A stretch of DNA of 64,000 bases, taken from the IMG/VR virus record IMGVR_UViG_3300021388_000002, one strand, 5' to 3'. The notes beneath the pieces were generated by a model. The model ran no database searches. It saw nothing but the letters and a program-made list of their open reading frames with translations, and was not told the DNA's origin. The translations under genes and the position numbers were made by a program. The DNA comes from a virus. Lineage: Duplodnaviria > Heunggongvirae > Uroviricota > Caudoviricetes. Below are positions 1 through 64,000 of the stretch, piece after piece. How positions within the stretch are numbered: position 1 is the stretch's first letter; the number at the start of each line of letters is the position of its first letter.

Positions 1-64
1 CCAGCACCCGCCGCTTGCTGACCGCACGCCACCGGAGGAATTCCGGGATCACCTGCCCGCCATC

Positions 65-703
65 GTGGCCGCCGCGGTCATGACGGTGGCCATCTCGTTC
101 CTGGGCTCGCTGCTGGGCTCGGCGGGCACCATCGGCGGGCTGGCCCTGGGCTCGCTGCTGTCCGGTACCGGCAGCTGGTACGGCGAGCGCGGCATCCGGC
201 TGGCCGCGGCGAAGGCGAAGGCCCGGCGGGAGGCGGCCCGGCGCAAGGGCGCACCGCTGAGCCCGCACGAGACCCAGGTGATCGGCCTGCGGGTGGAACG
301 CGAGCGTCGGCACCTGAGCCGCCGGCTGCCCCTGGTCCTCGCGGCCGGCATCGGGGCGGGCGCCCTGCTCGCGGGCGGCCTGGTGATCATGTCCACCCAG
401 GCTGCCACCGGCCGCACCGTATCCGAGGTCGTCCAGGGACGCCCAGCCGTGCCCAGCCGCAGCCAGCCGCGTCCCCCGGCGTCCCTGCCCGCGCCGGCCA
501 GCTCGCCAGCTGCCAGCGCGCCGTCTGCTGCGGCGCCCTCTGCCAGCGCGCGCCCTGACACCTCGCCATCTGCCAGCCAGCAGCCAGCCAGCAGCCAGCC
601 GCCAGCCAGTGTCACCGCATCCGGCAGTGCCACGGCGTCACCGGGCGCATCGCCGTCAGCTGCGGTCACGCCCGCGGCGACCGCTACAGGAGGCCAGCCA
701 TGA
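65..703 (+). CDS. Membrane protein with Ser/Pro/Ala-rich C-terminal tail
   Basis: Two hydrophobic segments then a low-complexity SPA tail; stop overlaps the next ATG (ATGA at 700-703). Confidence 0.6.
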   Translation: MAAAVMTVAISFLGSLLGSAGTIGGLALGSLLSGTGSWYGERGIRLAAAKAKARREAARRKGAPLSPHETQVIGLRVERERRHLSRRLPLVLAAGIGAGALLAGGLVIMSTQAATGRTVSEVVQGRPAVPSRSQPRPPASLPAPASSPAASAPSAAAPSASARPDTSPSASQQPASSQPPASVTASGSATASPGASPSAAVTPAATATGGQP

Positions 704-897
704 GAATGCCGTTTGAGATGCTGATGGAGCGCGTGATCGCCCTGGGCCCTGATGCCGGGGAGGTCACGATGGGCGAGCTGGCCCAGCTCTGGGGCGAGCC
801 CGTGAGCCGGATCGCTGATGCAATAACCGCTGTGCGGGTGCTCCAGGGCGAGCGGACCTATATCCCTGTTACCGAGCAGAGGGGGAGCAGTACATGA
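700..897 (+). CDS. Small hypothetical protein
   Basis: ATGA coupling to upstream gene, GC-rich codon usage. Confidence 0.55.
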   Translation: MRMPFEMLMERVIALGPDAGEVTMGELAQLWGEPVSRIADAITAVRVLQGERTYIPVTEQRGSST

Positions 898-916
898 TGC
901 TGGTGACCTTGCACCT

Positions 917-946
917 GTGAAGATCTTCGCCGGGCACGACGGCGGA
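917..946 (+). pseudogene. Orphaned N-terminal codons (VKIFAGHDGG) of the glycosyltransferase, cut off by the HNH insertion
   Basis: GTG AAG ATC TTC GCC GGG CAC GAC GGC GGA matches IRVFAGHDGG at 1623-1652; 11-nt identity cacgacggcgg. Confidence 0.65.
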
Positions 947-961
947 ACTTTTCTTTTCTAT

Positions 962-967
962 TACACT
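962..967 (+). promoter_or_regulatory. -10 box TACACT, probably a leaderless HNH transcript
   Basis: TANNNT hexamer 5 nt before ATG 973, no SD. Confidence 0.55.
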
Positions 968-972
968 AAAGT

Positions 973-1698
973 ATGCCTGGACGCTTGTGGACACCTGAAG
1001 AATACCGGGAACTTCGCGCAGCATATGTACGAGATAGTCCTATGGCCACGATAGCTATCGCCAAATACCTCCAGAGGTCGGTCAAAAGCGTGCAGATGCA
1101 TGCATTTCAACTTGGCCTTGAAAGGAACATAGGCAGGAAACGGCCTGATCCCAGGCTGGCGCCGGGTGATATTGTCGGCCGCTACAGGGTTATTAGCATT
1201 CTTCACTGGGAGCCGGCGAAGGAACGCGGATACGTGTATCTTTGCGAGAACACGTCTTGTGGTTGCAAGTCGGAGTTCCTGGATTCTACAGGTTATCGCA
1301 TGACTGGCGTAAAACCACGCTGTCGCTGCGCCATAGTGATACGGAATCCCGGCAAGAACTACATTAGATGGCAGTGGGACTACAAAGGAAAGACAGTCTC
1401 GGTAAACGAGCATCAGATCGTGATGGAAGGGCTGCTAGGCCGTCCGCTGTTGCCGGGAGAGAACGTGCACCATAAGAACGGCATACGGAACGATAATCAG
1501 CCACACAATCTGGAACTGTGGTCCGTGACGCAGCCCCCAGGGCAGCGTGTTGAGGACAGGACCGCCTGGGCTATCGAATGGCTTCGTACTTACGCGCCTG
1601 AAGTACTGGCTGAGGAGAAAAAATTAGGGTTTTTGCAGGTCACGACGGCGGCTCCGGCTGCAGCTATTACCGGATGGAGCTGCCGCTGCGCGAGATGA
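973..1698 (+). CDS. HNH homing endonuclease (free-standing)
   Basis: VHHKNGIRNDN..NLELW HNH motif, CxxxxC zinc knuckle, lower GC than neighbours. Confidence 0.9.
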   Translation: MPGRLWTPEEYRELRAAYVRDSPMATIAIAKYLQRSVKSVQMHAFQLGLERNIGRKRPDPRLAPGDIVGRYRVISILHWEPAKERGYVYLCENTSCGCKSEFLDSTGYRMTGVKPRCRCAIVIRNPGKNYIRWQWDYKGKTVSVNEHQIVMEGLLGRPLLPGENVHHKNGIRNDNQPHNLELWSVTQPPGQRVEDRTAWAIEWLRTYAPEVLAEEKKLGFLQVTTAAPAAAITGWSCRCAR

Positions 1699-2657
1699 TG
1701 CACGCCAGCGAGGACATCGAGGTGACCTTCGCCGACGCCGGGGACCGGCACCACCCGCCCTCGGTCACGCTGTCCATGCTGGCGGGTTATGACGTGATCG
1801 TGGCCCAGCGCTGGAACACGCACAAGGGCCTGGGCGTGTGGCGCCGGGCCCGCGGGCCGTTCAGCCGGACCGTGTACGAGCTGGACGACGACGTCTTCTC
1901 GATCACCCCGGAGAACTGGAACGCCTACCGGCTCTACCAGCGCCCCGACATCCGGGACGCGATCGAGCACGCCGCGGCCACCGCGGACCTGGTGACGGTG
2001 AGCACCGAGCCGCTGGCCGCGGTCATGCGTGCCTTCAGCGATCACGTGACGGTGCTGCCCAACTGCATCCCGGGCTGGGCCACCGCCATGAAGCGCACGC
2101 TCCGGGACCGGCCGCGGGTGGGCTGGAGCGGCGGGGCCAGCCACGGTGTGGACATCGGCCAGGTGGCCGCGCCCATCCGCCGGTTCCTGCGCCGGTTCAG
2201 CGGCTGGGACGCCCAGCTCGGCGGCACCGACTACCGGGCCACCATCCGCGCCCCGGCGGACCGGATGTTCTACCAGCCCTGGGTGCAGATCAACGACAAC
2301 CCCACCCGGTACTTCGCCGGGATTGATTTCGACATCGGCCTGTGCCCGCTGTACCCGACCACGTTCAGCGCCTCCAAGTCCGGGATCAAGGCGATCGAGT
2401 TCGGGGCGCGCGGCATCCCGGTGATCGCGAGCGACTGCCCGGCCTACCGCGGCGTGATCACCCACGGCGTCAGCGGCTTCCTGGTTAAGCAGGAGCACGA
2501 ATGGCTTAAATACATGAGCGAGCTGGCCGCCGATAATAACCTGCGCGCAACTATGGGCGCCGCCGCCCGCCAGATGGCGCGCCAGCACCTGATCGAGGAT
2601 CACTGGGTCCGCTGGCGGGATGCCTACGCCGGGCTGTTCAGCAGCGGGGCGCCATGA
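1623..2657 (+). CDS. GT-B glycosyltransferase (GT4-like); frame is open from ATT 1623, first ATG at 1674
   Basis: AGHDGGSGCSYYR N-terminus, YELDDD, DIGLCPL...SKSGIKAIEFGARGIPVIASD motifs. Confidence 0.85.
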   Translation: MRVFAGHDGGSGCSYYRMELPLREMMHASEDIEVTFADAGDRHHPPSVTLSMLAGYDVIVAQRWNTHKGLGVWRRARGPFSRTVYELDDDVFSITPENWNAYRLYQRPDIRDAIEHAAATADLVTVSTEPLAAVMRAFSDHVTVLPNCIPGWATAMKRTLRDRPRVGWSGGASHGVDIGQVAAPIRRFLRRFSGWDAQLGGTDYRATIRAPADRMFYQPWVQINDNPTRYFAGIDFDIGLCPLYPTTFSASKSGIKAIEFGARGIPVIASDCPAYRGVITHGVSGFLVKQEHEWLKYMSELAADNNLRATMGAAARQMARQHLIEDHWVRWRDAYAGLFSSGAP

Positions 2658-2785
2658 GGTTCCGGATCACCTACTGCGACGAGCGGGGCCAGGAGATCGC
2701 GGTAATCGAGGTCACCGCCACGGACAAGGCGGCGATCCCGCTGGACGCCCAGTACCTCCGGGTCCAGGCAGTGCCCGGAAGCTGA
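2654..2785 (+). CDS. 43-aa hypothetical protein
   Basis: ATGA overlap with glycosyltransferase stop; GC-rich third positions. Confidence 0.5.
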   Translation: MRFRITYCDERGQEIAVIEVTATDKAAIPLDAQYLRVQAVPGS

Positions 2786-2801
2786 GCAGGGGCCTCGCCG
2801 G

Positions 2802-3086
2802 TCAGCTGGCGACCGGCAGCACGTCCGGCAGGTGCGCCGCGGGCACGGGCACGGGCGGCCCGTCCGGCCACAGGATGCGCCGGATCGCCGCGGCCCGGAT
2901 CAGCCGCTGCCGCCCCGGGGTGCGGATGTAGTCATCGGGGGCGAGCTTGCCCTGGTCGCACCAGCGCGTGACCGTGCTGGCGCTGACCCGCAGCAGTACG
3001 GCAACTTCAGCTGGGCGCAGGAACCCGTCCTTCTCGGACAGGCGCTGCCACAGCTGCTCCCCCGTTGCGATCTGCGTTTCCGTCAT
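2802..3086 (-). CDS. BldC-like / excisionase-type MerR HTH DNA-binding protein
   Basis: LRPAEVAVLLRVSASTVTRWCDQGKL...IRTPGRQR resembles the BldC/HTH_17 signature. Confidence 0.75.
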   Translation of the reverse strand: MTETQIATGEQLWQRLSEKDGFLRPAEVAVLLRVSASTVTRWCDQGKLAPDDYIRTPGRQRLIRAAAIRRILWPDGPPVPVPAAHLPDVLPVAS

Positions 3087-3092
3087 AGGCGT

Positions 3093-3098
3093 ACGATA
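3093..3098 (-). promoter_or_regulatory. -10 box TATCGT, leaderless transcript of the BldC-like gene
   Basis: TANNNT 6 nt before ATG 3086. Confidence 0.5.
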
Positions 3099-3269
3099 CC
3101 GGCCGGCTGCATGATTTCACGGGGTTTCCGGGGTGGCGGGCGCTGCACCTGGGTATACCGCAGATGAGGACCAGGTGCGGATGGACTGGCTCGCGTGGGC
3201 CAGGAGTTCCGGCAGAGCCCCCCGATGGCCCCCGCTGGGCAGCCAGCTCACGGGGGCTCTGCTGTGCCT

Positions 3270-3461
3270 TCAGGCGGCCATGAACCCCGGCGGGGTGCCC
3301 GGGTCCGGCTCACCAGGCTCCGGCTCACCAGGCTCCGGCTCCCACTCCGGCGGGTCATACAGCAGCCGCGTGGCGACCGCGAGGGCGAGAACGGCACCGG
3401 CTACCGCTGTGCCCGCCACCGCCAGGGCAGTGAGCACCACGCGCCGGGAGGGCAGCGTCAT
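3270..3461 (-). CDS. Small membrane protein with EP/GEP repeats
   Basis: N-terminal hydrophobic helix, acidic Pro-rich tail. Confidence 0.5.
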   Translation of the reverse strand: MTLPSRRVVLTALAVAGTAVAGAVLALAVATRLLYDPPEWEPEPGEPEPGEPDPGTPPGFMAA

Positions 3462-3597
3462 AGCGGCAGCGTAGCCTTCTCCTGGCCCGGCCCGCAGCCG
3501 GCCAGGGAGAAGGGCCGGGCCCGGCCGGCCTGGGCAAGGCAGCCAGGTTGCGCCCGGCGGGGCCCGGCAAGGGCAGGAAGGTCAGTCCCGCGCTCTT

Positions 3598-3831
3598 TCA
3601 GGATGCCTGCTGGGCGGCCTGCGCGCCAGCCCCCGCCGGGCGGCGCCGCAGCGGGTGGTGCCGCCCGTACAGCCGGGTGACCCGGATGCGGCTGGCGATA
3701 CCGGGCAGCAGCGCGGCGTGCCGGTACGCCTTCAGCAGCGCGGCGGGCAGGCTGGCCGCGGTCACGCCGAACAGCAGCGTCCGGTTGCCGGGATAGGTGA
3801 CCTGCACCTGCCAGTGCCGTGTCTTTGCCAT
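3598..3831 (-). CDS. Hypothetical protein
   Basis: ATG 3831 with upstream AGGGG; coding-like codon usage. Confidence 0.45.
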   Translation of the reverse strand: MAKTRHWQVQVTYPGNRTLLFGVTAASLPAALLKAYRHAALLPGIASRIRVTRLYGRHHPLRRRPAGAGAQAAQQAS

Positions 3832-3932
3832 GATCGTCCCCTGCTGTGGTGGCGGCGCGGGAACGGTGCTGGCCGCCACCCCGCGGACGGGATGGCGGCC
3901 AGCGGCCCGGCGGGCCCTTGCGGGCTTCCAGG

Positions 3933-5579
3933 CTACAGCCGCCCGGCCGAGTGGTCGGCCAGCAGCACCGGGACCGCCGCGTCGAACCCGGAGACGTCCA
4001 GCGTGCCCGGGTCGGCCGGGTCGGCCACCGAGATGCGCGTCGGCACCGTCGCGACGAACTGCAGCTTCGCGCCGATGCCCATCGTCTGCCGGTAGGCCTC
4101 CAGGGCCTGGTGCGGGTGCGCCTGGCCCACGTTGATCTCACCATCGGTCCAGACGGTGAACGTGTCCACCTCCACCCGGTTCTGCGCGGCCCAGATCATC
4201 GGCAGCGCGATGTTGGTGGCACCCATGGGCAGGTCCGAGACCCGCCGCAGGACGGTGTCCAGCCGCATCCGCGGGGACAGGTCCAGCGGCCGGAACTCGT
4301 GGCTGAACCCGTACACGCCCCAGGCCGGCTCGGTGGCCATGGTAACCAGCGCCATGGCCGCCGTCATCTCCCGCGCCGTGCAGCCGTAGCCGGCCGCGTT
4401 CCAGCCCATCGACGCCGAGATGTCCAGCGCGATCATGGTCCGCTTCCCGGCCGGCTCCACCGCGCCGAAGGCCAGGTAGAACGCATCGGTCAGCGCATCG
4501 GTGACCTGCGGGATGGGCGCCCACCGGCTGGAGCCCTTCTGGCTGCGCCCGGTCGTGTAGACCCGGGCCGCGATCAGCAGCGACATCGGGTGCACCCGCC
4601 CGCGCCGCAGCAGCTCCGCGTCCCGCAGCCGGTCACACACCGCCCGCAGCCGGGCCGACATGGGCGCGATGACATCCAGCCGGGTCAGCGTCGGCAGGTT
4701 CCGGATCAGCGCGGTGATAGGCATGCCCGCATCGACCAGGGCACCCCAGACCTCCGGCATGGCCCGGGCCCCGTCCGGCAGCGCCTCCCACGGCAGCCCC
4801 GGGTAGTCGGCGATCAGCTGCACGTACGCCGCCGCCTTCGCCCGCCGGGCCAGCGCGGAGCCGGACGCCCGCTCGATGTCGCGCGCCCGCAGGTAAGCCC
4901 GGACCCAGTCTGGCATCAGCTCATCCGGCACCACGCCCGAGGTGACCCAGGCGAACAGCCGGCTGTGCATCTCCATGACGGTGCCGTCCGGCAGGGCCGG
5001 GTACGGGTGCGCCAGCCGCAGGATGTCGGCGTGCGTCCAGCCGTCCCGCTGCCGGTACTTGACCAGCTGGTAGGCCAGCGCGTCCGGGTCGCGGCCCAGG
5101 TACCAGGACGACACCGCCCGCCGGGTCACCGGGCCCCAGCCGCCGAACTGCTCGATGTACTTGCAGAACGTCGCCAGGGCCGAGCCGGTCCGCACGACAG
5201 CCGGGACCGCCCGCTCAGCCGCCCGGCGGCCCTCCGCGGTGGCGCCCAGCTGCAGGGCCGCCGCCAGCGCCAGCAGGGCAGGGGCCTGCCGCGGAGCCCG
5301 GCCCGCGACCGAGATCTGGGTGACCAGGCCCACCAGCTGCCCGGTGCGGTCCCGCGCCCAGGCCAGCACCAGCTCGCCGTTCTCGCGGGTCAGCTGCGCC
5401 TCGTCCACGTAGAACGTGCCGCCCGTGGTGCCCATGGTCAGGAACCGGCGCAGCCGCACCTCGTCAGCGACGGCAAAGCCCCAGCCCCCGGTGTGGTTGG
5501 GCACCTGCCGCGGGTCCGCCTGGACGTGCACAGGCGTAGCGGCGTTGCGGGTCCGGATCAGCTCCAGCGCATCGGTCAT
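3933..5579 (-). CDS. rsr: Ro60/Rsr TROVE-domain RNA-binding protein with vWA domain
   Basis: LRRFLTMGTTGGTFY, YQLVKYRQRDGWTHADILRLAHP, vWA MIALDISASM, FTVWTDGE; GGAGG SD at 5586-5590, so start is ATG 5579. Confidence 0.93.
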   Translation of the reverse strand: MTDALELIRTRNAATPVHVQADPRQVPNHTGGWGFAVADEVRLRRFLTMGTTGGTFYVDEAQLTRENGELVLAWARDRTGQLVGLVTQISVAGRAPRQAPALLALAAALQLGATAEGRRAAERAVPAVVRTGSALATFCKYIEQFGGWGPVTRRAVSSWYLGRDPDALAYQLVKYRQRDGWTHADILRLAHPYPALPDGTVMEMHSRLFAWVTSGVVPDELMPDWVRAYLRARDIERASGSALARRAKAAAYVQLIADYPGLPWEALPDGARAMPEVWGALVDAGMPITALIRNLPTLTRLDVIAPMSARLRAVCDRLRDAELLRRGRVHPMSLLIAARVYTTGRSQKGSSRWAPIPQVTDALTDAFYLAFGAVEPAGKRTMIALDISASMGWNAAGYGCTAREMTAAMALVTMATEPAWGVYGFSHEFRPLDLSPRMRLDTVLRRVSDLPMGATNIALPMIWAAQNRVEVDTFTVWTDGEINVGQAHPHQALEAYRQTMGIGAKLQFVATVPTRISVADPADPGTLDVSGFDAAVPVLLADHSAGRL

Positions 5580-5639
5580 GGCGCACCTCCTGTCGTGCGG
5601 TTCGTGCTGCGGTCGTGCGGGCTGAGGGCGCAGGGCCCC

Positions 5640-5718
5640 GCGAGCGAAAAGCGGCAGCCGGGCTGTTTTCACAGATTCCTTTGGATGAGAAAGGTGAGAA
5701 CCGGTCACCATCCGGCCC
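5640..5718 (-). ncRNA. Y-RNA-like gene 4 (short, no tRNA module)
   Basis: 5' GGGCCGGAUGGUGACCGGUU pairs with 3' CCGGCUGCCGCUUUUCGCUC; termini shared with the three upstream copies. Confidence 0.6.
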
Positions 5719-5748
5719 GCGGGGGCCCTGCGTCTTCAGTTGTGCCTG

Positions 5749-5873
5749 GCAAGCAAAGTGCGGCTACCGGGTTTTACGCGCTCTGCCGTTGAGCTACCGG
5801 GGTCACTGACCCCAGGCGGGACTCGAACCCGCAACCTCGCCATCCACAGTGGGTAACCGGTTGCCATCCGGCC
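5749..5873 (-). ncRNA. yrlA: YrlA-type Y RNA with permuted tRNA module (T arm, closed acceptor stem, D arm)
   Basis: GCGGG-UUCGAGU-CCCGC, CUGGGGUCA/UGACCCCGG, UAGCUCAACGGCAGAGC, enclosed by a GGCAACCGG/CCGGUAGCC stem; upstream of Ro60. Confidence 0.85.
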
Positions 5874-5892
5874 TGCCAGGTAAAGCGAGCTG

Positions 5893-5995
5893 GCGAGCGA
5901 AGCGCGAAGACCGGGTTCCCCGCCCTGCGGGGAGGGCCAGGTTTTATCCCGGCCCGGTGGAATCGAACCATCGGTAACCAGCCTTCATCCGGCCC
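5893..5995 (-). ncRNA. Y-RNA-like gene 2 (T-loop hairpin only)
   Basis: 5' GGGCCGGAUGAAGGCUGGUU pairs with AACCCGGUCUUC; contains UGGUUCGAUUCCA; 3' GCUUCGCUC. Confidence 0.65.
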
Positions 5996-6016
5996 GCCAG
6001 CAAATCGTGAGGAGAC

Positions 6017-6117
6017 GGGCGAAAGCTGAGCACCGGCTAGACCCCTGGAAGGGGCTGGGGCTTCACAGACCCCGGGTGGGCTTGCGCCCTGGCGTGATAA
6101 CCGCCGCTCTCCGGCCC
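6017..6117 (-). ncRNA. Y-RNA-like gene 1
   Basis: 5' GGGCCGGAGAGCGGCGGUUA pairs with UAGCCGGUGCUC; 3' GCUUUCGCCC. Confidence 0.6.
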
Positions 6118-6132
6118 GTCTCCAGGCCTGAT

Positions 6133-6149
6133 CCATAGCGTGAGCATCA
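6133..6149 (+). repeat. 17-bp motif CCATAGCGTGAGCATCA, copy 1 (inverted copy at 19484-19500)
   Basis: Exact 17/17 match. Confidence 0.85.
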
Positions 6150-6168
6150 TTACGCGATTCGCGTATTG

Positions 6169-6207
6169 TGGCCCCGGCGGGACTCGAACCCGCACACCCG
6201 GCTTAGG
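6169..6207 (-). pseudogene. 3' half of split tRNA-Arg(CCT)
   Basis: CCTAA GCCGG GTGT GCGGG TTCGAGT CCCGC CGGGGCC A; acceptor strand matches the 5' half at 6712-6744. Confidence 0.85.
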
Positions 6208-6279
6208 TTGGCCCGGCGGGACTCGAACCCGCACGCACGACTTAGGGGGTCGCCGCTCTATCCTCTGAGCTACGAGCCA
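6208..6279 (-). tRNA. tRNA-Arg(CCT), nested copy, C33
   Basis: Cloverleaf, loop CC CCT AA, U1-A72; overlapped by the endonuclease 3' end. Confidence 0.8.
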
Positions 6280-6688
6280 TTGGGTCTAGCAGGTATGCCG
6301 CAGCGTCCCTAGTACCTAGAGACTGGTTATTGCGGGCAGGCTGCAGTCTAAGGGCGACCGTGCGCCTGTAACCAGCTACATCTTCAATAGGGATCAGATA
6401 GACCTGGCTTAGAGCGGCTAGATAAACCCCGAAAAGATCAACTTGGCCCTCGTAACACTTACGCGGCGATCCGGGCCCCGAACTGGAGACATTGAACTCT
6501 AGCGCCGAACCGTCCCTCACCAGGCGTGCTGTTTTGCACTGAACCCGCTTGAACTGGCCGCTCGACTCAATGACCAGGTCATACCGCGTAACCCCAAATG
6601 GCACGAGCACGTTGTAGCCAGCATGCAGCAAGACCGAGAGAATAGCGCCTTCAGTCCGTGCACCCTTCTCATTGGTAGTGAGGGCCAT
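6242..6688 (-). CDS. PD-(D/E)XK endonuclease, I-Ssp6803I-like
   Basis: KGARTE...YDLVI...RVQCKT...YEGQVDLFGVY; stop codon lies in the anticodon loop of the nested tRNA. Confidence 0.85.
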   Translation of the reverse strand: MALTTNEKGARTEGAILSVLLHAGYNVLVPFGVTRYDLVIESSGQFKRVQCKTARLVRDGSALEFNVSSSGPGSPRKCYEGQVDLFGVYLAALSQVYLIPIEDVAGYRRTVALRLQPARNNQSLGTRDAAAYLLDPMARSSEDRAATP

Positions 6689-6695
6689 GGTTTAT

Positions 6696-6701
6696 AGACT
6701 A
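6696..6701 (-). promoter_or_regulatory. -10 box TAGTCT for the endonuclease (leaderless)
   Basis: 7 nt before ATG 6688. Confidence 0.5.
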
Positions 6702-6711
6702 CCAGCTAGCT

Positions 6712-6744
6712 GGCCGTGGCTCTGATCCATTGAGCTACGGGGCC
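6712..6744 (-). pseudogene. 5' half of split tRNA-Arg(CCT)
   Basis: GGCCCCG TA GCTC AATGGATCA GAGC C ACGGC C, then unrelated sequence. Confidence 0.85.
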
Positions 6745-6935
6745 AGAAGTCCCAGCTTGTCCCCGCTTGTCCCAGCGTCTTGCGGGCCAGGCCGCCACGG
6801 TGTGAAAGTGAACGTGTGCAGCCGGTCTGCTCCGGATCTGTGCGGATAGTGAAACGGTCCCGCCCTGTGGTCCCGGTAACCGGGATTCCTGGCAAATCAG
6901 GGCGGGACCAAAATTCCGGGCGCCCGGAAAATCAG

Positions 6936-7008
6936 AGGCGGGGCGGGGAATCGAACCCCGGTGCGGCGCTTTGCAGGCGCCTGCCTATCCAGACTCGGCC
7001 ACACCGCC
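6936..7008 (-). tRNA. tRNA-Cys(GCA)
   Basis: Cloverleaf, loop CT GCA AA, U73. Confidence 0.9.
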
Positions 7009-7013
7009 AGGAA

Positions 7014-7141
7014 GTGAGAGCAGCAGAGAAGTCCCGTCTAACCTGCCGCTTTGCCGCCGGAGACACCCGGCTTTCGGTATAACCGCCGCTGAGGTACCCG
7101 TCACAGCCCTCTACACATGACGGCAGGCTCGCTGCTCTCAC
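7014..7141 (-). ncRNA. Structured spacer RNA, unknown class
   Basis: Perfect 11-bp terminal stem GTGAGAGCAGC/GCTGCTCTCAC plus inner CCTGCCG/CGGCAGG; fills the Arg-Cys spacer. Confidence 0.5.
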
Positions 7142-7143
7142 CG

Positions 7144-7215
7144 TGCGCCCAGCGGGACTCGAACCCACATCGCCGGCTCCGGAGGCCGGTGCCCTATCCA
7201 TTGAACGATGGGCGC
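7144..7215 (-). tRNA. tRNA-Arg(CCG)
   Basis: Cloverleaf, CCGGC CT CCG GA GCCGG. Confidence 0.92.
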
Positions 7216-7265
7216 GTAAAATCGTGCTATTGCTGGCGGCCCTCCCACGGGACTGGCCGCCGTTC

Positions 7266-7634
7266 TCATGCTCTCTCAGCCGCCAGGTCGTGCTGACCGG
7301 GCCGCCGCCGGGGCACGTGCAGGGCCAGGATGCCGTGCTCATTCAGCAGGTCGCACACGTCGGCCCGGTCGTCGTAGTAGACCCCGATGCCCAGCGACAG
7401 GCACAGCTCCAGCTTGAGCGCGGGCGACTCGCGCGGGTGCGCGAACCAGACCTCGTGCACGGCGGTGCAGGTGATCCCGCGGGCGGCCACATCAGCGGCG
7501 ACCGTGCCACGGGTCCGGTCCCCGACCCCGGAGATGACGTAGACCTCGTGCCCGGCCGCCATCAGCGCGGCGGACAGGTCGCGGAAGTACGGCCAGTGGC
7601 TGCAGACCTGCCAGTAGTCCAGGCCGATCCGCAT
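7266..7634 (-). CDS. Small HAD-like hypothetical protein
   Basis: MRIGLDYW motif-I-like start, YYDDR motif-IV-like, ATG 7634. Confidence 0.6.
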   Translation of the reverse strand: MRIGLDYWQVCSHWPYFRDLSAALMAAGHEVYVISGVGDRTRGTVAADVAARGITCTAVHEVWFAHPRESPALKLELCLSLGIGVYYDDRADVCDLLNEHGILALHVPRRRPGQHDLAAERA

Positions 7635-7650
7635 CTTCTTCTCGTTCACG

Positions 7651-7733
7651 TGGCAGGACCAGGATTTGAACCTGGGAAGCCGAAGCAACCGTTTTACAGA
7701 CGGCCCCTTTTAGCCAGACTCGGGCACCCTGCC
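7651..7733 (-). tRNA. tRNA-Tyr(GTA)
   Basis: Long variable arm, loop CT GTA AA. Confidence 0.9.
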
Positions 7734-7734
7734 T

Positions 7735-7811
7735 TGGGGTGGCTGACCGGACTCGAACCGGCATCCTCTGGACCCACAACCCAGCGCCATAGCCTTTCAG
7801 CCACAGCCACC
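7735..7811 (-). tRNA. tRNA-His(GTG)
   Basis: Encoded G-1, C73 and CCA; loop TT GTG GG. Confidence 0.92.
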
Positions 7812-7812
7812 G

Positions 7813-7885
7813 TGGACGTACCTGGGATCGAACCAGGGACCTTCGCTGTGTGAGAGCGCTGCTCGTTCCGCTGAGCTACACGTCC
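7813..7885 (-). tRNA. tRNA-Val(CAC)
   Basis: Cloverleaf, loop CT CAC AC. Confidence 0.9.
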
Positions 7886-7951
7886 GTGCTGGCAAAACCA
7901 GCTGAATAACAGTTAATTACCGACGAACTTCAGCTAATTAACTGCCATACG

Positions 7952-8023
7952 CGCGCCCAGGAGGACTCGAACCCCCATTGGCGGCTCCGTAGGCCGCAGC
8001 CCTATCCGTTGGACGATGGGCGC
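7952..8023 (-). tRNA. tRNA-Arg(ACG)
   Basis: GCGGC CT ACG GA GCCGC. Confidence 0.92.
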
Positions 8024-8033
8024 TTGTCTTGCG

Positions 8034-8105
8034 TGGGCCCGGGAGGGATCGAACCACCGGCCTCCCCCGTGTCAGGGGGGTGCTCTCCCGCTGAGCTACG
8101 AGCCC
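8034..8105 (-). tRNA. tRNA-Val(GAC)
   Basis: CCCCC CT GAC AC GGGGG. Confidence 0.9.
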
Positions 8106-8227
8106 TTGTGTCCCATCCGCCTGGCTAGTGGCAGCTTCGCCCCGTGACCGGTGGCCACCCGCTCAAAATGGCTGGCGCGCCTTGGCAGCCGGGAGCCAGG
8201 GGGCAAGCAGGAGGGACTGCCTGCTAG

Positions 8228-8302
8228 CGGGGGCGACGGGATTTGAACCCGCGACGTCCAGATCGACAATCTGGCGCTCTGACCGGACTGAGCTACGTCC
8301 CC
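8228..8302 (-). tRNA. tRNA-Asp(GTC)
   Basis: CCAGA TT GTC GA TCTGG, G73. Confidence 0.92.
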
Positions 8303-8381
8303 TGGGGGTAGTGCGGTCGTGCTGATGATGCTAGCCGTGTGAGGCCACGTGGCTATCCGTGCAGTGGCTTGCGGCGCCTCG

Positions 8382-8453
8382 CTCCCCTGGCCAGACTCGA
8401 ACTGGAACCTTCCGGTTAACAGCCGGGCGCTCTGCCAATTGAGCTACAGGGGA
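8382..8453 (-). tRNA. tRNA-Asn(GTT)
   Basis: U1-A72, loop CT GTT AA. Confidence 0.92.
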
Positions 8454-9094
8454 TCGTTTATGAAGGCGGCCATCCGGGCGGGCTGCCGGGAGGGCCGGGC
8501 CAGGATAATGCTCACCATGGCAGCGTTGGCGGCGAGCAGGTACCCCGGGTAGATGAGCCCGGCCGCACTGGGCTGATGCACCAGGACCGCAGCCAGGGTC
8601 AGGGTGCCGCCGAGGCCGAACCAGGCGAAACCCGCCCAGGGCTCCCCGCCGGGATCAGCCCAGCCGTGCCGGTATGTCGGGATGAACGCGGCCAGGTCGG
8701 TCAGCGCCGAGATTGTGATGGCCGCCCAGACAGGCAGTGCCCGCGGGCTGGCGATAGCGATCGCCAGCATCACGATCCCGGCGCCAGCCAGTACGGTGCA
8801 CACGGCATCCAGGCGGCTGAATTCCCGGGTCCCGTACATCCAGGCCACGCAGAGCACGATCATGCAGGCAGCCGCATCCAGGCCGGTATAGAAGCCGCTG
8901 GCCAGCTGCCGGGGTGCTACCGCCAGCTCCCCGGCCGTCCCGGTCGCCGCGGCTGCGGACCACAGCGACCAGGACGATAGCCGCAGGTCAGCGCGCTCGT
9001 CCGGTTTCCGGCTGTCCCGGATCATGATCCAGCTGCCATACAGTGTGGCTGCTGCCGCCATGGCTGCCAGGATGATCGCTGCGGCTCCCGGCAT
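8444..9094 (-). CDS. Multi-pass membrane protein
   Basis: About 6-7 hydrophobic helices; stop falls inside the 5' end of tRNA-Asn. Confidence 0.7.
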   Translation of the reverse strand: MPGAAAIILAAMAAAATLYGSWIMIRDSRKPDERADLRLSSWSLWSAAAATGTAGELAVAPRQLASGFYTGLDAAACMIVLCVAWMYGTREFSRLDAVCTVLAGAGIVMLAIAIASPRALPVWAAITISALTDLAAFIPTYRHGWADPGGEPWAGFAWFGLGGTLTLAAVLVHQPSAAGLIYPGYLLAANAAMVSIILARPSRQPARMAAFINDPL

Positions 9095-9099
9095 CGCTG

Positions 9100-9495
9100 C
9101 TACGCCGCCTGTGTCTCAGCGGCCTGCCGGAACGACTCCAGCTCTGCGCTTGTGAACGGGTGTTCCAGGTATCCCGAATCGGACCATTCCTGGTACTCTA
9201 GCTCGCTGCTGTTGCTGCTGAGCCTGGTGACTGCGTAACGCACGTGGTAACCCGAATCCGTGCTGAGGGTGAAGGCCCCCGGCGTCAGCTCCGTCAGCTC
9301 ATAGCAGGTGACGGACCCCGATCTGGCCCGGGACGTATAGACCGTGCCAATCCTGGGTGGCCATTCGCTGGCGGTCTCGGATTCCACAAAATCCAGCCAG
9401 GAGGGCGTGTTCTCCGGGTTGAGCGCAAATGACAGGACATCCACTGCCGGGAGGCTGATGATGATGCGAAGCCGCTGGCCTGCCCTGGGCTTCAC
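9100..9495 (-). CDS. SRPBCC/polyketide-cyclase-like protein
   Basis: LSFALNPENTPSW...YHVRY..ELEYQEW pattern; coupled to neighbours. Confidence 0.6.
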   Translation of the reverse strand: MKPRAGQRLRIIISLPAVDVLSFALNPENTPSWLDFVESETASEWPPRIGTVYTSRARSGSVTCYELTELTPGAFTLSTDSGYHVRYAVTRLSSNSSELEYQEWSDSGYLEHPFTSAELESFRQAAETQAA

Positions 9496-10310
9496 GAGGA
9501 CGTCAGCCCCAGGTGGTCAGACAGGTCGGCCGGGCGGCTGGATTCCGGGCTGCTGCGGGTGTAGTAGTTGCAGGCCATGACAACCCGGAGCTGCGGGTAC
9601 CCGCTGGGTGGTCTCGGTGCCCGCACGCGCCGGATGAGCTGGTCCACGTAATGGGTATGGCCGCGACCATCAAAAGCCAGGAAATGCCCGGCTTGCGGGT
9701 AGATCACAATGGGGGCCTCTTCCACGGCGGCCAGGCCGCGCACGTCGCCCTGGCCGGCTATGCGCAGCGCCCCGCCGCAGCCGGCCGGATGGGAGGTGAA
9801 GTACAGCAGGCCCTGAACGGGCTGGGAATCGACGTGCAGCTCATACCGTGGGCCTTCTGGCTGCACGTTGAGCACAGCCCCGTACCGGATGTCCTGCGCG
9901 ACGCCCAGTTCCTCGGTGCTGATCTCCTGGGCCAGCTGCTTCAGCGGGCCGCGGTACAGGGTGTCAGCCCAGGGCAGCTGGCGGGCCAGGACGTTCCCGG
10001 GCACGACGTAAGTATCCAGCTGGAGAGCCTTGTCGTCCTCACGTGAGGTTACCGAGGTAGGCGTTATCACCTGGTGCACAACCGCAGCGGGATCGGCGGC
10101 CACAGCCAGCACCTGGCGCTGCCAGCCCGCAGGCAAGAGCGATGTCACGTCCCAGTCCCGCCAGCTGAACCGGGACGTCAGGACGGGTGCCGGGCGATGA
10201 CCAAGCAGCCAGTTCTGGCACGGGCTGGGATGAACCAGCCCTCCCTGGGAGCCGAGCGTGAACGGGACGCCGCATTCAGGGCAGGTACCAAGCCGAGATC
10301 GCGTCTTCAC
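9492..10310 (-). CDS. 2OG-Fe(II) dioxygenase-like protein with N-terminal Cys knuckle
   Basis: YELHVD (HxD), GGAL, HTHYV (distal His), terminal R; GGAGG SD. Confidence 0.7.
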   Translation of the reverse strand: MKTRSRLGTCPECGVPFTLGSQGGLVHPSPCQNWLLGHRPAPVLTSRFSWRDWDVTSLLPAGWQRQVLAVAADPAAVVHQVITPTSVTSREDDKALQLDTYVVPGNVLARQLPWADTLYRGPLKQLAQEISTEELGVAQDIRYGAVLNVQPEGPRYELHVDSQPVQGLLYFTSHPAGCGGALRIAGQGDVRGLAAVEEAPIVIYPQAGHFLAFDGRGHTHYVDQLIRRVRAPRPPSGYPQLRVVMACNYYTRSSPESSRPADLSDHLGLTSS

Positions 10311-10360
10311 TGGTTACCTCCTGTGCCTCACCGATTCCGTAAAGTCATCACCGTAACTCA

Positions 10361-10468
10361 TCAGGACCCGAGCCGCCCTGCCACCGCCTGCTCGGCGATC
10401 CGCCACAGCGGCTCGGTATCGAGCAGCAGCCCATCCATGTCAGCGAGCACGGCAAACTCAGCCATCAT
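10361..10468 (-). pseudogene. N-terminal fragment of a HAD phosphatase
   Basis: VLADMDGLLLDTEPLW motif I, then a stop after about 35 aa. Confidence 0.6.
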
Positions 10469-10583
10469 TACCGCCATTTCCGCCCGGCACTCCCTCCGGG
10501 CTCCCGCCTGTCTCCTGATCGCATCAGGCTTACCGTAACCCGTACGTGATCTTGAGGACAAGGCGGGGCGAAGTGATCACTCT

Positions 10584-10660
10584 TGGTAGCGGGGGCAGGA
10601 TTTGAACCTGCGGCCTCTGGGTTATGAGCCCAGTGTGCTGCCGAACTGCACCACCCCGCG
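10584..10660 (-). tRNA. Initiator tRNA-fMet(CAT)
   Basis: C1-U72 mismatch, GGG/CCC in anticodon stem, encoded CCA. Confidence 0.93.
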
Positions 10661-10661
10661 G

Positions 10662-10748
10662 TCGCGGTGACGGGAATCGAACCCGTGCGGTTTCACCCTA
10701 CGCGCTTGAAAGGCGCGCGGCCCGTTAGCCATCAGGGCCCCCACCGCG
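10662..10748 (-). tRNA. Atypical tRNA with TTC (Glu) anticodon and long variable arm
   Basis: 5-bp D stem GGCCC/GGGCC, 6-bp anticodon stem, loop CT TTC AA, about 13-nt variable region. Confidence 0.7.
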
Positions 10749-10755
10749 CTGACCG

Positions 10756-10830
10756 CGTCCCTGGCGGGCTTTGAACCCGCGTCACCGCCTTGAGAGGACG
10801 GCGTCCTGAGCCTGACTAGACGACAGGGAC
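10756..10830 (-). tRNA. tRNA-Glu(CTC)
   Basis: TCGTCTAG D arm, loop CT CTC AA. Confidence 0.9.
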
Positions 10831-11055
10831 CTGGATACTGCTGCTGAAGCATCGGATAGTAGTTACCTGTGCACGGAGGTGGACAGTTGCTAGCAGCAGA
10901 GTTACGGTGCCCTTACTGTCCGCAACAGAGGAAGGGGCCTCCATGGATTTCGTGACTTACCGGTTCACGACCTACCGGTTCTGACGCCCGGCCCCCGCTG
11001 GGGCAACCCCCCGTAACCACAGGAGCCAGGTCTGCTGCCCGGGACCTGGCTCCTG

Positions 11056-11128
11056 TGCGCCCGGCAGGATTTGAACCCGCGACCATCTGCTTAGAGGGCA
11101 GCCGCTCTGTCCGCTGAACTACGGGCGC
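11056..11128 (-). tRNA. tRNA-Arg(TCT), C33
   Basis: CTGC/GCAG stem closes the 7-nt loop CC TCT AA. Confidence 0.85.
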
Positions 11129-11143
11129 CGGTACAGTGCAGGC

Positions 11144-11374
11144 GTGGCCATCGACCAGGGAATTCTCCGGCAGCTCGCCGAGGCCGACATCGACGCCGTG
11201 CCGGCCGGCGACGGCAGGCTCCTGACCCTGACGCACCGCCCGACCGGGATCACCCTGGAGCGGCCGGTGTTCGCTGACGCGCTGAACGTGAGTCACGGCA
11301 TCGGGGCCTTGCTGACCGAGGCGGGCAAGACCGGGTGGGCCGCCAGGGACTCGAACCCTGAACGTGCAACTTAA
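11144..11374 (+). CDS. Small hypothetical protein, antisense to the tRNA array
   Basis: GC3-rich codons; 3' end overlaps tRNA-Lys. Confidence 0.4.
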   Translation: MAIDQGILRQLAEADIDAVPAGDGRLLTLTHRPTGITLERPVFADALNVSHGIGALLTEAGKTGWAARDSNPERAT

Positions 11375-11407
11375 AAGGATGCTGCTCTGCCATTGAGCTA
11401 GCGGCCC
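11336..11407 (-). tRNA. tRNA-Lys(TTT)
   Basis: Cloverleaf, loop CT TTT AA. Confidence 0.9.
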
Positions 11408-11408
11408 G

Positions 11409-11448
11409 TGGGCCGGGCGGGGCTTGAACCCGCGACCCCCGTCTTAGG
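11409..11448 (-). pseudogene. 3' half of split tRNA (anticodon uncertain, Lys-like body)
   Basis: (CC)TAA GACGG GGGTC GCGGG TTCAAGC CCCGC CCGGCCC A; pairs with the 5' half at 11949-11980. Confidence 0.8.
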
Positions 11449-11522
11449 TGGCACGGGTGGGACTTGAACCCACGTACGGCCGATTATGAGTCGGCTGCTT
11501 GGACCAGCTCAGCTACCGCGCC
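11449..11522 (-). tRNA. tRNA-CAT (Met or Ile2), nested copy
   Basis: GCCGA CT CAT AA TCGGC; HNH stop lies in its anticodon loop. Confidence 0.85.
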
Positions 11523-11933
11523 TCGGCCGAACTGGACATCCCGGGCACACTTAATAGAGCAAGAGGACGGATTGCCGCCCTTGACCAGGTGCGTCTGCCT
11601 GCGCAGCCGCTCGAAAGATTTACCGCACCCGGGGCAGACCAGCATAACTACAGCCGCTGGTTTATGCCCCTTCCTGATGTTGGCTGCTCGTGCCAGAGAC
11701 TGGATGTTCGCCGGATCATCATTAGACGGATCGTCGTCTATATGATCAGCGTCCACCTCCTGGGCTGGAATAGCGCCAAGCCGGATTGACAGCAGGTAAC
11801 GAGCGAAGCTCATCGTTGTCCGGTGATGTGGGCTGGTGAGAACAACGATCTTCCTGTTCTGCTTCTGGTCCAGATAGGGCCCATATACCGTGTACGCAGT
11901 AAACGGGGCTGGATGGGGCAGAAGGCTGGCCAC
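11484..11933 (-). CDS. HNH endonuclease with C-terminal Cys motifs
   Basis: VDADHIDDDPSNDDPANIQ HNH core, CPGC and CSIKC. Confidence 0.85.
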   Translation of the reverse strand: MASLLPHPAPFTAYTVYGPYLDQKQNRKIVVLTSPHHRTTMSFARYLLSIRLGAIPAQEVDADHIDDDPSNDDPANIQSLARAANIRKGHKPAAVVMLVCPGCGKSFERLRRQTHLVKGGNPSSCSIKCARDVQFGRGAVAELVQAADS

Positions 11934-11939
11934 GCGATC

Positions 11940-11945
11940 ATTATA
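11940..11945 (-). promoter_or_regulatory. -10 box TATAAT for the HNH (leaderless)
   Basis: Consensus hexamer 6 nt before GTG 11933. Confidence 0.65.
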
Positions 11946-11948
11946 CGT

Positions 11949-11980
11949 GACGTCACTCTGACCAGCTGAGTTACCGGCCC
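11949..11980 (-). pseudogene. 5' half of split tRNA
   Basis: GGGCCGG TA ACTC AGCTGGTCA GAGT G ACGTC. Confidence 0.8.
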
Positions 11981-11985
11981 GTGCG

Positions 11986-12057
11986 TGGCGGAAGGTGGGA
12001 TCGAACCACCGGCCTCTCCCTTATGAGGGGATCGCTCTGCCCCTGAGCTATACCGCC
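11986..12057 (-). tRNA. tRNA-CAT (Met or Ile2)
   Basis: TCCC CT CAT AA GGGA. Confidence 0.88.
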
Positions 12058-12061
12058 GTGG

Positions 12062-12135
12062 TGGGCGAGGGAGGATTTGAACCTCCGACCTTTTCCTTAT
12101 CAGGGAACTGCGAGAACCGGCTACGCTGCTCGCCC
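12062..12135 (-). tRNA. tRNA-Ile(GAT)
   Basis: Loop CT GAT AA. Confidence 0.88.
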
Positions 12136-12146
12136 ATGGTGCTGCG

Positions 12147-12234
12147 CGGAGGAGGTGGGGATCGAACCCACACGGGAGTTACCCCTGACCGTTTTCGGGA
12201 CGGTATCCGGCGCCAGCCCTCGGATGGCCCCTCC
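12147..12234 (-). tRNA. tRNA-Ser(CGA), C33
   Basis: GGAGG acceptor, long variable arm, ACCGT CC CGA AA ACGGT, G73. Confidence 0.85.
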
Positions 12235-12312
12235 AGGTGAAACAGGCAGTGCTGGCAAGGGCGGGTCTCCGACCGCGCGCACTTACATGCCAGCACCAGG
12301 TTCAGGATAAAG

Positions 12313-12399
12313 CGGAGGATGTGAGATTTGAACTCACGAGGGTGTTACCCCAACGCGCTTTCCGGGCGCGCGCCATAGGCCGGACTAGGCGAATCCTCC
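12313..12399 (-). tRNA. tRNA-Ser(GGA), C33
   Basis: CGCGC CC GGA AA GCGCG, long variable arm. Confidence 0.88.
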
Positions 12400-12403
12400 C
12401 GGT

Positions 12404-12751
12404 CTAGCTGAGCCACCAGCGGTACCAGCGCCAGATCACCCAGGCCGCAACCAGCCCGAAGACGCGAACCCTGCCGCCGATCATCCAGATGATGGCCAGG
12501 CTCCCGGCGATGGTGATCCAGCTGCTCAGCTTCTGCCAGCGCCAGCCGGGCAGCCGCTCCAGCTTGCGGACCTGGCCCGTCCAGGTGTTGACCGCACCGC
12601 GCTTGCGCCAGATCCGGAAATGCAGGTGAGCGCTGAGCCGGCGGTCCTGGTCAGACCAGGTGCCCTTGCCGGCGAGCCAGTGCCCGGTGCGCACGCGCAG
12701 GTTGTGCTGCGTGGCGGTACGCGGCGGCTCACCCCAGGACCGTCGCGGCAC
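12404..12751 (-). CDS. Trp-rich small membrane protein
   Basis: C-terminal hydrophobic helices; fills the Ser-Ser spacer. Confidence 0.5.
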   Translation of the reverse strand: MPRRSWGEPPRTATQHNLRVRTGHWLAGKGTWSDQDRRLSAHLHFRIWRKRGAVNTWTGQVRKLERLPGWRWQKLSSWITIAGSLAIIWMIGGRVRVFGLVAAWVIWRWYRWWLS

Positions 12752-12776
12752 ATCCGGGTGATACCCGCCAGGAGCG

Positions 12777-12865
12777 CGGAGGATACAGGATTTGAACCTG
12801 TGAGGGACGCGATGCCCAACCTCATTAGCAGTGAGGCGCCATAGACCGGACTAGGCGAATCCTCC
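12777..12865 (-). tRNA. tRNA-Ser(GCT)
   Basis: CCTCA CT GCT AA TGAGG. Confidence 0.92.
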
Positions 12866-12879
12866 TTGGCCGTGCTCAG

Positions 12880-12964
12880 TGTCCGAGGAGAGATTTGAAC
12901 TCTCACGCTCCGTGGGGAGCACCAGGGCCTGAACCTGGCGTGTCTGCCGTTCCACCACCCGGAC
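12880..12964 (-). tRNA. tRNA-Leu(CAG)
   Basis: CCAGG TT CAG GC CCTGG, long variable arm. Confidence 0.92.
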
Positions 12965-13066
12965 GGGGGAGACCACATTGCCGGTTTTCGCTGACGGTTG
13001 TGGCGGATGCCGCATGAGGTTCAGTCAGGCGGTCCAGCGTCAGGTCAAGACAGGATGTGATCTCAG

Positions 13067-13139
13067 AGTGGGTGACGGGGGTCGAACCCGCGGCCTCTAC
13101 CTTGGCAAGGTAGCGCGCTGCCAGCTGCGCTACACCCAC
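13067..13139 (-). tRNA. tRNA-Gly(GCC)
   Basis: CTACC TT GCC AA GGTAG, U73. Confidence 0.92.
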
Positions 13140-13149
13140 ATGTACTGCG

Positions 13150-13189
13150 AGCCCCACAGCGGGATCGAACCGCTGACCTTCGCCTTACG
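13150..13189 (-). pseudogene. 3' half of split tRNA-Thr(CGT)
   Basis: CGT AA GGCGA AGGTC AGCGG TTCGATC CCGCT GTGGGGC T. Confidence 0.88.
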
Positions 13190-13261
13190 AGCCTGCTCGG
13201 AGGATCGAACTCCGACTATTTCCTTACCAAGGAGGCGTGCTGCCATTGTCACTAAGCAGGC
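13190..13261 (-). tRNA. tRNA-Thr(GGT), nested copy
   Basis: GCCTGCT/AGCAGGC acceptor, loop TT GGT AA; anticodon stem has mismatches. Confidence 0.78.
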
Positions 13262-13662
13262 GTGTTCAGCTCATACTGCTCGGCCAGCCTGATCCCCTTC
13301 TGCTGGTTGTTCCTGGCCGGCTCCAGCCTGAGCGATCCGAGACGGCTTCCCACGTCCTCGACCGGCACCAGGTAGACCTTGGTGTTCTGCGGGCAGTAAA
13401 CGCCGAAGTACTCAGCTTCTCCCCGGTAAGGCCGGGTGCTGCCGCCGCGGTGAGCGTGCGAGCTGGCTGCGTTGAAATCTATGCGGCCATCTCGCATCCA
13501 GCCCGTTTTGCACTGGATGCGCAGGAACTTACCCCCATCGTCCACCACCATGTCGTAGCGACGGCCGTTCCCGAAAGGGATCAGTACGCTGTCGTAGACC
13601 TGGAGAAGGGCTGCCATGACGATGGCTTCGGTCCGATCGCCGATGCTGTGTGTATTAGGCAC
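13252..13662 (-). CDS. PD-(D/E)XK endonuclease, I-Ssp6803I-like
   Basis: IGDRTE...RYDMVVD...RIQCKT...Y.GEAEYFGVY; stop inside the nested tRNA-Thr. Confidence 0.88.
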   Translation of the reverse strand: MPNTHSIGDRTEAIVMAALLQVYDSVLIPFGNGRRYDMVVDDGGKFLRIQCKTGWMRDGRIDFNAASSHAHRGGSTRPYRGEAEYFGVYCPQNTKVYLVPVEDVGSRLGSLRLEPARNNQQKGIRLAEQYELNTPA

Positions 13663-13668
13663 ACCATC

Positions 13669-13674
13669 ATCTTA
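13669..13674 (-). promoter_or_regulatory. -10 box TAAGAT for the endonuclease (leaderless)
   Basis: 6 nt before GTG 13662. Confidence 0.55.
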
Positions 13675-13677
13675 CAC

Positions 13678-13709
13678 AGGCGACGCTCTGCGGGCTGAGC
13701 TAGCGGGGC
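13678..13709 (-). pseudogene. 5' half of split tRNA-Thr(CGT)
   Basis: GCCCCGC TA GCTC AGCCCGCA GAGC G TCGCC T. Confidence 0.88.
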
Positions 13710-13813
13710 GGGAAGGCTGCCGCTGAGTATCTGGGACAGCCTGTATCAGATGACGCAGCTTCTGTGCGTCAGGTGGGCCAGCCCGGCGGGCCGGCAGCCA
13801 GTGAACTAGAGGT

Positions 13814-14269
13814 ATGCGAGCTTCCCCCGGAGACGTCTTCGCGGCCCTGTTCGCCGCGCACCAGGCGGGCGATCACTGGGCCCAGACCTCAGCGCAGGCC
13901 ACCACCAAGGGCCAGCCTGGTGCGCGGGGCCGCCGGGCCTGCGCGGCGCATGTCGCGACGCTGACCGCGGGCAAGGCCGCCGCCCTGGCCGCGCTGCAGC
14001 TGTCCGGGCGCCAGATCAGGCCCGGCCGGGCGGTGATAGCCCTGGCCGCTGACGCCGCCTCGCATTACCTGGCGGACCGGCGCAGCTCTGAGCCGCTGAC
14101 CGGGCTGGCCCGGCTGGCGCACCTGGCCGGGCGGGGCGAGTTCTGGGCACTGGGCCAGCCGCGGCCCGGCCGGGACGACAACCCCGTGCTCGGGACCGGC
14201 AGTTACGCGCTGGATCAGGCGTTCCACATCGGGTGCCTGTGGGCAGCGTCCGCCTGGATGGCATGCTAG
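13814..14269 (+). CDS. DUF3307-like membrane protein
   Basis: HQAGDHWAQT, HVATL, SHYLADRR, LDQAFH His/Asp motifs. Confidence 0.75.
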   Translation: MRASPGDVFAALFAAHQAGDHWAQTSAQATTKGQPGARGRRACAAHVATLTAGKAAALAALQLSGRQIRPGRAVIALAADAASHYLADRRSSEPLTGLARLAHLAGRGEFWALGQPRPGRDDNPVLGTGSYALDQAFHIGCLWAASAWMAC

Positions 14270-14344
14270 CTGGGGTCTGAGGGCTCGAACCTCACGCCTC
14301 CGGGACCAAGGCCCGGCGCTCTGCCAGCGATGAGCTACACCCCA
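14270..14344 (-). tRNA. tRNA-Gln(TTG), C33
   Basis: U1-A72, G73, CCGGG CC TTG GT CCCGG. Confidence 0.85.
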
Positions 14345-14348
14345 CCAG

Positions 14349-14423
14349 AGCCGCCTGCCGGGCTTGAACCGGCCACCTGCTGATTACAAGTCAGCCGCTC
14401 TGCCAGCGATGAGCTAAGGCGGC
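14349..14423 (-). tRNA. tRNA-Thr(TGT)
   Basis: GCTGA CT TGT AA TCAGC. Confidence 0.92.
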
Positions 14424-14773
14424 ACCGTCTTGTGCCCGGGGCGCAGGAAAACCCGGGCCTTTGCGGCTCCGGGCTCCTGCGTTCGTGACTGTCAGGCGTG
14501 GTAAAACATCAGGTCGGTTTCGGTGGTAACCATGACCGCCTCCTCCCGTCAGTAACCATTGGTAGTGGAACCGTAACTCAGAAACAGGTAACTGAAAGGG
14601 TAGTTCTGTCTTACCCAGGACCACAGGGGCCGCAGGTGATCTCGCTGCCGAGGGGCTGGCACATGGAACAGGATCAGGGGACTCCGGCCGCGCGCGCCGT
14701 TATGAGCGAGGTATCCCTGACCGGGCCGGACGGGCGCCTTCGCTCCCCGTTCCCGGCGTCGTGACCGTCCTGC

Positions 14774-14852
<79 letters not shown>

Positions 14853-14859
<7 letters not shown>

Positions 14860-14917
14860 TCGAACGGGGCACCTGCTCATTACGAGTGAGCTGTTCTTCC
14901 GGCTGAACTACCGGGGC
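14853..14917 (-). pseudogene. Truncated tRNA-Thr(CGT) lacking the 3' acceptor strand, fused into tRNA-Leu(GAG)
   Basis: GCCCCGG, D arm, GCTCA CT CGT AA TGAGC, then a T arm whose last 7 nt are the Leu 5' end. Confidence 0.8.
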
Positions 14918-15025
14918 AGCAGCAGCCTGCGAGACCAGGGTCGCAAACTCCTGGCACACCGCACAGGCGTCCCTGTTCCCGGTCCCGCCAGGTAATGCCC
15001 GCGTAGACCGGTCTCGGCTGCCTAG

Positions 15026-15102
15026 CTGCGGTGCCTGGAATCGAACCAGGGTTATCTCCGGGTCCAGAGCCCGGCGGGTTTGCCAGCGTCCCCCACACCG
15101 CA
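15026..15102 (-). tRNA. tRNA-Gln(CTG)
   Basis: CCGGG CT CTG GA CCCGG, U1-A72. Confidence 0.88.
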
Positions 15103-15119
15103 TCGTGAAGCAAAAACCG

Positions 15120-15202
15120 TGGGCGAGGAGGGAGTTGAACCCTCACGCCGGTTAAGGCACTGGTACTTGAGGCCAGCGCGTCTGCCGTTCCGCCACCCGC
15201 CC
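15120..15202 (-). tRNA. tRNA-Leu(CAA)
   Basis: Loop CT CAA GT, long variable arm. Confidence 0.9.
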
Positions 15203-15206
15203 GGGT

Positions 15207-16172
15207 CTAGCACCGGCCCTGGTAGGCGCCCGCCAGGAACGTCGTCCAGGCGTCCCAGTCGGTGCCGTCATGAGACAGCTCGATCGCGGCCCCGGCGTTG
15301 CCCAGCGAGGCGTAGGTGGACAGCGCCCCGTGGTTGGGATTGATCTGCCAGTACCCGCGCTCGCCCACACCGCCGGTTGCGAACTGATTGCCACCAGATT
15401 CGGCCTGGGCGATCTCAGCCGCCATGAACGCCTCGTCCGGGGCGCCGCCCGCCTGGTCCCATAGCGCCTCCAGCCCGGCGCAGGACAGCGTGCCGGACAG
15501 CGCGGTCATGGTGCGCGCCGCAGTGGCGGCCAGGGCAGCCGGGACCAGGGCCGGGGTGGCGTCACCCGGGATGGCCAGCACCTCGCCCGCCATGATCAGG
15601 CTGGGATTGGCGATGACCGCGCGGTTGGCGTCCCAGATCCGGTGCCAGGCTGCCGCGCTGCCCAGTGTCTTCAGCGCGATCGCGGACAGCGTGTCACCCG
15701 GCTGGACGGTGTAGTGCCGGCTGCCCGGGGCCGCCTCGTGGTGCACGACCAGGGCGTCCGTGGTGATGCGGTCCGCCGGGATGTGCGGCGGGAGCGGCGT
15801 GGCGTATATCCGCCAGTCCTGCACCACCTGCTCGGCGTAGGGCTCATCCAGCGCCGGGGTAACCGGGTCCGTCACGGGCGGCGGGGCGAAACTGGCCAGC
15901 TGTGCGGTGATCTGGCCGCCAGGCTGTGCCGGGACCTGCTGGCTCCAGACGGCTGGCGCTGCCACCGGGGTGAAGACGGCCATGGCCGGGGACTGAGGGG
16001 CCAGGAGAGCACCCGCGGCCAGCGCGGCCGGAGCTGCCTTGACCGCCGCGCCCTGGGCCATGGCCTGCGCAGCTGTGGGAGCTGCATGCTGCGGCTGGCT
16101 GTACGGGGCCCTGCGGTGCCTGCCGGGGCTCACGGATGCTCTCCTGACCGGCGGCCGGAGGGGGAGGGACAT
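15207..16172 (-). CDS. LysM + lysozyme/transglycosylase-like protein
   Basis: YTVQPGDTLSAIA LysM; IAQAESGGN...GYWQIN catalytic-type motif. Confidence 0.85.
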   Translation of the reverse strand: MSLPLRPPVRRASVSPGRHRRAPYSQPQHAAPTAAQAMAQGAAVKAAPAALAAGALLAPQSPAMAVFTPVAAPAVWSQQVPAQPGGQITAQLASFAPPPVTDPVTPALDEPYAEQVVQDWRIYATPLPPHIPADRITTDALVVHHEAAPGSRHYTVQPGDTLSAIALKTLGSAAAWHRIWDANRAVIANPSLIMAGEVLAIPGDATPALVPAALAATAARTMTALSGTLSCAGLEALWDQAGGAPDEAFMAAEIAQAESGGNQFATGGVGERGYWQINPNHGALSTYASLGNAGAAIELSHDGTDWDAWTTFLAGAYQGRC

Positions 16173-16255
16173 AAATGGCCGCCTGAACGGGTCACGAGCA
16201 GATCATGAGGGCCGTTCAGGCCAGGCCGGGAGCGTAAGAACCCGGAAAGGTCTTG

Positions 16256-16330
16256 TGCGCCGGGAGAGATTTGAACTCCCGTCCATCTGATTAAGGGTCA
16301 GACGCTCTACCAGGCTGAGCTTACCGGCGC
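16256..16330 (-). tRNA. tRNA-Lys(CTT), C33
   Basis: TCTGA CC CTT AA TCAGA; 3-nt acceptor-D linker. Confidence 0.87.
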
Positions 16331-16341
16331 GTAGTACACAG

Positions 16342-16414
<73 letters not shown>

Positions 16415-16623
16415 GAGGTCCCGGGGCCGTGCCGGTCCAGAGCCTGCCCCAGCCGCTGACCGTGTGCGTCACGGCGCTAGCTGAGCAGGGTGCCGACACC
16501 GTTGTGAGGTGCCCCGGGAGGCATGAGACCCGGACCCCGGCCGAGGTCAGGCTTTACCGGGGCAGCGCTACCCTCCCGGTCACTGGCTCCCATTCACGGG
16601 GCCTGCACCAGCGTCATGCCTAG

Positions 16624-16695
16624 TGGGACCTGGAGATTCTGAGACTCCGACCTACGGTATTTCACACCGTCGCTCTGCCGCTGAGCTAAGGCCCC
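16624..16695 (-). tRNA. tRNA-Phe(GAA) with non-canonical T loop
   Basis: ACGGT GT GAA AT ACCGT; T arm GGAG-TCTCAGAAT-CTCC lacks TTC. Confidence 0.72.
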
Positions 16696-16789
16696 ATGGA
16701 TTTTCCGTTAGCGGAGCTAATGACTGCTGTCCCCGCTTGTGTTAGCCTCGCCGTAACCCGCACATATCGTCCAGTTACGGAATGTGATA

Positions 16790-18016
16790 ATGGCCCCGGT
16801 TACCGCTCCTGCCCGGCCCGCTCGTGTCACCTACCGGGACGTCTTCGCAGTCCGGGAGTTCACCGTGCTGTGGGCGGCCCAGCTGGCCTCGATCGCCGGG
16901 GACCAGTTCGCCCGGATCGCCCTGACGGTACTGGTTTATGACCGGACCCGGAGCGGGCTGCTGGCCGCGGCCACCTTCACCGCGTCCATGCTGCCTATGT
17001 GCCTGGGCGGTATCGGCTTGAGCTGGCTGGCTGACCGCTATCCCCGACGCACCGTGATGGTGGCCTGCGACGCCGTCAGTTTCGTGCTCGTGCTGATCAT
17101 GGCCATCCGCGGGATGCCGCTGGCGGTGCTGGTGGCCCTGCTGGCTGCGGTGTCGCTGGTGTCGGCCCCGTTCGCCTCAGCGCGGGGAGCCGCCAACCGG
17201 GACGTGCTCGGCGCGGAGGCGTACCCGCTCGGCATGGCGGTTACCCTGTCCACCTACCAGGCCGGCCAGGTGGCTGGGTTCGCGGTGGGCGGGGTCCTGA
17301 CCGGGCTGGCCGGGCCACGCGGGGCGCTGCTCGCCGACGCGGCCACGTTCGCCGCCTCGGCGGCACTGATCCTGGCCGGGGTCCGGAGCCGCCCGGCAGG
17401 TAACCCGGCAGCCCAGCTGGAGGGCTCCCAGCTGCTGACCGGGCTGCGGGCCGTGCTCAGCAGCCGGGTTGCGCGGCTGTCCCTGCTGGCCGGGTGGCTG
17501 CCCGCATTTGTCGCGGTCACAGACGGGATCGCCGTGCCGCTGGCGCACTCGCTGGGCGGCGGGCCCGTCACCGCCGGGTGCCTGCTCGCTGCTACTGCCG
17601 CCGGGGTGACCGCCGGGCTGCTGCTATGGCCCCGGCTGGTGCCTGCCACCCGTGGCACCCGCCTGGCTGTGCTGCTCGCCGGGATATCCGCTGCCGTGCT
17701 GGCCGGGTTCGCCGGGCGGCCACCGCTGGCCGGGGCACTGGCCCTGCTGGCGGTTTCCGGGGCTTTCACCTGCTACATGACCTCAGCCAACGCGGTGTTC
17801 GCGGAAGCCGTGCCGGCCGAGCACCTGGGCGCCGCGTTTGGTGTCGGCAACGCCGGGATCATGGCCGGGCAGTCGCTGGCCATCGTGGCGGCCGGGGCCA
17901 TGCTCACCTGGCTCACCCCGCCTGCTGTCATCGCGGTCTGGGGCGGCCTCGGGGTTCTCGCCGCACTGGCGCTGGCCGGGCCGTGGCACCGCCAGCTGGG
18001 TGCCGGCACTGCCTGA
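16790..18016 (+). CDS. MFS transporter
   Basis: About 12 TM helices, motif A-like LADRYPRRTVMV. Confidence 0.88.
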   Translation: MAPVTAPARPARVTYRDVFAVREFTVLWAAQLASIAGDQFARIALTVLVYDRTRSGLLAAATFTASMLPMCLGGIGLSWLADRYPRRTVMVACDAVSFVLVLIMAIRGMPLAVLVALLAAVSLVSAPFASARGAANRDVLGAEAYPLGMAVTLSTYQAGQVAGFAVGGVLTGLAGPRGALLADAATFAASAALILAGVRSRPAGNPAAQLEGSQLLTGLRAVLSSRVARLSLLAGWLPAFVAVTDGIAVPLAHSLGGGPVTAGCLLAATAAGVTAGLLLWPRLVPATRGTRLAVLLAGISAAVLAGFAGRPPLAGALALLAVSGAFTCYMTSANAVFAEAVPAEHLGAAFGVGNAGIMAGQSLAIVAAGAMLTWLTPPAVIAVWGGLGVLAALALAGPWHRQLGAGTA

Positions 18017-18186
18017 TCCGCAGGTATGGCCGTATAAATGGCAACGTGTTACGGTGACACTACTTTCCGTACGGAGCAGAGGGAGAAGACCATGAGGACG
18101 CATCTGTTCGGCTAGCCGCCCGTTCAGGCAGAGCCGGGGTATCCAGGAGGGAGCCCCGGCTCTGCGCACGTCACCAGGAATTCTCC

Positions 18187-18263
18187 TGGTCGGGACGGCG
18201 GGACTCGAACCCGCGGTTTCCGCGCCCCAGACGCGGCGCGCTGCCAGACTGCGCTACATCCCG
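18187..18263 (-). tRNA. tRNA-Pro(TGG), C33
   Basis: C1-G72, CCGCG TC TGG GG CGCGG, encoded CCA. Confidence 0.88.
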
Positions 18264-18451
18264 CTGTGTGGTGCTCCCGCTCTGCGCCGGCCGCCATTCG
18301 CCAGGGACCAGGCCCTGGTGTTACCGACCCGGACGTCCTTCTCCTGCACACCCCGGCCGGGCCTCGGTACGAACGCACCACACACAAGCTGCGATCACTG
18401 GCAGAGCGTGGCCCTTCACTGCCGCTGCACTTAGAGCCGGTGATCGCTGAG

Positions 18452-18525
18452 TCGGAGCGGCGGTATTTGAAACCGCGACCTTCCGGCCCCCAGCCGGACG
18501 CTCTGCCAACCTGAGCCACGCTCCG
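18452..18525 (-). tRNA. tRNA-Pro(GGG)
   Basis: TCCGG CT GGG GG CCGGA. Confidence 0.9.
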
Positions 18526-18529
18526 TTAC

Positions 18530-18654
18530 GGTACGACGCTGGACTTCAGTCAGCTCCCTCTCCAGCAAGGGGCGCCCCATCGTTGCCTGGTTATGAGCCA
18601 GGACGAGTAAGAAGACGCATGCCGCGAACAGGGGGTTACCCTGCACGTCGTACC
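18530..18654 (-). ncRNA. Structured spacer RNA carrying a CAT anticodon-like stem-loop
   Basis: 9-bp terminal stem GGTACGACG/CGTCGTACC; CCTGG CTCATAA CCAGG at 18586-18602. Confidence 0.55.
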
Positions 18655-18657
18655 TAG

Positions 18658-18731
18658 TCGGGAAGGGGAGATTTGAACTCCCGGCCTCTCGCCCCCGAAG
18701 CGAGCGCGCTGCCAAGCTGCGCCACTTCCCG
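18658..18731 (-). tRNA. tRNA-Pro(CGG)
   Basis: CTCGC TT CGG GG GCGAG. Confidence 0.92.
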
Positions 18732-18873
18732 CTGTACCGGCTTTTCCCGTTTACTGGTGCTGGCCAGGCACTCCAGACGTGACTAGGGAGGAGGATTTAA
18801 GGGATTTAGCTGCCGCCCGGGTACCCGGAGATACCCACCAGTTGCCAAGTGCGTCCATCCCGCCGGTACCTCG

Positions 18874-18947
18874 TGGAGCTACGGAGATTTGAACTCCGGA
18901 CCTTTTCCTTGCGAAGGAACTGCGCTACCGGACTGCGCTATAGCCCC
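18874..18947 (-). tRNA. tRNA-Ala(CGC)
   Basis: G3-U70, loop TT CGC AA. Confidence 0.9.
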
Positions 18948-19049
18948 AGGTGCACGCCGGGCGCTTCCGTCCCGGTTATCAATTGGCGCCGTGCCCGCCA
19001 GATGCCAGCCACCCCAGGTACTCATCGCGATGTTTCGCCAGGGCGCTTA

Positions 19050-19178
19050 ACCACCTTTAATGCGGTGCTCTGCCATTTGAGCTACCGGCATGATAATGGT
19101 GCGCTTTTCCGCAACGCGTACTTTGCTCACCACTATCTCCCAAATGCCGGGACGGGATTCGGACCCGCATCTTCCGCC
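19050..19178 (-). ncRNA. Circularly permuted tRNA-like module C with extended acceptor arm
   Basis: T arm GCGGG TCCGAAT CCCGT, then CCGGCAT [52 nt] ATGCCGG, then D arm TA GCTC AAATGGCA GAGC. Confidence 0.7.
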
Positions 19179-19179
19179 G

Positions 19180-19252
19180 TGGAGCCTAGGAGACTCGAAC
19201 TCCTGACCTTCTGCGTGCCACGCAGACGCGCTACCAGCTGCGCCAAGGCCCC
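19180..19252 (-). tRNA. tRNA-Ala(GGC)
   Basis: G3-U70, TCTGC GT GGC AC GCAGA. Confidence 0.92.
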
Positions 19253-19254
19253 TC

Positions 19255-19320
19255 ACGGGTGCTCTATCCGCTGAGCTACAGATCGATGACCTGGCAGGAT
19301 TCGGACCTGCGACCTCCCGC
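19255..19320 (-). ncRNA. Circularly permuted tRNA-like module B
   Basis: GCGGG AGGTC GCAGG TCCGAAT CCTGC CAGGTC ATC GATCTG TA GCTC AGCGGATA GAGC A CCCGT. Confidence 0.78.
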
Positions 19321-19323
19321 TAA

Positions 19324-19388
19324 GACGGCGCTCCAGCCATCGAGCTTCTGGCCGTGGCCAGGCGGGATTCGGACCCGCGCCCTCCGTC
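19324..19388 (-). ncRNA. Circularly permuted tRNA-like module A
   Basis: GACGG AGGGC GCGGG TCCGAAT CCCGC CTGGCC AC GGCCAG AA GCTC GATGGCTG GAGC G CCGTC. Confidence 0.78.
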
Positions 19389-19396
19389 GCTTATGG

Positions 19397-19454
19397 GGTG
19401 CTGCCCCCGGACCGGGCTGTCTAGCAACGCCAGTCCGGGCCGGGAGGCAGCACC
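19397..19454 (-). other. Long hairpin directly 5' of the permuted modules
   Basis: GGTGCTGCC...GGCAGCACC terminal stem. Confidence 0.6.
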
Positions 19455-19483
19455 ATGTGGACGGGGGATGGCGCCCCCGTCAT

Positions 19484-19500
19484 TGATGCTCACGCTATGG
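19484..19500 (-). repeat. 17-bp motif CCATAGCGTGAGCATCA, copy 2, next to TTGACA (19504-19509)
   Basis: Exact inverted copy of 6133-6149. Confidence 0.85.
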
Positions 19501-19554
19501 TCTTGTCAATATTCAGGTGATATACCCGCGCGGCTCTCGCGTTGCTGGTATTCG

Positions 19555-19627
19555 CAGGGACCGGGAGAGTCGAACTCCCACCTTCACAGCTTTGGAGGCT
19601 GTCGCTCACCATCTGAGCCAGATCCCT
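19555..19627 (-). tRNA. tRNA-Trp(CCA), first gene of the array
   Basis: A1-U72, G73, ACAGC CT CCA AA GCTGT. Confidence 0.9.
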
Positions 19628-19642
19628 ATGCACTTATGCGCT

Positions 19643-19679
19643 AAAAAACCGCCCTCCGGGAGCTTTCCCTGGGGGCGGT
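19643..19679 (-). terminator. Intrinsic terminator upstream of the first tRNA (attenuator)
   Basis: ACCGCCC...GGGCGG hairpin followed by T6 on the minus strand. Confidence 0.8.
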
Positions 19680-19701
19680 CGCCTTCGCGTGGCTTCGGCA
19701 G

Positions 19702-19797
19702 CTACGTGGCGACCCTCCCGGTCCCCCAGGGCAGGCAGCGCTGAATTGACAGGCTGTGATTCCTGTCTTCGCGCTTGGCTGCCGGGTAGGACGTCAT
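19702..19797 (-). CDS. 31-aa leader peptide MTSYPAAKREDRNHSLSIQRCLPWGTGRVAT
   Basis: ATG 6 nt after the -10 box; ORF overlaps the antiterminator arm and stops 22 nt before the terminator. Confidence 0.7.
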   Translation of the reverse strand: MTSYPAAKREDRNHSLSIQRCLPWGTGRVAT

Positions 19798-19803
19798 GTA
19801 CCC

Positions 19804-19833
19804 AGCATACGGCATGTCCGTTAGAGTATGCAA
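19804..19833 (-). promoter_or_regulatory. Promoter of the tRNA array: -35 TTGCAT, 18-nt spacer, -10 TATGCT
   Basis: Consensus-like boxes directly upstream of the leader ATG. Confidence 0.7.
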
Positions 19834-19944
19834 GTCAATTAACCAGATTTTCTGGCGACAGTGTTTGCCCAGGCCAGTACCGGTAAGCTGGCGCCCGCCT
19901 GTGGCCGCCAGCGGAGCCGGGTCTGTGACAGCACGAGGAGGCAC

Positions 19945-21021
19945 ATGACCCGCCTGCTTCTCACCGGGGCGTCTGGTTTTGCCGGTCATCACTTCCTGGA
20001 GCACACCCTGGCCACCACGGACTGGGATGTGGTGGCCACCGGCTCATTCCGGCACCGCGGCACCTCGGACCGGATCGCCCAGGTGCTGCAAGGCCGCACG
20101 GTGCCGGGGCGCGCGGTGCCTGGCAGGCTGAGCTGGCTGGATCGCACGGACGTGCTCACCCACGACCTGACGGCGCCCTTCAGCCCGCAGGCGCTGCACC
20201 GGATCGCCGGGCGGGGCGGGCTGGACTACCTGGTCGCGATGGCGTCGATGAGCCACGTGGACACCTCAATCACGGACCCGGTGGCGTTCTGCGAGAACAA
20301 CCTGGCGGTCATCCTGAACACGCTGGAGGCGGCCCGGCAGCTGCAGCCCCGCGCGGTCGTGGTGATCAGCACCGATGAGGTCTACGGACCGGTCGTTCCC
20401 GGCCACGATCACCGGGAGTGGGCCACGCCGCTGCCGTCCAACCCGTACGCGGCATCCAAGGCAGCGCAGGAAGCAGTCTCAATTTCATACTGGCGCACCT
20501 ACGGTGTCCCGGTGATCATCTCAAACGCGATGAACCTGATCGGGGAGCGCCAGCACCCGGAGAAGTTCGTGCCCAAGGTGCTGGCCGACGTGCTGGCTGG
20601 CCGGGAGACGGTCATCCACGGCTCACCCGGCGCGATTGGCTCCCGGCACTACCTGCACGCCCGGAACATGGCGGACGCAGTGCTGTTCCTGCTCCGCGGC
20701 GACCGCCCGGCCGTCTTCCCGGCGCACGCCGTCCCCGGCCGCCCGGCCGCGCAGGCCCTGCGGCCTGACCGTTACAACATCGCCTCAGCGGACCGGATCG
20801 ACAACCTGACCCTGGCCCGGATGATCGCGCAGTACGCGGGCCGGCCGCTGCTGTACCGGCTGGAGGACTTCCACGGCCAGCGGCCCGGCCACGACCCGCA
20901 CTACGGCCTGGACCCGGGCAAGATCACCGCGCTGGGGTGGAAGCCACCTGTCCCGTTCGCCGCATCCCTGGAGCGCACGGTGCGCTGGACGGCTGCGCAT
21001 CCTGAGTGGCTGGCCGGCTAG
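19945..21021 (+). CDS. NAD-dependent epimerase/dehydratase (dTDP-glucose 4,6-dehydratase-like)
   Basis: LLTGASGFAG, ASMSHVD, STDEVYG, YAASK, RPGHD. Confidence 0.92.
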   Translation: MTRLLLTGASGFAGHHFLEHTLATTDWDVVATGSFRHRGTSDRIAQVLQGRTVPGRAVPGRLSWLDRTDVLTHDLTAPFSPQALHRIAGRGGLDYLVAMASMSHVDTSITDPVAFCENNLAVILNTLEAARQLQPRAVVVISTDEVYGPVVPGHDHREWATPLPSNPYAASKAAQEAVSISYWRTYGVPVIISNAMNLIGERQHPEKFVPKVLADVLAGRETVIHGSPGAIGSRHYLHARNMADAVLFLLRGDRPAVFPAHAVPGRPAAQALRPDRYNIASADRIDNLTLARMIAQYAGRPLLYRLEDFHGQRPGHDPHYGLDPGKITALGWKPPVPFAASLERTVRWTAAHPEWLAG

Positions 21022-21253
21022 CCTGCCGCACCCGGCCGGATGGGGCTGGTGTCGAATACGCCCAGGCACGGCATGATCTGCACCGAGCCTTCGGCTACCC
21101 GGTACCCGCCGCCCAGCCGCACGAAGGAAGGACCCAGCACGAAACTGTTGCCATTGGAGCACGAGATCATGCCAGCACCGTACGTCCGCTCCCGCCCGGA
21201 TGTATACACGCGTGCGCCGGCCCAGCCGGGCTCCCGGAGGGTAGGGTCGCTGC

Positions 21254-21580
21254 ATGACCACTGCCGCCGCTACTGCCGTGCGCTCAGGGGATAGGCCGGC
21301 ACCACGCGGGGCATGGTTCATTGCAGACGAGTCTCCGGGCCGCCTGGGCGCGGGGGAAGTCTGGATCGATGCAGCAGCGATGGACGTGTACGGCCGGGGG
21401 GACGCTGCCCCGGCAGTCGTGGTTGAAGGCGGCAGCCGGGCCAGCTGGCTCGGGGCCGTCATCCGGTTCAGCCGCTATCCCGGCCTGGTGTCGCCGGTCA
21501 CGTACAGGGTGACCGCGCGGCGCATGGGGCCGGGGCGGGTGAATCTGGGCCGGCCGTACTACGTCCTGAAACAGCCCTGA
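21254..21580 (+). CDS. Hypothetical protein
   Basis: GGAGG SD, operon position. Confidence 0.55.
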   Translation: MTTAAATAVRSGDRPAPRGAWFIADESPGRLGAGEVWIDAAAMDVYGRGDAAPAVVVEGGSRASWLGAVIRFSRYPGLVSPVTYRVTARRMGPGRVNLGRPYYVLKQP

Positions 21581-21593
21581 TGGAGGGAACGGC

Positions 21594-21815
21594 ATGGAGG
21601 GGCGGAACAGCCTGCCAGCACCGGAATTCCGGGGCGGCGAGGAGCCGGATTTCAGCGCGATTACCCCCGGCGAGGTGATGCCGGATGAGGCAGTCGCGGA
21701 ACTGGTGGCCGGCGGGTATGGCCGGCCCGGCATCACGACCTCGCTGGCGACCGACGTCTCCGACCCCGGGCAGCCGTGGCCGCTGGCCAGTGACTGGATG
21801 GCGAGCCTGCGCTGA
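21594..21815 (+). CDS. Hypothetical protein
   Basis: TGATG coupling to the next gene. Confidence 0.55.
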   Translation: MEGRNSLPAPEFRGGEEPDFSAITPGEVMPDEAVAELVAGGYGRPGITTSLATDVSDPGQPWPLASDWMASLR

Positions 21816-22363
21816 TGCCGGCATCGAGGGCTGGCACAGTCGCCAGCTCCGTCCGCACCGCCCTGGCGATGGAGCGTGACTGGCTGCGCCGCATCCCGGA
21901 GGACGACCGCCGGTTTATCCCGTGGATTCCCTTCCAGCTGTTCAGCTTCGTCGCGCTGATGGCCGAGGCAGGCAAGGAGCTGAAGGACCCCGAGCACTAC
22001 CTGGAGATCGGCTCCAAGATGCTCATCGCCCGGGACCTGTTCGGCCTGGACGCCCGCGGGTTCGACCGGGTGGGGGAGTTCGTGCGGGCCGCGTGCTCGG
22101 TCGGGCTGAACGCCGTCACCGCCGATGCGCGGGAGTACGCCGGCTATGGCCGGGCTGATGTCATCTGGTTCAACCGGGTGGCGCGGGACACCGGGATCGA
22201 GGCTGAGGTCGAGGTCTGGCGCTCGGCCCGGCCCGGGGCCGTGGTGATCTGCGCCAACCTGGAGCAGGCCCCGCCGGCGCACTGGTTCCCGGTGCTGGAT
22301 GACTGGGACTCTGGCCGCCGCGGGATCTGGCAGAAGCCCGGCGAGCCAGGGACCGGCTGGTAA
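21815..22363 (+). CDS. Class I SAM-methyltransferase-like protein
   Basis: YLEIG, GFDR, ADAREY, DVIWFN; the Gly-rich loop of motif I is short. Confidence 0.65.
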   Translation: MPASRAGTVASSVRTALAMERDWLRRIPEDDRRFIPWIPFQLFSFVALMAEAGKELKDPEHYLEIGSKMLIARDLFGLDARGFDRVGEFVRAACSVGLNAVTADAREYAGYGRADVIWFNRVARDTGIEAEVEVWRSARPGAVVICANLEQAPPAHWFPVLDDWDSGRRGIWQKPGEPGTGW

Positions 22364-22509
22364 TCTGCTGCTGCTATGCAGCCGTAGCTGCCCGGCTCCG
22401 GGCACGGACGGGCCCAGCACGTCCCGACCACTGCCCGGGATCTGCTGTGCTCATTACGGGGCGTCCGTGCCCGGCCAGGCTGCACCATCGGCCCCAGCTG
22501 CGATAATCT

Positions 22510-23025
22510 GTGCGTAGCCTGTGGCACTTAGGCGCTCAGCGAGCGGGTGAGCCGGGAGGACCCTACCCGGAAGGCCTTGCTCCCGTGCTGCATCTCCAGT
22601 GCCCGGGGTGCCTGACTCAGGCGTTTCTTGAGTGCGCGTGCCCCGATGGACACACAGCCAGTTACGGCTACCACGTCCCGACCTGCCCGATGGCCAACCC
22701 AGATGCGGCGGTTGCGTGCCCGCCGGATTCTGATTGCTGCCACGAGAACCACGACCACGCCGCGGCGGCCAACGCCTGCCCCGGCAACCACGCCGATGCC
22801 GAGTGCCCGGAGCCGAAGAACTGCCGGGTCTGGAAGGGCGCGACGGCTGACGCGAAGCACCCGCTGTTCGTCGCCGGCAGCCACCCGCTGTTCAAGGGCA
22901 GCGACCCGGGTGACTGCCCGGGTGGCCACTGCCACAAGGACGTGCAGGGCTGCACCGTCTGCCGTCCCCTGATCATCACCGCACCGTCTGGCGGCTACAC
23001 CGTCATGCAGGGGGTGAACCGGTAA
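22510..23025 (+). CDS. Cys/His-rich protein (start uncertain, possibly GTG near 22585)
   Basis: Many CxxC/H motifs; TAATG coupling to the next gene. Confidence 0.65.
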   Translation: MRSLWHLGAQRAGEPGGPYPEGLAPVLHLQCPGCLTQAFLECACPDGHTASYGYHVPTCPMANPDAAVACPPDSDCCHENHDHAAAANACPGNHADAECPEPKNCRVWKGATADAKHPLFVAGSHPLFKGSDPGDCPGGHCHKDVQGCTVCRPLIITAPSGGYTVMQGVNR

Positions 23026-23462
23026 TGGCGCAGACCGCGATTGACGCCTCCCGCAGCACGCTGATGCTCAACGCCAACCTGCCGGTCGGCACCTCGGGTG
23101 CGCCGGGCACTCAGCTCACCGCGCTGGCCTCGGGCGCGATGAAGCTGAAGCTGACCAGCACGGCCAGCACCGGGTCGGCCTCCGGCACGGAGCTGAGCGG
23201 CACTGGGTACACCTCCGGCGGCACGGCCATGCCGGGCGCATCGACGGCCAGCTCGGCGGGCTCCAACGTCACCCTGCCGGGCACGGCGGCCATCTCCTGG
23301 ACCAACGGCTCCGGCGGCGCCTGGTCGATCGTGTCACTGGAGCTGACCGACAGCAACCCGACCCGGGTCTGGTACGGCAACTGGAACGGCCAGCCGATTT
23401 CCGTGGCGAACGGGAACACGTTCCAGGTTGCGGCCAACGCCGTAACAGCAGGTGGCTTCTGA
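23025..23462 (+). CDS. Virion structural protein (minor tail type)
   Basis: GTELSGTGY and WYG..ISVANGNTFQ pattern seen in actinophage tail modules. Confidence 0.65.
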   Translation: MAQTAIDASRSTLMLNANLPVGTSGAPGTQLTALASGAMKLKLTSTASTGSASGTELSGTGYTSGGTAMPGASTASSAGSNVTLPGTAAISWTNGSGGAWSIVSLELTDSNPTRVWYGNWNGQPISVANGNTFQVAANAVTAGGF

Positions 23463-23555
23463 GTTCGATTTAGCCTTCTGACCTGGCCAGCTGGTAGTAC
23501 TCAGCAGCATCCAGCTGGCCAGGCAGCGTTGCGGTGCGCCCGGGGAAGGCGGTAG

Positions 23556-24563
23556 TTGCCTGTGTCAGTCACGACGGAGCTGTTCGCCAACCCGGGCAGC
23601 GCCAACCCGGTCGTCACCAGCGGCGGCACGACCACGCCAGCCAGCGGCACAAGCGAGAGCTGGACCATCACGGGACTGTCCGGGGTGTTCCCCGCGGTAT
23701 CCAGCTCGGCCAGCCCGCCGACGTTCTGCCGCTGCGTGGACCCGAACAAGCCCACCGAGATCCTGTGGATCACGAACATCAGCGGCACTACAGCCACGGT
23801 CACGCGCGGCGCTGAATCCACCGCCACGGTCAACCACGGCTCGAACTTCCAGCTGGAGCTGCTGCTCACCGGAGGCGGCCTGGGCAACCTGTCCCAGGGC
23901 TGGCCTGGCGAGATCAACACAGTCGCCAGCAAGACAGCGAACTACACCTGCACGGCGAGCGACAACGTGCTGCTGTGCAACGCCAGCTCGGGAGCGTTCA
24001 CGATCACGCTGCCGACCGCGGTGGGGGCACTGGGCCGGACCTATACCGTCAAGAAGACCGACTCCAGCACCAGCGCGGTCACGATCGCCACCACCTCATC
24101 CCAGACGATCGACGGGGCCACCACCCGGGCCATCTCCCTGCAGTACGGCTACATCGAGGTGACCTCGGACGGCTCCAACTGGCAGGTGGTCTCCTGGTAC
24201 AACGGCACCGACCCCTGGCACGACCTGGCGCCCACGCTGTCCGGCTGGTCTCAGCGCTCCAGCGCCCACCCGCTGCAGTACCGGTTCGTGCCGAACATGC
24301 TGAACGCAGTGCAGCTGGTCGGCAGCGTGTCCGGCACGGCCCTGGCCTCCGGTACCCAGACGCTGTGCTACCTGCCATCGGGCTACTACCCAACCACGTA
24401 CGCGGCCGAGGCCATGGTCATCAACTCCTCCGGCCGCTCGGTCACCACCGACGTGCCCAACGTGACGATCGGAACGGACGGCAGCCTTCAGCTCCGCAAC
24501 TGCCAGGGTGCCACCATCCTGCAGTTCGACTGCCTGTTCTCTCTTGACGTGAACAACAGCTGA
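23556..24563 (+). CDS. Minor tail / fibre-like protein
   Basis: KTANYT..ITLPTA..YTVKKTD..TIDG fibre-type motif; Ser/Thr-rich. Confidence 0.7.
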   Translation: MPVSVTTELFANPGSANPVVTSGGTTTPASGTSESWTITGLSGVFPAVSSSASPPTFCRCVDPNKPTEILWITNISGTTATVTRGAESTATVNHGSNFQLELLLTGGGLGNLSQGWPGEINTVASKTANYTCTASDNVLLCNASSGAFTITLPTAVGALGRTYTVKKTDSSTSAVTIATTSSQTIDGATTRAISLQYGYIEVTSDGSNWQVVSWYNGTDPWHDLAPTLSGWSQRSSAHPLQYRFVPNMLNAVQLVGSVSGTALASGTQTLCYLPSGYYPTTYAAEAMVINSSGRSVTTDVPNVTIGTDGSLQLRNCQGATILQFDCLFSLDVNNS

Positions 24564-24576
24564 GGCAGGGCCACTC

Positions 24577-27500
24577 ATGGCTGCGCTGACCTCCGCGATC
24601 CCGGGCCAGGCTGTTCCCGGCCTGACCGTTCCCGGCCAGATCGTCGCCACCCAGCTGACCGCCGCGCTGGGCGCTGCCGGGTCGGTGGCGACAGGCGCCA
24701 CGCTGCCCGCCGTAACCACGCTGAGCGGCACTGGCTCGGTGGCGACGGGCGCCACGCTGCGCCCCGTGGCCACGCTGAGCGGCACTGGCTCGGTGGCAAC
24801 GGGCGCCACGCTGCGCCCCGTGGCCACGCTGAGCGGCACTGGCTCGGTGGCGGCAGCGGTTACGCTGCCCGGTGGCGCCACGCTGAGCGGCACTGGCTCG
24901 GTGGCGGCAGCGGTTACGCTGCCCGGTGGCGCCACGCTGAGCGGCACTGGCTCGGTGGCGGCAGCGGTTACGCTGCCCAGCGGGGCCACGCTGAGCGGCA
25001 CTGGCTCGGCAACCGGGGCGGGCACCACCCAGGCGTCCGGAGCTGCCACGCTGGCCGGCGCCGGGTCAGCCAGCGGGGCTGGCACTGTCCAGGTACCCGG
25101 CGCGGCCACGCTGGCAGGCACCGGGTCAGCCAGCGGGGCTGGGACAGTCCAGGTGCCCGGAGCCGCCACGCTGGGCGCGGCTGGCTCGGTGACGGGCACA
25201 GAGACGGCGCCGGCCACAGCCACGCTGAGCGGCGCTGGCTCGGTGACAGGCGCCGCCACGCTGCCGGGTGCCGCCACGCTGGCCGGCGCCGGGTCGGTGG
25301 CTGCGGCTGAGACCGCACAGGCCCCGGCCACACTGGGTGCCGCCGGCTCGGTGACGGATACGGTCACGCTGCCCGGCGGCGTCACCCTGGCCGGGACCGG
25401 GTCGCTGGCCGGGGCCGGGGGAGTGCAGGTTCCCGGGGCGGCCTCGCTGGCCGCGGCGGGCGCGCTCACGGGCACGGCCACCCTGCCTGGTGCGTCAGCC
25501 CTGGCGGGTGCGGGCTCAGCTACGGCGGGTGCCACGGCGCAGGCCCCGGCCACGCTGGCGGGCGCCGGGTCGCTGAGCACAGCCGCCGGGCTGGCCGCTG
25601 CCGCCACGCTGGCTGCCGCAGGCTCGGTAACCGGCGCTGCCGCACTGGCGGCGGGCACAGCCCTGGCGGGCACGGGCTCGGCAGCGGCCAGCGTGGTGGC
25701 ACCCGGTACGGCCACGCTGAACGGCACTGGCTCGGTAACAGCAGGGGGCACCGCCCAGGCACCGGCCACGCTGAGTGGCATCGGCTCGGTGACCGCTGCG
25801 GGCACCGTCCAGGTCCCGGGCGCCGCCACGCTGGGCGGCACGGGCACAGTGGCCACGGCGATCACGCTGGGCGCGGCGGGCACGCTGGCCGGCACAGGCA
25901 CGGTCACCGCAACAGCAGCCGGGCAGGTCCCGGCCACACTGGGCGGCACCGGGTCGCTGGCCAGCGCGGTCACGCTGCTCAGCCCGGCGGGGCTGAATGG
26001 CACGGGCGCGATCACCGCGGCGGCAGCCGGCCAGGCCCCGGCCCCGCTGGCGGCGGCGGGCGCGATGGCCGCTGCGGGCGTGGTGCTGGTGCCCGGGACG
26101 GCCTCGCTGGCCGGGACCGGGTCGGTCAGCGCTGCGGGGGTAGTGCTGGTGCCCGGGGCGGCCTCGCTGGCCGGGGCCGGGCTGCTCACCGCTGCGGCCA
26201 CGCTCCCCGGTGCGGCCACGCTGGCAGGTTCCGGGTCGGCCACGGGCGCCGGGACCGCGCTGGCCCCGGCCTTGCTGGCAGGCACGGGCTCGGTAGCAGG
26301 GACCGCACTGCTGGCCAGCCTGGTCACGCTCGGCGGCACCGGCTCCGTCAGCGCCAGTTCCGGGCAGCTGGCCCCGGCCACGCTGGCAGGCACAGGCTCA
26401 GTAGCGGGCGCTGTATTGCTGCCCGGTGCGGCGGCACTGGCCGGGACCGGGCTGATCACCACGACCGCCACCCTCCCGGGTGCGGCGGCGCTGTCCGGGA
26501 AGGGCACGGTCACCGCCGGCGGGACCGTGCTGGTCCCGGCCGTGCTCGCGGGCACGGGCACGGTCACAGGCGCCGGGGCGGTGCAGGTACCCGGCGCGGC
26601 CACGCTGGGCGGCGCTAGCTCACTGGCAGGCGGCCCGGTACTGGCCAGCGCGGCCACGCTGGCGGGCACGGGCTCGCTGGCGGCCACGGCGGTCACGGCA
26701 GCGGGCACGGCCCTGGCGGCCACCGGCTCGCTGGCGGGCACGGTCACCATGCCCGGTGCCGCGGTCCTGGCGGGCACCGGGCTGACTATTACGGGTGCGA
26801 CCATGCTGCCCCCGGCCACGCTGGCGGGTGCCGGCTCGGCCGCCGCTGCGGCAGCAGCCCAGGCCCCGGCCGCGCTGAGCGGCACGGCCTCGGTCACGGC
26901 AGCCACGGCGGCACTGGTCCCGGCTGCACTGAGCGGCACGGCCTCGGTCACGGCAGCCGCGGGGCAGCTGGCCCCGGCCACCCTGACCGCAGCCGGCTCG
27001 CTGACCAGCACCGCGGCGCTGCCTGGTGCGGCGGGGCTGGCCGCAGCGGGCAGCGTGACCGGTGCGGGGCAGGTACTGGTGCCCGGGGCGGCAGCCCTGG
27101 CCGGCACCGCGGCGCTGGGCGCCGCCCCGGCTGTGCTGGTGCCCGGGGCGGCAGCCCTGGCGGCGTCCGGGCTGGTATCGGCAGGCAGTGCCCAGGCGGC
27201 TGCTGCTTCACTTAGCGGAGCTGGGTCGGCCACGGGCCCGGGCACGCTGGCGGGCACCACCGCGCTGGCGGGCACCGGCCTGCTCACCGGCACCATCACC
27301 CTGCCCCTGGCGGCCACGCTGGCGGCCAGCGGCGCGGTGGCGGCCAGCACAGCCCAGGCGGCCCCGGCGGCCCTGGCAGGTACCGGGCTGATCACCGCGG
27401 CTCCCGCCCAGGGTGCCGGGGCCGCACTGGCGGGCTCCGGCTCGGTCCTGGCCGCTGCCGTGCAGGGCGGCCTGGCGGCGCTGGCCGGGACGGGCGCCTG

Positions 27501-30500
27501 CACGGGGGCCAGCGCGCTCACCCTGCCCGGTGCGGCCACGCTGAGTGCGGCGGGCTCGGTGCTGGCCGCCACAGCCCAGGGCGCCGGAGCCGGGCTGGCA
27601 GGCACCGCCTCGGTCAGTGCGGCCGGGCTGGTGCTGGTGCCGGGTGGTGCCAGCCTGGCCGCCGCCGCCACGGTCACCGCGACCGCCGGGCTGCTGGCCG
27701 CCGCCACCATGGCCGCCGCCGGGTCACTGAGCGCGGCAGCCATGGTAGACGTGCCCGGCGTGGCGGTCCTGGCGGGCACGGGCGCCCTGGCCGGCGCAGC
27801 CGTCCTGCCCGCACCGGCCACACTGAGCGCCGCGGGGCTGGTGACGGCGGCGGCCATCCAGCAGGCCACAGCCACGCTGGCCGGCACGGGCACGGTCAGT
27901 GCGGCCGGGATGGTGGACGTGCCGGGGGCGGCCACCCTGGCAGCGGCCGGGTCGCTGGCCGCGGCGGCGGCCCCGCAGGCGGGCGCCACCCTGGCAGGCA
28001 CGGCCACCGTCAATGCCGCCGCCATGGTGGACGTGCCGGGAGCGGCCACCCTGGCGGGTACGGCCTCGGTCACCGCCGCCGCCATGGTGGACGTGCCGGG
28101 CGCGGCCACCCTGGCAGCTGCCGGGTCGCTGGCCGCGATGCCGGTGATCCTGGCGGGCACGGCCCTGAACGCTGCCGGCCTGCTGGGCGCCGCAGGCACC
28201 GGTCTGTCTCCTGCCACCCTGGCCGGAACCGGGGCCCTGACTGCACCCGCGGGCATCCAGCAGGCCGGCGCCAGCCTGGCCGGGACGGCATCGGTGACCG
28301 CTGCCCCGGCCGGGGCCGCGGGCGCGAGCCTGGCCGGCACCGGGTCGCTGGCCACCCTGGCGGTAACCGGGGGAGCGGCCACCCTGACCGGGGCTGGCGC
28401 GGTCACCGCCGCTGGCATGGTGAACGTGCCGGGAGCAGCAGCCCTGGCGACGGCCGGCACGCTGAGCACTGCCGCGGGGCTGCTGGCCGGCACGTCCATG
28501 GCCGCGGCCGGGCTCGTGACCGGGACAGTCACACAGCCCGGGGCCGCGACCCTGGCGGGCACGGCAGCGCTGAGCACCAGCGGCACCCAGGCGCACACCG
28601 CAGCCCTGGCCGGCACAGGCACCGTGAGCACCGCCGTAACCGGGACGGCCAGCGCGGCCCTGGCCGCATCCGGCTCACTGGCGGCCGGCGCGGTCCTGCC
28701 TGGCGGGGTCACCCTGGCCGCAGCGGGCACAGTCGCGGCCCTCTCGCCCAGCCTGACCGCACCCGCCACGCTGAACGGCAGGGCCTCGGTCACCATCAGC
28801 GGGGCGCTGATCCAGGAGGTAACGGCGCTCCTGGCCGGGACCGGGGCCATCAGCCCGCAGGGCGTCATCGCCGGGGCCGCGGACCTGGAGGCGGCGGGCT
28901 CGGCAGGCACCACATGGGGTGCGGATGCGGTCCTGAGCGCAGCTGGGTCGCTGGCCGCCGGGTCAGCCCTGGCGGTGACCGCGCTGCTGGCCGGTGCGGG
29001 CAGCCTGACGGGCGCGGCGGCCCAGGCGCCGGGTGCCCTGCTGCCCGCGGCGGGGTCGCTGACCGCAGCCCCGGCCGTCCTCGTGCCCGGGGCAGCCACG
29101 CTGACGGCAGCCGGCACTGTCCTGGCTGTGCCAGGTGTGATGGCAGAGGTTACGCTGGGTGCTGCGGCCTCGGTTACGGCCGGGGCAGGTGCCGGCGCAC
29201 CAGCTGCCCTGGCCGCGGCCGGGTCGCTGACCGCGTTCCCGGGGGCGGCGCACGTCGCAGCCCTGGCGGGCGCGGCCTCGCTGACGGCGGCGGCAGTAGC
29301 GGGCGCGGCTGCTACCCTGGCCGGGTCTGCCGCCCTGGCACAGCCCGTGGTCAGCCAGGGCGGCAGCATCACGCTCAGCGCAGCCGGGTCGCTGATGGCC
29401 CTGGCCACGGCGGCACCTGCGGCTGACCTGGCGGGCACCGCTGACCTGGCGAGCCTGCCCGTGGTGGCGGCCGGGACTGAGCTGGCGGGCACCGCGCTCC
29501 TGGCGGCGGCCCCGGCCACGGCCAGTGCAGCAACCCTGGCGGGCGCCGCCGGCCTGGCCATGCTCGTGGTCAGCCAGGGCGGCAGCGCCGCGCTCGGTGC
29601 GGCCGGCACGATAGCGGGAACGGCCACGCTGCCCGGGGCGGCCACCCTGAGCGGCGCGGCGGCTCTCGGCGCTTCCGGCACAGGCGCGCACGTGGCGGCC
29701 CTGACCGCAGCCGGGTCACTCATAGCGGCTGCGGTTCAGGGCGTGAGCGCCACCCTAGCCGGCACGGGCGTGCTCGCGGGCACCGCCACGCTGCCCGGGG
29801 CGGCCACCCTGGCGGGCAGCGGGACGGTGCTGGCCGGGGCGGCCCTGACCCCGGCCGGGATGCTGAGCGGGCAGGCCCTGCTGAGCGCGGCGGCAGCCCT
29901 GCCCGCCCCGGCCGCACTGGACGGGACTGCCTCACTGGACGCCGCGCCCGGTGTGGCCGCCGGGGCGGACCTGGAGGCCGCTGGCTCAGTGGCAGCGGTC
30001 CCGGTCCAGCTGGCGGTGACCGGCCTGGCGGGCACGGGCGCGCTGGCGGGCCTGCCGCTGACCGCGGCGCAGGTCACGCTCACCGGGACAGCCGCCCTGA
30101 CCGCCGCAGCCCTGGCAGCCGCCGGCACGGGCCTGCAGGGCCAGGGACTGCTGGCAGCGGCGGCGGCCCAGGACGCGGGAACGGCACTGCCAGCGGCCGG
30201 GTCGGTCGATGCCACCCGGGACCAGTTCGCGGACCTGGCCGGCGCCGGGCTGCTGGCCGCAGCCGCCACGCTGGCCCCGGTAGCGGTGCTGACGGCGGCG
30301 GGCACGCTGGCCGCGGTCCAGGTCGCCGGCGTGCCCGCAGATCTGGATGGCGGGGGGCTGCTCACGGCCGGCGCAACCCTGGCCCTGCCGGGAAGCGCGG
30401 ACCTGGAAGCCGCCGGGTCGCTGGCCGGCATCTCCCGGGTCCGGCCACCGCAGCTGCCCGGCGGCAGCACCGGCACCAGTGTCACGCCGCTGGCCACCTC

Positions 30501-30645
30501 GGTCCCGGTCGTGGTCATCGAGGCCACCGCAGACGCGGCTGTGCTCCAGCCGATGATCAGCCGCACCCCGGCCCCGGCCGCCGCGGGCGCCACCTCGGGC
30601 GCGCTGGTGAGCGCTGGGGCGGGCAGCTCGGCCAGCGTAAGCTGA
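24577..30645 (+). CDS. Giant Ala/Gly/Thr-rich repeat protein (2022 aa), probably virion-associated
   Basis: About 100 degenerate 18-20-aa repeats (ATLAGTGS core); near-exact 54-bp tandem units at 24.7-25.0 kb. Confidence 0.8.
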   Translation: MAALTSAIPGQAVPGLTVPGQIVATQLTAALGAAGSVATGATLPAVTTLSGTGSVATGATLRPVATLSGTGSVATGATLRPVATLSGTGSVAAAVTLPGGATLSGTGSVAAAVTLPGGATLSGTGSVAAAVTLPSGATLSGTGSATGAGTTQASGAATLAGAGSASGAGTVQVPGAATLAGTGSASGAGTVQVPGAATLGAAGSVTGTETAPATATLSGAGSVTGAATLPGAATLAGAGSVAAAETAQAPATLGAAGSVTDTVTLPGGVTLAGTGSLAGAGGVQVPGAASLAAAGALTGTATLPGASALAGAGSATAGATAQAPATLAGAGSLSTAAGLAAAATLAAAGSVTGAAALAAGTALAGTGSAAASVVAPGTATLNGTGSVTAGGTAQAPATLSGIGSVTAAGTVQVPGAATLGGTGTVATAITLGAAGTLAGTGTVTATAAGQVPATLGGTGSLASAVTLLSPAGLNGTGAITAAAAGQAPAPLAAAGAMAAAGVVLVPGTASLAGTGSVSAAGVVLVPGAASLAGAGLLTAAATLPGAATLAGSGSATGAGTALAPALLAGTGSVAGTALLASLVTLGGTGSVSASSGQLAPATLAGTGSVAGAVLLPGAAALAGTGLITTTATLPGAAALSGKGTVTAGGTVLVPAVLAGTGTVTGAGAVQVPGAATLGGASSLAGGPVLASAATLAGTGSLAATAVTAAGTALAATGSLAGTVTMPGAAVLAGTGLTITGATMLPPATLAGAGSAAAAAAAQAPAALSGTASVTAATAALVPAALSGTASVTAAAGQLAPATLTAAGSLTSTAALPGAAGLAAAGSVTGAGQVLVPGAAALAGTAALGAAPAVLVPGAAALAASGLVSAGSAQAAAASLSGAGSATGPGTLAGTTALAGTGLLTGTITLPLAATLAASGAVAASTAQAAPAALAGTGLITAAPAQGAGAALAGSGSVLAAAVQGGLAALAGTGACTGASALTLPGAATLSAAGSVLAATAQGAGAGLAGTASVSAAGLVLVPGGASLAAAATVTATAGLLAAATMAAAGSLSAAAMVDVPGVAVLAGTGALAGAAVLPAPATLSAAGLVTAAAIQQATATLAGTGTVSAAGMVDVPGAATLAAAGSLAAAAAPQAGATLAGTATVNAAAMVDVPGAATLAGTASVTAAAMVDVPGAATLAAAGSLAAMPVILAGTALNAAGLLGAAGTGLSPATLAGTGALTAPAGIQQAGASLAGTASVTAAPAGAAGASLAGTGSLATLAVTGGAATLTGAGAVTAAGMVNVPGAAALATAGTLSTAAGLLAGTSMAAAGLVTGTVTQPGAATLAGTAALSTSGTQAHTAALAGTGTVSTAVTGTASAALAASGSLAAGAVLPGGVTLAAAGTVAALSPSLTAPATLNGRASVTISGALIQEVTALLAGTGAISPQGVIAGAADLEAAGSAGTTWGADAVLSAAGSLAAGSALAVTALLAGAGSLTGAAAQAPGALLPAAGSLTAAPAVLVPGAATLTAAGTVLAVPGVMAEVTLGAAASVTAGAGAGAPAALAAAGSLTAFPGAAHVAALAGAASLTAAAVAGAAATLAGSAALAQPVVSQGGSITLSAAGSLMALATAAPAADLAGTADLASLPVVAAGTELAGTALLAAAPATASAATLAGAAGLAMLVVSQGGSAALGAAGTIAGTATLPGAATLSGAAALGASGTGAHVAALTAAGSLIAAAVQGVSATLAGTGVLAGTATLPGAATLAGSGTVLAGAALTPAGMLSGQALLSAAAALPAPAALDGTASLDAAPGVAAGADLEAAGSVAAVPVQLAVTGLAGTGALAGLPLTAAQVTLTGTAALTAAALAAAGTGLQGQGLLAAAAAQDAGTALPAAGSVDATRDQFADLAGAGLLAAAATLAPVAVLTAAGTLAAVQVAGVPADLDGGGLLTAGATLALPGSADLEAAGSLAGISRVRPPQLPGGSTGTSVTPLATSVPVVVIEATADAAVLQPMISRTPAPAAAGATSGALVSAGAGSSASVS

Positions 30646-30705
30646 AAGCCAGGTCAGCCGCGCCGCAAGCCCCGGCGCGCGGGACTTACCGTCAAGGGAG
30701 TCCTG

Positions 30706-31653
30706 GTGACCGCGACCGTCTTCTACGACAGCGCGAACGAGATCGCCGTCCTGACGAACACGTTCACGAATACCGCGGGCCAGGCGGCTGACCCCGACAC
30801 CGTGACCTGCATCGTCACCGATCCCTCCGCTGCTTCCGTCACGCACAGCTACGCCGGCGCACTGCCCGCCGACGTCACCAAGATCAGCGTGGGCAAGTAC
30901 ACGCTGTCGGTGTCCTGCTCACCCGCTGAGGCGGGAGCCGATGGCCTGTGGGGATTCGAGTGGGTGGGCACCGGGGCAGTCTCGGACGTCCAGCCAGGCA
31001 CCTGGCGGGTCCTCCCGGCCTCCGTCGCCCAGCTGTGGTACGCGGGCCTGGAGGAGATGAAAGACCGGCTCGGCATCACCGACACCTCCGAGGACTACGG
31101 CCTGCAGACCTCGATCGCGGCCAGCGCGGGGTGGATCAACGAGTACTGCGGGCGGCACTTCAACCGGGTCACCGAGGCCCGCACGTACGCGCCGCACGAC
31201 ATCTGGCTGCTGGAGACCGATGACATCGTGCCGGGCACGCCCATCGCAGTGGCCATTGACCAGGACGGCGACGGCGTGTTCGAGGAAGCCTGGACCCAGG
31301 GCGTGGACTACCAGCTCCGGCTGGGCGACGGCCTGTATAACGTCAGCGCGACCGGCATAGCCCGGCCCTACCGGCAGATCCAGGTCATCGGCTCGGGCCG
31401 GTGGTTCCCGTTCACCTGGCCGTACGCCCCGCTCAACCGGGTCCAGGTCACCACGACCTGGGGCTGGCCCGCAGTGCCGTGGCAGGTCGCGGAGGCCAAC
31501 CGCATCCTGGCTGCGGACCTGTTCCGGTCCAAGGACGCCCCGTTCGGCGTGGCGGGCATGGGTGACCTCGGCATCGTGCGCATCCAGTCCAACCCGTGGC
31601 TGGCCGAGCTGCTGCGGCCTTTTGTCAGTGCCACCCGGAAAGTAGGCGTGTGA
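30706..31653 (+). CDS. Head-tail adaptor fused to an N-terminal structural domain
   Basis: LEEMKDRLGITD...WINEYCGRHF and VTTTWGWPAVP gp6/gp15-like pattern. Confidence 0.75.
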   Translation: MTATVFYDSANEIAVLTNTFTNTAGQAADPDTVTCIVTDPSAASVTHSYAGALPADVTKISVGKYTLSVSCSPAEAGADGLWGFEWVGTGAVSDVQPGTWRVLPASVAQLWYAGLEEMKDRLGITDTSEDYGLQTSIAASAGWINEYCGRHFNRVTEARTYAPHDIWLLETDDIVPGTPIAVAIDQDGDGVFEEAWTQGVDYQLRLGDGLYNVSATGIARPYRQIQVIGSGRWFPFTWPYAPLNRVQVTTTWGWPAVPWQVAEANRILAADLFRSKDAPFGVAGMGDLGIVRIQSNPWLAELLRPFVSATRKVGV

Positions 31654-31747
31654 TGTTCGTGCTGACGACAGCCAGCTGCAGCGCACTAGTGCCGGTGATC
31701 ATCCCGAAGGCGGGCGGCGCGGTACCCAGCGGGAGCCGGGGCCGGTA

Positions 31748-32407
31748 GTGGCCGCGGTCACGAAGAAAGCTGCGGTCAGCGCCAAGCGGGTCGCAGCCAA
31801 CAAGAAGTACGCCGCAGCCGGCCGCGCGGCCCAGAAGGCCAGGACGCTGGCGTACCAGAAGGCCCACGGCGGGAAAAAGCCCCCGCGGACCAAGAAGCAG
31901 ATCGCCGCGGCTAATAAATACGCCGCCGCGGGGCGGGCCGCGCAGAAAGCCCGCCGGGCGGGCAAGACCCCGGTACAGGCCAAGACGGCCAAAGCCCCGG
32001 CGAACTCCCAGCTGGGCTGGGACTTGGACTTGCACCTGCTCCCGGTGTGCGGCCCGGTGGCCCTGGCCGAGCACCTGATCATGCAGTTCCCGTGGGCGGA
32101 CATTACCGATCAGGACATCGCTGACCTGGCCCGGTACGCCGGAACCGTTACTCTTGCTAACCTTTTCGAGGCGGCGGCCGAGCATGGCCTGGGCGGGTAC
32201 GTGCTGGATACCTGGACCCGGTGTGACGAGGAGCTGGCCGCCTCCGGCATGGTGGCCGGCCTGGACACCGGAAATGGCTATCATGCCGCGCTGATCGACC
32301 CGGCCGGGATACTCTCCTGGGGCATGGTGCTGCCGTGGCCGTCGCGGCCCGCCGAGGCGTGGCACCTGGGATGGAGGCCCGATGAGCGTGCAGTCCGGGG
32401 ACGATGA
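31748..32407 (+). CDS. Lys/Ala-rich basic N-terminus plus Cys-peptidase-like domain
   Basis: KKAA/AAGRAAQKAR duplicated; CGPVAL...YHAAL...SWG. Confidence 0.6.
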   Translation: MAAVTKKAAVSAKRVAANKKYAAAGRAAQKARTLAYQKAHGGKKPPRTKKQIAAANKYAAAGRAAQKARRAGKTPVQAKTAKAPANSQLGWDLDLHLLPVCGPVALAEHLIMQFPWADITDQDIADLARYAGTVTLANLFEAAAEHGLGGYVLDTWTRCDEELAASGMVAGLDTGNGYHAALIDPAGILSWGMVLPWPSRPAEAWHLGWRPDERAVRGR

Positions 32408-32828
32408 CTACGAGATCGACCCGGCAGTAGACCTGCCGCCGCCCCCGCAGCTGCCGTACCCGCGGCCAGCCGGGTCCGGTGTCCCGGTGAGCGCGGTCCC
32501 GGCGACCTTTCACGTCCCGGACGAGGACGGCGAGACCAATGGCCCTGGAAGTACCAATGAGAGGGATGAGCCCAGCGGGTCAGCTGGGCCGGCTGAGCCG
32601 CATGACGAGAACGGCGAGCACGCCGAGCTGCCGGACCTGGAGTCCCTGCTGCACATGGCGCAGGGGCTGGACCCGGAGGGCCTGAGCGCCATCGACGCCA
32701 TGGCCACCATTCACAGCCGGTGGCGCAGGGCCTGGGCCGAGACGGGCGCCTTCACCGATGAGGAGACGTTCCGGCTGGTAGTCATCCTGGTGGCGGTTTC
32801 GGCGGGAGGGCTGCGCTCGCTATCCTGA
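32382..32828 (+). CDS. Acidic hypothetical protein
   Basis: Operon position, GC3 bias. Confidence 0.6.
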   Translation: MSVQSGDDDYEIDPAVDLPPPPQLPYPRPAGSGVPVSAVPATFHVPDEDGETNGPGSTNERDEPSGSAGPAEPHDENGEHAELPDLESLLHMAQGLDPEGLSAIDAMATIHSRWRRAWAETGAFTDEETFRLVVILVAVSAGGLRSLS

Positions 32829-32865
32829 TCCTGCAGCGGGCCGGAGCGACCGCGCCCAGGGCAGC

Positions 32866-33351
32866 ATGATCCGGAGCCCTTTCATGCCCGCAGCCGGGAT
32901 GCCGTCACCTGATCCCGCCACGGAACTGCGGCACCTGCGGGCCGAGATCGCGGACCTGAAGCAGCTGGTCGCGGACTCCCGGCTGCAGACCCAGCTGGTG
33001 CGCCTGCACCTGATCCGGCACCGGGGGCTGACGGTGCGGCATGGCTGGCTGCGGTATGTCGTCAAGGATCTGGAAACCAACCCGCGCACCCAGTACAAGG
33101 TGCATTTCTGGGGCGTGCTGTACTGGCTGGTCAATTTCCCGGCTATCACGTGCCTGTTCTTCTTCGCCCCCGCGTTGTGGCTCAGGCTCGGCATTTTCAT
33201 CACGCTGATCTACAGCATCTATGCCAATTTTGCGACAGACTACGGCGGCATGTCGGCTGCCATGGCAAGCTTCGGGGATCATCCGCTGCCGGAAATCCCG
33301 GTGGAGAACCACACCGCCCCCGCCGGGGCACCAGGAGGGCCACTGCCATGA
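32866..33351 (+). CDS. Membrane protein
   Basis: Two C-terminal hydrophobic helices; ATGA coupling. Confidence 0.65.
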   Translation: MIRSPFMPAAGMPSPDPATELRHLRAEIADLKQLVADSRLQTQLVRLHLIRHRGLTVRHGWLRYVVKDLETNPRTQYKVHFWGVLYWLVNFPAITCLFFFAPALWLRLGIFITLIYSIYANFATDYGGMSAAMASFGDHPLPEIPVENHTAPAGAPGGPLP

Positions 33352-33572
33352 CCGGATCGTTCAGCGGGTCCCAGAACGGCATCGTCATCGGCCGCGGCGG
33401 GACCGGCACCGACGAGAGCGCGCCCGAGTGCCCGGTGTGCTGGGCTTTGCTTGGCGGGGACCACGGCGGGTACTGCCCGAATGCGCGCAAAGCCCCGGAG
33501 GACTGGACGGACGCAGCGCCACCCGGGTTCGGCCGGCCACCGCGCGAGCGGACTGCGCCGCCCGGTGAGTGA
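33348..33572 (+). CDS. Hypothetical protein (CPVC...HGGYC zinc motif)
   Basis: Coupled start and stop. Confidence 0.55.
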   Translation: MTGSFSGSQNGIVIGRGGTGTDESAPECPVCWALLGGDHGGYCPNARKAPEDWTDAAPPGFGRPPRERTAPPGE

Positions 33573-33843
33573 GGCCACCCCGGTGGTCATGCTGGACTGG
33601 TCCCTGTGGTGCCCCCGGCACCTGGAGCCCTACCACGCCCAGTGGCCTAAAGGCGCTGCCCCGGCCATGATGGCCCTGTTCCGGGCCGCGTCCGCCATGC
33701 CCGCGGTCCAGGATGCGGCCCGGCACGACGCCCGCAAGCTGACCGGCGCGCTGCAGCAGTTCGCCCCCCTGTGCTGTTTCGTCGGGGCCGGGGTGCTGGA
33801 GCAGATCTACGCTGAGACCGCGCCCGGCTGGCGGCCCGCATGA
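33565..33843 (+). CDS. Hypothetical protein
   Basis: GTG start, coupled to the next gene. Confidence 0.55.
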   Translation: MSEATPVVMLDWSLWCPRHLEPYHAQWPKGAAPAMMALFRAASAMPAVQDAARHDARKLTGALQQFAPLCCFVGAGVLEQIYAETAPGWRPA

Positions 33844-34025
33844 GCAAGGACCCGCTGCCGCGGCTGCTGCCCTGGTACATCCGGGCCGCGCTGGGCGTGC
33901 TGACCTGGGTGACCTGGCCCGCCCGGGTCCGGGAGCTGAAGCGCCTGGGCTACCAGCGGGTGGGCTGGATGACCTGGGAGGCCGGCCCGGAGAACCCGCT
34001 GCCCACCTGGCTGGAGGACCGCTGA
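33840..34025 (+). CDS. Hypothetical protein
   Basis: ATGA and TGATG coupling. Confidence 0.55.
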   Translation: MSKDPLPRLLPWYIRAALGVLTWVTWPARVRELKRLGYQRVGWMTWEAGPENPLPTWLEDR

Positions 34026-34441
34026 TGGACCTGGTCGCTATCACTAACGCACTGGCCGAGCAGATCACCACGTACACCGGCCTGCGGGCGCTCGGCCAGG
34101 CCCGGGACAGCGTGACCCCGCCCTGCGCGGTGATCATCCCCGGGAACCCGGCCGTCAGCTACGGCAGCACCATGGATGAGACCCTGTCCATGAACCTGAT
34201 GGTGCTGCTGATCATCTCTGACGCGGCCCCGGTGGAGATGACCCAGCGCGCCCTGAACACCTACCTCGGCATCGGGGCCGGGGAGGGCGAGTCGGTGCCC
34301 GCGGCCATCCTGCAGGACCCCTCGCTGGGCGGCGTGGCGCACTGGTGTGAGCCAGTATCGGTGACCAACTACGGCCGGATCGAGTACGCCGGGGTGACTT
34401 ACTTCGGGGCCAGGCTCAATGTGACGGTCGGCGCCCAGTAA
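34025..34441 (+). CDS. Tail terminator-like protein
   Basis: TPPCAVI..., TNYGRIEYAGVTYFGARLNV pattern; position in the tail module. Confidence 0.7.
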   Translation: MDLVAITNALAEQITTYTGLRALGQARDSVTPPCAVIIPGNPAVSYGSTMDETLSMNLMVLLIISDAAPVEMTQRALNTYLGIGAGEGESVPAAILQDPSLGGVAHWCEPVSVTNYGRIEYAGVTYFGARLNVTVGAQ

Positions 34442-34535
34442 TCAGCGCCGGGCCGCGCTACGATGCGAACGTAGGATCTCGCGCCTGCGGCCCTGCTGGG
34501 AGCCAGGCTTCTCCGACCGACGAGGAGCCGTTCCC

Positions 34536-35492
34536 ATGCCCCAGCCGACGATCATGCCTGGCGGCGACACCTGGACCGTCACCCGCGTGCGCATTCCCGA
34601 GCACGTCGTCCCGGGCAAGCGCCTGGGCCGCCACGTCGTGCACGACTCGCGGAACCGCCGGTACCCCTACCAACGCAAGACCCGCAAGCTGACCAGCCAG
34701 CTGTGGACCCGGAACATCCCCATCCTGGACCAGGGCGACGTCGGGTCCTGCACGGGCAACATGACGGTCGGCGGCCTGGGCACGGCCCCGCTGTTCGCGG
34801 TGGCGGACCGCTCGGCCACCTACCTGAACGAGCAGCTGGCCCTGGCCATCTACTCCGCGGCCGAGACCATCGACGGGGACGGGCCCTACCCGCCGAACGA
34901 CAACGGCAGTTCCGGGCCGAGCGCCGAGCAGGCGGCGAAGAACATGGGCCTGATCAGCGGTTACACCCACGCGTTCACCCTGGAAGACCTGCTCGATGCG
35001 CTGGAGGACGGCCCGGCCGGGATCGGGTCGAACTGGTATGACTCGATGGATACCCCGGACTCCTCGGGCCTGGTCACCATCAGCGCTGACGCCCAGGTCC
35101 GCGGTGGCCACGAGTACCTGTGCCGGGGCAAGGATGTCGCGAGCCAGCTGCTGCACTTTGACAACAGCTGGGGCTCAGGCTGGGGCGTGCAGGGCTCATT
35201 CACGATGAGCTACGACACCGTGACCCGGCTGCTGGGCGAGCAGGGGGACGTGACCGTGCCGCTGCCGCTGAGCGTGCCCGCACCCACTCCGGTGCCCACA
35301 CCTAAGCCCACGCCCACGCCGACGCCCACGCCGACGCCCACGCCGACGCCCACGCCAGCACCGGACCAGGACCCGGCCGACCTGACGCTGGCCCGGCAGG
35401 TGCGGTCCTGGGTGAGCCAGCGGCAGCACGGCCCGGCGGCGCAGATCGCCAGCGACCTGAAGCTGTGGCTGGCCGCCAAGGGCCTGGACTGA
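34536..35492 (+). CDS. Papain-like (C1 family) cysteine peptidase with (PT)n linker
   Basis: DQGDVGSCTG, GGHEY, NSWG..WG catalytic motifs. Confidence 0.85.
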   Translation: MPQPTIMPGGDTWTVTRVRIPEHVVPGKRLGRHVVHDSRNRRYPYQRKTRKLTSQLWTRNIPILDQGDVGSCTGNMTVGGLGTAPLFAVADRSATYLNEQLALAIYSAAETIDGDGPYPPNDNGSSGPSAEQAAKNMGLISGYTHAFTLEDLLDALEDGPAGIGSNWYDSMDTPDSSGLVTISADAQVRGGHEYLCRGKDVASQLLHFDNSWGSGWGVQGSFTMSYDTVTRLLGEQGDVTVPLPLSVPAPTPVPTPKPTPTPTPTPTPTPTPTPAPDQDPADLTLARQVRSWVSQRQHGPAAQIASDLKLWLAAKGLD

Positions 35493-35701
35493 TGCCAATG
35501 GAGGCCTATCCCGACGTCAGCGTGCAGACCCCGGACGGGACGCTGCGGGTCTGCCAGCCGGTCACGGTCGTGTACGACACCCTGAGCGATTCAGCCGTCA
35601 CGCTCGCGGCCGGGGAGCCGGAGATCACGCTGGCCGGCCGGCCCATCAGCCGGGACCAGGCGGAACAGCTGATCAAGGCGGCCAGGGAGGCACAGGCATG
35701 A
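35471..35701 (+). CDS. Hypothetical protein
   Basis: Operon position. Confidence 0.5.
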   Translation, partial: GRQGPGLMPMEAYPDVSVQTPDGTLRVCQPVTVVYDTLSDSAVTLAAGEPEITLAGRPISRDQAEQLIKAAREAQA

Positions 35702-35873
35702 AGCTAGTGGCGGTAAGGAAGCGCACGGCTCTGGGCAGCTCGGCTGCTGCCCTGGCCGCTGCGGGCATCGCCCTCTACATCACGAGCGGCGGGGCCTGGT
35801 GGGTGTTCTACGTGTACCTGGCCTCGCTGGCTCTCAGCTTCCTGGCTCTCCGCGGCGGGAGACAAGCCAGCTG
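35698..35873 (+). CDS. Small two-helix membrane protein
   Basis: ATGA coupling; hydrophobic. Confidence 0.5.
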
Positions 35874-36056
35874 ATGGCAGACCTGGAATCCGTGATCGAT
35901 GAGTGGGCACGGGCCCAGATCGCGGCAGCCGTCCAGCTGCCCGTCCAGCCAGGCGAGCCGGTGAGCCGGGATCTCGCGCACCACATCCGGATGAGCGAGC
36001 AGCTGATGGCCCAGATCATCCGGCCCGGCCCGCTGTGCGTGGTGACAGGGGTCTGA
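35874..36056 (+). CDS. Hypothetical protein
   Basis: Follows the upstream stop directly. Confidence 0.5.
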   Translation: MADLESVIDEWARAQIAAAVQLPVQPGEPVSRDLAHHIRMSEQLMAQIIRPGPLCVVTGV

Positions 36057-36070
36057 CAGGTGGTAATCAA

Positions 36071-36097
36071 ATGCGCGTCCTGATTGTTCATCCAGGC
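36071..36097 (+). pseudogene. Orphaned N-terminus (MRVLIVHPG) of the downstream glycosyltransferase
   Basis: Same 9 residues recur with different codons at 36698-36724. Confidence 0.75.
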
Positions 36098-36123
36098 AGC
36101 CATGAATTACATCCTGGACCAGG

Positions 36124-36129
36124 TAATCT
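36124..36129 (+). promoter_or_regulatory. -10 box TAATCT for the HNH (leaderless)
   Basis: 6 nt before ATG 36136. Confidence 0.55.
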
Positions 36130-36135
36130 CTGTGT

Positions 36136-36681
36136 ATGACCAGGAGATACGCAGAGATACCCGTCACTTGGGAGATGCACGAGCGGTTCGAGGCCAAGCT
36201 GCTGCCAGGTCCGCCATCGCCCGACGAGGAGCTAGCACCAGGCCCGTGCTGGCACTGGTCGGGCGGCCATTTCAAGAAAACGGGCTATGCCATGTTCAGC
36301 GTCAAGCACGCGGACGGGCACTGGGCACCAACTACCGCGCACCGGATTGCGTGGCGGCTGTACCGGGGCGAATTCGACCCCGAGCTGGAACCAGATCATC
36401 TGTGCCGAAACAGAGCGTGTGTGAACCCCTGGCATGGCGAGCCAGTAACGCGGCGCGTCAACATGCTTCGTGGCGACCATCCGACTGCGATTCTCAGCAG
36501 GCTGGGCAAATGCCCGCACGGGCACGAGATGACAGAGGACAATACGCTCACGCGAAAGAGCGGCAAGCGCGAGTGCAAGGCCTGCGTTCAGGCCCGCGAC
36601 CGGGCGCGCAGCAAAGACCGCAAAGAGCACTATCAGCGGATGTACCAGAACCGGAAAGCGAGGCGTGCTGTCGCCTCCTAG
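36136..36681 (+). CDS. HNH homing endonuclease
   Basis: CWHWSG, AHRIAW, DHLCRNRACVNPWH, CPHGHE...RECKAC. Confidence 0.92.
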   Translation: MTRRYAEIPVTWEMHERFEAKLLPGPPSPDEELAPGPCWHWSGGHFKKTGYAMFSVKHADGHWAPTTAHRIAWRLYRGEFDPELEPDHLCRNRACVNPWHGEPVTRRVNMLRGDHPTAILSRLGKCPHGHEMTEDNTLTRKSGKRECKACVQARDRARSKDRKEHYQRMYQNRKARRAVAS

Positions 36682-36697
36682 AGGAGGTGATGCCCCC

Positions 36698-37763
36698 ATG
36701 CGTGTACTGATAGTGCACCCTGGTTTAAGGTCCCGACTTCTCCGTGCACGACGTATATGCCGGATGGCATGAGGCCCTGGCCGGGCTCGGCTGCCAGGTG
36801 GCGGGCTATAACCTCAACGACCGGCTGATCTTCTACTCGATGGCCCTGATGGACACGGGTGAGAAAGACGAGAACGGCCTCCCGGTCGTGCGCCAGGCCA
36901 TGATCCAGGAGCAGGCCTATGCCGCCGCGATCCAGGGCCTGAGCCACGCCTGCTACACATTCTGGCCCGACGTCGTGCTGTTCATCTCGGCTTTCTTCAT
37001 AAACGCTGCGACATTCCAGCTGCTGCGCGAGCGGCGGCACAAGCTGGTCATCCTGCACACAGAATCGCCCTATCAGGACGAGGAGCAGCTGGTCAGGGGA
37101 CAGCTGGCCCACCTGAACCTGCTGAATGACCCCACCAACATTGATGAGTTCAGGCGGTTCAGCCGGGCGGCGTACATGCCGCATGCCTACCGGCCCTCGG
37201 TGCACTATCCCCGGCGCGGCCCAGTCGATCCGGCCCGGGCCAGTGACCTGTGCTTCATCGGCACCGCGTTCCGGTCCCGGGTTGAGTTCTTTGAGGCCAT
37301 GGACCTGTCCGGGCTGGATGTGCTGATCGGCGGCAACGACTGGGGCTCGATCCCGGCCGGCTCCCCGGTTGCGCCGCTGATCGGCTCCGGGCTGGGCAAC
37401 CCGGACTGCGTGGACAACCCCCAGGCGGCTGAGCTGTACCGGCACGCGCGGATGGGCATCAACTTCTACCGCCGTGAGGCTGAGGAAGGCTGGGACACCC
37501 GGGCCTGGGCCATGGGCCCGCGGGAAGTGGAGATGGCGGCCATCGGGCTGCCGTTCCTGCGCGACCCGCGCGGCGAGGGTGACGAGGTGCTGCCCATGCT
37601 GCCAACTTTCGCCGGTCCCGAGGACGCCAGCGAGCAGCTGCGCTGGTGGCTGGAGCATGAGGCCGAGCGCGAGAAAGCGGCGGCTGAAGCCCAGGCGGCG
37701 ATCGCGGGCCGCACCTTTGAGGCCAGCGCACGCACATTTCTCCAGCTCGTCAGCAAGCTATGA
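36698..37763 (+). CDS. Glycosyltransferase (CgeB/DUF3880-like); frame broken by a 7-nt insert at 36725-36731
   Basis: Strong SD + MRVLIVHPG in one frame; PDFSVHDVY...MGPREVEMAAIG in the +1 frame; ORF track starts at GTG 36744. Confidence 0.8.
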
Positions 37764-37799
37764 GGCATAACCCGGTACGTACGTGGGATACTGAGGGAC

Positions 37800-38228
37800 G
37801 TGACCGAGCCGCTGCCACTTCTGGTTGATATCGCACGTCAGTCCACGCTCACGCAGGGCCTGGAGGTGCAGTCAGGAGGCTTCGAGGCGGTCAGAGGAGA
37901 CATTGCCCAGCTCGGTCTTGAGGTGGGCAAGATCGTGACCGCAGTAGCCGCCCTACAGCAGAAGGTAGCAACGCTCATGTCCGAAGACGCCACCGTCGCA
38001 GCCGAAGCAGCCGACATCGAGACCCAGCAGGGCAACATCAGCACTGCTCTGGGCAGCATCCAGCAGCTGTTCGCCGCCCTCCAGACCGAGGTCTCCCAGG
38101 GCAACCTGTCGCAGGCCACCCTGGACGCCCTGTCCAAGGCCCAGAAGGACCTGGACGCCGTGGGCGCCACCGCGCAGACCGACGTGACGGCTGACACGCC
38201 GTCCAGCACGCCAGTCACCGGGTCCTGA
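37800..38228 (+). CDS. Coiled-coil hypothetical protein
   Basis: Heptad-like Q/A/L-rich sequence. Confidence 0.6.
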   Translation: MTEPLPLLVDIARQSTLTQGLEVQSGGFEAVRGDIAQLGLEVGKIVTAVAALQQKVATLMSEDATVAAEAADIETQQGNISTALGSIQQLFAALQTEVSQGNLSQATLDALSKAQKDLDAVGATAQTDVTADTPSSTPVTGS

Positions 38229-38642
38229 CCCACCCGCTTACGGGCGCAGAGCGCCGTCTGGCTGCGATCCTTCCCGCGGCCAGGCGGCGCTCTTGTGCGT
38301 GCATCCGCTGCGGCTAACGTACCGGGCTGCATCAGCACGGCAAAAATAACCCGCCGGGCGGTGTCATGTCCGGAGCGGGATCAGCTCTCTGCTGACGGGC
38401 GGCCCGGCGCGGCAGGGCAGCACCCGCGGTTCATCACCATTGCTCATGAGCCCTGGCCGGTGACCGGGCCGCCTGGCATGTGCACCCCCAGGGTCGGCTA
38501 CTGCGGCCCTGCGCTCCGCTCCAACAGCGTTCCCTCTGCCGGGGTTAGCTCCAGGCATCCGTCTCGCGTCGCCGCGCCCTCATCTCGCCCGGCCGGGTAC
38601 AGGCAGCTCGACTCGCTTACGCGCCCTGGGGGTACGGCCAGC

Positions 38643-38999
38643 CTACAGGCCGAAGTACGCCACGTCCTCGGCGTCCAGCTCGAATGCGGCCTCGCTGTTG
38701 GTCTCGAACGAGCGCTGCCACCGCTGGAAGTCCTCGACCTGACGGCGGTGCTGCTCCACCTTGGCGTAGCACTCGTTCAGCCGGGCCTGGCGCTGCGGGT
38801 CCACTACCGCGTCCAGCCGCTCGCCCCCGGTCACGGGGCGCACGCGGAACTCCACGCCTGACTCGCGCAGCCGCGCCTCAGCCTGGCCCTGCTCGGCTTC
38901 CCAGAATTCCAGCCGCTCCTCGTGGTACGTGACCTGGTCAGCGCACGCGCTCGCGAGCACACCGCCGGCATAACTGAACCACAGCTCGTTCCGCAGCAT
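38643..38999 (-). CDS. Hypothetical protein
   Basis: ATG 38999 after GGGG SD, charged helical sequence. Confidence 0.6.
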   Translation of the reverse strand: MLRNELWFSYAGGVLASACADQVTYHEERLEFWEAEQGQAEARLRESGVEFRVRPVTGGERLDAVVDPQRQARLNECYAKVEQHRRQVEDFQRWQRSFETNSEAAFELDAEDVAYFGL

Positions 39000-39001
39000 G
39001 G

Positions 39002-39298
39002 TTACCCCCAGCTCAGGTTGGCCAGCGCGCAGCTGGCCCTGCCCTTGGGACCGTACCGGACGCGGCGCCCGACTGCCGGGGAATCGAATGCTTCCAGCAC
39101 CAGCCGGGCCACCAGCACGGTGCGGACCCGGCCGTAGCGGGACAGCGTGACCACCAGGTACCCACGGGAGTTGCGGTGAGCGGTGATGAGGCCGCCGGCT
39201 GACCCGGCCCGGCGCAGCGCGGCAACGTTCCCGGCATCGGAGATCTCGTAGAACCCCGCGTACCCCCGCACGGGCCGCCATCGTTCGGTATCCATCAC
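39002..39298 (-). CDS. NUMOD4-domain protein (degenerate HNH-type endonuclease)
   Basis: ERWRPVRGYAGFYEISDAGNV, GYLVVTL; HNH residues are not intact. Confidence 0.75.
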   Translation of the reverse strand: MMDTERWRPVRGYAGFYEISDAGNVAALRRAGSAGGLITAHRNSRGYLVVTLSRYGRVRTVLVARLVLEAFDSPAVGRRVRYGPKGRASCALANLSWG

Positions 39299-39580
39299 AC
39301 AGGCCCGTACCGTGCTGATTGCTAGCGAGCGGGCTGTCCCGCGCCGGAGAACGGGGCAGGCCGCTCCAGCGCGGGCCGGGCCTGTGGTGCAGCCCGCCTG
39401 GCTGATGATCCCGGTGAGGCCGGCAAGCGGCCAGGCCGGGCTGCACTGCCAGGCTAGCTGCTCAGCGGGGTGTTCATAAAGCTCTGGCGTTACAGTTGTT
39501 CCTGACGTTGCCGTGGCCCGTAGCTGCTAGCCGACAGTACGGACGAGAGCCGGCTCCCTTTTCCTTCTGAGGAGCCTGGC

Positions 39581-40027
39581 TTGTCCCGAATCCATGGCCG
39601 TAACGGCGTGGCGTACGTCGCGGTTGACGGCGCCGGGGGCGCGAACCCCACTGCCGCGCCGATGGCCTTCCTGAGCGACTGGTCGATCAACTTCACCGTG
39701 GCCAAGGTCGATGTGACCTCCATGGGTGACAGCAACCTGATCTACGTCGCCGGCCTCCCGGACGCATCGGGAGACTTCAGCGGCTTTTTCGACACCGCCA
39801 CCGCGCAGACCTACGTCGCAGCCACAGACGGCCTGCCGCGGAACTTCTACCTCTACCCGTCTACCATCGCGGCCCAGATGTCTCCTGTGCCCCAGTACTT
39901 CTTCGGCACGATCCTCCCTGACTACGCGATCGCGGGCGGCGTGACGGCAGCGGTGTCGCTCAAGAGCACCTGGAACGCGGCCAGCAAGATCCAGCGGTAC
40001 CCGACCTACGGCAACCCGGGCACCTGA
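39581..40027 (+). CDS. Major tail protein
   Basis: DWSINFTVAKVDVTSMGD...GLPDASGDFSGFFD; directly before chaperones and tape measure. Confidence 0.8.
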   Translation: MSRIHGRNGVAYVAVDGAGGANPTAAPMAFLSDWSINFTVAKVDVTSMGDSNLIYVAGLPDASGDFSGFFDTATAQTYVAATDGLPRNFYLYPSTIAAQMSPVPQYFFGTILPDYAIAGGVTAAVSLKSTWNAASKIQRYPTYGNPGT

Positions 40028-40112
40028 TCCCGCCCCGGACGCCAGGGCACCGGAGTGACACGGTGCCCTGGCCCGGGTTCGTACCGGCGACGAGCAACTG
40101 CAGGAGGCAGCT

Positions 40113-40691
40113 ATGTCCCAGGACGCAGGCATCGACCTGGACTACGACGACCCCAGGGCCTGGGATACCGAGCTGGCCCGCATCCAGGGCGAGAGCGCGG
40201 GCCTGCCCGAGCCCCAGCCGGCCGAGATCGAGATCGCGCCGGGCCAGATCGTGACCTCGGACCGCACCATCGAGTTCATGGGCGCGCGGTTCCGGATCGC
40301 GGACAAGATCGGGCTGATGCCCCTGCTGAAGTTCAGCGCGGCCTCGGACATGAACACCGCGGACCCGCGGGCACTGGCTGCCATGTACGCCATGCTGCGC
40401 GACTGCATCCACCAGGGCAGCCCGGCCTGCAGGGAATGCGCGGCCTGCAAGGCGGGTGACGAAGCCAGCTGCAAGGACAGCGACCCCGGTGACTGGAAAC
40501 GGTTCGAGGATCACGCCATCGACACCAAGGCCGAGGCCGATGACCTGCTGGACGTCATCACCAAGACCATGGAGCTGATCGCCGGGCGCCCTACCGAGCC
40601 GCCCTCTACCTCCTCGCCTGGACGGCAAAGCACGCGGGACGCGTCGATGGCACGCTCCTCCGCTCGGGCGCGCCGGGGCTCCAGGCGCTGA
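40113..40691 (+). CDS. Tail assembly chaperone
   Basis: Position; LMPLLKF...ELIAGRPT pattern. Confidence 0.7.
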   Translation: MSQDAGIDLDYDDPRAWDTELARIQGESAGLPEPQPAEIEIAPGQIVTSDRTIEFMGARFRIADKIGLMPLLKFSAASDMNTADPRALAAMYAMLRDCIHQGSPACRECAACKAGDEASCKDSDPGDWKRFEDHAIDTKAEADDLLDVITKTMELIAGRPTEPPSTSSPGRQSTRDASMARSSARARRGSRR

Positions 40692-40711
40692 GCCCGCGGC
40701 AGGCCTGCAAC

Positions 40712-40939
40712 GTGGCCTACGCGCTCCTGGCTGAAGGCCGGAACACCGAGGAGGCGATCGAGCAGCTGGACGCCGCCATCGGCATGACAGAGGACCCGGC
40801 TGAGGAGGCCAGGCGGGAGCTGCGCAAGCACCAGGAAGCCTCCGGCATGACGTTCGAGAACCCGGACGCGCCGGTCGCGCCGCCAGACCAGGACGGGGTG
40901 GAGAGCTGGATGACACGCGATGAGGAGTTCGGCCGGTGA
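40712..40939 (+). CDS. Second tail assembly chaperone ORF (possible frameshift extension)
   Basis: The -1 frame stays open upstream, overlapping the first chaperone. Confidence 0.55.
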   Translation: MAYALLAEGRNTEEAIEQLDAAIGMTEDPAEEARRELRKHQEASGMTFENPDAPVAPPDQDGVESWMTRDEEFGR

Positions 40940-41295
40940 TCAGTCACTTCGTCCTGGATGAGAGCGCGTTCGAGGAGCTGTTCCGGACCGAGGACAGCCC
41001 GGTCGGCAAGCTGGTAGAGGAGCTGTCCGAGCGGGCGGCGCTCATCGCCCGGGGCGTGGTGCACGTCCGGCCCGGCACCCCGCGCTCCACGGTGTGGACA
41101 CCCCGCAGCACAGCCTGGCCGCGCGGCTACACCAAGGCCAGCATCCACGTGCACGGACCGGTCCGCGGCCGGGACTGGATCTACGGCGGGGTCAACGCCG
41201 CGGGCAACCCCGGCTTCTTCCTGGAGCACCCGGCCGAGCAGATGTACCAGCCCTACCCGTTCCTGACCACCGGCCTGGACTCGCTGGGGCTGTGA
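40936..41295 (+). CDS. Tail-completion / neck protein (HK97 gp10-like)
   Basis: FLEHP...YPFLTTGLD C-terminal pattern. Confidence 0.6.
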   Translation: MISHFVLDESAFEELFRTEDSPVGKLVEELSERAALIARGVVHVRPGTPRSTVWTPRSTAWPRGYTKASIHVHGPVRGRDWIYGGVNAAGNPGFFLEHPAEQMYQPYPFLTTGLDSLGL

Positions 41296-41344
41296 CCATG
41301 ACCCGCCAGCCGCACCGGGAGGGGGGTGCTGCCTTATCGCCCGC

Positions 41345-44300
41345 ATGCTTGGCGAGGCCTTCGTTGTTATCTCCACCATCGGCCCGGATCGCGCGACGAT
41401 TGACGCTGATGTCCGCAAGGCCACCACCGGGCTGCACCCGCAGGTCCCGCTCGGCGCCACCCCGGACCTGAAGGCGATCGCCGCCGCGCTGGCCAAGATC
41501 CAGGCCCAGATTGACGCCTTCCAGGAAAAAGCCAAGATCGGGGCCCAGGCTGATATCAGCAGCGTGATGGCGGCCCTGGCGGACCTGGAGGCCCGGGTCC
41601 AGGCAGCTAAGCCGGACATCAGGATCGGCGCGGACATCAGCGGCGTGCCCGCGGCGATGGCCCGGCTGCAGGCTGAGCTGAAGGCGATGAGCACCGGGAG
41701 CAGTGTCTTCGCTGACATGCTGGACCTGAACGTCCCGCAGGGCCAGCTCATCAAGCAGCTGAACCTGCTGCGGCGGCTGGTCCAGCAGTCCGACCTGTCT
41801 GACATGCTCGGCGTCAACCTGAACACCTCCCAGCTGAAAGAGCAGCTGGAGAAGGTCGCGGACCTGTCCGAGACGGTAGACGTCGGCGCTAACACCGAAA
41901 GCGCGAACGCTGCCATCGAGGCTCTGCGCGCCCGGATTGATGCCGCTTCGGGCGGCCTGGCCATCCTGCGGGTCGGCGCGGATACCAAGGAAGCTGAGGC
42001 GGCTGTCCTGGCGCTGCAGGCCCGGCTGGAGAAGCTGAGGGCCCAGTCCACCAAGCTGATCATCACGGGTGACCCCAGCATGCTGGAAGCCCAGATCGCC
42101 AAGCTGGAGGCCAGCCTGGCCAGGCTCCGGCAAGAAGGCTCGGATCTGGTGTTCAAGGCCAACACGACCGGGGCCACGGCCCAGATCGCCAGGCTGGAAA
42201 AGCAGGTCAGCGACCTGTACGCCCGGTGGGACAAGCTGGACGAGGCCGGCGCCCCGGACGTGGACATCACCGCGGTGACCACGAAGATCCTCGCCCTGGA
42301 AGCCCAGCTGCAGGTACTGAAATCCAGCGCCGAGGCCATCAAGTTCGCCGCCGACAACAAGGCCATCAACGCCTCGATCACCGCGACCGAGGCCAAGATC
42401 GAGGCGCTGAAAGAGCAGGCCGCCAGCGTCAAGCTGGGCTCGCTCGATACCGCCGGGCTGCTCGCGGCCCAGGCCGGGATCACCGGCATCGAGGCAGCCA
42501 TGGCCCGGATGGCACCCGCCACCGCAGAGGCCACCACGCTGTGGGGCGGCCTGAACAAGACCCTGGCCACGACCGGCGTCGGCTGGACCGCGACCATCGG
42601 CGGCATCGCGGGCTGGCACATCGTGCTGGACGCCGCGATCGAGGCGGCCATCATCCTGGCAGGCTCGGTCCTGGCCCTGGGCGCCGCCGCGGCAGCGGTC
42701 TACCCGGCCATCGACCAGCTCGGCTACGGGATCAACCACAGCCTGCAGGCCATGACGGCGCTGGGCACCGACGCCGGGCCGCTGGCGGGCAAGCTGGACC
42801 AGCTGCAGCGCTCGGTCGTGCCGCAGGTCTACGAAGCGCTCGGCGGTGCGCTGCAGCTGGTGACCGGCCAGGCGGGCGTGCTGGCCAAGACGGCCCACGA
42901 GGTCGTCACCATGTTCGATGACTGGATCGCCAGGATCGACATCTGGGCGGGTCACCAGAGAAGCATGGACGGCCTGCTGCAGGGCGGTGTCGGCTACCTG
43001 TCCCAGCTGGGGAAGTTCTTCGGCATCCTGGCCCAGGCCATCAACAACCTGCTGGCCAAGGACCCCGGCATCGCCCACTACTTCCTGGACATCTTCCAGG
43101 GCATCGCGCTGCTGCTGGAGGGGTTCTCCAAGCTGCCCGCGCCGATCGTGGAGACGGTGCTGGCCCTGCACGGCATCTATATCTGGGGCAGCGTGCTGGG
43201 CGGCATCCTGCTCAAGGTCGCCACCGGCATCGGCCACCTGGTCGGCGTCCTGGCCGGCCTGGCCACCGACCCGCTGTTCTGGGTCGTGGCCGCTGCCGCC
43301 GCGGTGAGCTACCTCTCCTACCAGCTGACCCAGGCCTCCACATACGCCAAGAGCTTCAACGCCGCGCTGGAAGCGGGCCTGGCCAGCGACACCGCCAGCC
43401 AGGCCATCACGCAGATCAGCAGCGACATCGGCAAGCTGAACGAGCAGATCGGGGAAGTCCCTAACCGGCTGAACAACGTCCAGGACGCGGCAGACCGGGC
43501 GTTCACGGCCGGGGGCAAGGCGCTTGAGCAGGGCATCGGCGCCTTCACCAAGGGCAACATAGCGTCCGCCACCGGGAACTGGCTCAAGATGCTGGGCGAT
43601 GTCGGCAAGGGGTTCGCTGACACAGCCACCGGGATTCTCCACTTCACCCAGACCGGCAACGACGTGGCCCAGTTCCGGGGCGAGATCACCAAGCTGACCG
43701 GTGAGCAGAACAACCTGTTCGAGGCCACCGGGAAGCTGATCGACAAGAACAACCACCTGGGTACCGGGGCGCTGAGCGTCAGCCAGGCCTTCGCGCTGAT
43801 GGACATGGCCGGCGTCCAGTCCAGCGACAGCTTTGAGCTGATCATGCAGAAGGTCACCAACCTGATCCACGGCTACCAGGCCATGTCCATCCAGGGCGGG
43901 CTGCTGGCCAACACGATCAACGCGATGAACTTCCAGACCGCCCAGCAGGACTCCAAGGTCCAGGCGGTCAACTCGGCCTGGGACAACTTCTTCAGCACCG
44001 TGACCGGCGGGGTCTCCGGGTTCGACAGCTTCGCCACCCAGTCCATGGGCCTGTACTCCTCCCTGGGCGACGCCGCCGCCAAGCTGTCGGTCTCCAACGG
44101 CAAGGCGTCCATCGCGCTGCAGGCCACCACGGCGGCGGCGAACACCGGCAAGGCCTCGATGACCGGGCTGAACACGGCCAGCCTGCAGCTGCGGGACTCG
44201 TTCGTGCAGACCGCTACCTCGGCCAACACCCAGATGGACAACCTGACCACGCTGGCCAGCGCGGCCGGGCTCGGGGCCCGGGGCACCGCGCTGCTGACCC

Positions 44301-47125
44301 AGGCCAACAAGGACATGGTGGCCCAGATGCTGCCCGCGGCCAAGGGCAGCCAGCAGATGACGGACATCCTGTACGCGCTGGCCCAGCACGGCGGCTACCA
44401 GGGCGCGGACAGCTTCAAGGCCCTGGCCACCTGGGTGGGCAAGACCAAGGACCCGATGACCGACCTGGACAAGATCACCACCACCCTGACCACCGACTCG
44501 GCCAACCTGGCCAAGGACGTCCAGAACCTGTCGATCGCCCTCGGGCAGACCCTGAACAGCGCCATGGCGGCGGCGGTGCTGCAGGCAACCGGCGGGCAGA
44601 AGGTATTCGACAACTTCGCCAACTCCATCCTGCACACCCAGTTCAACAGCCAGCAGGACCAGAATTCCTCGCTGGCCCTGGCCCAGTCCCTGCTGGCCCT
44701 GACCGGCAACGTCGCGGACGCGCACTCGGAGTTCGATGCCTTCGCGCAGAAGTCCCTGAAGCTGAACCAGGACCAGGCTGACCAGCTGTGGAACGAGATC
44801 AAGGGCAAGCTGAACCCGGCCATCAGCGACCTGACGAACACCACCGTGCCGCAGGCCAGGTCGGCGTTTGACGACTGGGCCAAGAACGGCCTGGACCTGT
44901 CCAAGAGCAAGGCGGATGACCTGTGGAACGAGCTGAACAGCAAGCTCAACCCCAAGATCAATGAGCTGATCAACAGCAGCGTGCCCGGCGCCAAGAAGGC
45001 CTTCATCGACTGGGCTGAGAACTCCCTGAAGCTGACCCAGGGCCAGGCCTCGAACCTTTACACCGAGCTGCAGACGCTGCAGAACTACATCAACGGCATG
45101 CACGGCACCAACCTGAACGTGCTGATGAACGGCAAGGGCCAGTTCACCGTGGCCGGGATCAACGCCATCACCGGCAACCAGGCACCCGGCGTGCAGCTGG
45201 CCGCGGGCGGCATCATCAACCTGGGCTCCGGGCCGACCGCCGACGACGTGCTGGCCCTGGTGTCCCGCGGGGAGTACGTGATCCGGGCCTCCTCGGTGGC
45301 CAAGTACGGCAAGCCGCTGCTGGACCAGCTCAACGCGGGCAAGCTCGCCGAGGGCGGCCCGGTCAGCAAGCTGGCGCGGTACGCCACGGGCGGCGTGGTC
45401 GCGGACCCGTACTCGGGCAACCTGACAACCACCTACCTGGGCGACATGTATAACACGTTCCAGGCCGACATGACCAACACCATGGTGGCGGACATGCGGA
45501 CCGCGATGAAAAGCGCGGAGGCGGCGGCCAAGGCAGCGGCATCAGGTGGGTACTCCGGCCCGGGTGGCGGCGCCCCGGGCGCGAACGCCGCACTGGCCCG
45601 GCAGCTCTACCCGGCCTGGGGCTCGGGCTCAGAGTGGACGGCGTGGAACAACGTGGCCATGGCCGAGTCGGGCTGGAACCAGTTCGCGGACAACCCCAGC
45701 TCGAACGCCTACGGCATCCCGCAGGCACTGCCCTACACCAAGATGCCCCGGGCGGCCTGGCCAGCCAGCGCGGGCGGATCATCCAACCCGACCGCGCAGA
45801 TCACCTGGATGATCTCCTACATCAAGTCGGTGTACGGCGACCCGATCGGGGCGTGGGCGCACGAGCAGGCCGACCACTGGTACGCCGAGGGCGGGCTGAT
45901 CCCGGCGCTCGCCAGCGGCGGCATGATCCCGGCGCTGGCCTCGGGCGGGACAACGGCGGCGGCGAACTGGGTCAAGAACGTCAAGGCCCGGCAGAAGGCT
46001 GAGCTGCACGGCTACCAGGATTTCGAGGCGGCCTGGAAGGAATCGCTCCGGGTGGCCAAGAAGGGCAGCTGGACCTCCGGGCACCGCTCCGGGCTGACCT
46101 CGGAGCTGGGCACGCTGACCCGCCGGCAGGCCAGAGAGGAAGCGATCTACGACGGCGTGCTGAAGTCCCCGACCAAGGCGGACCTGAGCAAGTGGGACAC
46201 CTCACTGAAAGACCTGATCACCACCCTGAAGGACCAGGATCTGTCGTACAAGGGCGGTCACCCGTCCCAGCTGGCCGCGCTGCGCACGGACATCTCCGCG
46301 CTGGAGAACATCACCGCCAAGCCGGTCCCGGCCGGGGTGGCCGCGCTCGCCAGCCCCGGCACCGCCCCGAAGTCCTGGCTGTCCAACACGGACCGGACGG
46401 CGCTGTATAACGCGGCCACCGCGGAGTCCGCGGCGTTCTGGGCGCTGTATGACAGCAAGCTGCCCAAGGGCACAGCCAAGAAATACCAGACCCAGCTGGC
46501 CGCCTGGGATAAGGTGCTGCGCGCCCAGCAGCTCAAGACGTTCGGCATGACTGCCGGGACCAGGGGCTGGTGGGGCGGCGGCCCCGGGCTGTTCCAGCAG
46601 CTGATGAACAGCTTCAACTCACCCAAGACCCCGCCCAACTGGAACGCCTTCTCCTCGGCGCTGAGCTACATGATCAAGGAGGTTGAGGGCACTGGCATCA
46701 AGGGCGGCATCAACCCGCCCGGCACGCCCGCCAACTCCGGCTGGGTGCCCTACCACTTCTTCAACAGCGCCTGGCGCAAGCTGCTGGACGCCCTGAACAC
46801 GGTGGCCGCCGACCTCAAGCCGGTAGAGCCGTGGAACCCGGGCAACCTGGGCCCCAGCCACACAGTCGGCGGCGGCGTGCTGACGTTCGACCAGGGCGGC
46901 CTGCTGCCCCCGGGCCTGAGCATGACCTGGAACGGCACCGGCCGCCACGAGCTGGTCACCCCGGCGGGCGCGGGCCAGACCGGCGGCGGGACGCACATCC
47001 ACCTGCACACCCACGGCCCGGTCGGCTCCCAGGCCGAGCTGGAGGCGTGGCTGCTGAAGTCGGTGCGCAAGGTCGTCCGAGTCCAGGGCGGCGGCAACGC
47101 GCAGCGGGCGTTTGGCCGGCACTAG
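41345..47125 (+). CDS. Tape measure protein with C-terminal transglycosylase-like domain
   Basis: 1926 aa, Ala/Leu helical; GEYVIRA motif; AMAESGWN...AYGIPQALP domain. Confidence 0.9.
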   Translation: MLGEAFVVISTIGPDRATIDADVRKATTGLHPQVPLGATPDLKAIAAALAKIQAQIDAFQEKAKIGAQADISSVMAALADLEARVQAAKPDIRIGADISGVPAAMARLQAELKAMSTGSSVFADMLDLNVPQGQLIKQLNLLRRLVQQSDLSDMLGVNLNTSQLKEQLEKVADLSETVDVGANTESANAAIEALRARIDAASGGLAILRVGADTKEAEAAVLALQARLEKLRAQSTKLIITGDPSMLEAQIAKLEASLARLRQEGSDLVFKANTTGATAQIARLEKQVSDLYARWDKLDEAGAPDVDITAVTTKILALEAQLQVLKSSAEAIKFAADNKAINASITATEAKIEALKEQAASVKLGSLDTAGLLAAQAGITGIEAAMARMAPATAEATTLWGGLNKTLATTGVGWTATIGGIAGWHIVLDAAIEAAIILAGSVLALGAAAAAVYPAIDQLGYGINHSLQAMTALGTDAGPLAGKLDQLQRSVVPQVYEALGGALQLVTGQAGVLAKTAHEVVTMFDDWIARIDIWAGHQRSMDGLLQGGVGYLSQLGKFFGILAQAINNLLAKDPGIAHYFLDIFQGIALLLEGFSKLPAPIVETVLALHGIYIWGSVLGGILLKVATGIGHLVGVLAGLATDPLFWVVAAAAAVSYLSYQLTQASTYAKSFNAALEAGLASDTASQAITQISSDIGKLNEQIGEVPNRLNNVQDAADRAFTAGGKALEQGIGAFTKGNIASATGNWLKMLGDVGKGFADTATGILHFTQTGNDVAQFRGEITKLTGEQNNLFEATGKLIDKNNHLGTGALSVSQAFALMDMAGVQSSDSFELIMQKVTNLIHGYQAMSIQGGLLANTINAMNFQTAQQDSKVQAVNSAWDNFFSTVTGGVSGFDSFATQSMGLYSSLGDAAAKLSVSNGKASIALQATTAAANTGKASMTGLNTASLQLRDSFVQTATSANTQMDNLTTLASAAGLGARGTALLTQANKDMVAQMLPAAKGSQQMTDILYALAQHGGYQGADSFKALATWVGKTKDPMTDLDKITTTLTTDSANLAKDVQNLSIALGQTLNSAMAAAVLQATGGQKVFDNFANSILHTQFNSQQDQNSSLALAQSLLALTGNVADAHSEFDAFAQKSLKLNQDQADQLWNEIKGKLNPAISDLTNTTVPQARSAFDDWAKNGLDLSKSKADDLWNELNSKLNPKINELINSSVPGAKKAFIDWAENSLKLTQGQASNLYTELQTLQNYINGMHGTNLNVLMNGKGQFTVAGINAITGNQAPGVQLAAGGIINLGSGPTADDVLALVSRGEYVIRASSVAKYGKPLLDQLNAGKLAEGGPVSKLARYATGGVVADPYSGNLTTTYLGDMYNTFQADMTNTMVADMRTAMKSAEAAAKAAASGGYSGPGGGAPGANAALARQLYPAWGSGSEWTAWNNVAMAESGWNQFADNPSSNAYGIPQALPYTKMPRAAWPASAGGSSNPTAQITWMISYIKSVYGDPIGAWAHEQADHWYAEGGLIPALASGGMIPALASGGTTAAANWVKNVKARQKAELHGYQDFEAAWKESLRVAKKGSWTSGHRSGLTSELGTLTRRQAREEAIYDGVLKSPTKADLSKWDTSLKDLITTLKDQDLSYKGGHPSQLAALRTDISALENITAKPVPAGVAALASPGTAPKSWLSNTDRTALYNAATAESAAFWALYDSKLPKGTAKKYQTQLAAWDKVLRAQQLKTFGMTAGTRGWWGGGPGLFQQLMNSFNSPKTPPNWNAFSSALSYMIKEVEGTGIKGGINPPGTPANSGWVPYHFFNSAWRKLLDALNTVAADLKPVEPWNPGNLGPSHTVGGGVLTFDQGGLLPPGLSMTWNGTGRHELVTPAGAGQTGGGTHIHLHTHGPVGSQAELEAWLLKSVRKVVRVQGGGNAQRAFGRH

Positions 47126-47128
47126 CCC

Positions 47129-50100
47129 ATGGCAACCTTCCCCGGCAAGCCCCCCAACGCCCTGGGCTTCAAGGCCGAGCTGCTGCTGAACGGCCTTTGG
47201 ACCGACATCACCGCGTACTGCTACCTGCGGGACCCGGTCACGATCGCCAACATGGGCCGCACGGATGAGTCCGGCACCATCCAGACGGCCACGCTGAACC
47301 TGACCCTCAACAACCGCGACGGCCGGTTCACGCCCAAGAACTCGGCGGGCGCCTACTACCCGAACATCACCCGGAACTGCCAGATCCGGATCTCGGTGAA
47401 CGCGACCAGCCAGACGGGCGTGGCGTACTCCGGGTACCGGTTCTGGGGCGAGGTCAGCGCCTGGCCGCCGCTGTTCGACATCAGCCAGCGCGACCTGTAC
47501 GTGCAGATCACCGCCTCGGGCATCTGGCGCCGGATCGGGCAGAACCAGAACACCATCGGCAGCGCCACGACCCGCTACATCCGGCTGCTGACAGGCACCG
47601 CGGCGCCCGCCGCGTACTGGTCGATGGAGGACGGCTCCGGGTCCACCCAGTTCGCGCTGACCGAGGGCACCGGGACCAACCTGATCCCGACCGGCACGCC
47701 CTCCTACGCGGCGGACAGCACCAGCTTCCCCGGGTCGGACGCGATCGCGCAGCTGAACACGGCCCGGATCGCGGCCAACGTCAGCTCCACCGCCACGCCC
47801 ACGAGCAACATCATCCAGTTCGCGCTCTCGGTCCCGCAGGCCGGCGACTCCACCGCCAGCACGTTCCCCGCGGGCGGGATCATCACCACCATCCTGGCCG
47901 CGGGCACGGTCGGCCGGATCGACGTGACGCTGGCCTCCAACCAGCTCACGATCACCGGGTACGCCACCGCAGCCGGCGGCGCCACGCTGTTCACCGGCAC
48001 CATCTCCACCAAGGTCAACGGCATCCCGGTCGTGGTCAGCGTGGAGATCACCCCGTCCGGCGGCTCCATCGCCTGGGCCCTGCGCGCGATCAAGCCGGGC
48101 GCCAGCTCGGTGCTCGGCCAGGTCTCCGGCACCTACGGGTCGGCCTCGATCGGCCAGGTCACCCAGATCCAGCTGGACCCGCAGGGGCGGCTGAACGACA
48201 CCGGGTTCGGCCAGCTCGCGGTCTACTACGTGCTGCCCACGCTGACCTCGGTGGCGGGCGCGGCGGGCGGCTGGGCCGGGGAGAACGCGGTCACCCGGTT
48301 CACCCGGCTGTGCACCGAGTCCTCCATCCCGTACTACGTCATCGGCTCGTCATCCACCACGATGGGGCCGCAGGCCGACGACACCATGCAGAACGTGCTG
48401 CAGACCATCGAGAGCACCGATGGCGGCCTGCTGTTCGAGACCACCACCCAGTTCGGGCTCGGCTACCGGACGCTGGCCTCGATGCAGAACCAGAGCGCGG
48501 CGGTCTCGGTGCCCTACACCTCGGGCGCGCTCGGCGCCCCGCTGAGCCCGACCTACGATGACCAGCTCCTGCACAACGAGTGGACGCTGACCAACTACGA
48601 CAATTACGTGGTCACCGCGGTGGTCACGTCCGGGCCGGTCAGCATCCAGCCGCCACCCAACGGCGTGGGCTCGGGCTACACGGCCACCCGGACGGTCAAC
48701 GCGGCCACCGACGCCCAGGTCAATGCCCTGGCCCAGCAGCTGCTGTACCAGGGCTCGGTCGATGACGTGCGCTACCCGGTCGTGCTGTTCAACTTCCAGC
48801 GCACCCTGGCCGCGCCGTACTTCAGCTCGGTGCCGTCGCTGCGGATCGGGGACTACCTGGCCCTGACCTCGATGCCGTCGTTCCTGGGCGGCGGCACATC
48901 CAAGCAGCTGATCTGGGGCTGGACCGAGCACCTGGGCGGGGATACGCCCGGCTGGGACATCAGCTTCAACACCATCCCGGAGTCGCCGTTCGAGTCCGCC
49001 TTCTCCCCCGGCACGTACTCCATCACCCAGGGGCCAGCCAACACGGTCGCGGGCGCAGCATCGGTCGGGTCATCGACGGCCAGCACGGTGGCCGGCAGCC
49101 AGATCGCGGTGGCCAGCGTGACCGGCGCGGCGCTGTCCAACACGATCACCGCCCGGTCGATCGGCGGGACCACCCAGTACATCGCCGCGGCCACGCCGTA
49201 CGACTGGTCGCTGACGCTGACCACCACGCCCACGGACGCCACCTATTTCGGCACCACCCAGGAGCTGGCCGCGCCGATCGCGGTGGGCGACACCTTCACC
49301 CACTCGGCCGGGCTCGGCGGCCCGTTCACGGTGACCAGCATCGACACGCCCTCGGGCGGCAGCTGCGAGGTGCACTTCACCCCGACCGCGACCGCGGTGA
49401 TGTCCTCGGGCACCGTTTACGGCGGCAAGAACGGCGACCAGTGGATCAACACCTCCGGCGGGAACCAGGTCAACGTCTGGGCCGCGGGCACCTGGACCCC
49501 GCTGGCCTGGAATGCCACCAACGTCATCCAGGCCGGGTCCATCACGGCCACCCAGATCGCGGCCAACACGATCACCGCCAGCCAGATCGCGGCGGGCATC
49601 GTGCTGGCCGGGATCGTCAACGGCACCACCATCCAGGGCGCGACGCTGATCGCCTACGGGACCACGGGCGAGATCCTGGTCTATTCCGGCGCGCCGGCCA
49701 GCGGCAACCTGATCGGCAGCTGGAGCGGGCAGGCCGGCAGTGACAGCCAGGGCAACGCCTATCCCGCAGGCCTCATGGCCACCAGCCTGAACCTGCCCAA
49801 CCAGGCCAGCTCACCGCCCGCGGTCAGTGGCGCGAGCACCTTCTACTCTGACCACAACGGCAAGCCGCACTACCTGTCCCAGACCGGCGTGGACTCCGTG
49901 CTGGAGCGGTCCACGGTCAACGTCTACAACTTCGTGCTGGGCAGCCAGACCTCATGGGCCAACCTGTCCGCGCCCCTGGCGTACTACGCCAACGAGTCCA
50001 ACCAGTCGAGTGCCTTTGAGATCGAGGTCCGCGGCAACGGTGTCTGGGGCTCCGGCACGGTGTACGGATGGGTCACCACCCTGTCGATCGACGGCACCGC

Positions 50101-50416
50101 GGTCGGCGGCGGCGCGTCGATGACCACCGATGGCACGGGATTCGTCGCGGGCAACACATTCGCGTACATGATCTCGTACCTGATCAGCTTCCAGTCGGCC
50201 GGGACGGGAGCCACGGTGGCGATCTCCGCGGCGGGCCTGATGCAGCGGACGGGCCGGAGCATGGCCTACAACTCCGGCATCACGCTGGCCGGCAACGTCA
50301 CGTATTCCGTGGACTCCACGGTCAACCACACGTTCCAGATCGTGGCGGCCTGGACCAACACCAGCTCCGGGGAGTCCCTGACCACATACGCAACCAGACT
50401 GACGCGCTACAACTGA
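47129..50416 (+). CDS. Large minor tail protein
   Basis: Follows tape measure; WTDIT...LTLNNRDGRFTP...RI.V...FWGEV pattern. Confidence 0.8.
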   Translation: MATFPGKPPNALGFKAELLLNGLWTDITAYCYLRDPVTIANMGRTDESGTIQTATLNLTLNNRDGRFTPKNSAGAYYPNITRNCQIRISVNATSQTGVAYSGYRFWGEVSAWPPLFDISQRDLYVQITASGIWRRIGQNQNTIGSATTRYIRLLTGTAAPAAYWSMEDGSGSTQFALTEGTGTNLIPTGTPSYAADSTSFPGSDAIAQLNTARIAANVSSTATPTSNIIQFALSVPQAGDSTASTFPAGGIITTILAAGTVGRIDVTLASNQLTITGYATAAGGATLFTGTISTKVNGIPVVVSVEITPSGGSIAWALRAIKPGASSVLGQVSGTYGSASIGQVTQIQLDPQGRLNDTGFGQLAVYYVLPTLTSVAGAAGGWAGENAVTRFTRLCTESSIPYYVIGSSSTTMGPQADDTMQNVLQTIESTDGGLLFETTTQFGLGYRTLASMQNQSAAVSVPYTSGALGAPLSPTYDDQLLHNEWTLTNYDNYVVTAVVTSGPVSIQPPPNGVGSGYTATRTVNAATDAQVNALAQQLLYQGSVDDVRYPVVLFNFQRTLAAPYFSSVPSLRIGDYLALTSMPSFLGGGTSKQLIWGWTEHLGGDTPGWDISFNTIPESPFESAFSPGTYSITQGPANTVAGAASVGSSTASTVAGSQIAVASVTGAALSNTITARSIGGTTQYIAAATPYDWSLTLTTTPTDATYFGTTQELAAPIAVGDTFTHSAGLGGPFTVTSIDTPSGGSCEVHFTPTATAVMSSGTVYGGKNGDQWINTSGGNQVNVWAAGTWTPLAWNATNVIQAGSITATQIAANTITASQIAAGIVLAGIVNGTTIQGATLIAYGTTGEILVYSGAPASGNLIGSWSGQAGSDSQGNAYPAGLMATSLNLPNQASSPPAVSGASTFYSDHNGKPHYLSQTGVDSVLERSTVNVYNFVLGSQTSWANLSAPLAYYANESNQSSAFEIEVRGNGVWGSGTVYGWVTTLSIDGTAVGGGASMTTDGTGFVAGNTFAYMISYLISFQSAGTGATVAISAAGLMQRTGRSMAYNSGITLAGNVTYSVDSTVNHTFQIVAAWTNTSSGESLTTYATRLTRYN

Positions 50417-50428
50417 AGGAGCGGCCCG

Positions 50429-50920
50429 ATGGCATCGGACATGCCGGCCCTGGACGCGACCATGCACGTCGCCTCGGTGACCTACGCGTGCACGTTCGGC
50501 CTGACCACGGCCAGCCGGGGGCTGGTCAGCTTCATGGTGCCCCAGCCGGTGCAGTTCGCGTTCGGGTTCGAGACCGGCCAGGACCAGCCCGACCCGGCGG
50601 CGGACCTGCGGGACATCACCACCGACTACTCCTGGTTCGACCAGGACACGGTGGAGGCGGGCATCGCCAGTGCCCTGGGCACGATCTGCGGCGCCATCGC
50701 GGCGCTGCTCGGCACGGAGGCCGCCGAGGTCGAGGGCACCGTGACGGTACTGCGGACCTGGCGCGTCAATCCCAACCAGGTGGGCACCGCGGCGCCGGTC
50801 CAGGTCCCGGACGCGCCCATCCTGTATAACGAGACGATGCCCTACCCCCCGGCGGCGCCCGCCCAGGTGATCCAGGGCAGCGCGGGCGTCAGCGGCTCGG
50901 GCGGCGCGGGCAGCGGCTGA
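50429..50920 (+). CDS. Hypothetical tail-associated protein
   Basis: AAGGAG SD, GC3 bias. Confidence 0.6.
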   Translation: MASDMPALDATMHVASVTYACTFGLTTASRGLVSFMVPQPVQFAFGFETGQDQPDPAADLRDITTDYSWFDQDTVEAGIASALGTICGAIAALLGTEAAEVEGTVTVLRTWRVNPNQVGTAAPVQVPDAPILYNETMPYPPAAPAQVIQGSAGVSGSGGAGSG

Positions 50921-50966
50921 GCCGGAAATGCCCGCGTGAGGCGGCGCGGGTGGTTACGCTGGCACC

Positions 50967-51242
50967 ATGTTCAGGCTGGCCAGCTGGTGGCTGTGGGAGA
51001 TCCGGGTCAGCATCGGCATCTACGCGGCCGGGCTGCTGATCGCGTCCCTGACCTACCTGATGACCGCCAGCGGGCCGGCACCGTGCCCGTACAGCCCCGG
51101 TGACTGCGCCGGGGCGCAGCTGTCGGGCCGGGTCCCGGCCACGCTGATCAGCCGCTTCCCGCGGCACACCCCGCGGCTCGTCACCAGTAGTAGCGCCGCG
51201 GGCCGAAGCTCCGGCCGGCAAAACCCAGCACCAGCAAGATGA
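50967..51242 (+). CDS. Small membrane hypothetical protein
   Basis: Hydrophobic N-terminus; overlaps an opposite-strand ORF. Confidence 0.4.
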   Translation: MFRLASWWLWEIRVSIGIYAAGLLIASLTYLMTASGPAPCPYSPGDCAGAQLSGRVPATLISRFPRHTPRLVTSSSAAGRSSGRQNPAPAR

Positions 51243-51336
51243 GGCCCAGGACGATCACGATGATGCCCAGCGTCCACAGCAGGGCCACCTTGAGCAGGAA
51301 CGCCAGCACCAGCAGGATGATGCCAAGGATGATCAC
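51181..51336 (-). CDS. 51-aa membrane protein (DUF6131-like)
   Basis: MIILGIILLVLAFLL...GRSFGPRRYYW; GGAG SD. Confidence 0.65.
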   Translation of the reverse strand: MIILGIILLVLAFLLKVALLWTLGIIVIVLGLILLVLGFAGRSFGPRRYYW

Positions 51337-51345
51337 GGGAGACTC

Positions 51346-51981
51346 CTAGCGGTAAACGGGCAGGTGATAGTACGTGGCCCACTTGATGAACGCCGGGTTC
51401 GCCCGGGGGATCGGGCCCGGGCAGCCGTGGCCCACGAACGCCCCGCGCGAGTCGGAGATGATCCGGGGCAGCGTGACGGTCGGGCGGCCACCCGTGACCG
51501 GGACGGTGACCGGCAGCCCGGCCAGGTCGGCGTAGAACCCGCAGTCGGCCACGATCTGCCGCTGGAGCGTGCTGTTCGCTTTCGCCAGTGCTGCGGAGTC
51601 CCTGTCCGCCTGGGCCTGGGTGTGCCGGAGGGAGTGCACCTGGCCCGTGGTGAACAGCAGGTTGGCCGCGCCGACGCCGAGCACCACCACGAACAGCACC
51701 ACGACGGCGTAGGCCAGCGCCATGGCCTGGCCCCGGCTGGCGGGCGGCGCCACGATCTGGGCCTGGCTGACATCGATCCGGGCCTGGTCCACGTGCACGT
51801 CATCGTGCCGGGAGCTGCGGTCGCTGACCCGCTCGGTGACGGGCTCCGGGCCTGGCGCGGGCACCGCTCCCGGCGCGGGCACCGGCTCCGGCAGCGGCCC
51901 AGGCGCGGGGGCTGGCCCCGGCGCGGGCAGCGCATCCGGGGGCGGCACCGGCCCCGGTACTGGTCCTGGCTCAGTGGTCAC
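51346..51981 (-). CDS. Membrane protein with Pro-rich N-terminus
   Basis: One TM helix, coiled coil, C-terminal Cys pair. Confidence 0.6.
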   Translation of the reverse strand: MTTEPGPVPGPVPPPDALPAPGPAPAPGPLPEPVPAPGAVPAPGPEPVTERVSDRSSRHDDVHVDQARIDVSQAQIVAPPASRGQAMALAYAVVVLFVVVLGVGAANLLFTTGQVHSLRHTQAQADRDSAALAKANSTLQRQIVADCGFYADLAGLPVTVPVTGGRPTVTLPRIISDSRGAFVGHGCPGPIPRANPAFIKWATYYHLPVYR

Positions 51982-52267
51982 CGGATGGCCCCCGCGAAAT
52001 AGAGTGCTGCGACGGCCCAGACGCAGATGCTGAGCCAGAGCCAGAAGATTTCCCGATAAACCCGCCCAGCAGCGCCCCGACGTGAAAGCTCGCCCCGATA
52101 CCCGACATCGCCAGCCCAGTGATAATCACCGAATCGGACGGCTCGCGCACCGCGAACACTTCCACCATGATCAGGGTCAGGCCGCCGAGCGTCAGGATCA
52201 CGTCCTTGATGATCGCCCAGCTGTCCAGGAACCCGGCCATGAAGCCTGTCCCGTTCCACCGGCCCAC
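51971..52267 (-). CDS. Holin-like two-helix membrane protein
   Basis: KDVILTLGGLTLIMVEV...VIITGLAM hydrophobic pair. Confidence 0.5.
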   Translation of the reverse strand: MGRWNGTGFMAGFLDSWAIIKDVILTLGGLTLIMVEVFAVREPSDSVIITGLAMSGIGASFHVGALLGGFIGKSSGSGSASASGPSQHSISRGPSGDH

Positions 52268-52732
52268 GCCCACCTTCCCCAGCTGCAGCCACTGCCTGGT
52301 GTGGGCCAGCTCGCGGTGTTGCCTGGGCCGGAGCGCTCCAGTTACGAGTCTAGCTGGATTGGCGGGACACAGCTGGCACCGCGGCCCTATGATCATCGTG
52401 GGGCACCAGGGGAGGGTACATGGGCGGGACGCGGGCTCGGCACGCACCCGCCTTCCGCTATGGGATTCCGCGGCCGGCCCAGGACGCGCTCCCGCCTGCT
52501 CTCCGCTGGATCAGCCTGCCGCTGCTGCCCGGATTACCCTGCTCACCGTGGCAGCGGCTCCGGCCCCCGCCGCCCGTCCCGCCCCGCGCCGGCCAGGCTC
52601 CCACTCCCATGGCCGCCGCGGCTCCCAGCCAGGGACGGGGGCGGGGGCACCTGCGGCAGCGGGAAGCAGAATGAATGCCCGCTTTCCGGGGTCTTAGGGC
52701 GCAGCTGGCGGTTCCAGGCAATACTTAGCGTT

Positions 52733-53017
52733 ATGCCAACTGCATCGGGTGCGCATGCTGACAGGCCGAAACGTGATCCAGACCCGCTGAATACCGGCCC
52801 GCAGCAGGTGCTGCGACTGGCCCAGCAGGGAATGACCCAGCGCGATATCGCCAGTCTGCTGCACATCTCCCAGCCCACCGTGACCCGGCGCATCCGGGAA
52901 GGGGTTGAGGCCAGGAAAACCCAGCGTATGCTCGTCACGATCCTGGTCCTCGCCACGCTGTTCACCCTGAGTGTCATGGCTATCGCGGCAGCGCTGGGCA
53001 CCCTCGCCTGGGGCTGA
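52733..53017 (+). CDS. HTH protein with C-terminal transmembrane helix
   Basis: GMTQRDIASLLHISQPTVTRRI HTH; hydrophobic tail. Confidence 0.65.
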   Translation: MPTASGAHADRPKRDPDPLNTGPQQVLRLAQQGMTQRDIASLLHISQPTVTRRIREGVEARKTQRMLVTILVLATLFTLSVMAIAAALGTLAWG

Positions 53018-53156
53018 TTCAGGCCCCGCGGATCACCGGCCGCGGCGCTGCGGATCACAGCCGAATCTGATTCATTCAGCAGAACGCGTTGCCGCTGCCT
53101 GCGCGCTCATGCCACGCTTCCGGCATCTCCATCCACACCACTGCCGGGAGTTCCGC

Positions 53157-54023
53157 ATGCGCCACCGCGCCTCTGGCCGCCACGGGCGGTATCACGAACG
53201 CAGGCCCCGCTGGGCTTACCTGACCGCACCGCTGGCCGTGCTCCTCGCGGGCCTGCTGTGCGCCGGGCTGTCGGGGGACCTGACCGCGCACGCCGCGGCG
53301 AGCAGCACGGGCCGCGCCCAGGCCGCCATAGCCGGTCCCGCTGGCATCACGCTGAGCAGTACCCAGATGAGCGCGCAGATACGGCTGGCTGCGCTCCGGG
53401 ACGCCCAGGCACGGGCTGCGGCGGCAGCCCTCGCCGCGACCTACACGGTACGGCCGGGCGACTCGCTGTCCCAGGTGGCCACCCGGCGGTGCCCCTCCGC
53501 GGCGGACTGGACCGGCATCTACGCCGCCAGCCGGGCCCGCAGGTGGACCGCGGTGGACGCCAACACTCTGGCGGTGGGCCAGAAGCTGTGGATCTCGTGC
53601 CGGTACGTCGCGGCTGCCCTGCGGTTCGCCCCGGTGCCGCCCCCGCCGCCACCCGCGCCCAGGATCACCATCGTCGCCAGCGTGCGGCCCGCAGGCTACA
53701 CCAGCACCAGCGGCTACCGGCACCGCTACTACCGCGGTTACGCGGCCAGCTACGCCAGCCAGGCGCCCGCCGCCACGGCCAGCTACCAGGGCTCATCCTC
53801 GTTCCAGTTGTGTGTGATCGCCCGCGAGTCCGGCGGCAACGCCGTTGCTGTCAACGCCAGCTCTGGCGCAGGCGGCCTCTATCAGTTCCTGCCGTCCACA
53901 TGGCACGCCCTTGGCTTCAGCGGCCTGCCGGAAGACGCCCCGGTGGCAACCCAGAACGCGGCCTTCGCCAAGGCCTACGCGGAGTCTGGGACGTCTCCAT
54001 GGTCGGCCTACGACGGCTGCTGA
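53157..54023 (+). CDS. Secreted LysM + Rpf-like transglycosylase
   Basis: YTVRPGDSLS LysM; CVIARESGGN...GGLYQFLPSTW. Confidence 0.85.
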   Translation: MRHRASGRHGRYHERRPRWAYLTAPLAVLLAGLLCAGLSGDLTAHAAASSTGRAQAAIAGPAGITLSSTQMSAQIRLAALRDAQARAAAAALAATYTVRPGDSLSQVATRRCPSAADWTGIYAASRARRWTAVDANTLAVGQKLWISCRYVAAALRFAPVPPPPPPAPRITIVASVRPAGYTSTSGYRHRYYRGYAASYASQAPAATASYQGSSSFQLCVIARESGGNAVAVNASSGAGGLYQFLPSTWHALGFSGLPEDAPVATQNAAFAKAYAESGTSPWSAYDGC

Positions 54024-54053
54024 CGGGCACCTGAGCACAGCGGACGGCAGGCT

Positions 54054-54605
54054 ATGCGTTTCCCCCTCATGCGCCTGGTATGCACGCTGCTGGCTGCCAG
54101 TGCCCTGGTCACCGTCGCCGCAGTGGCCAGCCTCTCCGCGGACGGGAGGCTGGGAACGGTGATCGCCAGCCGCGGGGCCGTCCCGGCTACGCAGCCAGGC
54201 AGGCCCACGCCCGCCAGGACGGCCCCGCAGCCCGGTTTCACTGTTGTCGTGCCCAGCCGGACAGATGCGGCCCGGGCAGACAGCCCCCCGCTGGCCGTCA
54301 GCCCGGCCGCAGACGCCGCCCCGCAGCCGGCACCAGACCCAGCCGCGCCGGCCAGCACCGGCACCCCTGCCGCGCCTGCGGGCACCTGGGCGGCCAGCCC
54401 GCCGGGGTCTGCGGACACGGCCACGGGCACGGCCACGGGCACGGCCACGGCCACGGCCACGGGCACGGCCACGGACACGCAGACGGTCACGGCCACGCAG
54501 ACGGTCACGGCGGCACCCGTCACCCCCGATCCCGCCTCCACCCCCGGGCCCAGCCCGGCCACCCCCATTCCTGGCACCTCAGCCCCTGCGGAGACATCAC
54601 CATGA
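54054..54605 (+). CDS. Secreted Thr/Ala/Pro-rich protein
   Basis: Signal-like N-terminus, ATGT repeats; ATGA coupling. Confidence 0.5.
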   Translation: MRFPLMRLVCTLLAASALVTVAAVASLSADGRLGTVIASRGAVPATQPGRPTPARTAPQPGFTVVVPSRTDAARADSPPLAVSPAADAAPQPAPDPAAPASTGTPAAPAGTWAASPPGSADTATGTATGTATATATGTATDTQTVTATQTVTAAPVTPDPASTPGPSPATPIPGTSAPAETSP

Positions 54606-55063
54606 AGCACCTGCTCGCTGCCGTCACCCTGCTCGCCGGGCTCATGGGCCTGGTCGCCCTGGCCAGCCCGCCCCCGGCCGCGCAGGCAGCCACCCTGACC
54701 GTAGGCCAGCGCATCCTGGCGCAGGCGCAGACCCGTGCGGGCGACGCCTACGACTACGGCGCCACCGGCCCCACGGCGTTTGACTGCTCGGGCCTGGTGT
54801 ACTGGGCGGCGGGCCGGGCCGGGCTGAGGAACTGGCCACGGGACACCTTTGACATCGCCGCGGAGATCGGCACGCGGTTCGAGATCGTCACGCACCCGCA
54901 GGCGGGGGACCTGGCCCTGTGGGGCCCTGTGAGCGCGCCGTACCACGTGGAGATCGTCACCAGCCCCAACCACAGCTTCGGCGCGCAGACCTACGGCATC
55001 CCGGTCGGCGGCCACGCGGACACCTATTTCGAGCCGTCGTTCTACCTGCGCGCCCTGTACTGA
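54602..55063 (+). CDS. NlpC/P60 cell-wall peptidase
   Basis: YDYGATGPTAFDCSGLV...GDLAL...HV. Confidence 0.9.
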   Translation: MKHLLAAVTLLAGLMGLVALASPPPAAQAATLTVGQRILAQAQTRAGDAYDYGATGPTAFDCSGLVYWAAGRAGLRNWPRDTFDIAAEIGTRFEIVTHPQAGDLALWGPVSAPYHVEIVTSPNHSFGAQTYGIPVGGHADTYFEPSFYLRALY

Positions 55064-55280
55064 CGCCCGGGCGCCTAGACTCGGAGGCGACAGCAACCAT
55101 TCACCCGTCCGGATGACTGACAGCTGCCGCCGTGGTGTGGTGCCGCGGGATGTGCGAAGGCCCCGGCCTGGGCTGACGACGACCAGGCCGGGGCCTTCGC
55201 ATCGAACGGGAGCTCCTACCGGAAGACCAGGAGCAGGAAGATGAACAGCACGGCGTCCCACCAGGCCAGCCGGGCCCAGT

Positions 55281-55529
55281 TCACGGGCGGCCCTGCCCGT
55301 TGCTGGGCCGGGTGCGGACCTCGGCCAGCAGCTTTTCTGCGACGTCGATCAGGGAGGCGCAGTTCTGGGTCAGGAGCCGGTAGTTCTCCCGGTAGCGCCG
55401 GACGGTCTCCCAGAGCCGCCAGCGCTGCGTGCGGATGAACCTGCTGTTGGCCATGATGACCTGGTGCCGGGCCTTGATAGCAGCCAGGTCGTCCAGGATG
55501 GCCTGCACCCGGATGTCAGGCGTGGCCAT
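55281..55529 (-). CDS. Hypothetical protein
   Basis: TGATG coupling. Confidence 0.55.
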   Translation of the reverse strand: MATPDIRVQAILDDLAAIKARHQVIMANSRFIRTQRWRLWETVRRYRENYRLLTQNCASLIDVAEKLLAEVRTRPSNGQGRP

Positions 55530-56485
55530 CAGTGCACCGCCGCCGGGCCGGCCAGCGTCAGCCACGCCCCCAGCCCGGAGAGCACCAGCCCGGCGCCGCC
55601 CAGCGCGACCAGCCCCCGGACAATCCACGGACTCCGCTCGGGCAGGTCCGGGGAGTTATCGAGCAGCCAGTGGACCCGCAGCCGGTGCGACGGTGTTCCC
55701 CACACCCGGGTGACCAGCTTGTTCAGGCCCCGATCAGAGCGGATCTTACTGGCAGACCGCTGCCCGACGAACCACTGAACGTCATCAGCGACCCGGCGGA
55801 CCGGGGGCAGCCGCTTCATCATCAGGCCGATAATGCCGCCGACCACCGTCGCGACCCACGTCGCAGCCGCGATCCAGGAGTTCACCTCGCTGGCCCCGGC
55901 CCCGTACTTCGCAGGGACCTGGTAGCCGTGATGGACGGCCCACTGGACTTTCCAGCTGATCAGCAGGATCAGGCCGACCGCCAGCAGCGACGCCGCACCG
56001 AGCAGCGCGACCGCGATCACATAGTGGCGAGGGCGGACATCGTCGTCGGCGGGGTACTTCGGCTTGGCGAAGATCAGGGTCAGCACGAACCCGGCGCCGA
56101 GCGCGATCAGGGTGTCCCGGATCGAATGCCGGTCCAGCTGCCACAAGGCGGGCGCCCAGTGCGGGGTTGCCGCCAGCCGGGCGGGATACCAGTTCAGGTG
56201 CAGCCAGTTCGACAGATGGACCGGGAGCCGGTCCCACAGATCCTTGGGGTACCAGTCGAAATACCAGCCGCCCGCGCCGCCATAACTGGTGCTGTACCTG
56301 ACCTGGATGCCGAAGAAGTACAGGGCATTGCCGATCCACTTCACCATGTGGCCGAGCAGGACGCCCCACACGACCGTCTCCAGGCCGAGCCAGGACAGCA
56401 GCCTGATCTCCGGCAGGTCTGTGGACTTGCGGCGGCGTCCCGGCCGGACCGGGTAGGCGGCATCCTCGGGCGTGATCGCGGTCAT
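55529..56485 (-). CDS. Multi-pass membrane protein
   Basis: About 5 hydrophobic helices, GGGAG SD. Confidence 0.65.
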   Translation of the reverse strand: MTAITPEDAAYPVRPGRRRKSTDLPEIRLLSWLGLETVVWGVLLGHMVKWIGNALYFFGIQVRYSTSYGGAGGWYFDWYPKDLWDRLPVHLSNWLHLNWYPARLAATPHWAPALWQLDRHSIRDTLIALGAGFVLTLIFAKPKYPADDDVRPRHYVIAVALLGAASLLAVGLILLISWKVQWAVHHGYQVPAKYGAGASEVNSWIAAATWVATVVGGIIGLMMKRLPPVRRVADDVQWFVGQRSASKIRSDRGLNKLVTRVWGTPSHRLRVHWLLDNSPDLPERSPWIVRGLVALGGAGLVLSGLGAWLTLAGPAAVH

Positions 56486-56552
56486 GGGCGTGCTCCCTCG
56501 TGCTGGCGGGCATACCGGGCCACAGCCCAGTACTGGATGGCGCAGATCAGTT

Positions 56553-57155
56553 TCATGAGCTGGCCTTCGCGGTCACCGTGCCCGCGGGCACGGGCACGGA
56601 CGGGCTGGGCGTGCAGGTGGCCGGGCTCGTACCGCTAGCGGGTGTGCAGGCATAGGTCGTGGTGACGGTGGGCGCGGGCCGCGGGGTGCCGCCGGTCTGG
56701 TACTGCAGCAGGAGCTGCGGCAGGGTGGCCTCCAGCCACGTCCTGGCCTGCGGCTTGGTCCGGACCTTCTCCGCGGAGCCCAGGGCAGCGTTCTTGAAGT
56801 TCGTGCGCTGGTCCTCCGGGACGCCCAGGCAATCGAAGACCTTCACGCGGGCCGCGGTGACCTGGGCACCGTTCTTGCCGCTGGCGCTGGACAGGAACAC
56901 CAGGTGAATGGTGTGGATCTGCTCCAGCGGCGTGCCGGAAATGCACTTCGCCACCAGCGCCTTAGCCTGGGCGATGTCCGCCGAAGTGGTCGGGTCGGCC
57001 ATCGCCGAGCTGGCGACCGCGCGACCCTGGCTCGCGCCCGCACTGGCCCGGGTGGCGTCAGCGCCGCTGCCGGATCTGCTGCAGCCAGCCAGGACCGGGA
57101 TGGCCAGGACGGCGATGGCAGCAGCGCCGGCCAGGCGGGATCGGGTTCTCGTCAC
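56553..57155 (-). CDS. Lipoprotein
   Basis: Signal peptide with lipobox LAGC. Confidence 0.7.
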   Translation of the reverse strand: MTRTRSRLAGAAAIAVLAIPVLAGCSRSGSGADATRASAGASQGRAVASSAMADPTTSADIAQAKALVAKCISGTPLEQIHTIHLVFLSSASGKNGAQVTAARVKVFDCLGVPEDQRTNFKNAALGSAEKVRTKPQARTWLEATLPQLLLQYQTGGTPRPAPTVTTTYACTPASGTSPATCTPSPSVPVPAGTVTAKASS

Positions 57156-57266
57156 AGGTGCACTCCGTTCGGTGCGGGAAGGGTTCAGGTGCGCCGGGTG
57201 CCGCAGCCTGCGGAGGCCCGGTGTGGAAGTATCTTCCAGTATCTTACAGTCTTATCGCGGCCAGGA

Positions 57267-57560
57267 TTATTCCGTGCTGCGACGGCGCCTCTGCGGACGC
57301 GCCCAGACGGGCAGCCCCAGCCGGGCATCCCGCAGAGCGCGCCGCTGGTTCAGCACTTTCCGCTGGATACGCCGGACCGCCGCCGCCCGGGAATCCCGGC
57401 CCCGCAGGATGGCGCGGGTCTCCTCGGCGCCCAGGATGGCCGCGATCAAGGTCAGGTCGGTCTCGGTCAGGGCGTTCGCGGTCAGCGCCCGCTTGAGGGC
57501 GTCGATGCGGTGCTCGCCCGTAAGCGGGTGATAGGCATGGGAGGCCTGGCTCTGGCTCAT
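57267..57560 (-). CDS. Hypothetical protein
   Basis: ATGA coupling. Confidence 0.55.
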   Translation of the reverse strand: MSQSQASHAYHPLTGEHRIDALKRALTANALTETDLTLIAAILGAEETRAILRGRDSRAAAVRRIQRKVLNQRRALRDARLGLPVWARPQRRRRSTE

Positions 57561-57913
57561 GCCGGGTCCTGCGGCGGCTGGGTGCTCAGCGGCGGGGGCG
57601 GGACATCAGGCAGCGGGCCTGGCGGGCGGCCGGCAGCCACATCCAGCGCGCTGGCCAGGGCCTGCCGGTCACGCAGCAGCTCCCAGGTCAGCTCCCGGTC
57701 CTGGCCGGCCCGGCGCAGCGTCCGCAGGTGCAGGATGACGAATATGAGCACCGCGGCCTGGGTCGCGGCAACCCACCACAGGCCGCCCGCGAGCGCCCCG
57801 GCCAGGAACAGGGCCGGGATGACCGCGATGACCTTCAGGGCCCGGCCGTACCGAGCGTCCTCCCGGTCGCGGGTGGCCAGCTGCTCCTGGCAGTGCCAGC
57901 TGTCGCGCATCAT
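57557..57913 (-). CDS. Membrane protein
   Basis: Two hydrophobic helices; TGATG coupling. Confidence 0.55.
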   Translation of the reverse strand: MMRDSWHCQEQLATRDREDARYGRALKVIAVIPALFLAGALAGGLWWVAATQAAVLIFVILHLRTLRRAGQDRELTWELLRDRQALASALDVAAGRPPGPLPDVPPPPLSTQPPQDPA

Positions 57914-58479
57914 CACCGGCCCCCGGTTCCCGCGCGGTCCAGCCAGCCCAGGTCCGTGATGACCCCGCGGTGCTCGTCCAGCCGGACCGGCTCGGCCCCG
58001 GCCCGCTCGGCCTTCATCACCCGGTCGGCCAGGACGACGTTCACCGCGCAGGCCAGGTTCAGGCAGTGCAGGGACGGGATGACCACGAAATCGGTGCAGT
58101 GCCGCTTGCTTACCTGGCCGAGGCCGCCATCCTCGGGGCCGAACACATACACCGCGTCCTGCGGGTGCTCGAACCAGGTGAGCGGGGTCGCGCTGGGCAT
58201 GACCTCCACGGCCACGATCCGGGTACCGGAAGCGAACGCCTCGAACGGGTAGTCGCACCAGCACAGCTCAGTGTCCGCGTACGCCTTCATGCGCTCCTCC
58301 CGCGGCAGCCGGCGCCGGGCGGCCAGCTCCTCGGTGACCCGCTGGCCGGTGACCCACAGCTGGCGCACGCCGAACGAGCTGCAGGCCCGGAGCGCGCCCG
58401 CCACGTTGTGCCCGTGCTTGGGGTTGGTCAGGATGACGGCCGGGAGCCGGCCCCGGCCCGCCGGGTAGGTATGGCTCAT
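57913..58479 (-). CDS. SpoU/TrmH-family RNA 2'-O-methyltransferase
   Basis: NPKHGHNVAGALRAC, VFGPEDGGL, VIP...LNLACAV SPOUT motifs 1-3. Confidence 0.9.
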   Translation of the reverse strand: MSHTYPAGRGRLPAVILTNPKHGHNVAGALRACSSFGVRQLWVTGQRVTEELAARRRLPREERMKAYADTELCWCDYPFEAFASGTRIVAVEVMPSATPLTWFEHPQDAVYVFGPEDGGLGQVSKRHCTDFVVIPSLHCLNLACAVNVVLADRVMKAERAGAEPVRLDEHRGVITDLGWLDRAGTGGR

Positions 58480-59288
58480 GATGTCTCCTCCAGATCCGGC
58501 ACCAGTTCTGCCGGGAACGTCTCTTTCAGCTCATACGCCTGGGTAGCGCCGATCAGCGCGTACATGGCGGACGGGCGCTTAGCCTGAGCGTCCTGCCGGG
58601 CAGTCTGCTTCTCTATCCATTGCCGCTGCGTGCCGTCGTCGGTGCGGACCATCCACGGCAGCCGGGTTCCTTCCCCCAGCCGGGGCGGCAGCAGAGCCGG
58701 AAACACGCCCGTGCCCGCGGGCGTACCCGTGTCCGCGGCTGTGCCCGTGGCTGTGGCCGCAGCCGGCTGCTGTGCCCGTTGCTCGGCCTCACGCAGCAGC
58801 CGGATAATGGGCTCCGAGACGTACCGGCAGACAACGGCGTACTCCTCACCGTCCATGTCCCGGATGGCTTTCCAGGCGATGGCAGCGTTCATCGAGTCCA
58901 CCGCCTTGCGCAGCGCGGTGTGGAACCCCTCAGAAATCATGGAACGGATGGCGCTCTCGGTGACGCCATACGGGCCACCGAGCGCACGCAGCTCCTGGCG
59001 CAGGCGGCGCAGCTCACCGATCAGCTCCAGGGTCTCGCCCGGCGAGGCGAAACCCTTCTCAGCCCGGCGGGCCGCCGCTGCGATCTTGCGGTCCTCCATG
59101 CCCGCATAGGGCAGCGGGGAGCCGGCCGCCTCGTCCGGGATGAACGTGGCCAGGTCCACCAGGGCGCCATAGGCCTGCCGGACGTCAGTGATGTCCTCCC
59201 AGCCCAGCTCCTCGCCGTGGGCCTCGAACACCCGCTTGAGCGTGCCCAGGGCCTCTTTCGCGGTCGCCCGCATAGTCTGGTCAGTCAT
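58476..59288 (-). CDS. Hypothetical protein
   Basis: GGAG SD, ATGA coupling. Confidence 0.6.
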   Translation of the reverse strand: MTDQTMRATAKEALGTLKRVFEAHGEELGWEDITDVRQAYGALVDLATFIPDEAAGSPLPYAGMEDRKIAAAARRAEKGFASPGETLELIGELRRLRQELRALGGPYGVTESAIRSMISEGFHTALRKAVDSMNAAIAWKAIRDMDGEEYAVVCRYVSEPIIRLLREAEQRAQQPAAATATGTAADTGTPAGTGVFPALLPPRLGEGTRLPWMVRTDDGTQRQWIEKQTARQDAQAKRPSAMYALIGATQAYELKETFPAELVPDLEETS

Positions 59289-59653
59289 GGTCCTGTCTCC
59301 TGTTCTGCGATGATCTGCTCGCGCAGCCGCCGGGCCGCTTTCTGGAACCGGGCGTCCTCGGCCATGTTGGCTCGCAGGCCCAGGCTGAACAGATGCTGCC
59401 AGCAGTAGATGCCATCCGGGGCTTGCGCCTCGCGGGTGGAGGGGAAGATAGCCTCGAACTTCCACCAGGCGCTTTTCCGGCAGCGGTACTTTTCCAGCTC
59501 GGCTGGGTCGGGTGGCTGGCCGCGGCGGCCATAGATCGCCTTCAGCGGCATGTGGGACCACCGGTAGCCGTCGCACGGGTGCGCCTCGTCCAGCCGGGTC
59601 ACCCAGGGCAGCCGGGCGACCAGCTGCATGCGCGGGGTCATTGTCGCGGTCAT
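59285..59653 (-). CDS. Hypothetical protein (Cys motifs)
   Basis: Coupled operon. Confidence 0.6.
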   Translation of the reverse strand: MTATMTPRMQLVARLPWVTRLDEAHPCDGYRWSHMPLKAIYGRRGQPPDPAELEKYRCRKSAWWKFEAIFPSTREAQAPDGIYCWQHLFSLGLRANMAEDARFQKAARRLREQIIAEQETGP

Positions 59654-60087
59654 GTGGGCTGCACCTCCAGGTGCTGGTCGATAAGCTCGGCGATCAGGGC
59701 GCCGGCCAGGGCCAGCCGCTCCAGCCGCGGGTCAGCGTCCGCAGCGGCCAGCAGCTCCATCGCGGCCAGGGCCAGATCAGTGTCCGGGCGGGGTACCGCG
59801 CCGCTGGCCAGGTGGAACCGCGCCTGCGTGATCGCGTCAATACCTTCACTGACCGGGACGCACCCGGGGTTCCCCGGTATCTGCTCTCCCGCTCTCCTCC
59901 GCAGCCGGCTCAGAGCCACCAGGGTCTCCTGCTCCCAGGCCAGCCGGGCTGCCTGCCGCTCCCGGATCTCCTGGGCCTCGGCCGGGTCCTGGCCGGGCCG
60001 GGTCGCGAACTTCGCCAGGGACCGCTGATGCGCGCGGATCTTCATCCGGGCCAGGCTGGCCAGCCAGTCCAGCTGGTCTTTGTTCAC
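59650..60087 (-). CDS. Hypothetical protein
   Basis: Coupled operon. Confidence 0.6.
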   Translation of the reverse strand: MNKDQLDWLASLARMKIRAHQRSLAKFATRPGQDPAEAQEIRERQAARLAWEQETLVALSRLRRRAGEQIPGNPGCVPVSEGIDAITQARFHLASGAVPRPDTDLALAAMELLAAADADPRLERLALAGALIAELIDQHLEVQPT

Positions 60088-60533
60088 TGTCCCTCCTGCC
60101 GGACCTGGTGGGCCCCGCAGCCGCTGCAGGCGTACCGGCCAGGCTGCACCCTCGCGAACACTGTGCCGCCGCAGACGGTGCAGGCCTCAGCGTTCCCGGG
60201 CAGGATGCGCCGGGTGTCCTCCTCGGTCCACGTCTGGGCGCCTTCCTGGGTCCTGGCACGCTGGACGGCCATGCCCGTCAGGAGCCCGTCCAGCCAGGCG
60301 GCACCGACCACGCTGAAAGCCGCCCGCACGCCGGAAACACCGGGGCTGGACTGCATCATGGCCCGCTGCGCCCGCTGCTGGGCGACGTAAACCGCTGAGG
60401 CGGGGTCGATGAGCCGGCCGGCCACCTGCACGAAATCCTGGCCGGCGTCCGACTGCGCATCCAGGTCGGTCAGGGCCTGGCTGAGAAGCCAGAAATCGGG
60501 ATGGTCGGGGCGGCCGGGGAAGTCCTTGCTCAT
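60084..60533 (-). CDS. Hypothetical protein with C-terminal zinc ribbon
   Basis: CTVCGG...CSGCG; GGAG SD. Confidence 0.65.
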   Translation of the reverse strand: MSKDFPGRPDHPDFWLLSQALTDLDAQSDAGQDFVQVAGRLIDPASAVYVAQQRAQRAMMQSSPGVSGVRAAFSVVGAAWLDGLLTGMAVQRARTQEGAQTWTEEDTRRILPGNAEACTVCGGTVFARVQPGRYACSGCGAHQVRQEGQ

Positions 60534-60551
60534 GATGATGTCTCCTGCTCC

Positions 60552-60767
60552 TCAGAATGTGCCGAGCATGGTCACGGTCAGCGGCCGGGGCGGGCGCCCG
60601 TAGCCGTCTCCGTAGACCATCAGCTGGCAGGTCTGGGCCAGGTGCCGGGCGCAAGTCCTCTGGGCGTCTGACTGGCGCGTGCCTACCTGGACGAGCGCTT
60701 TGGCTGGGTGCGTGCATTCAGGCACGCCTGTATACCGGTGCTGGCAGTTTGCGGCGGGCGGTTTCAT
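60552..60767 (-). CDS. Small Cys/His protein
   Basis: CQH...CTH...CARHL. Confidence 0.5.
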   Translation of the reverse strand: MKPPAANCQHRYTGVPECTHPAKALVQVGTRQSDAQRTCARHLAQTCQLMVYGDGYGRPPRPLTVTMLGTF

Positions 60768-60781
60768 GCTGGCTCCTGTTC

Positions 60782-63481
60782 TTACCGGCTCAGCCGGTGG
60801 ATGGTGCGGCCCCTGGCCGGGGTCCGGAGTGGCTTGTCTGAAGGCCCTTTCAGGAAACTTCGCACCAGGGAGATCCGGGCGGTCTGGCCGTTGGCCAGGC
60901 ACACCGCGCAGACGTCGTGATCGTCGTCGGTGACGTAGCCGGTCCGCCCGGCCGGGGTGGGCTTGTGGCGGCGCGGGCGGCCCTCCTCATCCTCATCGGT
61001 GTAGGAGTCGATGTGCCGGTAGAACTCCTCCACCCACCAGCGGCACTGCCAGTCCACGGCCCGCGGGAAGTGCGCGGCAGGCTCCTCGATGTAGGTCACC
61101 TTGCGCAGGGTGATGATGTGCACAGTGTCGTGCCGCAGGGACCGCGCGACCCGGCGGCGGGTGGCCGGGGCCGAGGCGGTCACCCGGCGGGAGCGGGCCA
61201 GCTCCATCCCCAGGAATCTCCACAGGCTGTGGACCAGGCTCAGCAGGGTCTCCCCGTTGGTCCGGAACCGCTCCCCGGTGCTGATCCGGGAGCCGAACGG
61301 GAGCAGGGCGACCTGCTGCGGGACCAGCTGGCCGACCAGGTTGGCGACCCGGGCCGCCCGGGCCTCATGGCCTTTCCACCGGCCGAACGCCACGTCGTCA
61401 TTGATCAGCAGCCACAGCACGAGGCGGACGGACTCCACCGGCACCGTCCGGGCCTGCGGCAGCCCAAACGCGCCGCCGCGCTCACTGCGGGCGTAGGTCA
61501 CGGTCCGCTCCCAGGACACGGCCCGGACGGGCAGCCAGTACCCGGCGGACAGCTCACTCAGCCAGGGCCGGTCCAGCCAGGCGAACCCGGCCGGGGCGGG
61601 CATCTCGCCCTCGTCCAGGATCAGCGGGCCGGGGGTGCGGGCGTCCCACTCCTCGCGCATCTTGGTGCACATCGGCGCAGTGACCTGGTAGGTGCCGGCT
61701 TCGGCCAGCCCGCGGGCGATCAGATGAGCCAGCTCAGTACCCTGGGGGATGTCGATGGCGCCGCGCAGGTCGATCGGCCAGTACATGGACGCGGTACGGT
61801 GATCCTGGTCCAGGCTGTTGCGCATGTGGAAAGCCAGGTAGTCAGCCAGCGGGTCACCAGGCTGCTGGTAGTGCTTAACCAGCCAGGCGTGCTGATCGAG
61901 CACGGCATCGGCGGGCCAGGTGGCGCGCAGCCAGACACCCTCGGCGGCTTCCCGGGTGCGGATCAGGCCGCTGCTGTCCTCAGTGCCGGGGATCAGCCCC
62001 TGGGCGCGCCGGTCAGCCTCCTCGTGCGCCCGGTGGTAAGCCCGGATCTGCTCTGGGGTCCCGGCCAGGACGCGGCCGGGATCATCGGGATCATCAGGGT
62101 CCAGATCCTCGATCACCAGGTCAGCATCAGTGCCCTCGATCGCGCGGCGGTCACCGCTGACCACAGCATCCGGGCCGCCCTGCCCATGCGGGCCAGCAGC
62201 GAGCGCACGGGCGAACGATGGCGTCCCGGGATCGGCACGCCAGACCCGGGCGCCGGGCTCGATCGAGGTCCCATCGGGCAGGGTGATGCCGGTGTCCACG
62301 TAGCCAAGCGGCTGCTCGGCCGCGATGATGTCGCCCACCTGGGTGCCGTCCGGCATGCCCTCACCGCCGTCTGTGCGCTCGCCGCTCACGATCAGCTTGC
62401 CGGCGATCACGCCTTCCGGGGGCTCACCCGGGGGCAGGCCTGGCAGCGGGCCGGGCTGCTCACCGCGCAGCATCTGGCGGCCCTGGGGGTAGACATGGCT
62501 GAACTCAGGCGGGATCACCGTGCCTTCCGGCATCCCGAACGAGTAGGCGCCCGGCACGTTCTTCGCGCCGGCCTGGGCGATCTGCTTCAGGATCTCCGGG
62601 TCGGACATCTCCTCGGGGGTGAGCCCGCGCCCCAGCCGGGCAGCCAGCTCGTCGGAGACGTCCAGCGGAGGCCGGGGCCGGCCTGATCCCGCGCCGGCGA
62701 ACGCCTGGTTGGCGCTGCTGGCATAGTCCGGCGGGATGAGCGGCCCAGTAGTGCCAGGCTTGCGGAACGCGGCCGGGATGTCCTGCCCTGAATCTTCCCG
62801 GCGCCCGGAACTTCTGGCCGTGGCCGGGTCAGGCCAGCCCAGCTCATCTGCGATGCGGCGAGGCCCCTGGGCATCATGGTGCTGCTCGTAGGAAGCCGGC
62901 ACAGGGGCGATCTCCCCGAAAGTAAGGGTGGTGGCGCGCGGGTCTGCCTGGATGTCCTCGCTGGACAGGCGGTACGGGCTGCGGTAAACCCGGGCACCGG
63001 CCGGGATCGGGGTGCCGTCTGCCGTCTGGCCGGGTACTTTCGTGACGCCGAGCAGGTCCCCGGCGCCCTCGGGCGGGGCGGGGTCATCGCCGGTCGCGAA
63101 GATAATGCTGATTTCTTCAGCTGGGTCCCGGCCCTGCGCCCAGCCCGGCAGGGGCTCAGCGGCCGGGACAGGCCCCGGCTGGGTGACCGGCCGGATGCCG
63201 CTGAAGTGCAGCGTGGCTGCCTGCACGGGCTGGCCTGCAGCGGGCGGCCTGCGGTCGGCGTAGACGCTGGACCCCCGGGGCAGCACAGTGCCGTCGTCAG
63301 TCCGGGCCTCCTCCCGGAGCGTGCCCAGCAGCTCCCCGGCTTCCCGCGGCGGCGTGCTGTCCCCGATCGTGATGATGACCGCGCCGCTGTCCTCGCCCTC
63401 GGGCCGGGCCCGGACCCATCCCGGTGACCGGGGCTGGCGGGGCTGGCTGCGGCGCTGGCGCCTGTTCCGGCCACTGCTCAC
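60782..63481 (-). CDS. Large hypothetical protein (about 900 aa) with internally repeated N-terminal modules
   Basis: Three DGT.(L/I)P.G..VY-type repeats; C-terminal WWV..FYR...SFLKGP motif; GGAGG SD before GTG 63481. Confidence 0.7.
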   Translation of the reverse strand: MSSGRNRRQRRSQPRQPRSPGWVRARPEGEDSGAVIITIGDSTPPREAGELLGTLREEARTDDGTVLPRGSSVYADRRPPAAGQPVQAATLHFSGIRPVTQPGPVPAAEPLPGWAQGRDPAEEISIIFATGDDPAPPEGAGDLLGVTKVPGQTADGTPIPAGARVYRSPYRLSSEDIQADPRATTLTFGEIAPVPASYEQHHDAQGPRRIADELGWPDPATARSSGRREDSGQDIPAAFRKPGTTGPLIPPDYASSANQAFAGAGSGRPRPPLDVSDELAARLGRGLTPEEMSDPEILKQIAQAGAKNVPGAYSFGMPEGTVIPPEFSHVYPQGRQMLRGEQPGPLPGLPPGEPPEGVIAGKLIVSGERTDGGEGMPDGTQVGDIIAAEQPLGYVDTGITLPDGTSIEPGARVWRADPGTPSFARALAAGPHGQGGPDAVVSGDRRAIEGTDADLVIEDLDPDDPDDPGRVLAGTPEQIRAYHRAHEEADRRAQGLIPGTEDSSGLIRTREAAEGVWLRATWPADAVLDQHAWLVKHYQQPGDPLADYLAFHMRNSLDQDHRTASMYWPIDLRGAIDIPQGTELAHLIARGLAEAGTYQVTAPMCTKMREEWDARTPGPLILDEGEMPAPAGFAWLDRPWLSELSAGYWLPVRAVSWERTVTYARSERGGAFGLPQARTVPVESVRLVLWLLINDDVAFGRWKGHEARAARVANLVGQLVPQQVALLPFGSRISTGERFRTNGETLLSLVHSLWRFLGMELARSRRVTASAPATRRRVARSLRHDTVHIITLRKVTYIEEPAAHFPRAVDWQCRWWVEEFYRHIDSYTDEDEEGRPRRHKPTPAGRTGYVTDDDHDVCAVCLANGQTARISLVRSFLKGPSDKPLRTPARGRTIHRLSR

Positions 63482-63696
63482 GGGGTCACCTCCAGGGAAC
63501 GGGCGCTGATCATGATGGCGGGCGCGGGGCACGTGCGGGAGCAGGCCGGGACCCGCCGGAACAGCCGGTAAGCCTGCTCACAGGCGTGGCATGCCTCGCA
63601 CCGGTACCGCCGGGCCGGGTGGCCGCGGGCACACCGGTAGGACCACACCCACCGGGCGGTGCCAGTACACACGCGCAGGAAACCGTCGCACAGCAC
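63478..63696 (-). CDS. Small zinc-finger-like protein
   Basis: CDG...CTG...CARGH...CEACHAC. Confidence 0.5.
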   Translation of the reverse strand: MLCDGFLRVCTGTARWVWSYRCARGHPARRYRCEACHACEQAYRLFRRVPACSRTCPAPAIMISARSLEVTP

Positions 63697-63702
63697 GGCG
63701 GC

Positions 63703-63990
63703 CTACCGGTAGCCCTCGCCGGCCGGCGGCTGGGGGCCAGGCGGGATCTGGCCGTGCTCCAGGTACTGCAGGGCTTCTGACGAGCACGTGTACTCGTTGT
63801 TCATCAGCTCGGCGAGCGCTGCGTCGAACGCCTGCTCGCGCAGGGTCATCAGGTGCTCCTGCTCGGGGTCCGCCGCCACCTGCGTCACGTCACCGGTACG
63901 CAGGTACAGCGGGATAGCGGCATTGGTGACCAGATACGCCCAGCGGATAGTCTCGGCCAGGGTGGGCAGGTCGGCGGGCTCGCGGGCCAT
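63703..63990 (-). CDS. Hypothetical protein
   Basis: Coding-like composition. Confidence 0.55.
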   Translation of the reverse strand: MAREPADLPTLAETIRWAYLVTNAAIPLYLRTGDVTQVAADPEQEHLMTLREQAFDAALAELMNNEYTCSSEALQYLEHGQIPPGPQPPAGEGYR

Positions 63991-64000
63991 ATCAGGCCTC

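Follow-up and report, generated by a model that had tools for sequence, protein, structure and literature searches.

Fungal mitochondrial mORFs form gene hybrids in atp6 of Allomyces macrogynus and in atp6, atp9, cox2 and nad3 of Glomus (PMC3630166). I-Ssp6803I is the PD-(D/E)XK homing endonuclease of the Synechocystis tRNA-fMet group I intron (PDB 2OST; PMC3384342). In phages, SegB of T4/T6 is a free-standing GIY-YIG endonuclease of the tRNA cluster (PMC13096335), and the ShiLan type of 'hidden' HNH insertion has been described in mycobacteriophage methylase genes (PMC11855218). In T4, a bypass gap shields against MobA, the HNH enzyme encoded next to it (bioRxiv 10.1101/2022.08.31.505936), and in phage phiHau3 ribosomes bypass gaps that begin with UUA (PMC10732093).

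Here, we analysed a 64,000-nt window (the whole stretch of DNA studied) from an uncultured high-GC phage (Caudoviricetes; IMGVR_UViG_3300021388_000002), in which five nuclease cassettes occupy three tRNA genes and two glycosyltransferase (GT) genes. Judged from the sequence and its relatives, these are likely to be free-standing homing-endonuclease cassettes that resemble introns at the DNA level, do not splice, and bring with them a substitute for the target and a promoter of their own.

Nucleases, remnants and substitutes of the five cassettes

All five ORFs were nucleases, three of the HNH type and two of the I-Ssp6803I-like PD-(D/E)XK type, with a GC content of 54-63% compared with 69.6% for the window. 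Every cassette was composed of a promoter-like box and a nuclease ORF followed by the substitute, was adjoined by a broken piece of the target, and lay on the strand of its target. The original prediction of one shared design was borne out.

At GT1 (plus strand), the first 10 codons of the gene with the original GTG start were retained as a remnant (917-946) matching the intact 5' ends of related phages (L002, L008, L059 and others). The HNH1 ORF (973-1698; Pfam HNH_3, E 8e-6; GC 54.5%; relatives 76-85% identical) follows, and its tail overlaps the new GT1 start in a different frame. The substitute (1612-1652) comprises a Shine-Dalgarno sequence GAGGAG (1612-1617) and re-spelled codons 1-10, of which 21/30 nt and 8/10 residues are identical to the fragment. 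No ATG, GTG or TTG start was present in it, and it begins at ATT (1623); this arrangement is kept in L052, and the intact relative L069 likewise starts at ATT. The resident body continues from codon 11 (1653-2657; Pfam Glycos_transf_1; relatives 65-72% identical), and the remnant joined to 1653 onward gives the intact gene as found in relatives.

At GT2 (plus strand), the remnant region (36071-36123) contains codons 1-9 (36071-36097) and an older partial remnant (36110-36123), which is common to the cassette relative L044 and travels with the cassette. The HNH5 ORF (36136-36681, ATG start; Pfam HNH_3, E 3e-9) has 76% identical copies at the same GT2 site of another phage. The segment downstream (36683-36724), near-identical in L044, supplies a Shine-Dalgarno sequence, a fresh ATG (36698) and codons 1-9 in re-spelled form, the last of them being the take-off codon GGT; these codons share 20/27 nt and 9/9 residues with the fragment. 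The resident body (36732-37763; Pfam Glyco_trans_1_2; 17 relatives) together with the remnant reproduces the sequence of intact relatives. The substitute is out of frame with this body unless 4 nt (TTA-A, 36725-36728) are skipped before the landing codon GGT (36729-36731), the order being GGT-TTA-A-GGT, which places the frame break at the cassette/host junction. The 7-nt segment 36725-36731 is absent from intact relatives, and L044 has an 8-nt version of it; in both, TTA directly follows a Gly take-off codon and the landing codon is also Gly. The gap is probably a UUA-triggered ribosome hop similar to that of T4 MobA/gene 60: the ribosome would stall on the rare UUA, and peptidyl-tRNA-Gly would move from GGT to the next GGT, reaching the GT2 body.

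Each of the three tRNA cassettes (minus strand) lay between the 5' and 3' halves of a tRNA whose anticodon loop had been split. In the first, the 5' half of tRNA-Arg(CCT) (6712-6744) ends at loop position 32, and its 3' half (6169-6207) pairs with it over 7/7 acceptor positions. The PD-(D/E)XK ORF (PD2, 6242-6688; Pfam PF11645, PDDEXK_5, E 1e-26; 67 homologues) has its stop codon inside the whole replacement tRNA-Arg(CCT) (6208-6279; ARAGORN and Rfam, 57 bits), which has an altered anticodon stem and a C at position 33. In the second, a 5' half judged by position to be of the Met/Ile-CAU type (11949-11980), which also adjoins the homologous cassette in L054, is matched by a 3' half (11409-11448) whose acceptor strand is complementary to 11974-11980. 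HNH3 (11484-11933, GTG start; 12 homologues, PF13392 in 2/12) shows a visible HNH motif despite its weak, sub-cut-off match to Pfam HNH_3 (E 1.5e-3), and overlaps by 39 nt the whole replacement tRNA-Met(CAT) (11449-11522; ARAGORN and Rfam, 63.9 bits), which resembles the native tRNA at the corresponding position of the related phage G002. In the third, the 5' half of tRNA-Thr (13678-13709) is the orthologue of Thr(GGT) of G002, and the 3' half (13149-13189) lacks 2 loop bases when aligned to the replacement. Its PD-(D/E)XK ORF (PD4, 13252-13662, GTG start; PF11645, PDDEXK_5, E 5e-35) matches PDB 2OST (E 3e-6), and the whole replacement tRNA-Thr(GGT) (13190-13261; ARAGORN and Rfam, 39.8 bits) is AT-richer, with a weak anticodon stem. 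With introns allowed, ARAGORN read 13149-13709 as one tRNA-Thr carrying a 487-nt insert at position 32. The weak stem of the replacement tRNA-Thr and C33 of the replacement tRNA-Arg make full function of these substitutes uncertain. Orphan T-arms in the window were confined to the three split tRNAs, one unannotated tRNA and a Y-RNA-like element. One to three loop bases were lost at the tRNA junctions, which clean homing would leave in place.

The predicted divergent substitute was thus present after all five ORFs, as whole tRNAs in three cases and as re-spelled GT 5' codons in two; the earlier account of its layout had omitted the tRNA 3' halves, the ATT start of GT1 and the 4-nt frame break of GT2.

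Empty and occupied sites in related phages

The 5' ends of GT1 and GT2 were intact in related phages at the exact insertion sites, and single intact tRNAs were found at syntenic array positions in G001 and G002. The comparison of empty sites that the original prediction had proposed therefore found the targets uninterrupted at the exact positions. In other phages the same sites were occupied by homologous cassettes of the same layout: PD2-type in L049, L050 (both halves present) and L051, PD4-type in L041, HNH3-type in L054, L055 and L056, HNH1-type in L052/L053, and HNH5-type in L044-L046. Empty sites, same-site homologous cassettes and the lack of a ribozyme match in the cassettes support the proposed 'insert and replace' reading without splicing.

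Under this reading, each enzyme would target a single phage gene, cutting alleles that lack the cassette, in the anticodon stem-loop of the tRNAs or around codons 9-11 of the two glycosyltransferases. The break would be repaired from a cassette-bearing genome with the two target sides as homology arms, which would place the cassette precisely where the cut was made, between pieces of the recipient's own target. Since insertion destroys the gene, the cassette carries a substitute at its 3' end, namely a complete tRNA of the same identity, or a ribosome-binding site, a new start and re-spelled first 9-10 codons reading into the resident GT body. The differences of the substitutes lie around the presumed cut site (anticodon-stem changes, third-position re-spelling, the 4-nt gap of GT2) and presumably protect against the cassette's own enzyme. 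An illegitimate event would still be required to explain how each site was first occupied.

An alternative is ordinary intronless homing, in which the nucleases sit beside resistant alleles and spread by long-flank recombination, and the fragments are chance leftovers, from a single old illegitimate event at each site, with no role in mobility. Free-standing nucleases beside tRNA genes are common, T4/T6 SegB being an example (PMC13096335); in Pectobacterium phage My1 a PD-(D/E)XK ORF directly adjoins tRNA-Ile, and no halves are visible there. Some relatives have also not kept both halves: L041 and L051 lack the 3' half, and that of L054 is degenerate. However, target pieces were retained exactly at both cassette ends in 5/5 cassettes of the window and in most relatives, and remnant plus gene body rebuilds the intact gene precisely. 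Moreover, when the split tRNA-Arg of the window is compared with that of L050, the halves show compensatory substitutions in the acceptor stem (pair 6:67) and the anticodon stem (pairs 28:42 and 29:41), a pattern that a single old scar decaying neutrally would not give. Such changes indicate that the halves were working tRNAs while they diverged, so that different live alleles were invaded in different phages. We therefore regard accidental debris as unlikely and prefer the cassettes as units inserted at the cut site.

Promoter-like boxes and expression of the nucleases

A -10-like box preceded every nuclease start by 5-7 nt, as predicted: TACACT (962-967, plus strand) 5 nt upstream of HNH1, TAGTCT (6701-6696, minus strand) 7 nt upstream of PD2 and preceded by TGG as an extended -10-like TGn, TATAAT (11945-11940, minus strand) 6 nt upstream of the HNH3 GTG, TAAGAT (13674-13669, minus strand) 6 nt upstream of the PD4 GTG, and TAATCT (36124-36129, plus strand) 6 nt upstream of the HNH5 ATG. 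In the window, a TANNNT box stood before 27/3735 ATG/GTG codons (0.72%), and 5/5 is far beyond chance. The broken target fragment, expected within about 30 nt, lay 0-26 nt from the box. In the comparison with relatives, TANNNT was found 5-8 nt from the start in 13/13 cassettes of five unrelated families. The hexamer was identical within a cassette family while flanks and spacers had diverged: TACACT and its spacing were kept in L052/L053 with changed flanks, L054, L055 and L056 had TATAAT at 5-6 nt from the start, and TAATCT had identical spacing in L044-L046. L049 carried TAGTCT, L050 carried TACTCT/TATACT, and L041 carried TACCGT 7 nt before ATG.

That the -10 hexamer keeps a constant spacing to the start codon, while its flanks have diverged, supports a promoter function of the boxes. 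TANNNT at such a distance marks leaderless genes in Actinobacteria (Cortes 2013, Shell 2015, as cited in PMC11855218), and the nuclease mRNA would be leaderless, with the start codon 5-7 nt past TANNNT and no room for a ribosome-binding site. Alternatively, the nucleases may be translated from read-through of the tRNA array or GT operons, with TANNNT as part of the recognition sequence or of a recombination junction. Every cassette is co-oriented with its target, an E. coli-type -35/-10 scan found 0/5 of the promoters, and the start codon of HNH5 and the stop codon of the remnant ORF overlap both in the window (ATGA) and in L044 (GTGA), where translational coupling could act in place of or beside leaderless initiation. 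Against read-through, no Shine-Dalgarno sequence was found before the nuclease starts and the box-to-start spacing is too short for one, nothing is translated upstream of the cassettes in tRNA genes that could provide coupling, and the hexamer is held in place while its neighbours change, at the spacing of the leaderless genes cited above. Read-through thus seems improbable, and own promoters remain the preferred explanation.

A further alternative, in which the inserts are removed from the RNA (as an intron, or with the tRNA halves being joined) and the split tRNAs and genes stay functional with the inner copies as extras, is very improbable. In its favour, ARAGORN accepts the tRNA-Thr case as intron-bearing, related PD-(D/E)XK enzymes reside in tRNA-gene group I introns (PMC3984707) and Enterococcus phage EFP01 has a PD-(D/E)XK ORF within tRNA-Asp without a spare tRNA. 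Against it, no group I/II intron or ribozyme matched in the cassettes even at E<=1, and the 3-26 nt between fragment and box and the direct abutment of replacement tRNA and 3' half leave a catalytic core nowhere to fit. The tRNA junctions also lack loop bases, RNase P and RNase Z would excise the inner tRNA and sever the halves, and the GT remnants duplicate the new 5' ends instead of complementing them.

Comparison with known systems

Like the phage cassettes, the fungal mORFs are free-standing homing endonuclease genes within a gene, carry a diverged copy of the displaced segment and leave the native segment as an unexpressed remnant without splicing. They replace the 3' end, in frame from the resident gene and with the nuclease after it, whereas the phage cassettes replace the 5' end (with a new ribosome-binding site and start) or a whole tRNA, place the nuclease first behind its own promoter-like box, and reside in a phage of high-GC bacteria. 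I-Ssp6803I shares with PD2 and PD4 the protein family PF11645 and a tRNA-gene target at the anticodon stem-loop, but the phage cassettes have no intron, compensate with a complete spare tRNA and are located in a phage tRNA array.

The T4 MobA/gene 60 system (Bonocora 2011, as cited in bioRxiv 10.1101/2022.08.31.505936) is described there as an HNH homing endonuclease that moves together with a gap left untranslated in the gene beside it; the glycine take-off and landing codons match, and the gap shields the T4 site from the enzyme. In comparison with that account, the predicted GT2 gap is 4-5 nt instead of 50 nt, is led by a rare UUA and not by a stop codon, and lies exactly at the cassette/host junction, where the cassette re-supplies the gene start. 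The phiHau3 terminase gaps (PMC10732093) are UUA-led like the putative GT2 gap.

SegB is also a free-standing nuclease within a phage tRNA array; it cleaves tRNA genes and biases inheritance towards the region that encodes it (PMC13096335), but it belongs to another nuclease family and has intact tRNA genes on both sides; a location inside a split tRNA, accompanied by a substitute of its own, is not reported for it. The ShiLan insertion is likewise an HNH homing element in an actinophage gene without intron or intein, with leaderless nuclease initiation proposed, but the host protein accommodates it as an in-frame loop, and no replacement copy comes with it. Among published systems, the nearest precedents of the cassette type are the fungal mitochondrial mORFs, T4 MobA/gene 60 and I-Ssp6803I.

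Nuclease genes and cassette architecture

The five ORFs predicted to encode nucleases were HNH1 (973-1698, plus strand), PD2 (6242-6688, minus strand), HNH3 (11484-11933, minus strand), PD4 (13252-13662, minus strand) and HNH5 (36136-36681, plus strand). Pfam bore out the assignment in all five, with HNH_3 in three (for HNH3 weakly and below the cut-off) and PDDEXK_5 in two. The two PD-(D/E)XK proteins scored 93.6 and 121 bits against PF11645 (curated cut-off 26.1), and PD4 also resembled the solved structure PDB 2OST (E 3e-6). The three HNH proteins gave no nuclease match among PDB sequences, and HNH3 gave only zinc-finger-like matches. The GC content of the five ORFs was 54-63%, against a window average of 69.6%. 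All five belong to homing families and are present or absent at the same sites in relatives.

Each cassette consists of the nuclease ORF and a diverged copy of the displaced segment, while the native segment is left as a remnant. In the glycosyltransferase gene GT1, codons 1-10 (917-946) were parted from codon 11 (1653) by 706 nt, comprising in order a spacer, a TACACT box, HNH1, a Shine-Dalgarno sequence and ten re-spelled codons starting from ATT, which were identical to the remnant at 21 of 30 nt. In the second glycosyltransferase gene, GT2, codons 1-9 (36071-36097) were likewise parted from the gene body, and the HNH5 cassette brings a Shine-Dalgarno sequence, an ATG and nine re-spelled codons, which match the remnant at 20/27 nt and in 9/9 residues. 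These identities agree with the original prediction that the recoded first 9-10 codons serve as the substitute in both cassettes. Comparison with L052, which carries the HNH1-type cassette, and L069, an uninterrupted GT1 relative, established a plain ATT start behind the Shine-Dalgarno sequence for the GT1 substitute, and ruled out both a 6-nt insert in it and a -1 slip fusing HNH1 to GT1. L069 itself likewise seems to use an ATT start preceded by a strong Shine-Dalgarno sequence.

The other three cassettes lie within an array of 38 tRNA genes on the minus strand (6.2-19.6 kb), where PD2, HNH3 and PD4 split tRNAs of Arg, Met/Ile and Thr type, respectively. The order of the elements is the 5' half of the outer tRNA, stopping at about loop position 32; a -10 box 3-10 nt beyond it; the nuclease ORF; a complete inner tRNA overlapping the ORF end by 10-39 nt; and, immediately adjoining, the outer tRNA's 3' half. 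The whole substitute tRNA had been predicted correctly in all three, and the predicted layout was incomplete in lacking the outer 3' halves. With introns allowed, ARAGORN joined 13149-13709 into a single tRNA-Thr interrupted at position 32 by 487 nt, and the rejoined halves of the other two outer tRNAs also folded as tRNAs. Outside annotated tRNAs, T-arms were found only in the three 3' halves, in a single unannotated tRNA and in the tRNA-like portion of a Y-RNA-like element. When outer and inner tRNAs were aligned, one or two loop bases were absent from the outer ones, and the outer tRNA-Thr had the same anticodon (GGT) as the inner. The motif CCTAAG at two tRNA junctions was considered as a shared cassette end or footprint and dropped; in the PD2 case it is the Arg anticodon loop, and at the HNH3 site the anticodon is not recoverable with certainty.

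An intron at these sites was rejected, since Rfam scans of the window detected no intron, whether gathering thresholds or E<=1 was applied, no group I ribozyme core lay between the exon halves, and the cassettes have no room for a ribozyme. The PF11645 enzymes here are not encoded inside a self-splicing group I intron (no model match at E<=1). A different arrangement was seen in Enterococcus phage EFP01 (L043), where a PF11645-family PD-(D/E)XK ORF (1135-1670) lies inside a tRNA-Asp without a spare tRNA; ARAGORN called a 463-nt insert at position 36, and this tRNA may hold a true intron or be dead.

The acceptor pairs between the split Arg halves were 7/7 in the window and in the related sequences L049 and L050, and the window and L050 differed by compensatory changes at three base pairs. 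The halves were therefore parts of working tRNAs when they diverged, which argues that the cassette family entered different live alleles and against a single decaying scar.

Several features of the replacement tRNAs were also recorded. Each of the three tRNA-linked nuclease ORFs has its stop codon within the replacement tRNA (6242-6279, 11484-11522 and 13252-13261, minus strand), so that RNase P cleavage of a joint transcript would yield a nuclease mRNA lacking its stop codon, and this could act as a brake on nuclease expression. The replacement tRNA-Arg (6208-6279, minus strand) has C at position 33 and not the near-universal U. The replacement tRNA-Thr (13190-13261, minus strand) has only three good anticodon-stem pairs and the second-lowest Rfam score among the tRNA matches (39.8 bits).

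Relatives, empty sites and putative promoters

No close cultured relative of the window was found, megablast of positions 1-20000 against cultured phages giving trivial matches only. The HNH1 product was located on a 164,629-bp contig in the protein collection. The nearest relatives were the IMG/VR contigs G001 (210 kb, with terminal repeats) and G002 (139.6 kb), whose tRNA arrays are syntenic with that of the window.

The comparison with relatives revealed the empty sites that had been anticipated. Uninterrupted GT1 relatives with strongly conserved N-termini were found in nine IMG/VR and fourteen metagenome sequences, and seventeen such relatives were found for GT2. G001 and G002 each carry, at the corresponding places of their syntenic arrays, one intact Arg(CCT) and one intact Thr(GGT), with a Met/Ile-type tRNA at the third (HNH3) site.

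Occupied sites were also recovered. IMG/VR pattern scans for PD2, HNH1 and HNH3 gave no match, and the relatives of these three were drawn from a large protein collection. For the PD2 type, the full series from 5' half through box, nuclease and Arg(CCT) to 3' half is present in L049 and L050, and in L051 the 3' half is absent. The PD4-type nuclease of L041 comes after a 5' half, has TACCGT 7 nt ahead of its ATG and is followed by a complete tRNA-Asn. The HNH3 type (L054, L055 and L056) has a 5' tRNA half, TATAAT 5-6 nt before the start and the nuclease, followed by a complete tRNA-Met in L054, a complete tRNA-Ile in L055 and only degenerate tRNA-like sequence, with no ARAGORN call, in L056. 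In the HNH1 type (L052 and L053) the remnant stops after the same codon 10, TACACT lies 5 nt before the ATG, and a Shine-Dalgarno sequence, ATT and re-spelled codons are present. In the HNH5 type (L044-L046) the nuclease starts at a GTG, with TAATCT 6 nt ahead of it, and the new 5' end is almost identical to that of the window.

As predicted, a TANNNT box stands 5-7 nt before the start codon of every nuclease gene in the window (TACACT for HNH1, TAGTCT for PD2, TATAAT for HNH3, TAAGAT for PD4 and TAATCT for HNH5). Such a box precedes 27 of the 3735 ATG/GTG triplets in the window, and the nucleases (n=5) are conspicuous among ORFs of at least 40 codons. Counting the relatives, a box about 5-8 nt before the start without a Shine-Dalgarno sequence was found in 5/5 cases in the window and 8/8 in relatives. 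The hexamer was identical inside each cassette family while the surrounding bases differed, as expected of a functional -10 element. This spacing and the lack of a Shine-Dalgarno sequence are the sequence features of actinobacterial leaderless genes, and they suggest leaderless transcription of the nuclease genes. In the case of HNH5, coupling of its translation to the remnant ORF is conceivable as an alternative or addition, because the remnant-ORF stop and the HNH5 start overlap in both copies. A scan for E. coli-type promoters found none of the five boxes, as would be expected of actinobacterial promoters that have a -10 element only; the scan is uninformative here. Just before the HNH1 box, the GT1 remnant folds into a 7-bp GC-rich hairpin followed by the T-rich cassette spacer (926-960, plus strand), a terminator-like site not conserved in L052.

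Other elements were noted in and beside the tRNA array. A Y-RNA-like (YrlA) match (5743-5867, minus strand; 47.6 bits, below the gathering score) adjoins a 648-codon ORF (3846-5792, plus strand) whose L049 homologue has TROVE/Ro60 domains; together they resemble a phage Ro-Y RNA pair placed where the array ends. An MFS-transporter ORF (16784-18016, plus strand) lies mid-array on the opposite strand, and a LysM and lytic-transglycosylase-like ORF (15207-16172, minus strand) is embedded in it. Two tRNA-like genes (12148-12234 and 16624-16695, minus strand) escaped ARAGORN, namely a long-arm tRNA, probably Ser (31.9 bits with the tRNA-Sec model), and a tRNA of 46 bits where relatives have Phe.

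The frame-breaking gap in GT2 and similar inserts

The substitute 5' end of GT2 and the gene body are in different frames. The sequence between them reads GGT-TTA-A-GGT (36722-36731), and intact GT2 relatives lack 7 nt at this place. GT2 has a frame-breaking gap with matching take-off and landing codons beside a homing endonuclease. In L044 the take-off codon is GGT, the gap is one base longer (5 nt) and the landing codon is GGC, with only cassette sequence upstream of the gap and only host-specific sequence downstream. Two gap lengths with matching glycine codons favour hopping over a fixed frameshift, and the strict conservation of the N-terminus in 17 relatives suggests that ribosomes would bypass the gap. 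The tRNA array has Leu CAG, GAG and CAA and no tRNA-Leu(UAA), and thus supplies no tRNA reading UUA at this gap.

The terminase gene of phiHau3 has 10-nt UUA-led gaps, and mass spectrometry in E. coli showed bypassing for a variant of the first gap whose UUA was changed to UAA (PMC10732093). In T4, a gap close to where MobA nicks confers protection from this enzyme (bioRxiv 10.1101/2022.08.31.505936). By analogy, the GT2 gap, which lies exactly at the cassette/host junction, plausibly protects from the nuclease.

Cassette-free GT1 relatives carry frame-breaking 1-, 5- and 7-nt inserts at codons 13-16, which is 10-18 nt downstream of the HNH1 insertion site, with no breaks elsewhere in these genes. 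They include a 7-nt GCT-TTA-G-GCC gap in L004, a 5-nt duplication in L008 and the same TTT-TTA +1 site in two divergent lineages, L005 (=L061) and L064/L065. A GT2 relative without a nuclease, L013, has an in-frame 6-nt insert starting with TTA within its conserved N-terminal motif, some 20 nt from the beginning of the match. The clustering of the GT1 inserts near the HNH1 site and the shared TTT-TTA lend support to reading them as footprints or shields. We tentatively propose, as a possibility that may well prove wrong, that homing endonucleases in this high-GC phage group behave as "spliceless introns" in essential RNA and protein genes, with the halves as homology arms and the spare copy paying for the damage, and that the UUA-led gaps scattered through these phages' genes are footprints or shields of an arms race.

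Proposed mechanism and comparison with known systems

In conclusion, the analysis showed a shared cassette architecture, sites both empty and occupied, conserved boxes and covarying tRNA halves, all of which support the "insert and replace" strategy of the original prediction. The nuclease would cleave the cassette-free allele at the insertion point, and homing would then use the target halves as homology arms. Each substitute, judging from its divergence from the target, would be immune to its own enzyme.

A homing endonuclease could thus occupy a gene without an intron or intein by carrying a putatively nuclease-proof spare, even in tRNA genes, where a protein-level fix is impossible, and two unrelated nuclease families converged on the spare-copy solution in one genome. 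The cassettes provide natural pairs of target and presumably immune sequence for five enzymes, useful for specificity mapping, and a compact set of candidate leaderless promoters. The GT2 gap represents a second, very short kind of putative ribosome hop linked to a homing endonuclease, and it brings the origin and function of coding gaps within reach of tests outside T4. For annotation, half-tRNAs, "frameshifted" glycosyltransferases and ATT starts in phages of this kind can signal cassettes and not errors.

No published description of nuclease-plus-replacement-tRNA cassettes inside split phage tRNAs was found, which is weak evidence as most subscription journals were outside the search. I-Ssp6803I, SegB (PMC13096335), MobA/gene 60 and the ShiLan element (PMC11855218) each have one aspect in common with the window cassettes. 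Among published designs, the nearest is the mobile ORF of fungal mitochondria, which introduces the 3' end of a foreign gene while the native 3' end persists as a remnant (PMC3630166, where Allomyces atp6 is cited). In those hybrids the replacement is a 3' end read in frame from the resident gene, whereas the cassettes described here occur in phages, replace 5' ends (with a new start codon) or whole tRNAs, place the nuclease first with its own putative promoter, and combine replacement with a UUA gap.

Follow-up and report, generated by a model that had tools for sequence, protein, structure and literature searches.

Homing endonuclease genes are thought to persist by way of self-splicing introns and inteins, or by occupying intergenic sites. 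I-Ssp6803I, which is intron-borne and mainly cyanobacterial, is a tetramer with a 23-bp pseudo-palindromic target (PMC3384342). In phage T4 the free-standing GIY-YIG homing endonuclease SegB is encoded within a tRNA gene cluster (PMC2330249), HNH genes beside tRNA arrays are on record (PMC8421152), and for jumbo gut phages a count of stand-alone PDDEXK_5 genes is available (PMC12880540). In the literature searched, no account was found of a cassette of endonuclease plus spare tRNA nested in a tRNA gene.

The locus considered here has such a nested layout. It occupies 6169-6744 of a 64,000-nt stretch of DNA (the window, by which the stretch as a whole is meant), with all features on the minus strand (Table 1). 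A sequence-only reading had described a split tRNA-Arg(CCT) within which a PD-(D/E)XK gene and a further, whole tRNA-Arg(CCT) are nested, and every coordinate of that layout was confirmed by direct reading, ARAGORN, Pfam and Rfam. The locus is probably a DNA-level mobile element, i.e. a free-standing I-Ssp6803I-type endonuclease gene welded to its own tRNA-Arg(CCT) and inserted in the anticodon loop of the resident gene.

Anatomy of the split tRNA-Arg(CCT) locus

The 5' half of the outer tRNA, as read directly, comprises the acceptor strand GGCCCCG, T8, a D arm with stem GCTC/GAGC and a loop containing A14, GG and A21, the anticodon stem strand ACGGC and C32. The 3' half runs, in order, through CCTAA, GCCGG, a 4-nt variable loop (GTGT), the T arm GCGGG-TTCGAGT-CCCGC and the acceptor strand CGGGGCC to the discriminator A; the acceptor strands pair 7/7, the 3' strand being complementary to 6744-6738. 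When the halves are joined in silico, with position 33 filled either with T or with the inner discriminator A, ARAGORN returns tRNA-Arg(cct). Split tRNAs at the loci of relatives were located with explicit D-arm and T-arm fragment finders, and in 10 control loci without flanking halves no junction-spanning tRNA was obtained in about 1800 trial joins per locus. Since the controls gave none and the same layout recurs in relatives, the split layout is not due to chance.

The insert between the outer halves is 504 nt long and holds the palindrome, the TAGTCT box, the ORF and the complete inner tRNA; the last two between them account for all of it but 23 nt (6689-6711). Weight had previously been placed on the inner discriminator occupying outer position 33, which does not hold up, the base being A where U is expected and the right junction lying elsewhere in relatives; as far as these sequences go, the coincidence is not a conserved feature.

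Table 1. Features of the split tRNA-Arg(CCT) locus, with loci of the clean-split group for reference
Feature	Coordinates	Strand	Basis or remark
Outer (resident) tRNA-Arg(CCT), 5' half, positions 1-32	6744..6712	-	direct reading
12-bp palindrome CCAGCTAGCTGG, left end of insert	6713..6702	-	overlaps last two bases of outer 5' half
TAGTCT, -10-like TAnnCT box, 7 nt 5' of ATG	6701..6696	-	conservation
Predicted homing endonuclease gene, 148 aa, I-Ssp6803I family	6688..6242	-	PF11645, fold, motifs
Inner tRNA-Arg(CCT), complete	6279..6208	-	ARAGORN; Rfam 57.3 bits
Overlap of ORF 3' end with inner tRNA positions 1-38, 38 nt	6279..6242	-	ORF list and direct reading
Outer (resident) tRNA-Arg(CCT), 3' half, anticodon C34 to discriminator A	6207..6169	-	direct reading
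Clean-split loci L026, L028, L037, L038, L040, L043, L044, L047			both halves, acceptor 6-7/7
Clean-split loci L049, L051, L054, L056, L057, L063, L093, L137			both halves, acceptor 6-7/7

The ORF product matches PF11645 over residues 5-133 (E=1.4e-26; 93.6 bits against a curated cut-off of 26.1 bits). Its sole PDB relative by sequence is 2OST (I-Ssp6803I; E=0.002), and the top PDB match of its AlphaFold model (mean pLDDT 80) is likewise 2OST, chain A (TM 0.72, E=3.4e-9). Across 25 homologues six residues (P30, G32, Y36, D37, Q50 and K52) do not vary, and these invariant columns align to the YD and VQxK motifs of 2OST (YDLV, VQVK). By sequence and modelled fold, the product is thus assigned to the I-Ssp6803I-type PD-(D/E)XK homing endonucleases. 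The GC3 of the gene is 0.60, as against 0.84-0.93 in neighbouring phage genes, which implies that it has not long been shaped by this genome. A large protein collection contains 67 homologues, of which the closest dozen are 57-71% identical and all have the same tRNA-encoded tail. Among GenBank phages no near relative was found by DNA, and protein matches were only distant (29-35% identity); the viral-contig relatives were found by an alignment-based scan, a single-protein scan having returned none.

The inner tRNA is the only Arg(CCT) among the 37 tRNAs that ARAGORN calls in the window. The ORF stop TAA (6244..6242) was found, as had been proposed, to coincide with T36-A37-A38 in its anticodon loop; the overlap of protein-coding and tRNA sequence that this entails also stands, the length of about 37 nt first given for it being corrected to 38 nt with the stop codon counted. 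The 38-nt overlap is present in L001, L002, L066 to L071, L072, L084, L085, L087 and L090, and is maintained across the whole endonuclease subclade. The tRNA-encoded tail of the protein (residues 139-148) has pLDDT values below 50 and is predicted to be disordered. In relatives the protein tail covaries with compensated changes in the acceptor stem (e.g. TGGCTCG, TGGCTAG and TGGCCCG, for all of which the 3' strand is altered to match); because the tail varies in step with these changes, the overlap is seen to evolve as tRNA, with the tail as passenger. Position 33 of the inner tRNA is C in the window (6247, minus strand) and T in all 7 related inner tRNAs, a change that also converts the last ORF codon from Ser (TCC) to Pro (CCC). 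Given C33 in place of the near-universal U33, it is uncertain how well the inner tRNA would serve for rescue.

At the left end of the insert, relatives have a palindrome of 12-16 bp in the same place and of different sequence, e.g. CCCGCTAGCTAGCGGG in L068 and CCCGTAGGCTTACGGG in L086. It is GC-rich, its arms covary and in most relatives it abuts the TAnnCT box; the combined arrangement, at 6696-6713 (minus strand) in the window, occurs in the same place in L001, L066, L068, L084, L086 and L088. An alignment of 8 relatives shows no variation in the T, A, C and T columns of the box or in an ATG 6-7 nt downstream, while the surroundings vary. A scan with the sigma-70 consensus found no full promoter, so that it is conservation that points to a promoter function. 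In Actinobacteria a TAnnnT box at such a distance is typical of leaderless transcripts, and the TAnnCT box appears to be the endonuclease's own promoter, with a leaderless start. The palindrome could be an operator, for which autorepression by I-TevI is a precedent, or a hairpin ending upstream transcripts. A derivation of the palindrome from a mutated copy of the anticodon arm was considered and rejected, as the alignment of relatives assigns it to the left end of the cassette.

Relatives, synteny and junctions

The full nested layout is found on four uncultured actinophage contigs, i.e. the window, L001, L066 and L068. The nested copies in the latter three have 6-7/7 acceptor pairs with differing junction positions, and their DNA aligns with that of the window from 6746 to 6166, the limits of the element itself. 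Other loci have part of the layout. In L067/L087 and L069 to L071 a 5' tRNA fragment, the endonuclease gene and a tRNA are present without a 3' fragment; in L002/L085 (L002 4001-4520) the endonuclease gene and tRNA-Arg(CCT) are followed by a tRNA 3' fragment, the neighbours being IS elements and two-component regulator genes, a bacterial-type context that suggests a chromosome or plasmid more than a phage genome.

An uninterrupted tRNA-Arg(CCT) gene is present in L009 and L006, where it lies after tRNA-Cys(GCA) and before a conserved sequence, ATGCTCACGCT; the window, L009 and L006 have in common the tRNA order Arg-CCG, Cys-GCA, Arg-CCT. In the window, L001 and L068 the same ATGCTCACGCT is located 3' of the outer 3' half, and in L001 the outer 5' half begins 1 nt past tRNA-Cys, matching the resident gene in L009. 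Thus, on the basis of this synteny, the conserved 3' sequence and the tRNA-Cys spacing, the outer halves are taken as the resident gene and the remainder as an insertion. An origin of the halves from unrelated tRNAs, which had been named as the finding that would count against the nested layout, is contradicted by the same synteny; they represent one resident-type tRNA. It counts against the reading as a mobile cassette that the outer halves are surprisingly well preserved for dead DNA, in that pairing persists in their acceptor and T stems and the differences from locus to locus are compensatory. Occupancy by cassettes is sporadic, i.e. at Arg(CCT) and Thr(GGT) in the window, Arg(CCT) only in L001, Thr(GGT) only in L009 and Val(CAC) only in L006.

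The left junction lies after position 32 in the window and at about position 26 in L068, and the right junction at about 44 in both L001 and L068, as against 33 in L066 and 34 in the window. These differences suggest separate events or later erosion. All four nested copies are at one syntenic site, and vertical descent from a single old insertion, followed by erosion, is a possible alternative. The inner tRNAs of the window, L066, L068 and L002 are 81-88% alike; that of the window is 77% identical to its own outer tRNA and 65% identical to the resident gene of L009. As judged from these sequences, the endonuclease and the inner tRNA are co-inherited and travel together.

Proximity to tRNA genes is a habit of the family, most of the 63 viral-contig PF11645 loci being inside tRNA arrays and on the tRNA strand. 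Among 27 tabulated loci with an abutting tRNA, the ORF ends 10 nt inside the tRNA in 10, its stop codon being the conserved U8-A9-G10 (tRNA nt 8-10); the subclade of the Arg(CCT) cassette instead uses nt 36-38 of tRNA-Arg(CCT). One of the 10 is a second cassette in the window, at 13150-13709 (minus strand), which is nested in another tRNA-Thr. Its PF11645 gene (13662-13252), which is 44% identical to that of the Arg(CCT) cassette, overlaps tRNA-Thr(GGT) (13261-13189) by 10 nt with its stop at U8-A9-G10, and in L001 the tRNA-Thr(GGT) at the corresponding site is uninterrupted. In L041 (2414-2960) a PF11645 gene is flanked by tRNA-Lys(TTT) and tRNA-Lys(CTT), both of which have the same 14 nt (AGGTACACTATGTT) at their ends.

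Several further observations concern the surroundings in the window. A match to the YrlA-like family (bacterial Y RNA) at 5743-5867 (minus strand; 47.6 bits, E=3e-9, below the Rfam gathering score of 69) adjoins a Ro60/TROVE gene (3933-5711, minus strand), and L001 has the same order of cassette, Ro60 and portal. A tRNA at 16624-16695 (minus strand) was found by Rfam and missed by ARAGORN, and the ARAGORN calls for tRNA-Leu(GAG) and tRNA-Thr(CGT) at 14774-14918 (minus strand) overlap by 15 nt.

Intron, recombination scar or mobile cassette

A permissive Rfam scan (E<=1) of 5600-6900 detected neither Intron_gpI nor any other ribozyme; within 6169-6744 the scan returned only the inner tRNA and, over the outer T arm, two fragments that score below the family threshold. 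The ends of the insert, AGCTAGCTGG on the left and GGGCCAA on the right, are not complementary to each other and do not pair with the anticodon. The lack of a detected ribozyme and the unpaired insert ends together argue for a DNA-level mobile cassette, not an intron. By contrast, in a further PF11645 group (the clean-split loci of Table 1, with the endonuclease at about 2500-2950 in most) the tRNA is split cleanly, an inner tRNA is lacking, a group I intron was not detected in any of the 12 loci scanned, and the anticodon is paired by the ends of the insert. An anticodon stem lengthened by complementary ends is seen in L026, L028 and L037, those of L026 being the anticodon-pairing TTTTCAC...GTGAAAA. 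This group may represent a ribozyme-less, possibly spliced class; its features are absent from the Arg(CCT) cassette of the window.

The existence of such relatives, with anticodon-pairing ends, no inner tRNA and no detected ribozyme, does raise the idea that some family members are spliced, and the outer halves of the present locus retain all canonical tRNA features, including 7/7 acceptor pairs. It could then be that the 504-nt insert acts as an intron, with the outer halves rejoined as RNA, by a protein-dependent or other route, to give a second tRNA-Arg(CCT). Such an explanation is regarded as highly improbable, given, in addition to the unpaired ends and the undetected ribozyme, that the outer gene is without position 33, that the inner tRNA has the identical anticodon so that splicing gains nothing, that L067 and L069 to L071 retain the 5' fragment only, and that the junctions vary by locus. 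A somewhat better, though still unlikely, candidate is a scar left by recombination or duplication within a tandem tRNA array, in which the nuclease is merely resident between tRNAs and either cuts elsewhere or is inactive. Arrays of tRNA genes rearrange readily, unequal exchange could proceed through 21 nt of T arm that are identical in the inner and outer 3' halves, and many PF11645 genes simply adjoin a tRNA without flanking halves. A scar does not, however, sit well with a break in the anticodon loop, where the characterised member of the family has its target, with the recurrence of like breaks across different tRNA species and endonuclease subclades, or with an intact ORF in which the catalytic columns are conserved.

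It is also conceivable, with a low probability lying between those of the intron and the scar, that the cassette benefits the phage, by excluding co-infecting relatives through cleavage of their tRNA-Arg gene, by rearranging or amplifying the tRNA array, as reported for SegB of T4/T6, or by supplying a variant tRNA beyond the reach of a host anticodon nuclease. In favour are the unusual C33 of the inner tRNA and the behaviour of SegB, which cleaves tRNA genes from its place in the T4 tRNA cluster and gains preferred inheritance (PMC2330249), and which also amplifies anti-defence loci (PMC13096335). Against this, C33 is restricted to the present window among 8 inner tRNAs and the composition of the gene is not adapted to the phage; sequence does not separate benefit from selfish spread.

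In the preferred reading, that of a mobile DNA-level cassette, the enzyme would, by analogy with I-Ssp6803I, act on a co-infecting relative that has a resident-type tRNA-Arg(CCT) gene without an interruption, and cut that gene in the DNA of its anticodon stem-loop; repair of the break would copy the cassette across from the donor genome, with homology provided by the tRNA sequences that flank it. An exact-pattern search of viral contigs found no uninterrupted outer-type anticodon arm. The broken outer gene would have no RNA-level repair; the inner tRNA, as the only tRNA-Arg(CCT) of the array, would take over its function, and the cassette would be tolerated without an intron. The inner copy would have to escape cutting, probably via altered base pairs beside the loop.

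With respect to this last point, the inner and outer tRNAs do have the same anticodon and different anticodon stems (inner GCGAC/GTCGT versus outer ACGGC/GCCGG), in agreement with the sequence-only reading, and it is plausible that the inner tRNA has been recoded for nuclease resistance. In 4/4 resident or outer genes (window, L066, L009 and L006) pair 30:40 is G-C and pair 31:39 is C-G, and these loop-proximal pairs are changed in 6/7 inner tRNA genes, within what is a small and related sample; the inner tRNA of the window has A-T at 30:40, plus C33. The changed pairs fit an enzyme that reads the stem beside the loop. The inner tRNA of L066 retains the resident-type GC...GC pairs, so immunity cannot rest on pairs 30:40 and 31:39 alone.

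The endonuclease would be transcribed from its own TAnnCT promoter, 6-7 nt before the ATG, to give a leaderless mRNA. Cleavage by RNase P at the 5' end of the tRNA would remove the stop codon and leave a stop-less mRNA. Because the stop codon lies inside the tRNA and is lost on such cleavage, tRNA maturation and enzyme synthesis should compete, and any single transcript would yield either the tRNA or the full-length enzyme. A more elaborate version, put forward tentatively, is that the cassette is a natural, self-contained 'home-and-rescue' drive, combining an inner tRNA under selection for resistance to cutting, halves that act as portable homology arms and a doubly throttled enzyme output. 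If so, the homology arms would admit the cassette to any genome with a similar tRNA-Arg(CCT), whether phage or bacterial, and it can be inferred that the throttles would be the palindromic operator beside the leaderless promoter and the competition of RNase P with translation.

Relationship to known mobile systems

The closest characterised relative is I-Ssp6803I in the group I intron of Synechocystis tRNA-fMet, with which the cassette has in common the PF11645 assignment, the fold, the motif columns and a site in the anticodon loop (2OST; PMC3384342). By contrast with that system, the cassette is without an intron, and tRNA function would be restored by a second tRNA gene, not by splicing; its ORF overlaps the tRNA by 38 nt, and its host is an actinobacterial phage, not a cyanobacterium. 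SegB resembles the cassette in being a free-standing endonuclease gene within a phage tRNA array, and cuts the tRNA gene DNA of a related phage, carrying flanking tRNA genes along (PMC2330249); the sporadic presence or absence of the cassette among syntenic relatives is a further likeness. SegB, however, belongs to another nuclease family and is encoded between tRNA genes, without a split target or an overlap of ORF and tRNA. The invasion of an important gene without a self-splicing RNA, with the damage mended, is seen also in the 'fractured genes' with split inteins (PMC2677866) and with mobE in T-even phages (PMC2790892). In those cases the products reassemble or are protein-spliced, whereas the cassette brings a whole spare copy of the gene.

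If the proposed mechanism is correct, homing endonuclease genes have a third route to persistence, in which a gene is broken and a replacement is supplied, and the gain, swap and loss of tRNAs in phage tRNA arrays would in part be explained. The cassettes would also yield triplets of enzyme, target and immune target that can be tested for a little-studied nuclease family. There is also a warning for annotation, in that tRNA halves near such endonuclease genes are real features that tRNA finders miss.

In engineered cleave-and-rescue and home-and-rescue drives, the wild-type copy of a needed gene is destroyed by a nuclease to which an uncut copy is linked; these drives are synthetic, Cas9-based and constructed in insects. 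The cassette has this logic in common with them, and would, if the mechanism holds, be its phage-evolved counterpart; it differs in being natural and protein-guided, with the resistance of its rescue copy being putative. The best reading of the locus is that it is of a known kind, a selfish homing endonuclease element, and that what sets it apart from the systems compared here is the rescue of the target with a spare tRNA copy.

Follow-up and report, generated by a model that had tools for sequence, protein, structure and literature searches.

A tRNA gene, most likely of the CAT/TAT (Met/Ile) class, in the genome of an uncultured tailed phage appears to have been entered at its anticodon loop by an intron-less homing-endonuclease cassette that brings a complete spare tRNA gene with it; we put the probability of this reading at roughly 0.6. 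The cassette (cassette 3) and the two halves of the older gene that enclose it occupy 11409-11980 of the window, i.e. the whole 64,000-nucleotide stretch of viral DNA that was analysed, and consist of the following features.

11980-11949, minus strand: 5' half of the outer tRNA gene (positions 1-31; 32 nt), from sequence reading and an nhmmer 5'-half profile
11934-11948, minus strand: left end of the cassette with ACG, the -10 box TATAAT and a 6-nt spacer, from sequence reading
11933-11484, minus strand: HNH endonuclease ORF of 149 aa with a GTG start, from the ORF list, profile matches and a structural model
11522-11447, minus strand: intact inner tRNA-Met(CAT), from ARAGORN and the Rfam tRNA family (63.9 bits)
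11446-11409, minus strand: 3' half of the outer tRNA gene (38 nt), from sequence reading and an nhmmer 3'-half profile

Structure of the split gene and its insert

The outer 5' half reads GGGCCGG TA ACTC AGCTGGTCA GAGT G ACGTC and thus holds the acceptor strand GGGCCGG, the D arm ACTC/GAGT and the 5' anticodon-stem strand ACGTC. The 3' half begins with a loop remnant TAA (11446-11444) and continues through GACGG (the 3' anticodon-stem strand), GGGTC (the variable loop) and GCGGG TTCAAGC CCCGC (the T arm) to the acceptor strand CCGGCCC and the discriminator A (11409), with 1 nt separating it from an adjoining tRNA-Lys(TTT). Joined to each other, the halves pair at 7/7 positions in the acceptor stem, 4/4 in the D stem, 5/5 in the T stem and 4/5 in the anticodon stem (A27-G43 mismatch), and ARAGORN recognizes them with any 7-nt loop as a 75-nt cloverleaf tRNA. 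In a search of ~330 kb with profiles of tRNA halves, nhmmer flags each as an orphan (5' half at 11952-11979, E 0.11; 3' half at 11408-11440, E 0.0011). The split architecture put forward in the original prediction was verified to the base, as was its register in the window, where N73 of the inner tRNA occupies position 33 of the outer loop. The same split gene and cassette are present in L001 and L002, which come from separate samples (Logan SRR29078191 and SRR29078296, independent of each other), and are therefore not an assembly artefact.

The insert between the outer halves is 502 nt long (minus strand), of which only 15 nt belong to neither the ORF nor the inner tRNA. At its left end, ACG (11948-11946), TATAAT (11945-11940) and GATCGC (11939-11934) follow one another on the minus strand and lead directly to the GTG at 11933. 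At the other end the last 39 nt of the ORF overlap the inner tRNA, such that the stop codon TAA (11486-11484) forms anticodon-loop positions 36-38 of that tRNA. The inner tRNA-Met has an unusual D stem, GCTG/AGC, and its discriminator A73 at 11449 is followed by CC (11448-11447).

TATAAT occurs once in the 64-kb window with 0.9 occurrences expected by chance, a count that is not significant alone; TATAAT followed by 4-6 nt and a start codon recurs in related loci (L002, L003, L004, L005, L022, L023, L033, L044 and L050). Within 11300-12150 the -10 box was found by itself, with no -35 element, full sigma-70 promoter or terminator. Since no Shine-Dalgarno sequence precedes the HNH start codon and the -10 box lies 6 nt from it, TATAAT plus 6 nt is probably the promoter of a leaderless mRNA.

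The HNH nuclease

The ORF product is, by prediction from profiles, alignment and model, an HNH endonuclease with the catalytic beta-beta-alpha-metal motif. The window protein itself scores 18.5 bits against Pfam PF13392 (HNH_3), under the cut-off of 24.8, and the same profile matches 11 of 12 members of the family (best E 2.4e-8); among PHROGs the window protein matches phrog_14913 (E 5.5e-17). D63, H64, N76, N85 and four cysteines are invariant in the family alignment. The AlphaFold2 model (pLDDT 82.6) has a strand-strand-helix at residues 60-89, and its best PDB match is I-HmuI (Z 7.0 over 85 residues), with I-PpoI at Z 5. As the original prediction had it, this nuclease is unrelated to those that the window's other two cassettes encode, which are PD-(D/E)XK enzymes (PF11645; E 1e-26 and 5e-35).

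The base composition of the cassette is foreign to the phage: the HNH ORF has a GC content of 57.7% and a GC3 of 63%, against 69.6% GC for the window and a GC3 near 90% for the resident genes. A DNA-level search found no close relatives among cultured phages, where protein identity is just 34-40%, and 185,579 species genomes yielded only one match, on a MAG contig. Distant homologues are present in Acinetobacter phage AM24 and E. coli phage Bas93.

No group I or other intron ribozyme family was found in an Rfam 15 scan (E up to 1) of 5500-20500. A weak twister-sister match (24.1 bits, gathering score 34) is best read as a junction of tRNA pieces, as is a YrlA-like match at 11383-11465, similar matches being found at other tRNA-tRNA junctions. 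A YrlA-like RNA is also seen at 5743-5867, beside a gene at 3933-5711 that encodes a Ro60/TROVE protein.

The same design in related loci

Of 70 relatives' loci collected, 42 are distinct, and they link the family to phage tRNA genes. Half of these (21/42) have a tRNA that starts within -60 to +100 nt of the HNH stop: 11 Met-CAT, 2 Ile-TAT, 2 Ile-GAT, 3 Arg-TCT, 1 Arg-CCT and 2 Leu-CAA. An orphan 5' half lies upstream of the nuclease gene in 11-13 of the 42 and an orphan 3' half is present in about 10. The half-ORF-tRNA-half pattern for which a survey of tRNA arrays had been suggested recurs in full in five other distinct loci (L002, L023, L044, L052 and L053), where the outer acceptor strands pair at 6/7 positions or better; six further loci show a 5' half, ORF and tRNA with no 3' half. 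No fewer than 12 distinct loci of this one nuclease family have the break at the anticodon loop, and in each of them the -10 box abuts the 5' stem strand. About half of the family loci lack orphan halves; they lie between intact tRNAs, as several do (L027, L030, L032 and L048), or at a distance from tRNA genes.

The original prediction that two nuclease families share one insertion geometry is borne out by this recurrence together with the PD-(D/E)XK cassettes of the window: independent nuclease families have arrived at one geometry, and a mechanism common to them may lie behind this. The N73=N33 register is no general rule and holds only in the window, where 6 nt lie between inner N73 and the outer 3' stem, as compared with 4, 8 or 11 nt in the other nested loci. 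Two apparently simple splits with no inner tRNA (L005 and L053) both proved to contain a degenerate or unusual inner tRNA-like piece. A chimeric origin of the tRNA after the ORF, by reuse of the 3' half of the target, was likewise considered as a general rule and is true for L004 alone among six loci tested; there the 3' acceptor strand of the post-ORF tRNA is matched at 7/7 positions by the orphan, as against 6/7 by its own 5' strand (background frequency 0.012). An array without the cassette was sought by extension of L071, whose contig ends about 110 nt past Lys-TTT.

These loci also bear on a different account, in which the HNH gene is free-standing in the array and does not recognise tRNA genes, and the halves are scars of illegitimate or unequal recombination among closely packed similar tRNA genes after a break from any source, e.g. 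host anticodon-region nucleases or replication. The loci without orphan halves, the six with a 5' and no 3' orphan, and the junction registers that vary among loci are all in keeping with this account, and one-sided homologous repair would give just the acceptor pairing seen in L004. However, a scar does not account well for a break that falls at the anticodon loop in locus after locus with the -10 box always against the 5' stem strand, nor for the same geometry around unrelated nucleases in the window; moreover the chimeric signature is confined to one of the six loci tested, and the base composition is foreign to the phage. We hold this account to be rather unlikely, and favor the insertion of a homing cassette.

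One block in different tRNA genes

The segment TATAAT-HNH-tRNA-Met (GCTG type) aligns across the window, L002, L003, L022 and L023. Homology spans TATAAT to the end of the inner tRNA, and the flanks are three different tRNA genes:

Flank type O, acceptor GGGCCGG: window and L002
Flank type M1, acceptor GGCGGTA, directly after Ile-GAT: L003 and L022
Third flank type: L023

The GCTG-type tRNA-Met was found only directly 3' of the HNH gene. It is 96% identical between the window and L002, where neighbouring tRNAs are 63-85% and the ORF DNA 67% identical. The M1 gene that follows Ile-GAT is intact in the window (11985-12057) and in L002; in L003 and L022 it is reduced to a 5' half that is followed by the cassette, with no 3' half. 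The syntenic sites thus show presence and absence both for M1 (intact in window and L002, split in L003 and L022) and for the GGGCCGG gene (an intact CAT tRNA in L004, split in the window and L002), among genomes that are not close relatives (67% ORF DNA identity); the loci compared include no near-identical pair that differs solely by the cassette. The state of L003 and L022 could also derive from that of the window by deletion between tRNA paralogues, with no separate insertion.

In the sister phage L002 the outer gene has decayed, its 3' half having lost the anticodon-stem strand while the inner tRNA is conserved as above. The outer 5' half is 81% identical between the window and L002, as conserved as working neighbours, which fits poorly with simple decay. 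The bases of the outer acceptor, D stem and T stem are unchanged between the two, and differences are found in the D loop, T loop and anticodon arm. By our reading of the alignments the working neighbour tRNAs differ at no more than about 4-6 of the corresponding 32 stem positions, and the idea that the outer stems are more conserved than those neighbours was dropped, the difference not being significant.

Identity of the outer tRNA

The original prediction held that inner and outer tRNAs are of different isotypes, with a hint that the outer might be Lys. Only TAA (positions 36-38) of the outer anticodon loop survives in the window, and several lines of comparison point instead to a most likely assignment of the outer gene to the CAT/TAT (Met/Ile) class rather than to Lys or Arg. 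When the outer body was compared with 411 tRNAs the best match was Met(CAT) of L108, followed by Ile(TAT) and, in third place, Arg(TCT); the outer body is also 84% identical to a mycobacteriophage tRNA-Lys. Viral tRNAs that match the pattern of the outer 5' half are CAT in 13 of 14 cases and TAT in the other. The empty-site allele that had been sought is apparently that of L004, where an intact tRNA with acceptor GGGCCGG and anticodon CAT occupies the syntenic place before a spacer and Lys-TTT. Where the outer loop is readable in relatives it is CATAA or CTCATAA. A readable outer anticodon agrees with the inner one: the pairs are CAT/CAT in L023 and L052, and CCT/CCT and CGT/GGT in the other window cassettes. 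Most likely, then, the inner and outer tRNAs of cassette 3 share an anticodon class (CAT/TAT), contrary to the isotype claim, and Lys is less likely than CAT/TAT. An Arg(CCT) reading of the junction CC-TAA is unlikely, as the outer D loop has GGTCA and all Arg tRNAs of the arrays have GGA (A20); the CC of this junction more plausibly represents inner-tRNA positions 74-75 than part of the outer anticodon.

Possible roles of the outer halves

It is conceivable that the outer halves are kept for an RNA or expression function, which would complement rather than displace the homing-cassette reading. The 5' half and -10 box might serve as an expression platform, or the outer acceptor and T-arm helices might form a tRNA-like handle across a 572-nt transcript, by which the cassette RNA would be cleanly excised from the array precursor by RNase P and RNase Z. 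In the predicted structure of 11980-11409, MFE and centroid alike, the outer 7-bp acceptor helix closes the whole RNA beside the outer T arm (z -3.06), although folding predictions for an RNA of 572 nt carry little weight. The unchanged stem bases in L002 would agree with such a function, yet the few changes in neighbouring tRNAs deprive this of significance; and orphan 5' halves persist in 11-13 loci, including those without a 3' half, but the six loci that lack a 3' half altogether rule out a general need for the long-range helix. From the internal -10 box, furthermore, one would expect an mRNA whose start lies downstream of the 5' half. A retained function of this kind seems to us quite improbable.

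Less probable still is that the outer tRNA is still being made, as a split tRNA or by way of a protein-dependent intron in which processing of the inner tRNA is followed by re-joining of the halves by an RNA ligase. The halves in the window are still cloverleaf-competent, and RNA-quality-control parts are encoded nearby (the Ro60/TROVE protein and YrlA-like RNA mentioned above). Against this, the Rfam scan gave no ribozyme, too few loop bases are left for an anticodon loop (TAA alone on the 3' side), L002 has no outer 3' anticodon-stem strand, and L003 and L022 have no 3' half. No tRNA splicing endonuclease is known from bacteria and their phages, and the ends that RNase Z leaves are not those on which RtcB acts. 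A broader proposal, which we rate as very improbable, would make the outer helices a handle for excision of the nuclease-mRNA-plus-tRNA unit by RNase P and RNase Z or for ligase re-joining, the cassette a protein-dependent, ribozyme-free "intron containing tRNA", and the HNH and PD-(D/E)XK cassettes together an undescribed class of mobile elements that pays with a spare gene instead of with splicing.

A model for the cassette

In the homing model that we prefer, the mobile unit would be ~500 bp in length and consist of a -10 promoter, an I-HmuI-like HNH gene and a complete tRNA-Met gene that is fused to it with no spacer, conserved bases of this tRNA supplying the stop codon of the ORF. The nuclease would nick or cut CAT-type tRNA genes that are still uninterrupted, at a point near the anticodon loop; its targets would be paralogues or genes of co-infecting relatives. 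Repair would copy in the cassette, with the tRNA halves and the neighbouring array genes as homology. The interrupted allele would then be immune because its target site is split. There would be no splicing and the outer gene would be dead, a loss that the phage may tolerate since a functional CAT tRNA arrives with the cassette and the array has redundancy. The cleavage specificity of the HNH enzyme and homing itself are inferred here, and the cassette is probably selfish.

Some observations fit this model less readily. The half of the family loci that have no orphan halves suggests that the HNH enzyme need not target anticodon loops. The window holds three other CAT tRNAs with CTCATAA loops, so that an enzyme that reads the loop alone would cut its own genome. 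The entry into a loop of a block that ends exactly at a tRNA 3' end is not explained by the model.

Significance and relation to known systems

Homing endonuclease genes are thought to survive in essential genes only by means of self-splicing introns or inteins, or else to lie between genes. Cassette 3, which sits within a tRNA gene with no splicing device and with a complete tRNA that is most likely of the same anticodon class, would represent a third way to a harmless insertion. The HNH family repeats this design in unrelated phage tRNA arrays, and in one genome it is found beside PD-(D/E)XK cassettes; the design therefore looks like a general force on phage tRNA repertoires, one that acts by gene turnover, by duplication and by leaving pseudogene stumps. 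In annotation, such cassettes may be signalled by tRNA-gene stumps and by "extra" tRNAs within an array; their enzymes would be compact nucleases with tRNA-gene specificity.

The closest structural relative is I-HmuI (PDB 1U3E), likewise a phage-encoded HNH enzyme, from the SPO1-type group I introns of Bacillus phages, which nicks one strand. Its match to the model (rmsd 3.2 A) covers the N-terminal sheet and the HNH core, and a selfish, site-specific lifestyle would be common to both. I-HmuI, however, is encoded within a protein gene, in a self-splicing group I intron, whereas cassette 3 has no ribozyme and lies in a tRNA gene; the sequence identity is 11%, and the C-terminal half of the cassette-3 protein is a four-Cys module where I-HmuI has helical DNA-binding domains. 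The tRNA region of phage T5 also has HNH nickases, F-TflI, II and IV.

The group I intron of I-Ssp6803I occupies the anticodon loop of a cyanobacterial tRNA-fMet gene, i.e. one with a CAT anticodon, and so resembles cassette 3 in its insertion site. I-Ssp6803I (PF11645) belongs to the PD-(D/E)XK family of the two other window cassettes, in distinction to the HNH enzyme of cassette 3, and the damage that it causes is hidden by RNA self-splicing, whereas in cassette 3 it would be offset by a complete spare tRNA gene.

SegB of phage T4, a free-standing GIY-YIG homing endonuclease in a tRNA gene cluster, causes the tRNA region to be inherited preferentially when phages co-infect (PMC2330249), and a preference for cutting inside tRNA genes is attributed to it (PMC8421152). 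Like cassette 3, it is an intron-less homing endonuclease within a phage tRNA array; unlike it, SegB has another nuclease fold, and the segB gene is intergenic, splits no tRNA and carries no nested replacement tRNA. HNH genes have been described in tRNA arrays of mycobacteria, mycobacteriophages and cyanobacteria as the most widespread protein genes there, and have been proposed to shape tRNA repertoires and spread arrays (PMC5966550, PMC8421152). The passages searched in these two papers deal with adjacency only and contain no anticodon-loop splits or nested nuclease-plus-tRNA units, and the parts of the literature searched gave no paper that describes such a nested design.

The cassette finally has a counterpart of a different kind in integrase-driven elements, mobile elements that likewise sit in tRNA genes and supply sequence by which tRNA function is maintained. 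Those elements use site-specific recombinases, provide a substitute for the 3' part of the gene only and leave a direct repeat, whereas in cassette 3 the two halves enclose a nuclease gene together with a different tRNA gene in its entirety.

Anatomy of the split tRNA gene

Cassette 3 is a 502-nt insert that separates the two halves of an outer tRNA gene. Its architecture, predicted as 5' half, TATAAT, HNH ORF, tRNA-CAT and 3' half, proved correct in every detail by sequence, ARAGORN and Rfam:

11980-11949 (-), outer tRNA 5' half: GGGCCGG TA ACTC AGCTGGTCA GAGT G ACGTC
Cassette left end (-): ACG, TATAAT at 11945-11940, 6-nt spacer
11933-11484 (-), HNH ORF: 149 aa, GTG start
11522-11447 (-), intact inner tRNA-CAT: ARAGORN; Rfam 63.9 bits
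11446-11409 (-), outer tRNA 3' half: TAA GACGG GGGTC GCGGG TTCAAGC CCCGC CCGGCCC A

The first 39 nt of the inner tRNA double as the 3' end of the ORF, whose TAA stop occupies positions 36-38 in the inner anticodon loop. The inner A73 and CC directly precede the outer 3' half, placing the inner discriminator at outer position 33, as had been noted for the window. The outer halves pair at 7/7 positions of the acceptor stem and 4/5 of the anticodon stem, their joined sequence is called by ARAGORN as a 75-nt cloverleaf, and both are recognised as orphans by profiles of 179 tRNA halves.

A permissive Rfam scan of 5500-20500 found no group I or other intron family, only tRNAs and some weak tRNA-like matches, and the ORF and inner tRNA fill the insert except for 15 nt at its left end; a self-splicing intron was rejected on these grounds. 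A role of the outer halves at the RNA level has a small chance; consistent with it, the outer acceptor helix closes both the MFE and the centroid structure in the predicted fold of the whole 572-nt RNA.

The HNH protein and its expression

The HNH protein scores below threshold against Pfam HNH_3 (18.5 bits, cut-off 24.8), a profile matched by 11 of 12 aligned family members, and matches phrog_14913, HNH endonuclease, at 5.5e-17. Residues D63, H64, N76 and N85 and a C-terminal four-Cys module are invariant in the family alignment; the tail past this module is unconserved, being the translated sequence of whichever tRNA comes next. The AlphaFold2 model (pLDDT 82.6) has the phage homing endonuclease I-HmuI as its top structural match (Foldseek, probability 0.93; VIA Z 7.0 over 85 residues), followed in VIA by I-PpoI at Z 5. 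With a GC content of 57.7% and a GC3 of 63%, against 69.6% for the window and a GC3 near 90% for resident genes, the ORF is a compositional outlier, foreign to the phage.

At ten loci TATAAT (TATAAC in L003) stands within 0-3 nt of the 5' anticodon-stem strand, with the start codon 4-6 nt, mostly 6, past the box and no Shine-Dalgarno sequence; in L044 and L039 the promoter is a full one of the TTGACA type. TATAAT occurs once in the 64 kb, and no -35 element was found in the window. Because of the box-to-start spacing, cassette 3 is assigned a putative -10-only promoter and leaderless mRNA. Both -10-only promoters and leaderless mRNAs are common in Actinobacteria.

The two PD-(D/E)XK cassettes at 6169-6744 and 13150-13709 (-) each carry a TANNNT box 6-7 nt before the start codon (TAGTCT-7-ATG and TAAGAT-6-GTG). 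In the Thr cassette of this type GTAAG (outer positions 35-39) is present at both junctions and may stem from duplication of the target site or from microhomology.

Stop codons are drawn from conserved tRNA bases in close relatives too: U36-A37-A38 in the window and L002, U8-A9-G10 (TAG) in L003, L022 and L023, and a TAA at positions 8-10 in L004. Since these positions differ, a stop in the anticodon loop is just one of the forms that a general fusion of ORF and tRNA takes.

Distribution of split tRNA genes in the HNH family

Protein search, contig look-ups and scans of viral and metagenome contigs gave 70 loci with homologues (L numbers), falling into 42 distinct clusters. In 21/42 clusters a tRNA on the ORF strand begins between -60 and +100 nt relative to the stop codon (11 Met-CAT, 2 Ile-TAT, 2 Ile-GAT, 3 Arg-TCT, 1 Arg-CCT and 2 Leu-CAA), an orphan tRNA 5' half lies immediately 5' of the ORF in 11-13 of the 42, and an orphan 3' half lies 3' of it in about ten. 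The survey proposed in the original prediction found the full half-ORF-tRNA-half nesting again in L002, L023, L044, L052 and L053, the orphans of these five being complementary at 6-7 of 7 acceptor positions; six loci (L003, L004, L022, L033, L038 and L039) have the 5' half, ORF and tRNA with no 3' half. Thus the HNH family, too, builds such cassettes, and widely.

Among 185,579 species genomes the family has one match, on a MAG contig. Homologues in cultured phages are distant (34-40% identity), and no cultured phage searched at the DNA level is close to the window. In Acinetobacter phage AM24 the homologue, annotated as an HNH homing endonuclease, sits within a tRNA array. Escherichia phage AidaStucki_Bas93 (L091; PQ850593.1, 1119-1690) has an annotated HNH endonuclease, 36% identical to the query, whose gene begins inside tRNA 5'-half-like sequence; the anticodon-stem bases AGGAGG could be its ribosome-binding site. 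A perfect 20-bp inverted repeat after this gene encloses an Arg(TCT)-like anticodon arm and T arm. This cultured phage would allow the design to be tested. Unusual tRNA-like pieces that ARAGORN did not call lie past the HNH ORF in L005 (4420-4490; acceptor and CTGATAA loop without a D arm) and L053 (1445-1590; an Ile(TAT)-like gene with a long variable arm).

One element in several contexts

When the window is aligned with L002, L003, L022 and L023, an unbroken homologous block runs from TATAAT across the ORF and stops with the final base of the inner tRNA; its flanks come from three different tRNA genes. The split gene has the acceptor GGGCCGG in the window and L002 and is of a third type in L023; L003 and L022 have the 5' half of M1 (acceptor GGCGGTA), the gene directly after Ile-GAT, which is intact in the window (11985-12057) and in L002. 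L004 has its HNH paralogue elsewhere, upstream of Ile-GAT; the position corresponding to the window's split gene is taken by an intact CAT tRNA with the acceptor GGGCCGG, followed by a conserved spacer and Lys-TTT. The three flank types and the intact M1 and L004 genes thus make up a presence/absence polymorphism and show a single element in several settings, and the state of L003 and L022 could alternatively derive from that of the window through deletion between paralogues. The inner tRNA-Met has an unusual D stem, GCTG/AGC, found among more than 400 tRNAs of the fetched loci only directly after this HNH gene.

Nucleotide identity between the window and L002
Working neighbour tRNAs: 63-85%
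HNH ORF DNA: 67%
Inner tRNA (window 11447-11522; L002 1173-1247): 96%
Outer 5' half: 81%
Outer 3' half: 69%

Strong conservation argues that the inner tRNA is functional; its 96% identity reflects either unusually strong constraint or recent exchange of the tRNA alone. The outer gene of L002, judged from its sequence, cannot be functional because the anticodon-stem strand is missing from its 3' half. Homing into working alleles, either recent or repeated, may account for the well-kept 5' half, as may a role in expression.

Identity of the outer gene and the tRNA array

The loop remnant of the outer gene in the window is only TAA. Intact viral tRNAs matching its 5'-half pattern are CAT in 13/14 cases and TAT in 1/14, Met-CAT and Ile-TAT predominate among the canonical tRNAs that have the same T arm and acceptor 3' strand, and the readable outer loops of relatives are CATAA (L023) and CTCATAA (L052). 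The closest of 411 tRNAs to the outer body is a Met(CAT) gene of L108, ~84% identical outside the loop by hand count, followed by Ile(TAT) genes, with Arg-TCT third; the outer D loop lacks the GGA motif present in all Arg tRNAs of these arrays. The outer gene is probably a CAT/TAT tRNA, and the suggestion that inner and outer tRNAs are different isotypes is not supported. As to the empty-site allele and its anticodon, the intact L004 CAT gene fits this assignment, but the rank of Arg-TCT and an 84% identity of the outer body to a mycobacteriophage tRNA-Lys leave doubt. The window also has an initiator-type CAT tRNA (10584-10660), M1 and the inner tRNA, so the outer gene would be redundant.

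ARAGORN finds 38 genes in the minus-strand array. A further tRNA at 16624-16695 (-; Rfam 46.3 bits) was missed by ARAGORN, and 12148-12234 (-) matches the tRNA-Sec model (Rfam, 31.9 bits) at the place of tRNA-Ser(CGA) in relatives, which makes an array of 39 or more genes probable. At its end lies a Ro60/TROVE protein gene with a vWA domain (PF05731, PF25045; 3933-5711, -), adjoined by a YrlA-like Y RNA match (5743-5867, -) of 47.6 bits that does not reach the gathering score of 69; two further YrlA-like or tRNA-like matches lie between the Ala and Trp tRNAs (19257-19392, -). The conserved spacer preceding tRNA-Lys(TTT) in L002 (1282-1330), L004 (3565-3611) and L022 (1250-1298) contains a mini-ORF of ~9 codons (M..KQA.RI) and a GGAGG box. 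The window lacks this spacer, and its Lys-TTT begins 1 nt past the outer 3' half.

Mechanism and relation to known systems

Cassette 3 is best read, with a probability near 0.6, as an intron-less homing cassette with a spare tRNA. The HNH enzyme would cut CAT-type tRNA genes near the anticodon loop, and repair of the cut would copy the cassette into the tRNA gene. The analysis shows the cassette's anatomy, an insert without a ribozyme, split tRNA genes associated with the family as a whole, flanks that differ, a base composition foreign to the phage and, in a relative, a dead outer gene. The main rival, a recombination scar without relation to enzyme specificity, is less likely. The chimeric signature predicted by one-sided repair appears in L004, but not in the five other loci tested. 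At the right-side junctions 3-7 loop bases are retained and 4-11 nt separate the inner N73 from the outer stem; because the junctions vary, the insertions are not a single inherited event. The same range speaks against N73=N33 as a fixed register. Of the proposed convergence of two nuclease families, the shared geometry is real, and the isotype statement and register rule are not supported.

Full-text literature search, in the portions of text it returned, gave no account of a nuclease-plus-tRNA cassette splitting a tRNA gene. In the parts of the reports consulted, the protein genes met most often in tRNA arrays are HNH genes (PMC5966550, PMC8421152), and SegB of T4 is a homing endonuclease of the tRNA cluster (PMC2330249). 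The known kind behind the cassette is the free-standing homing endonuclease.
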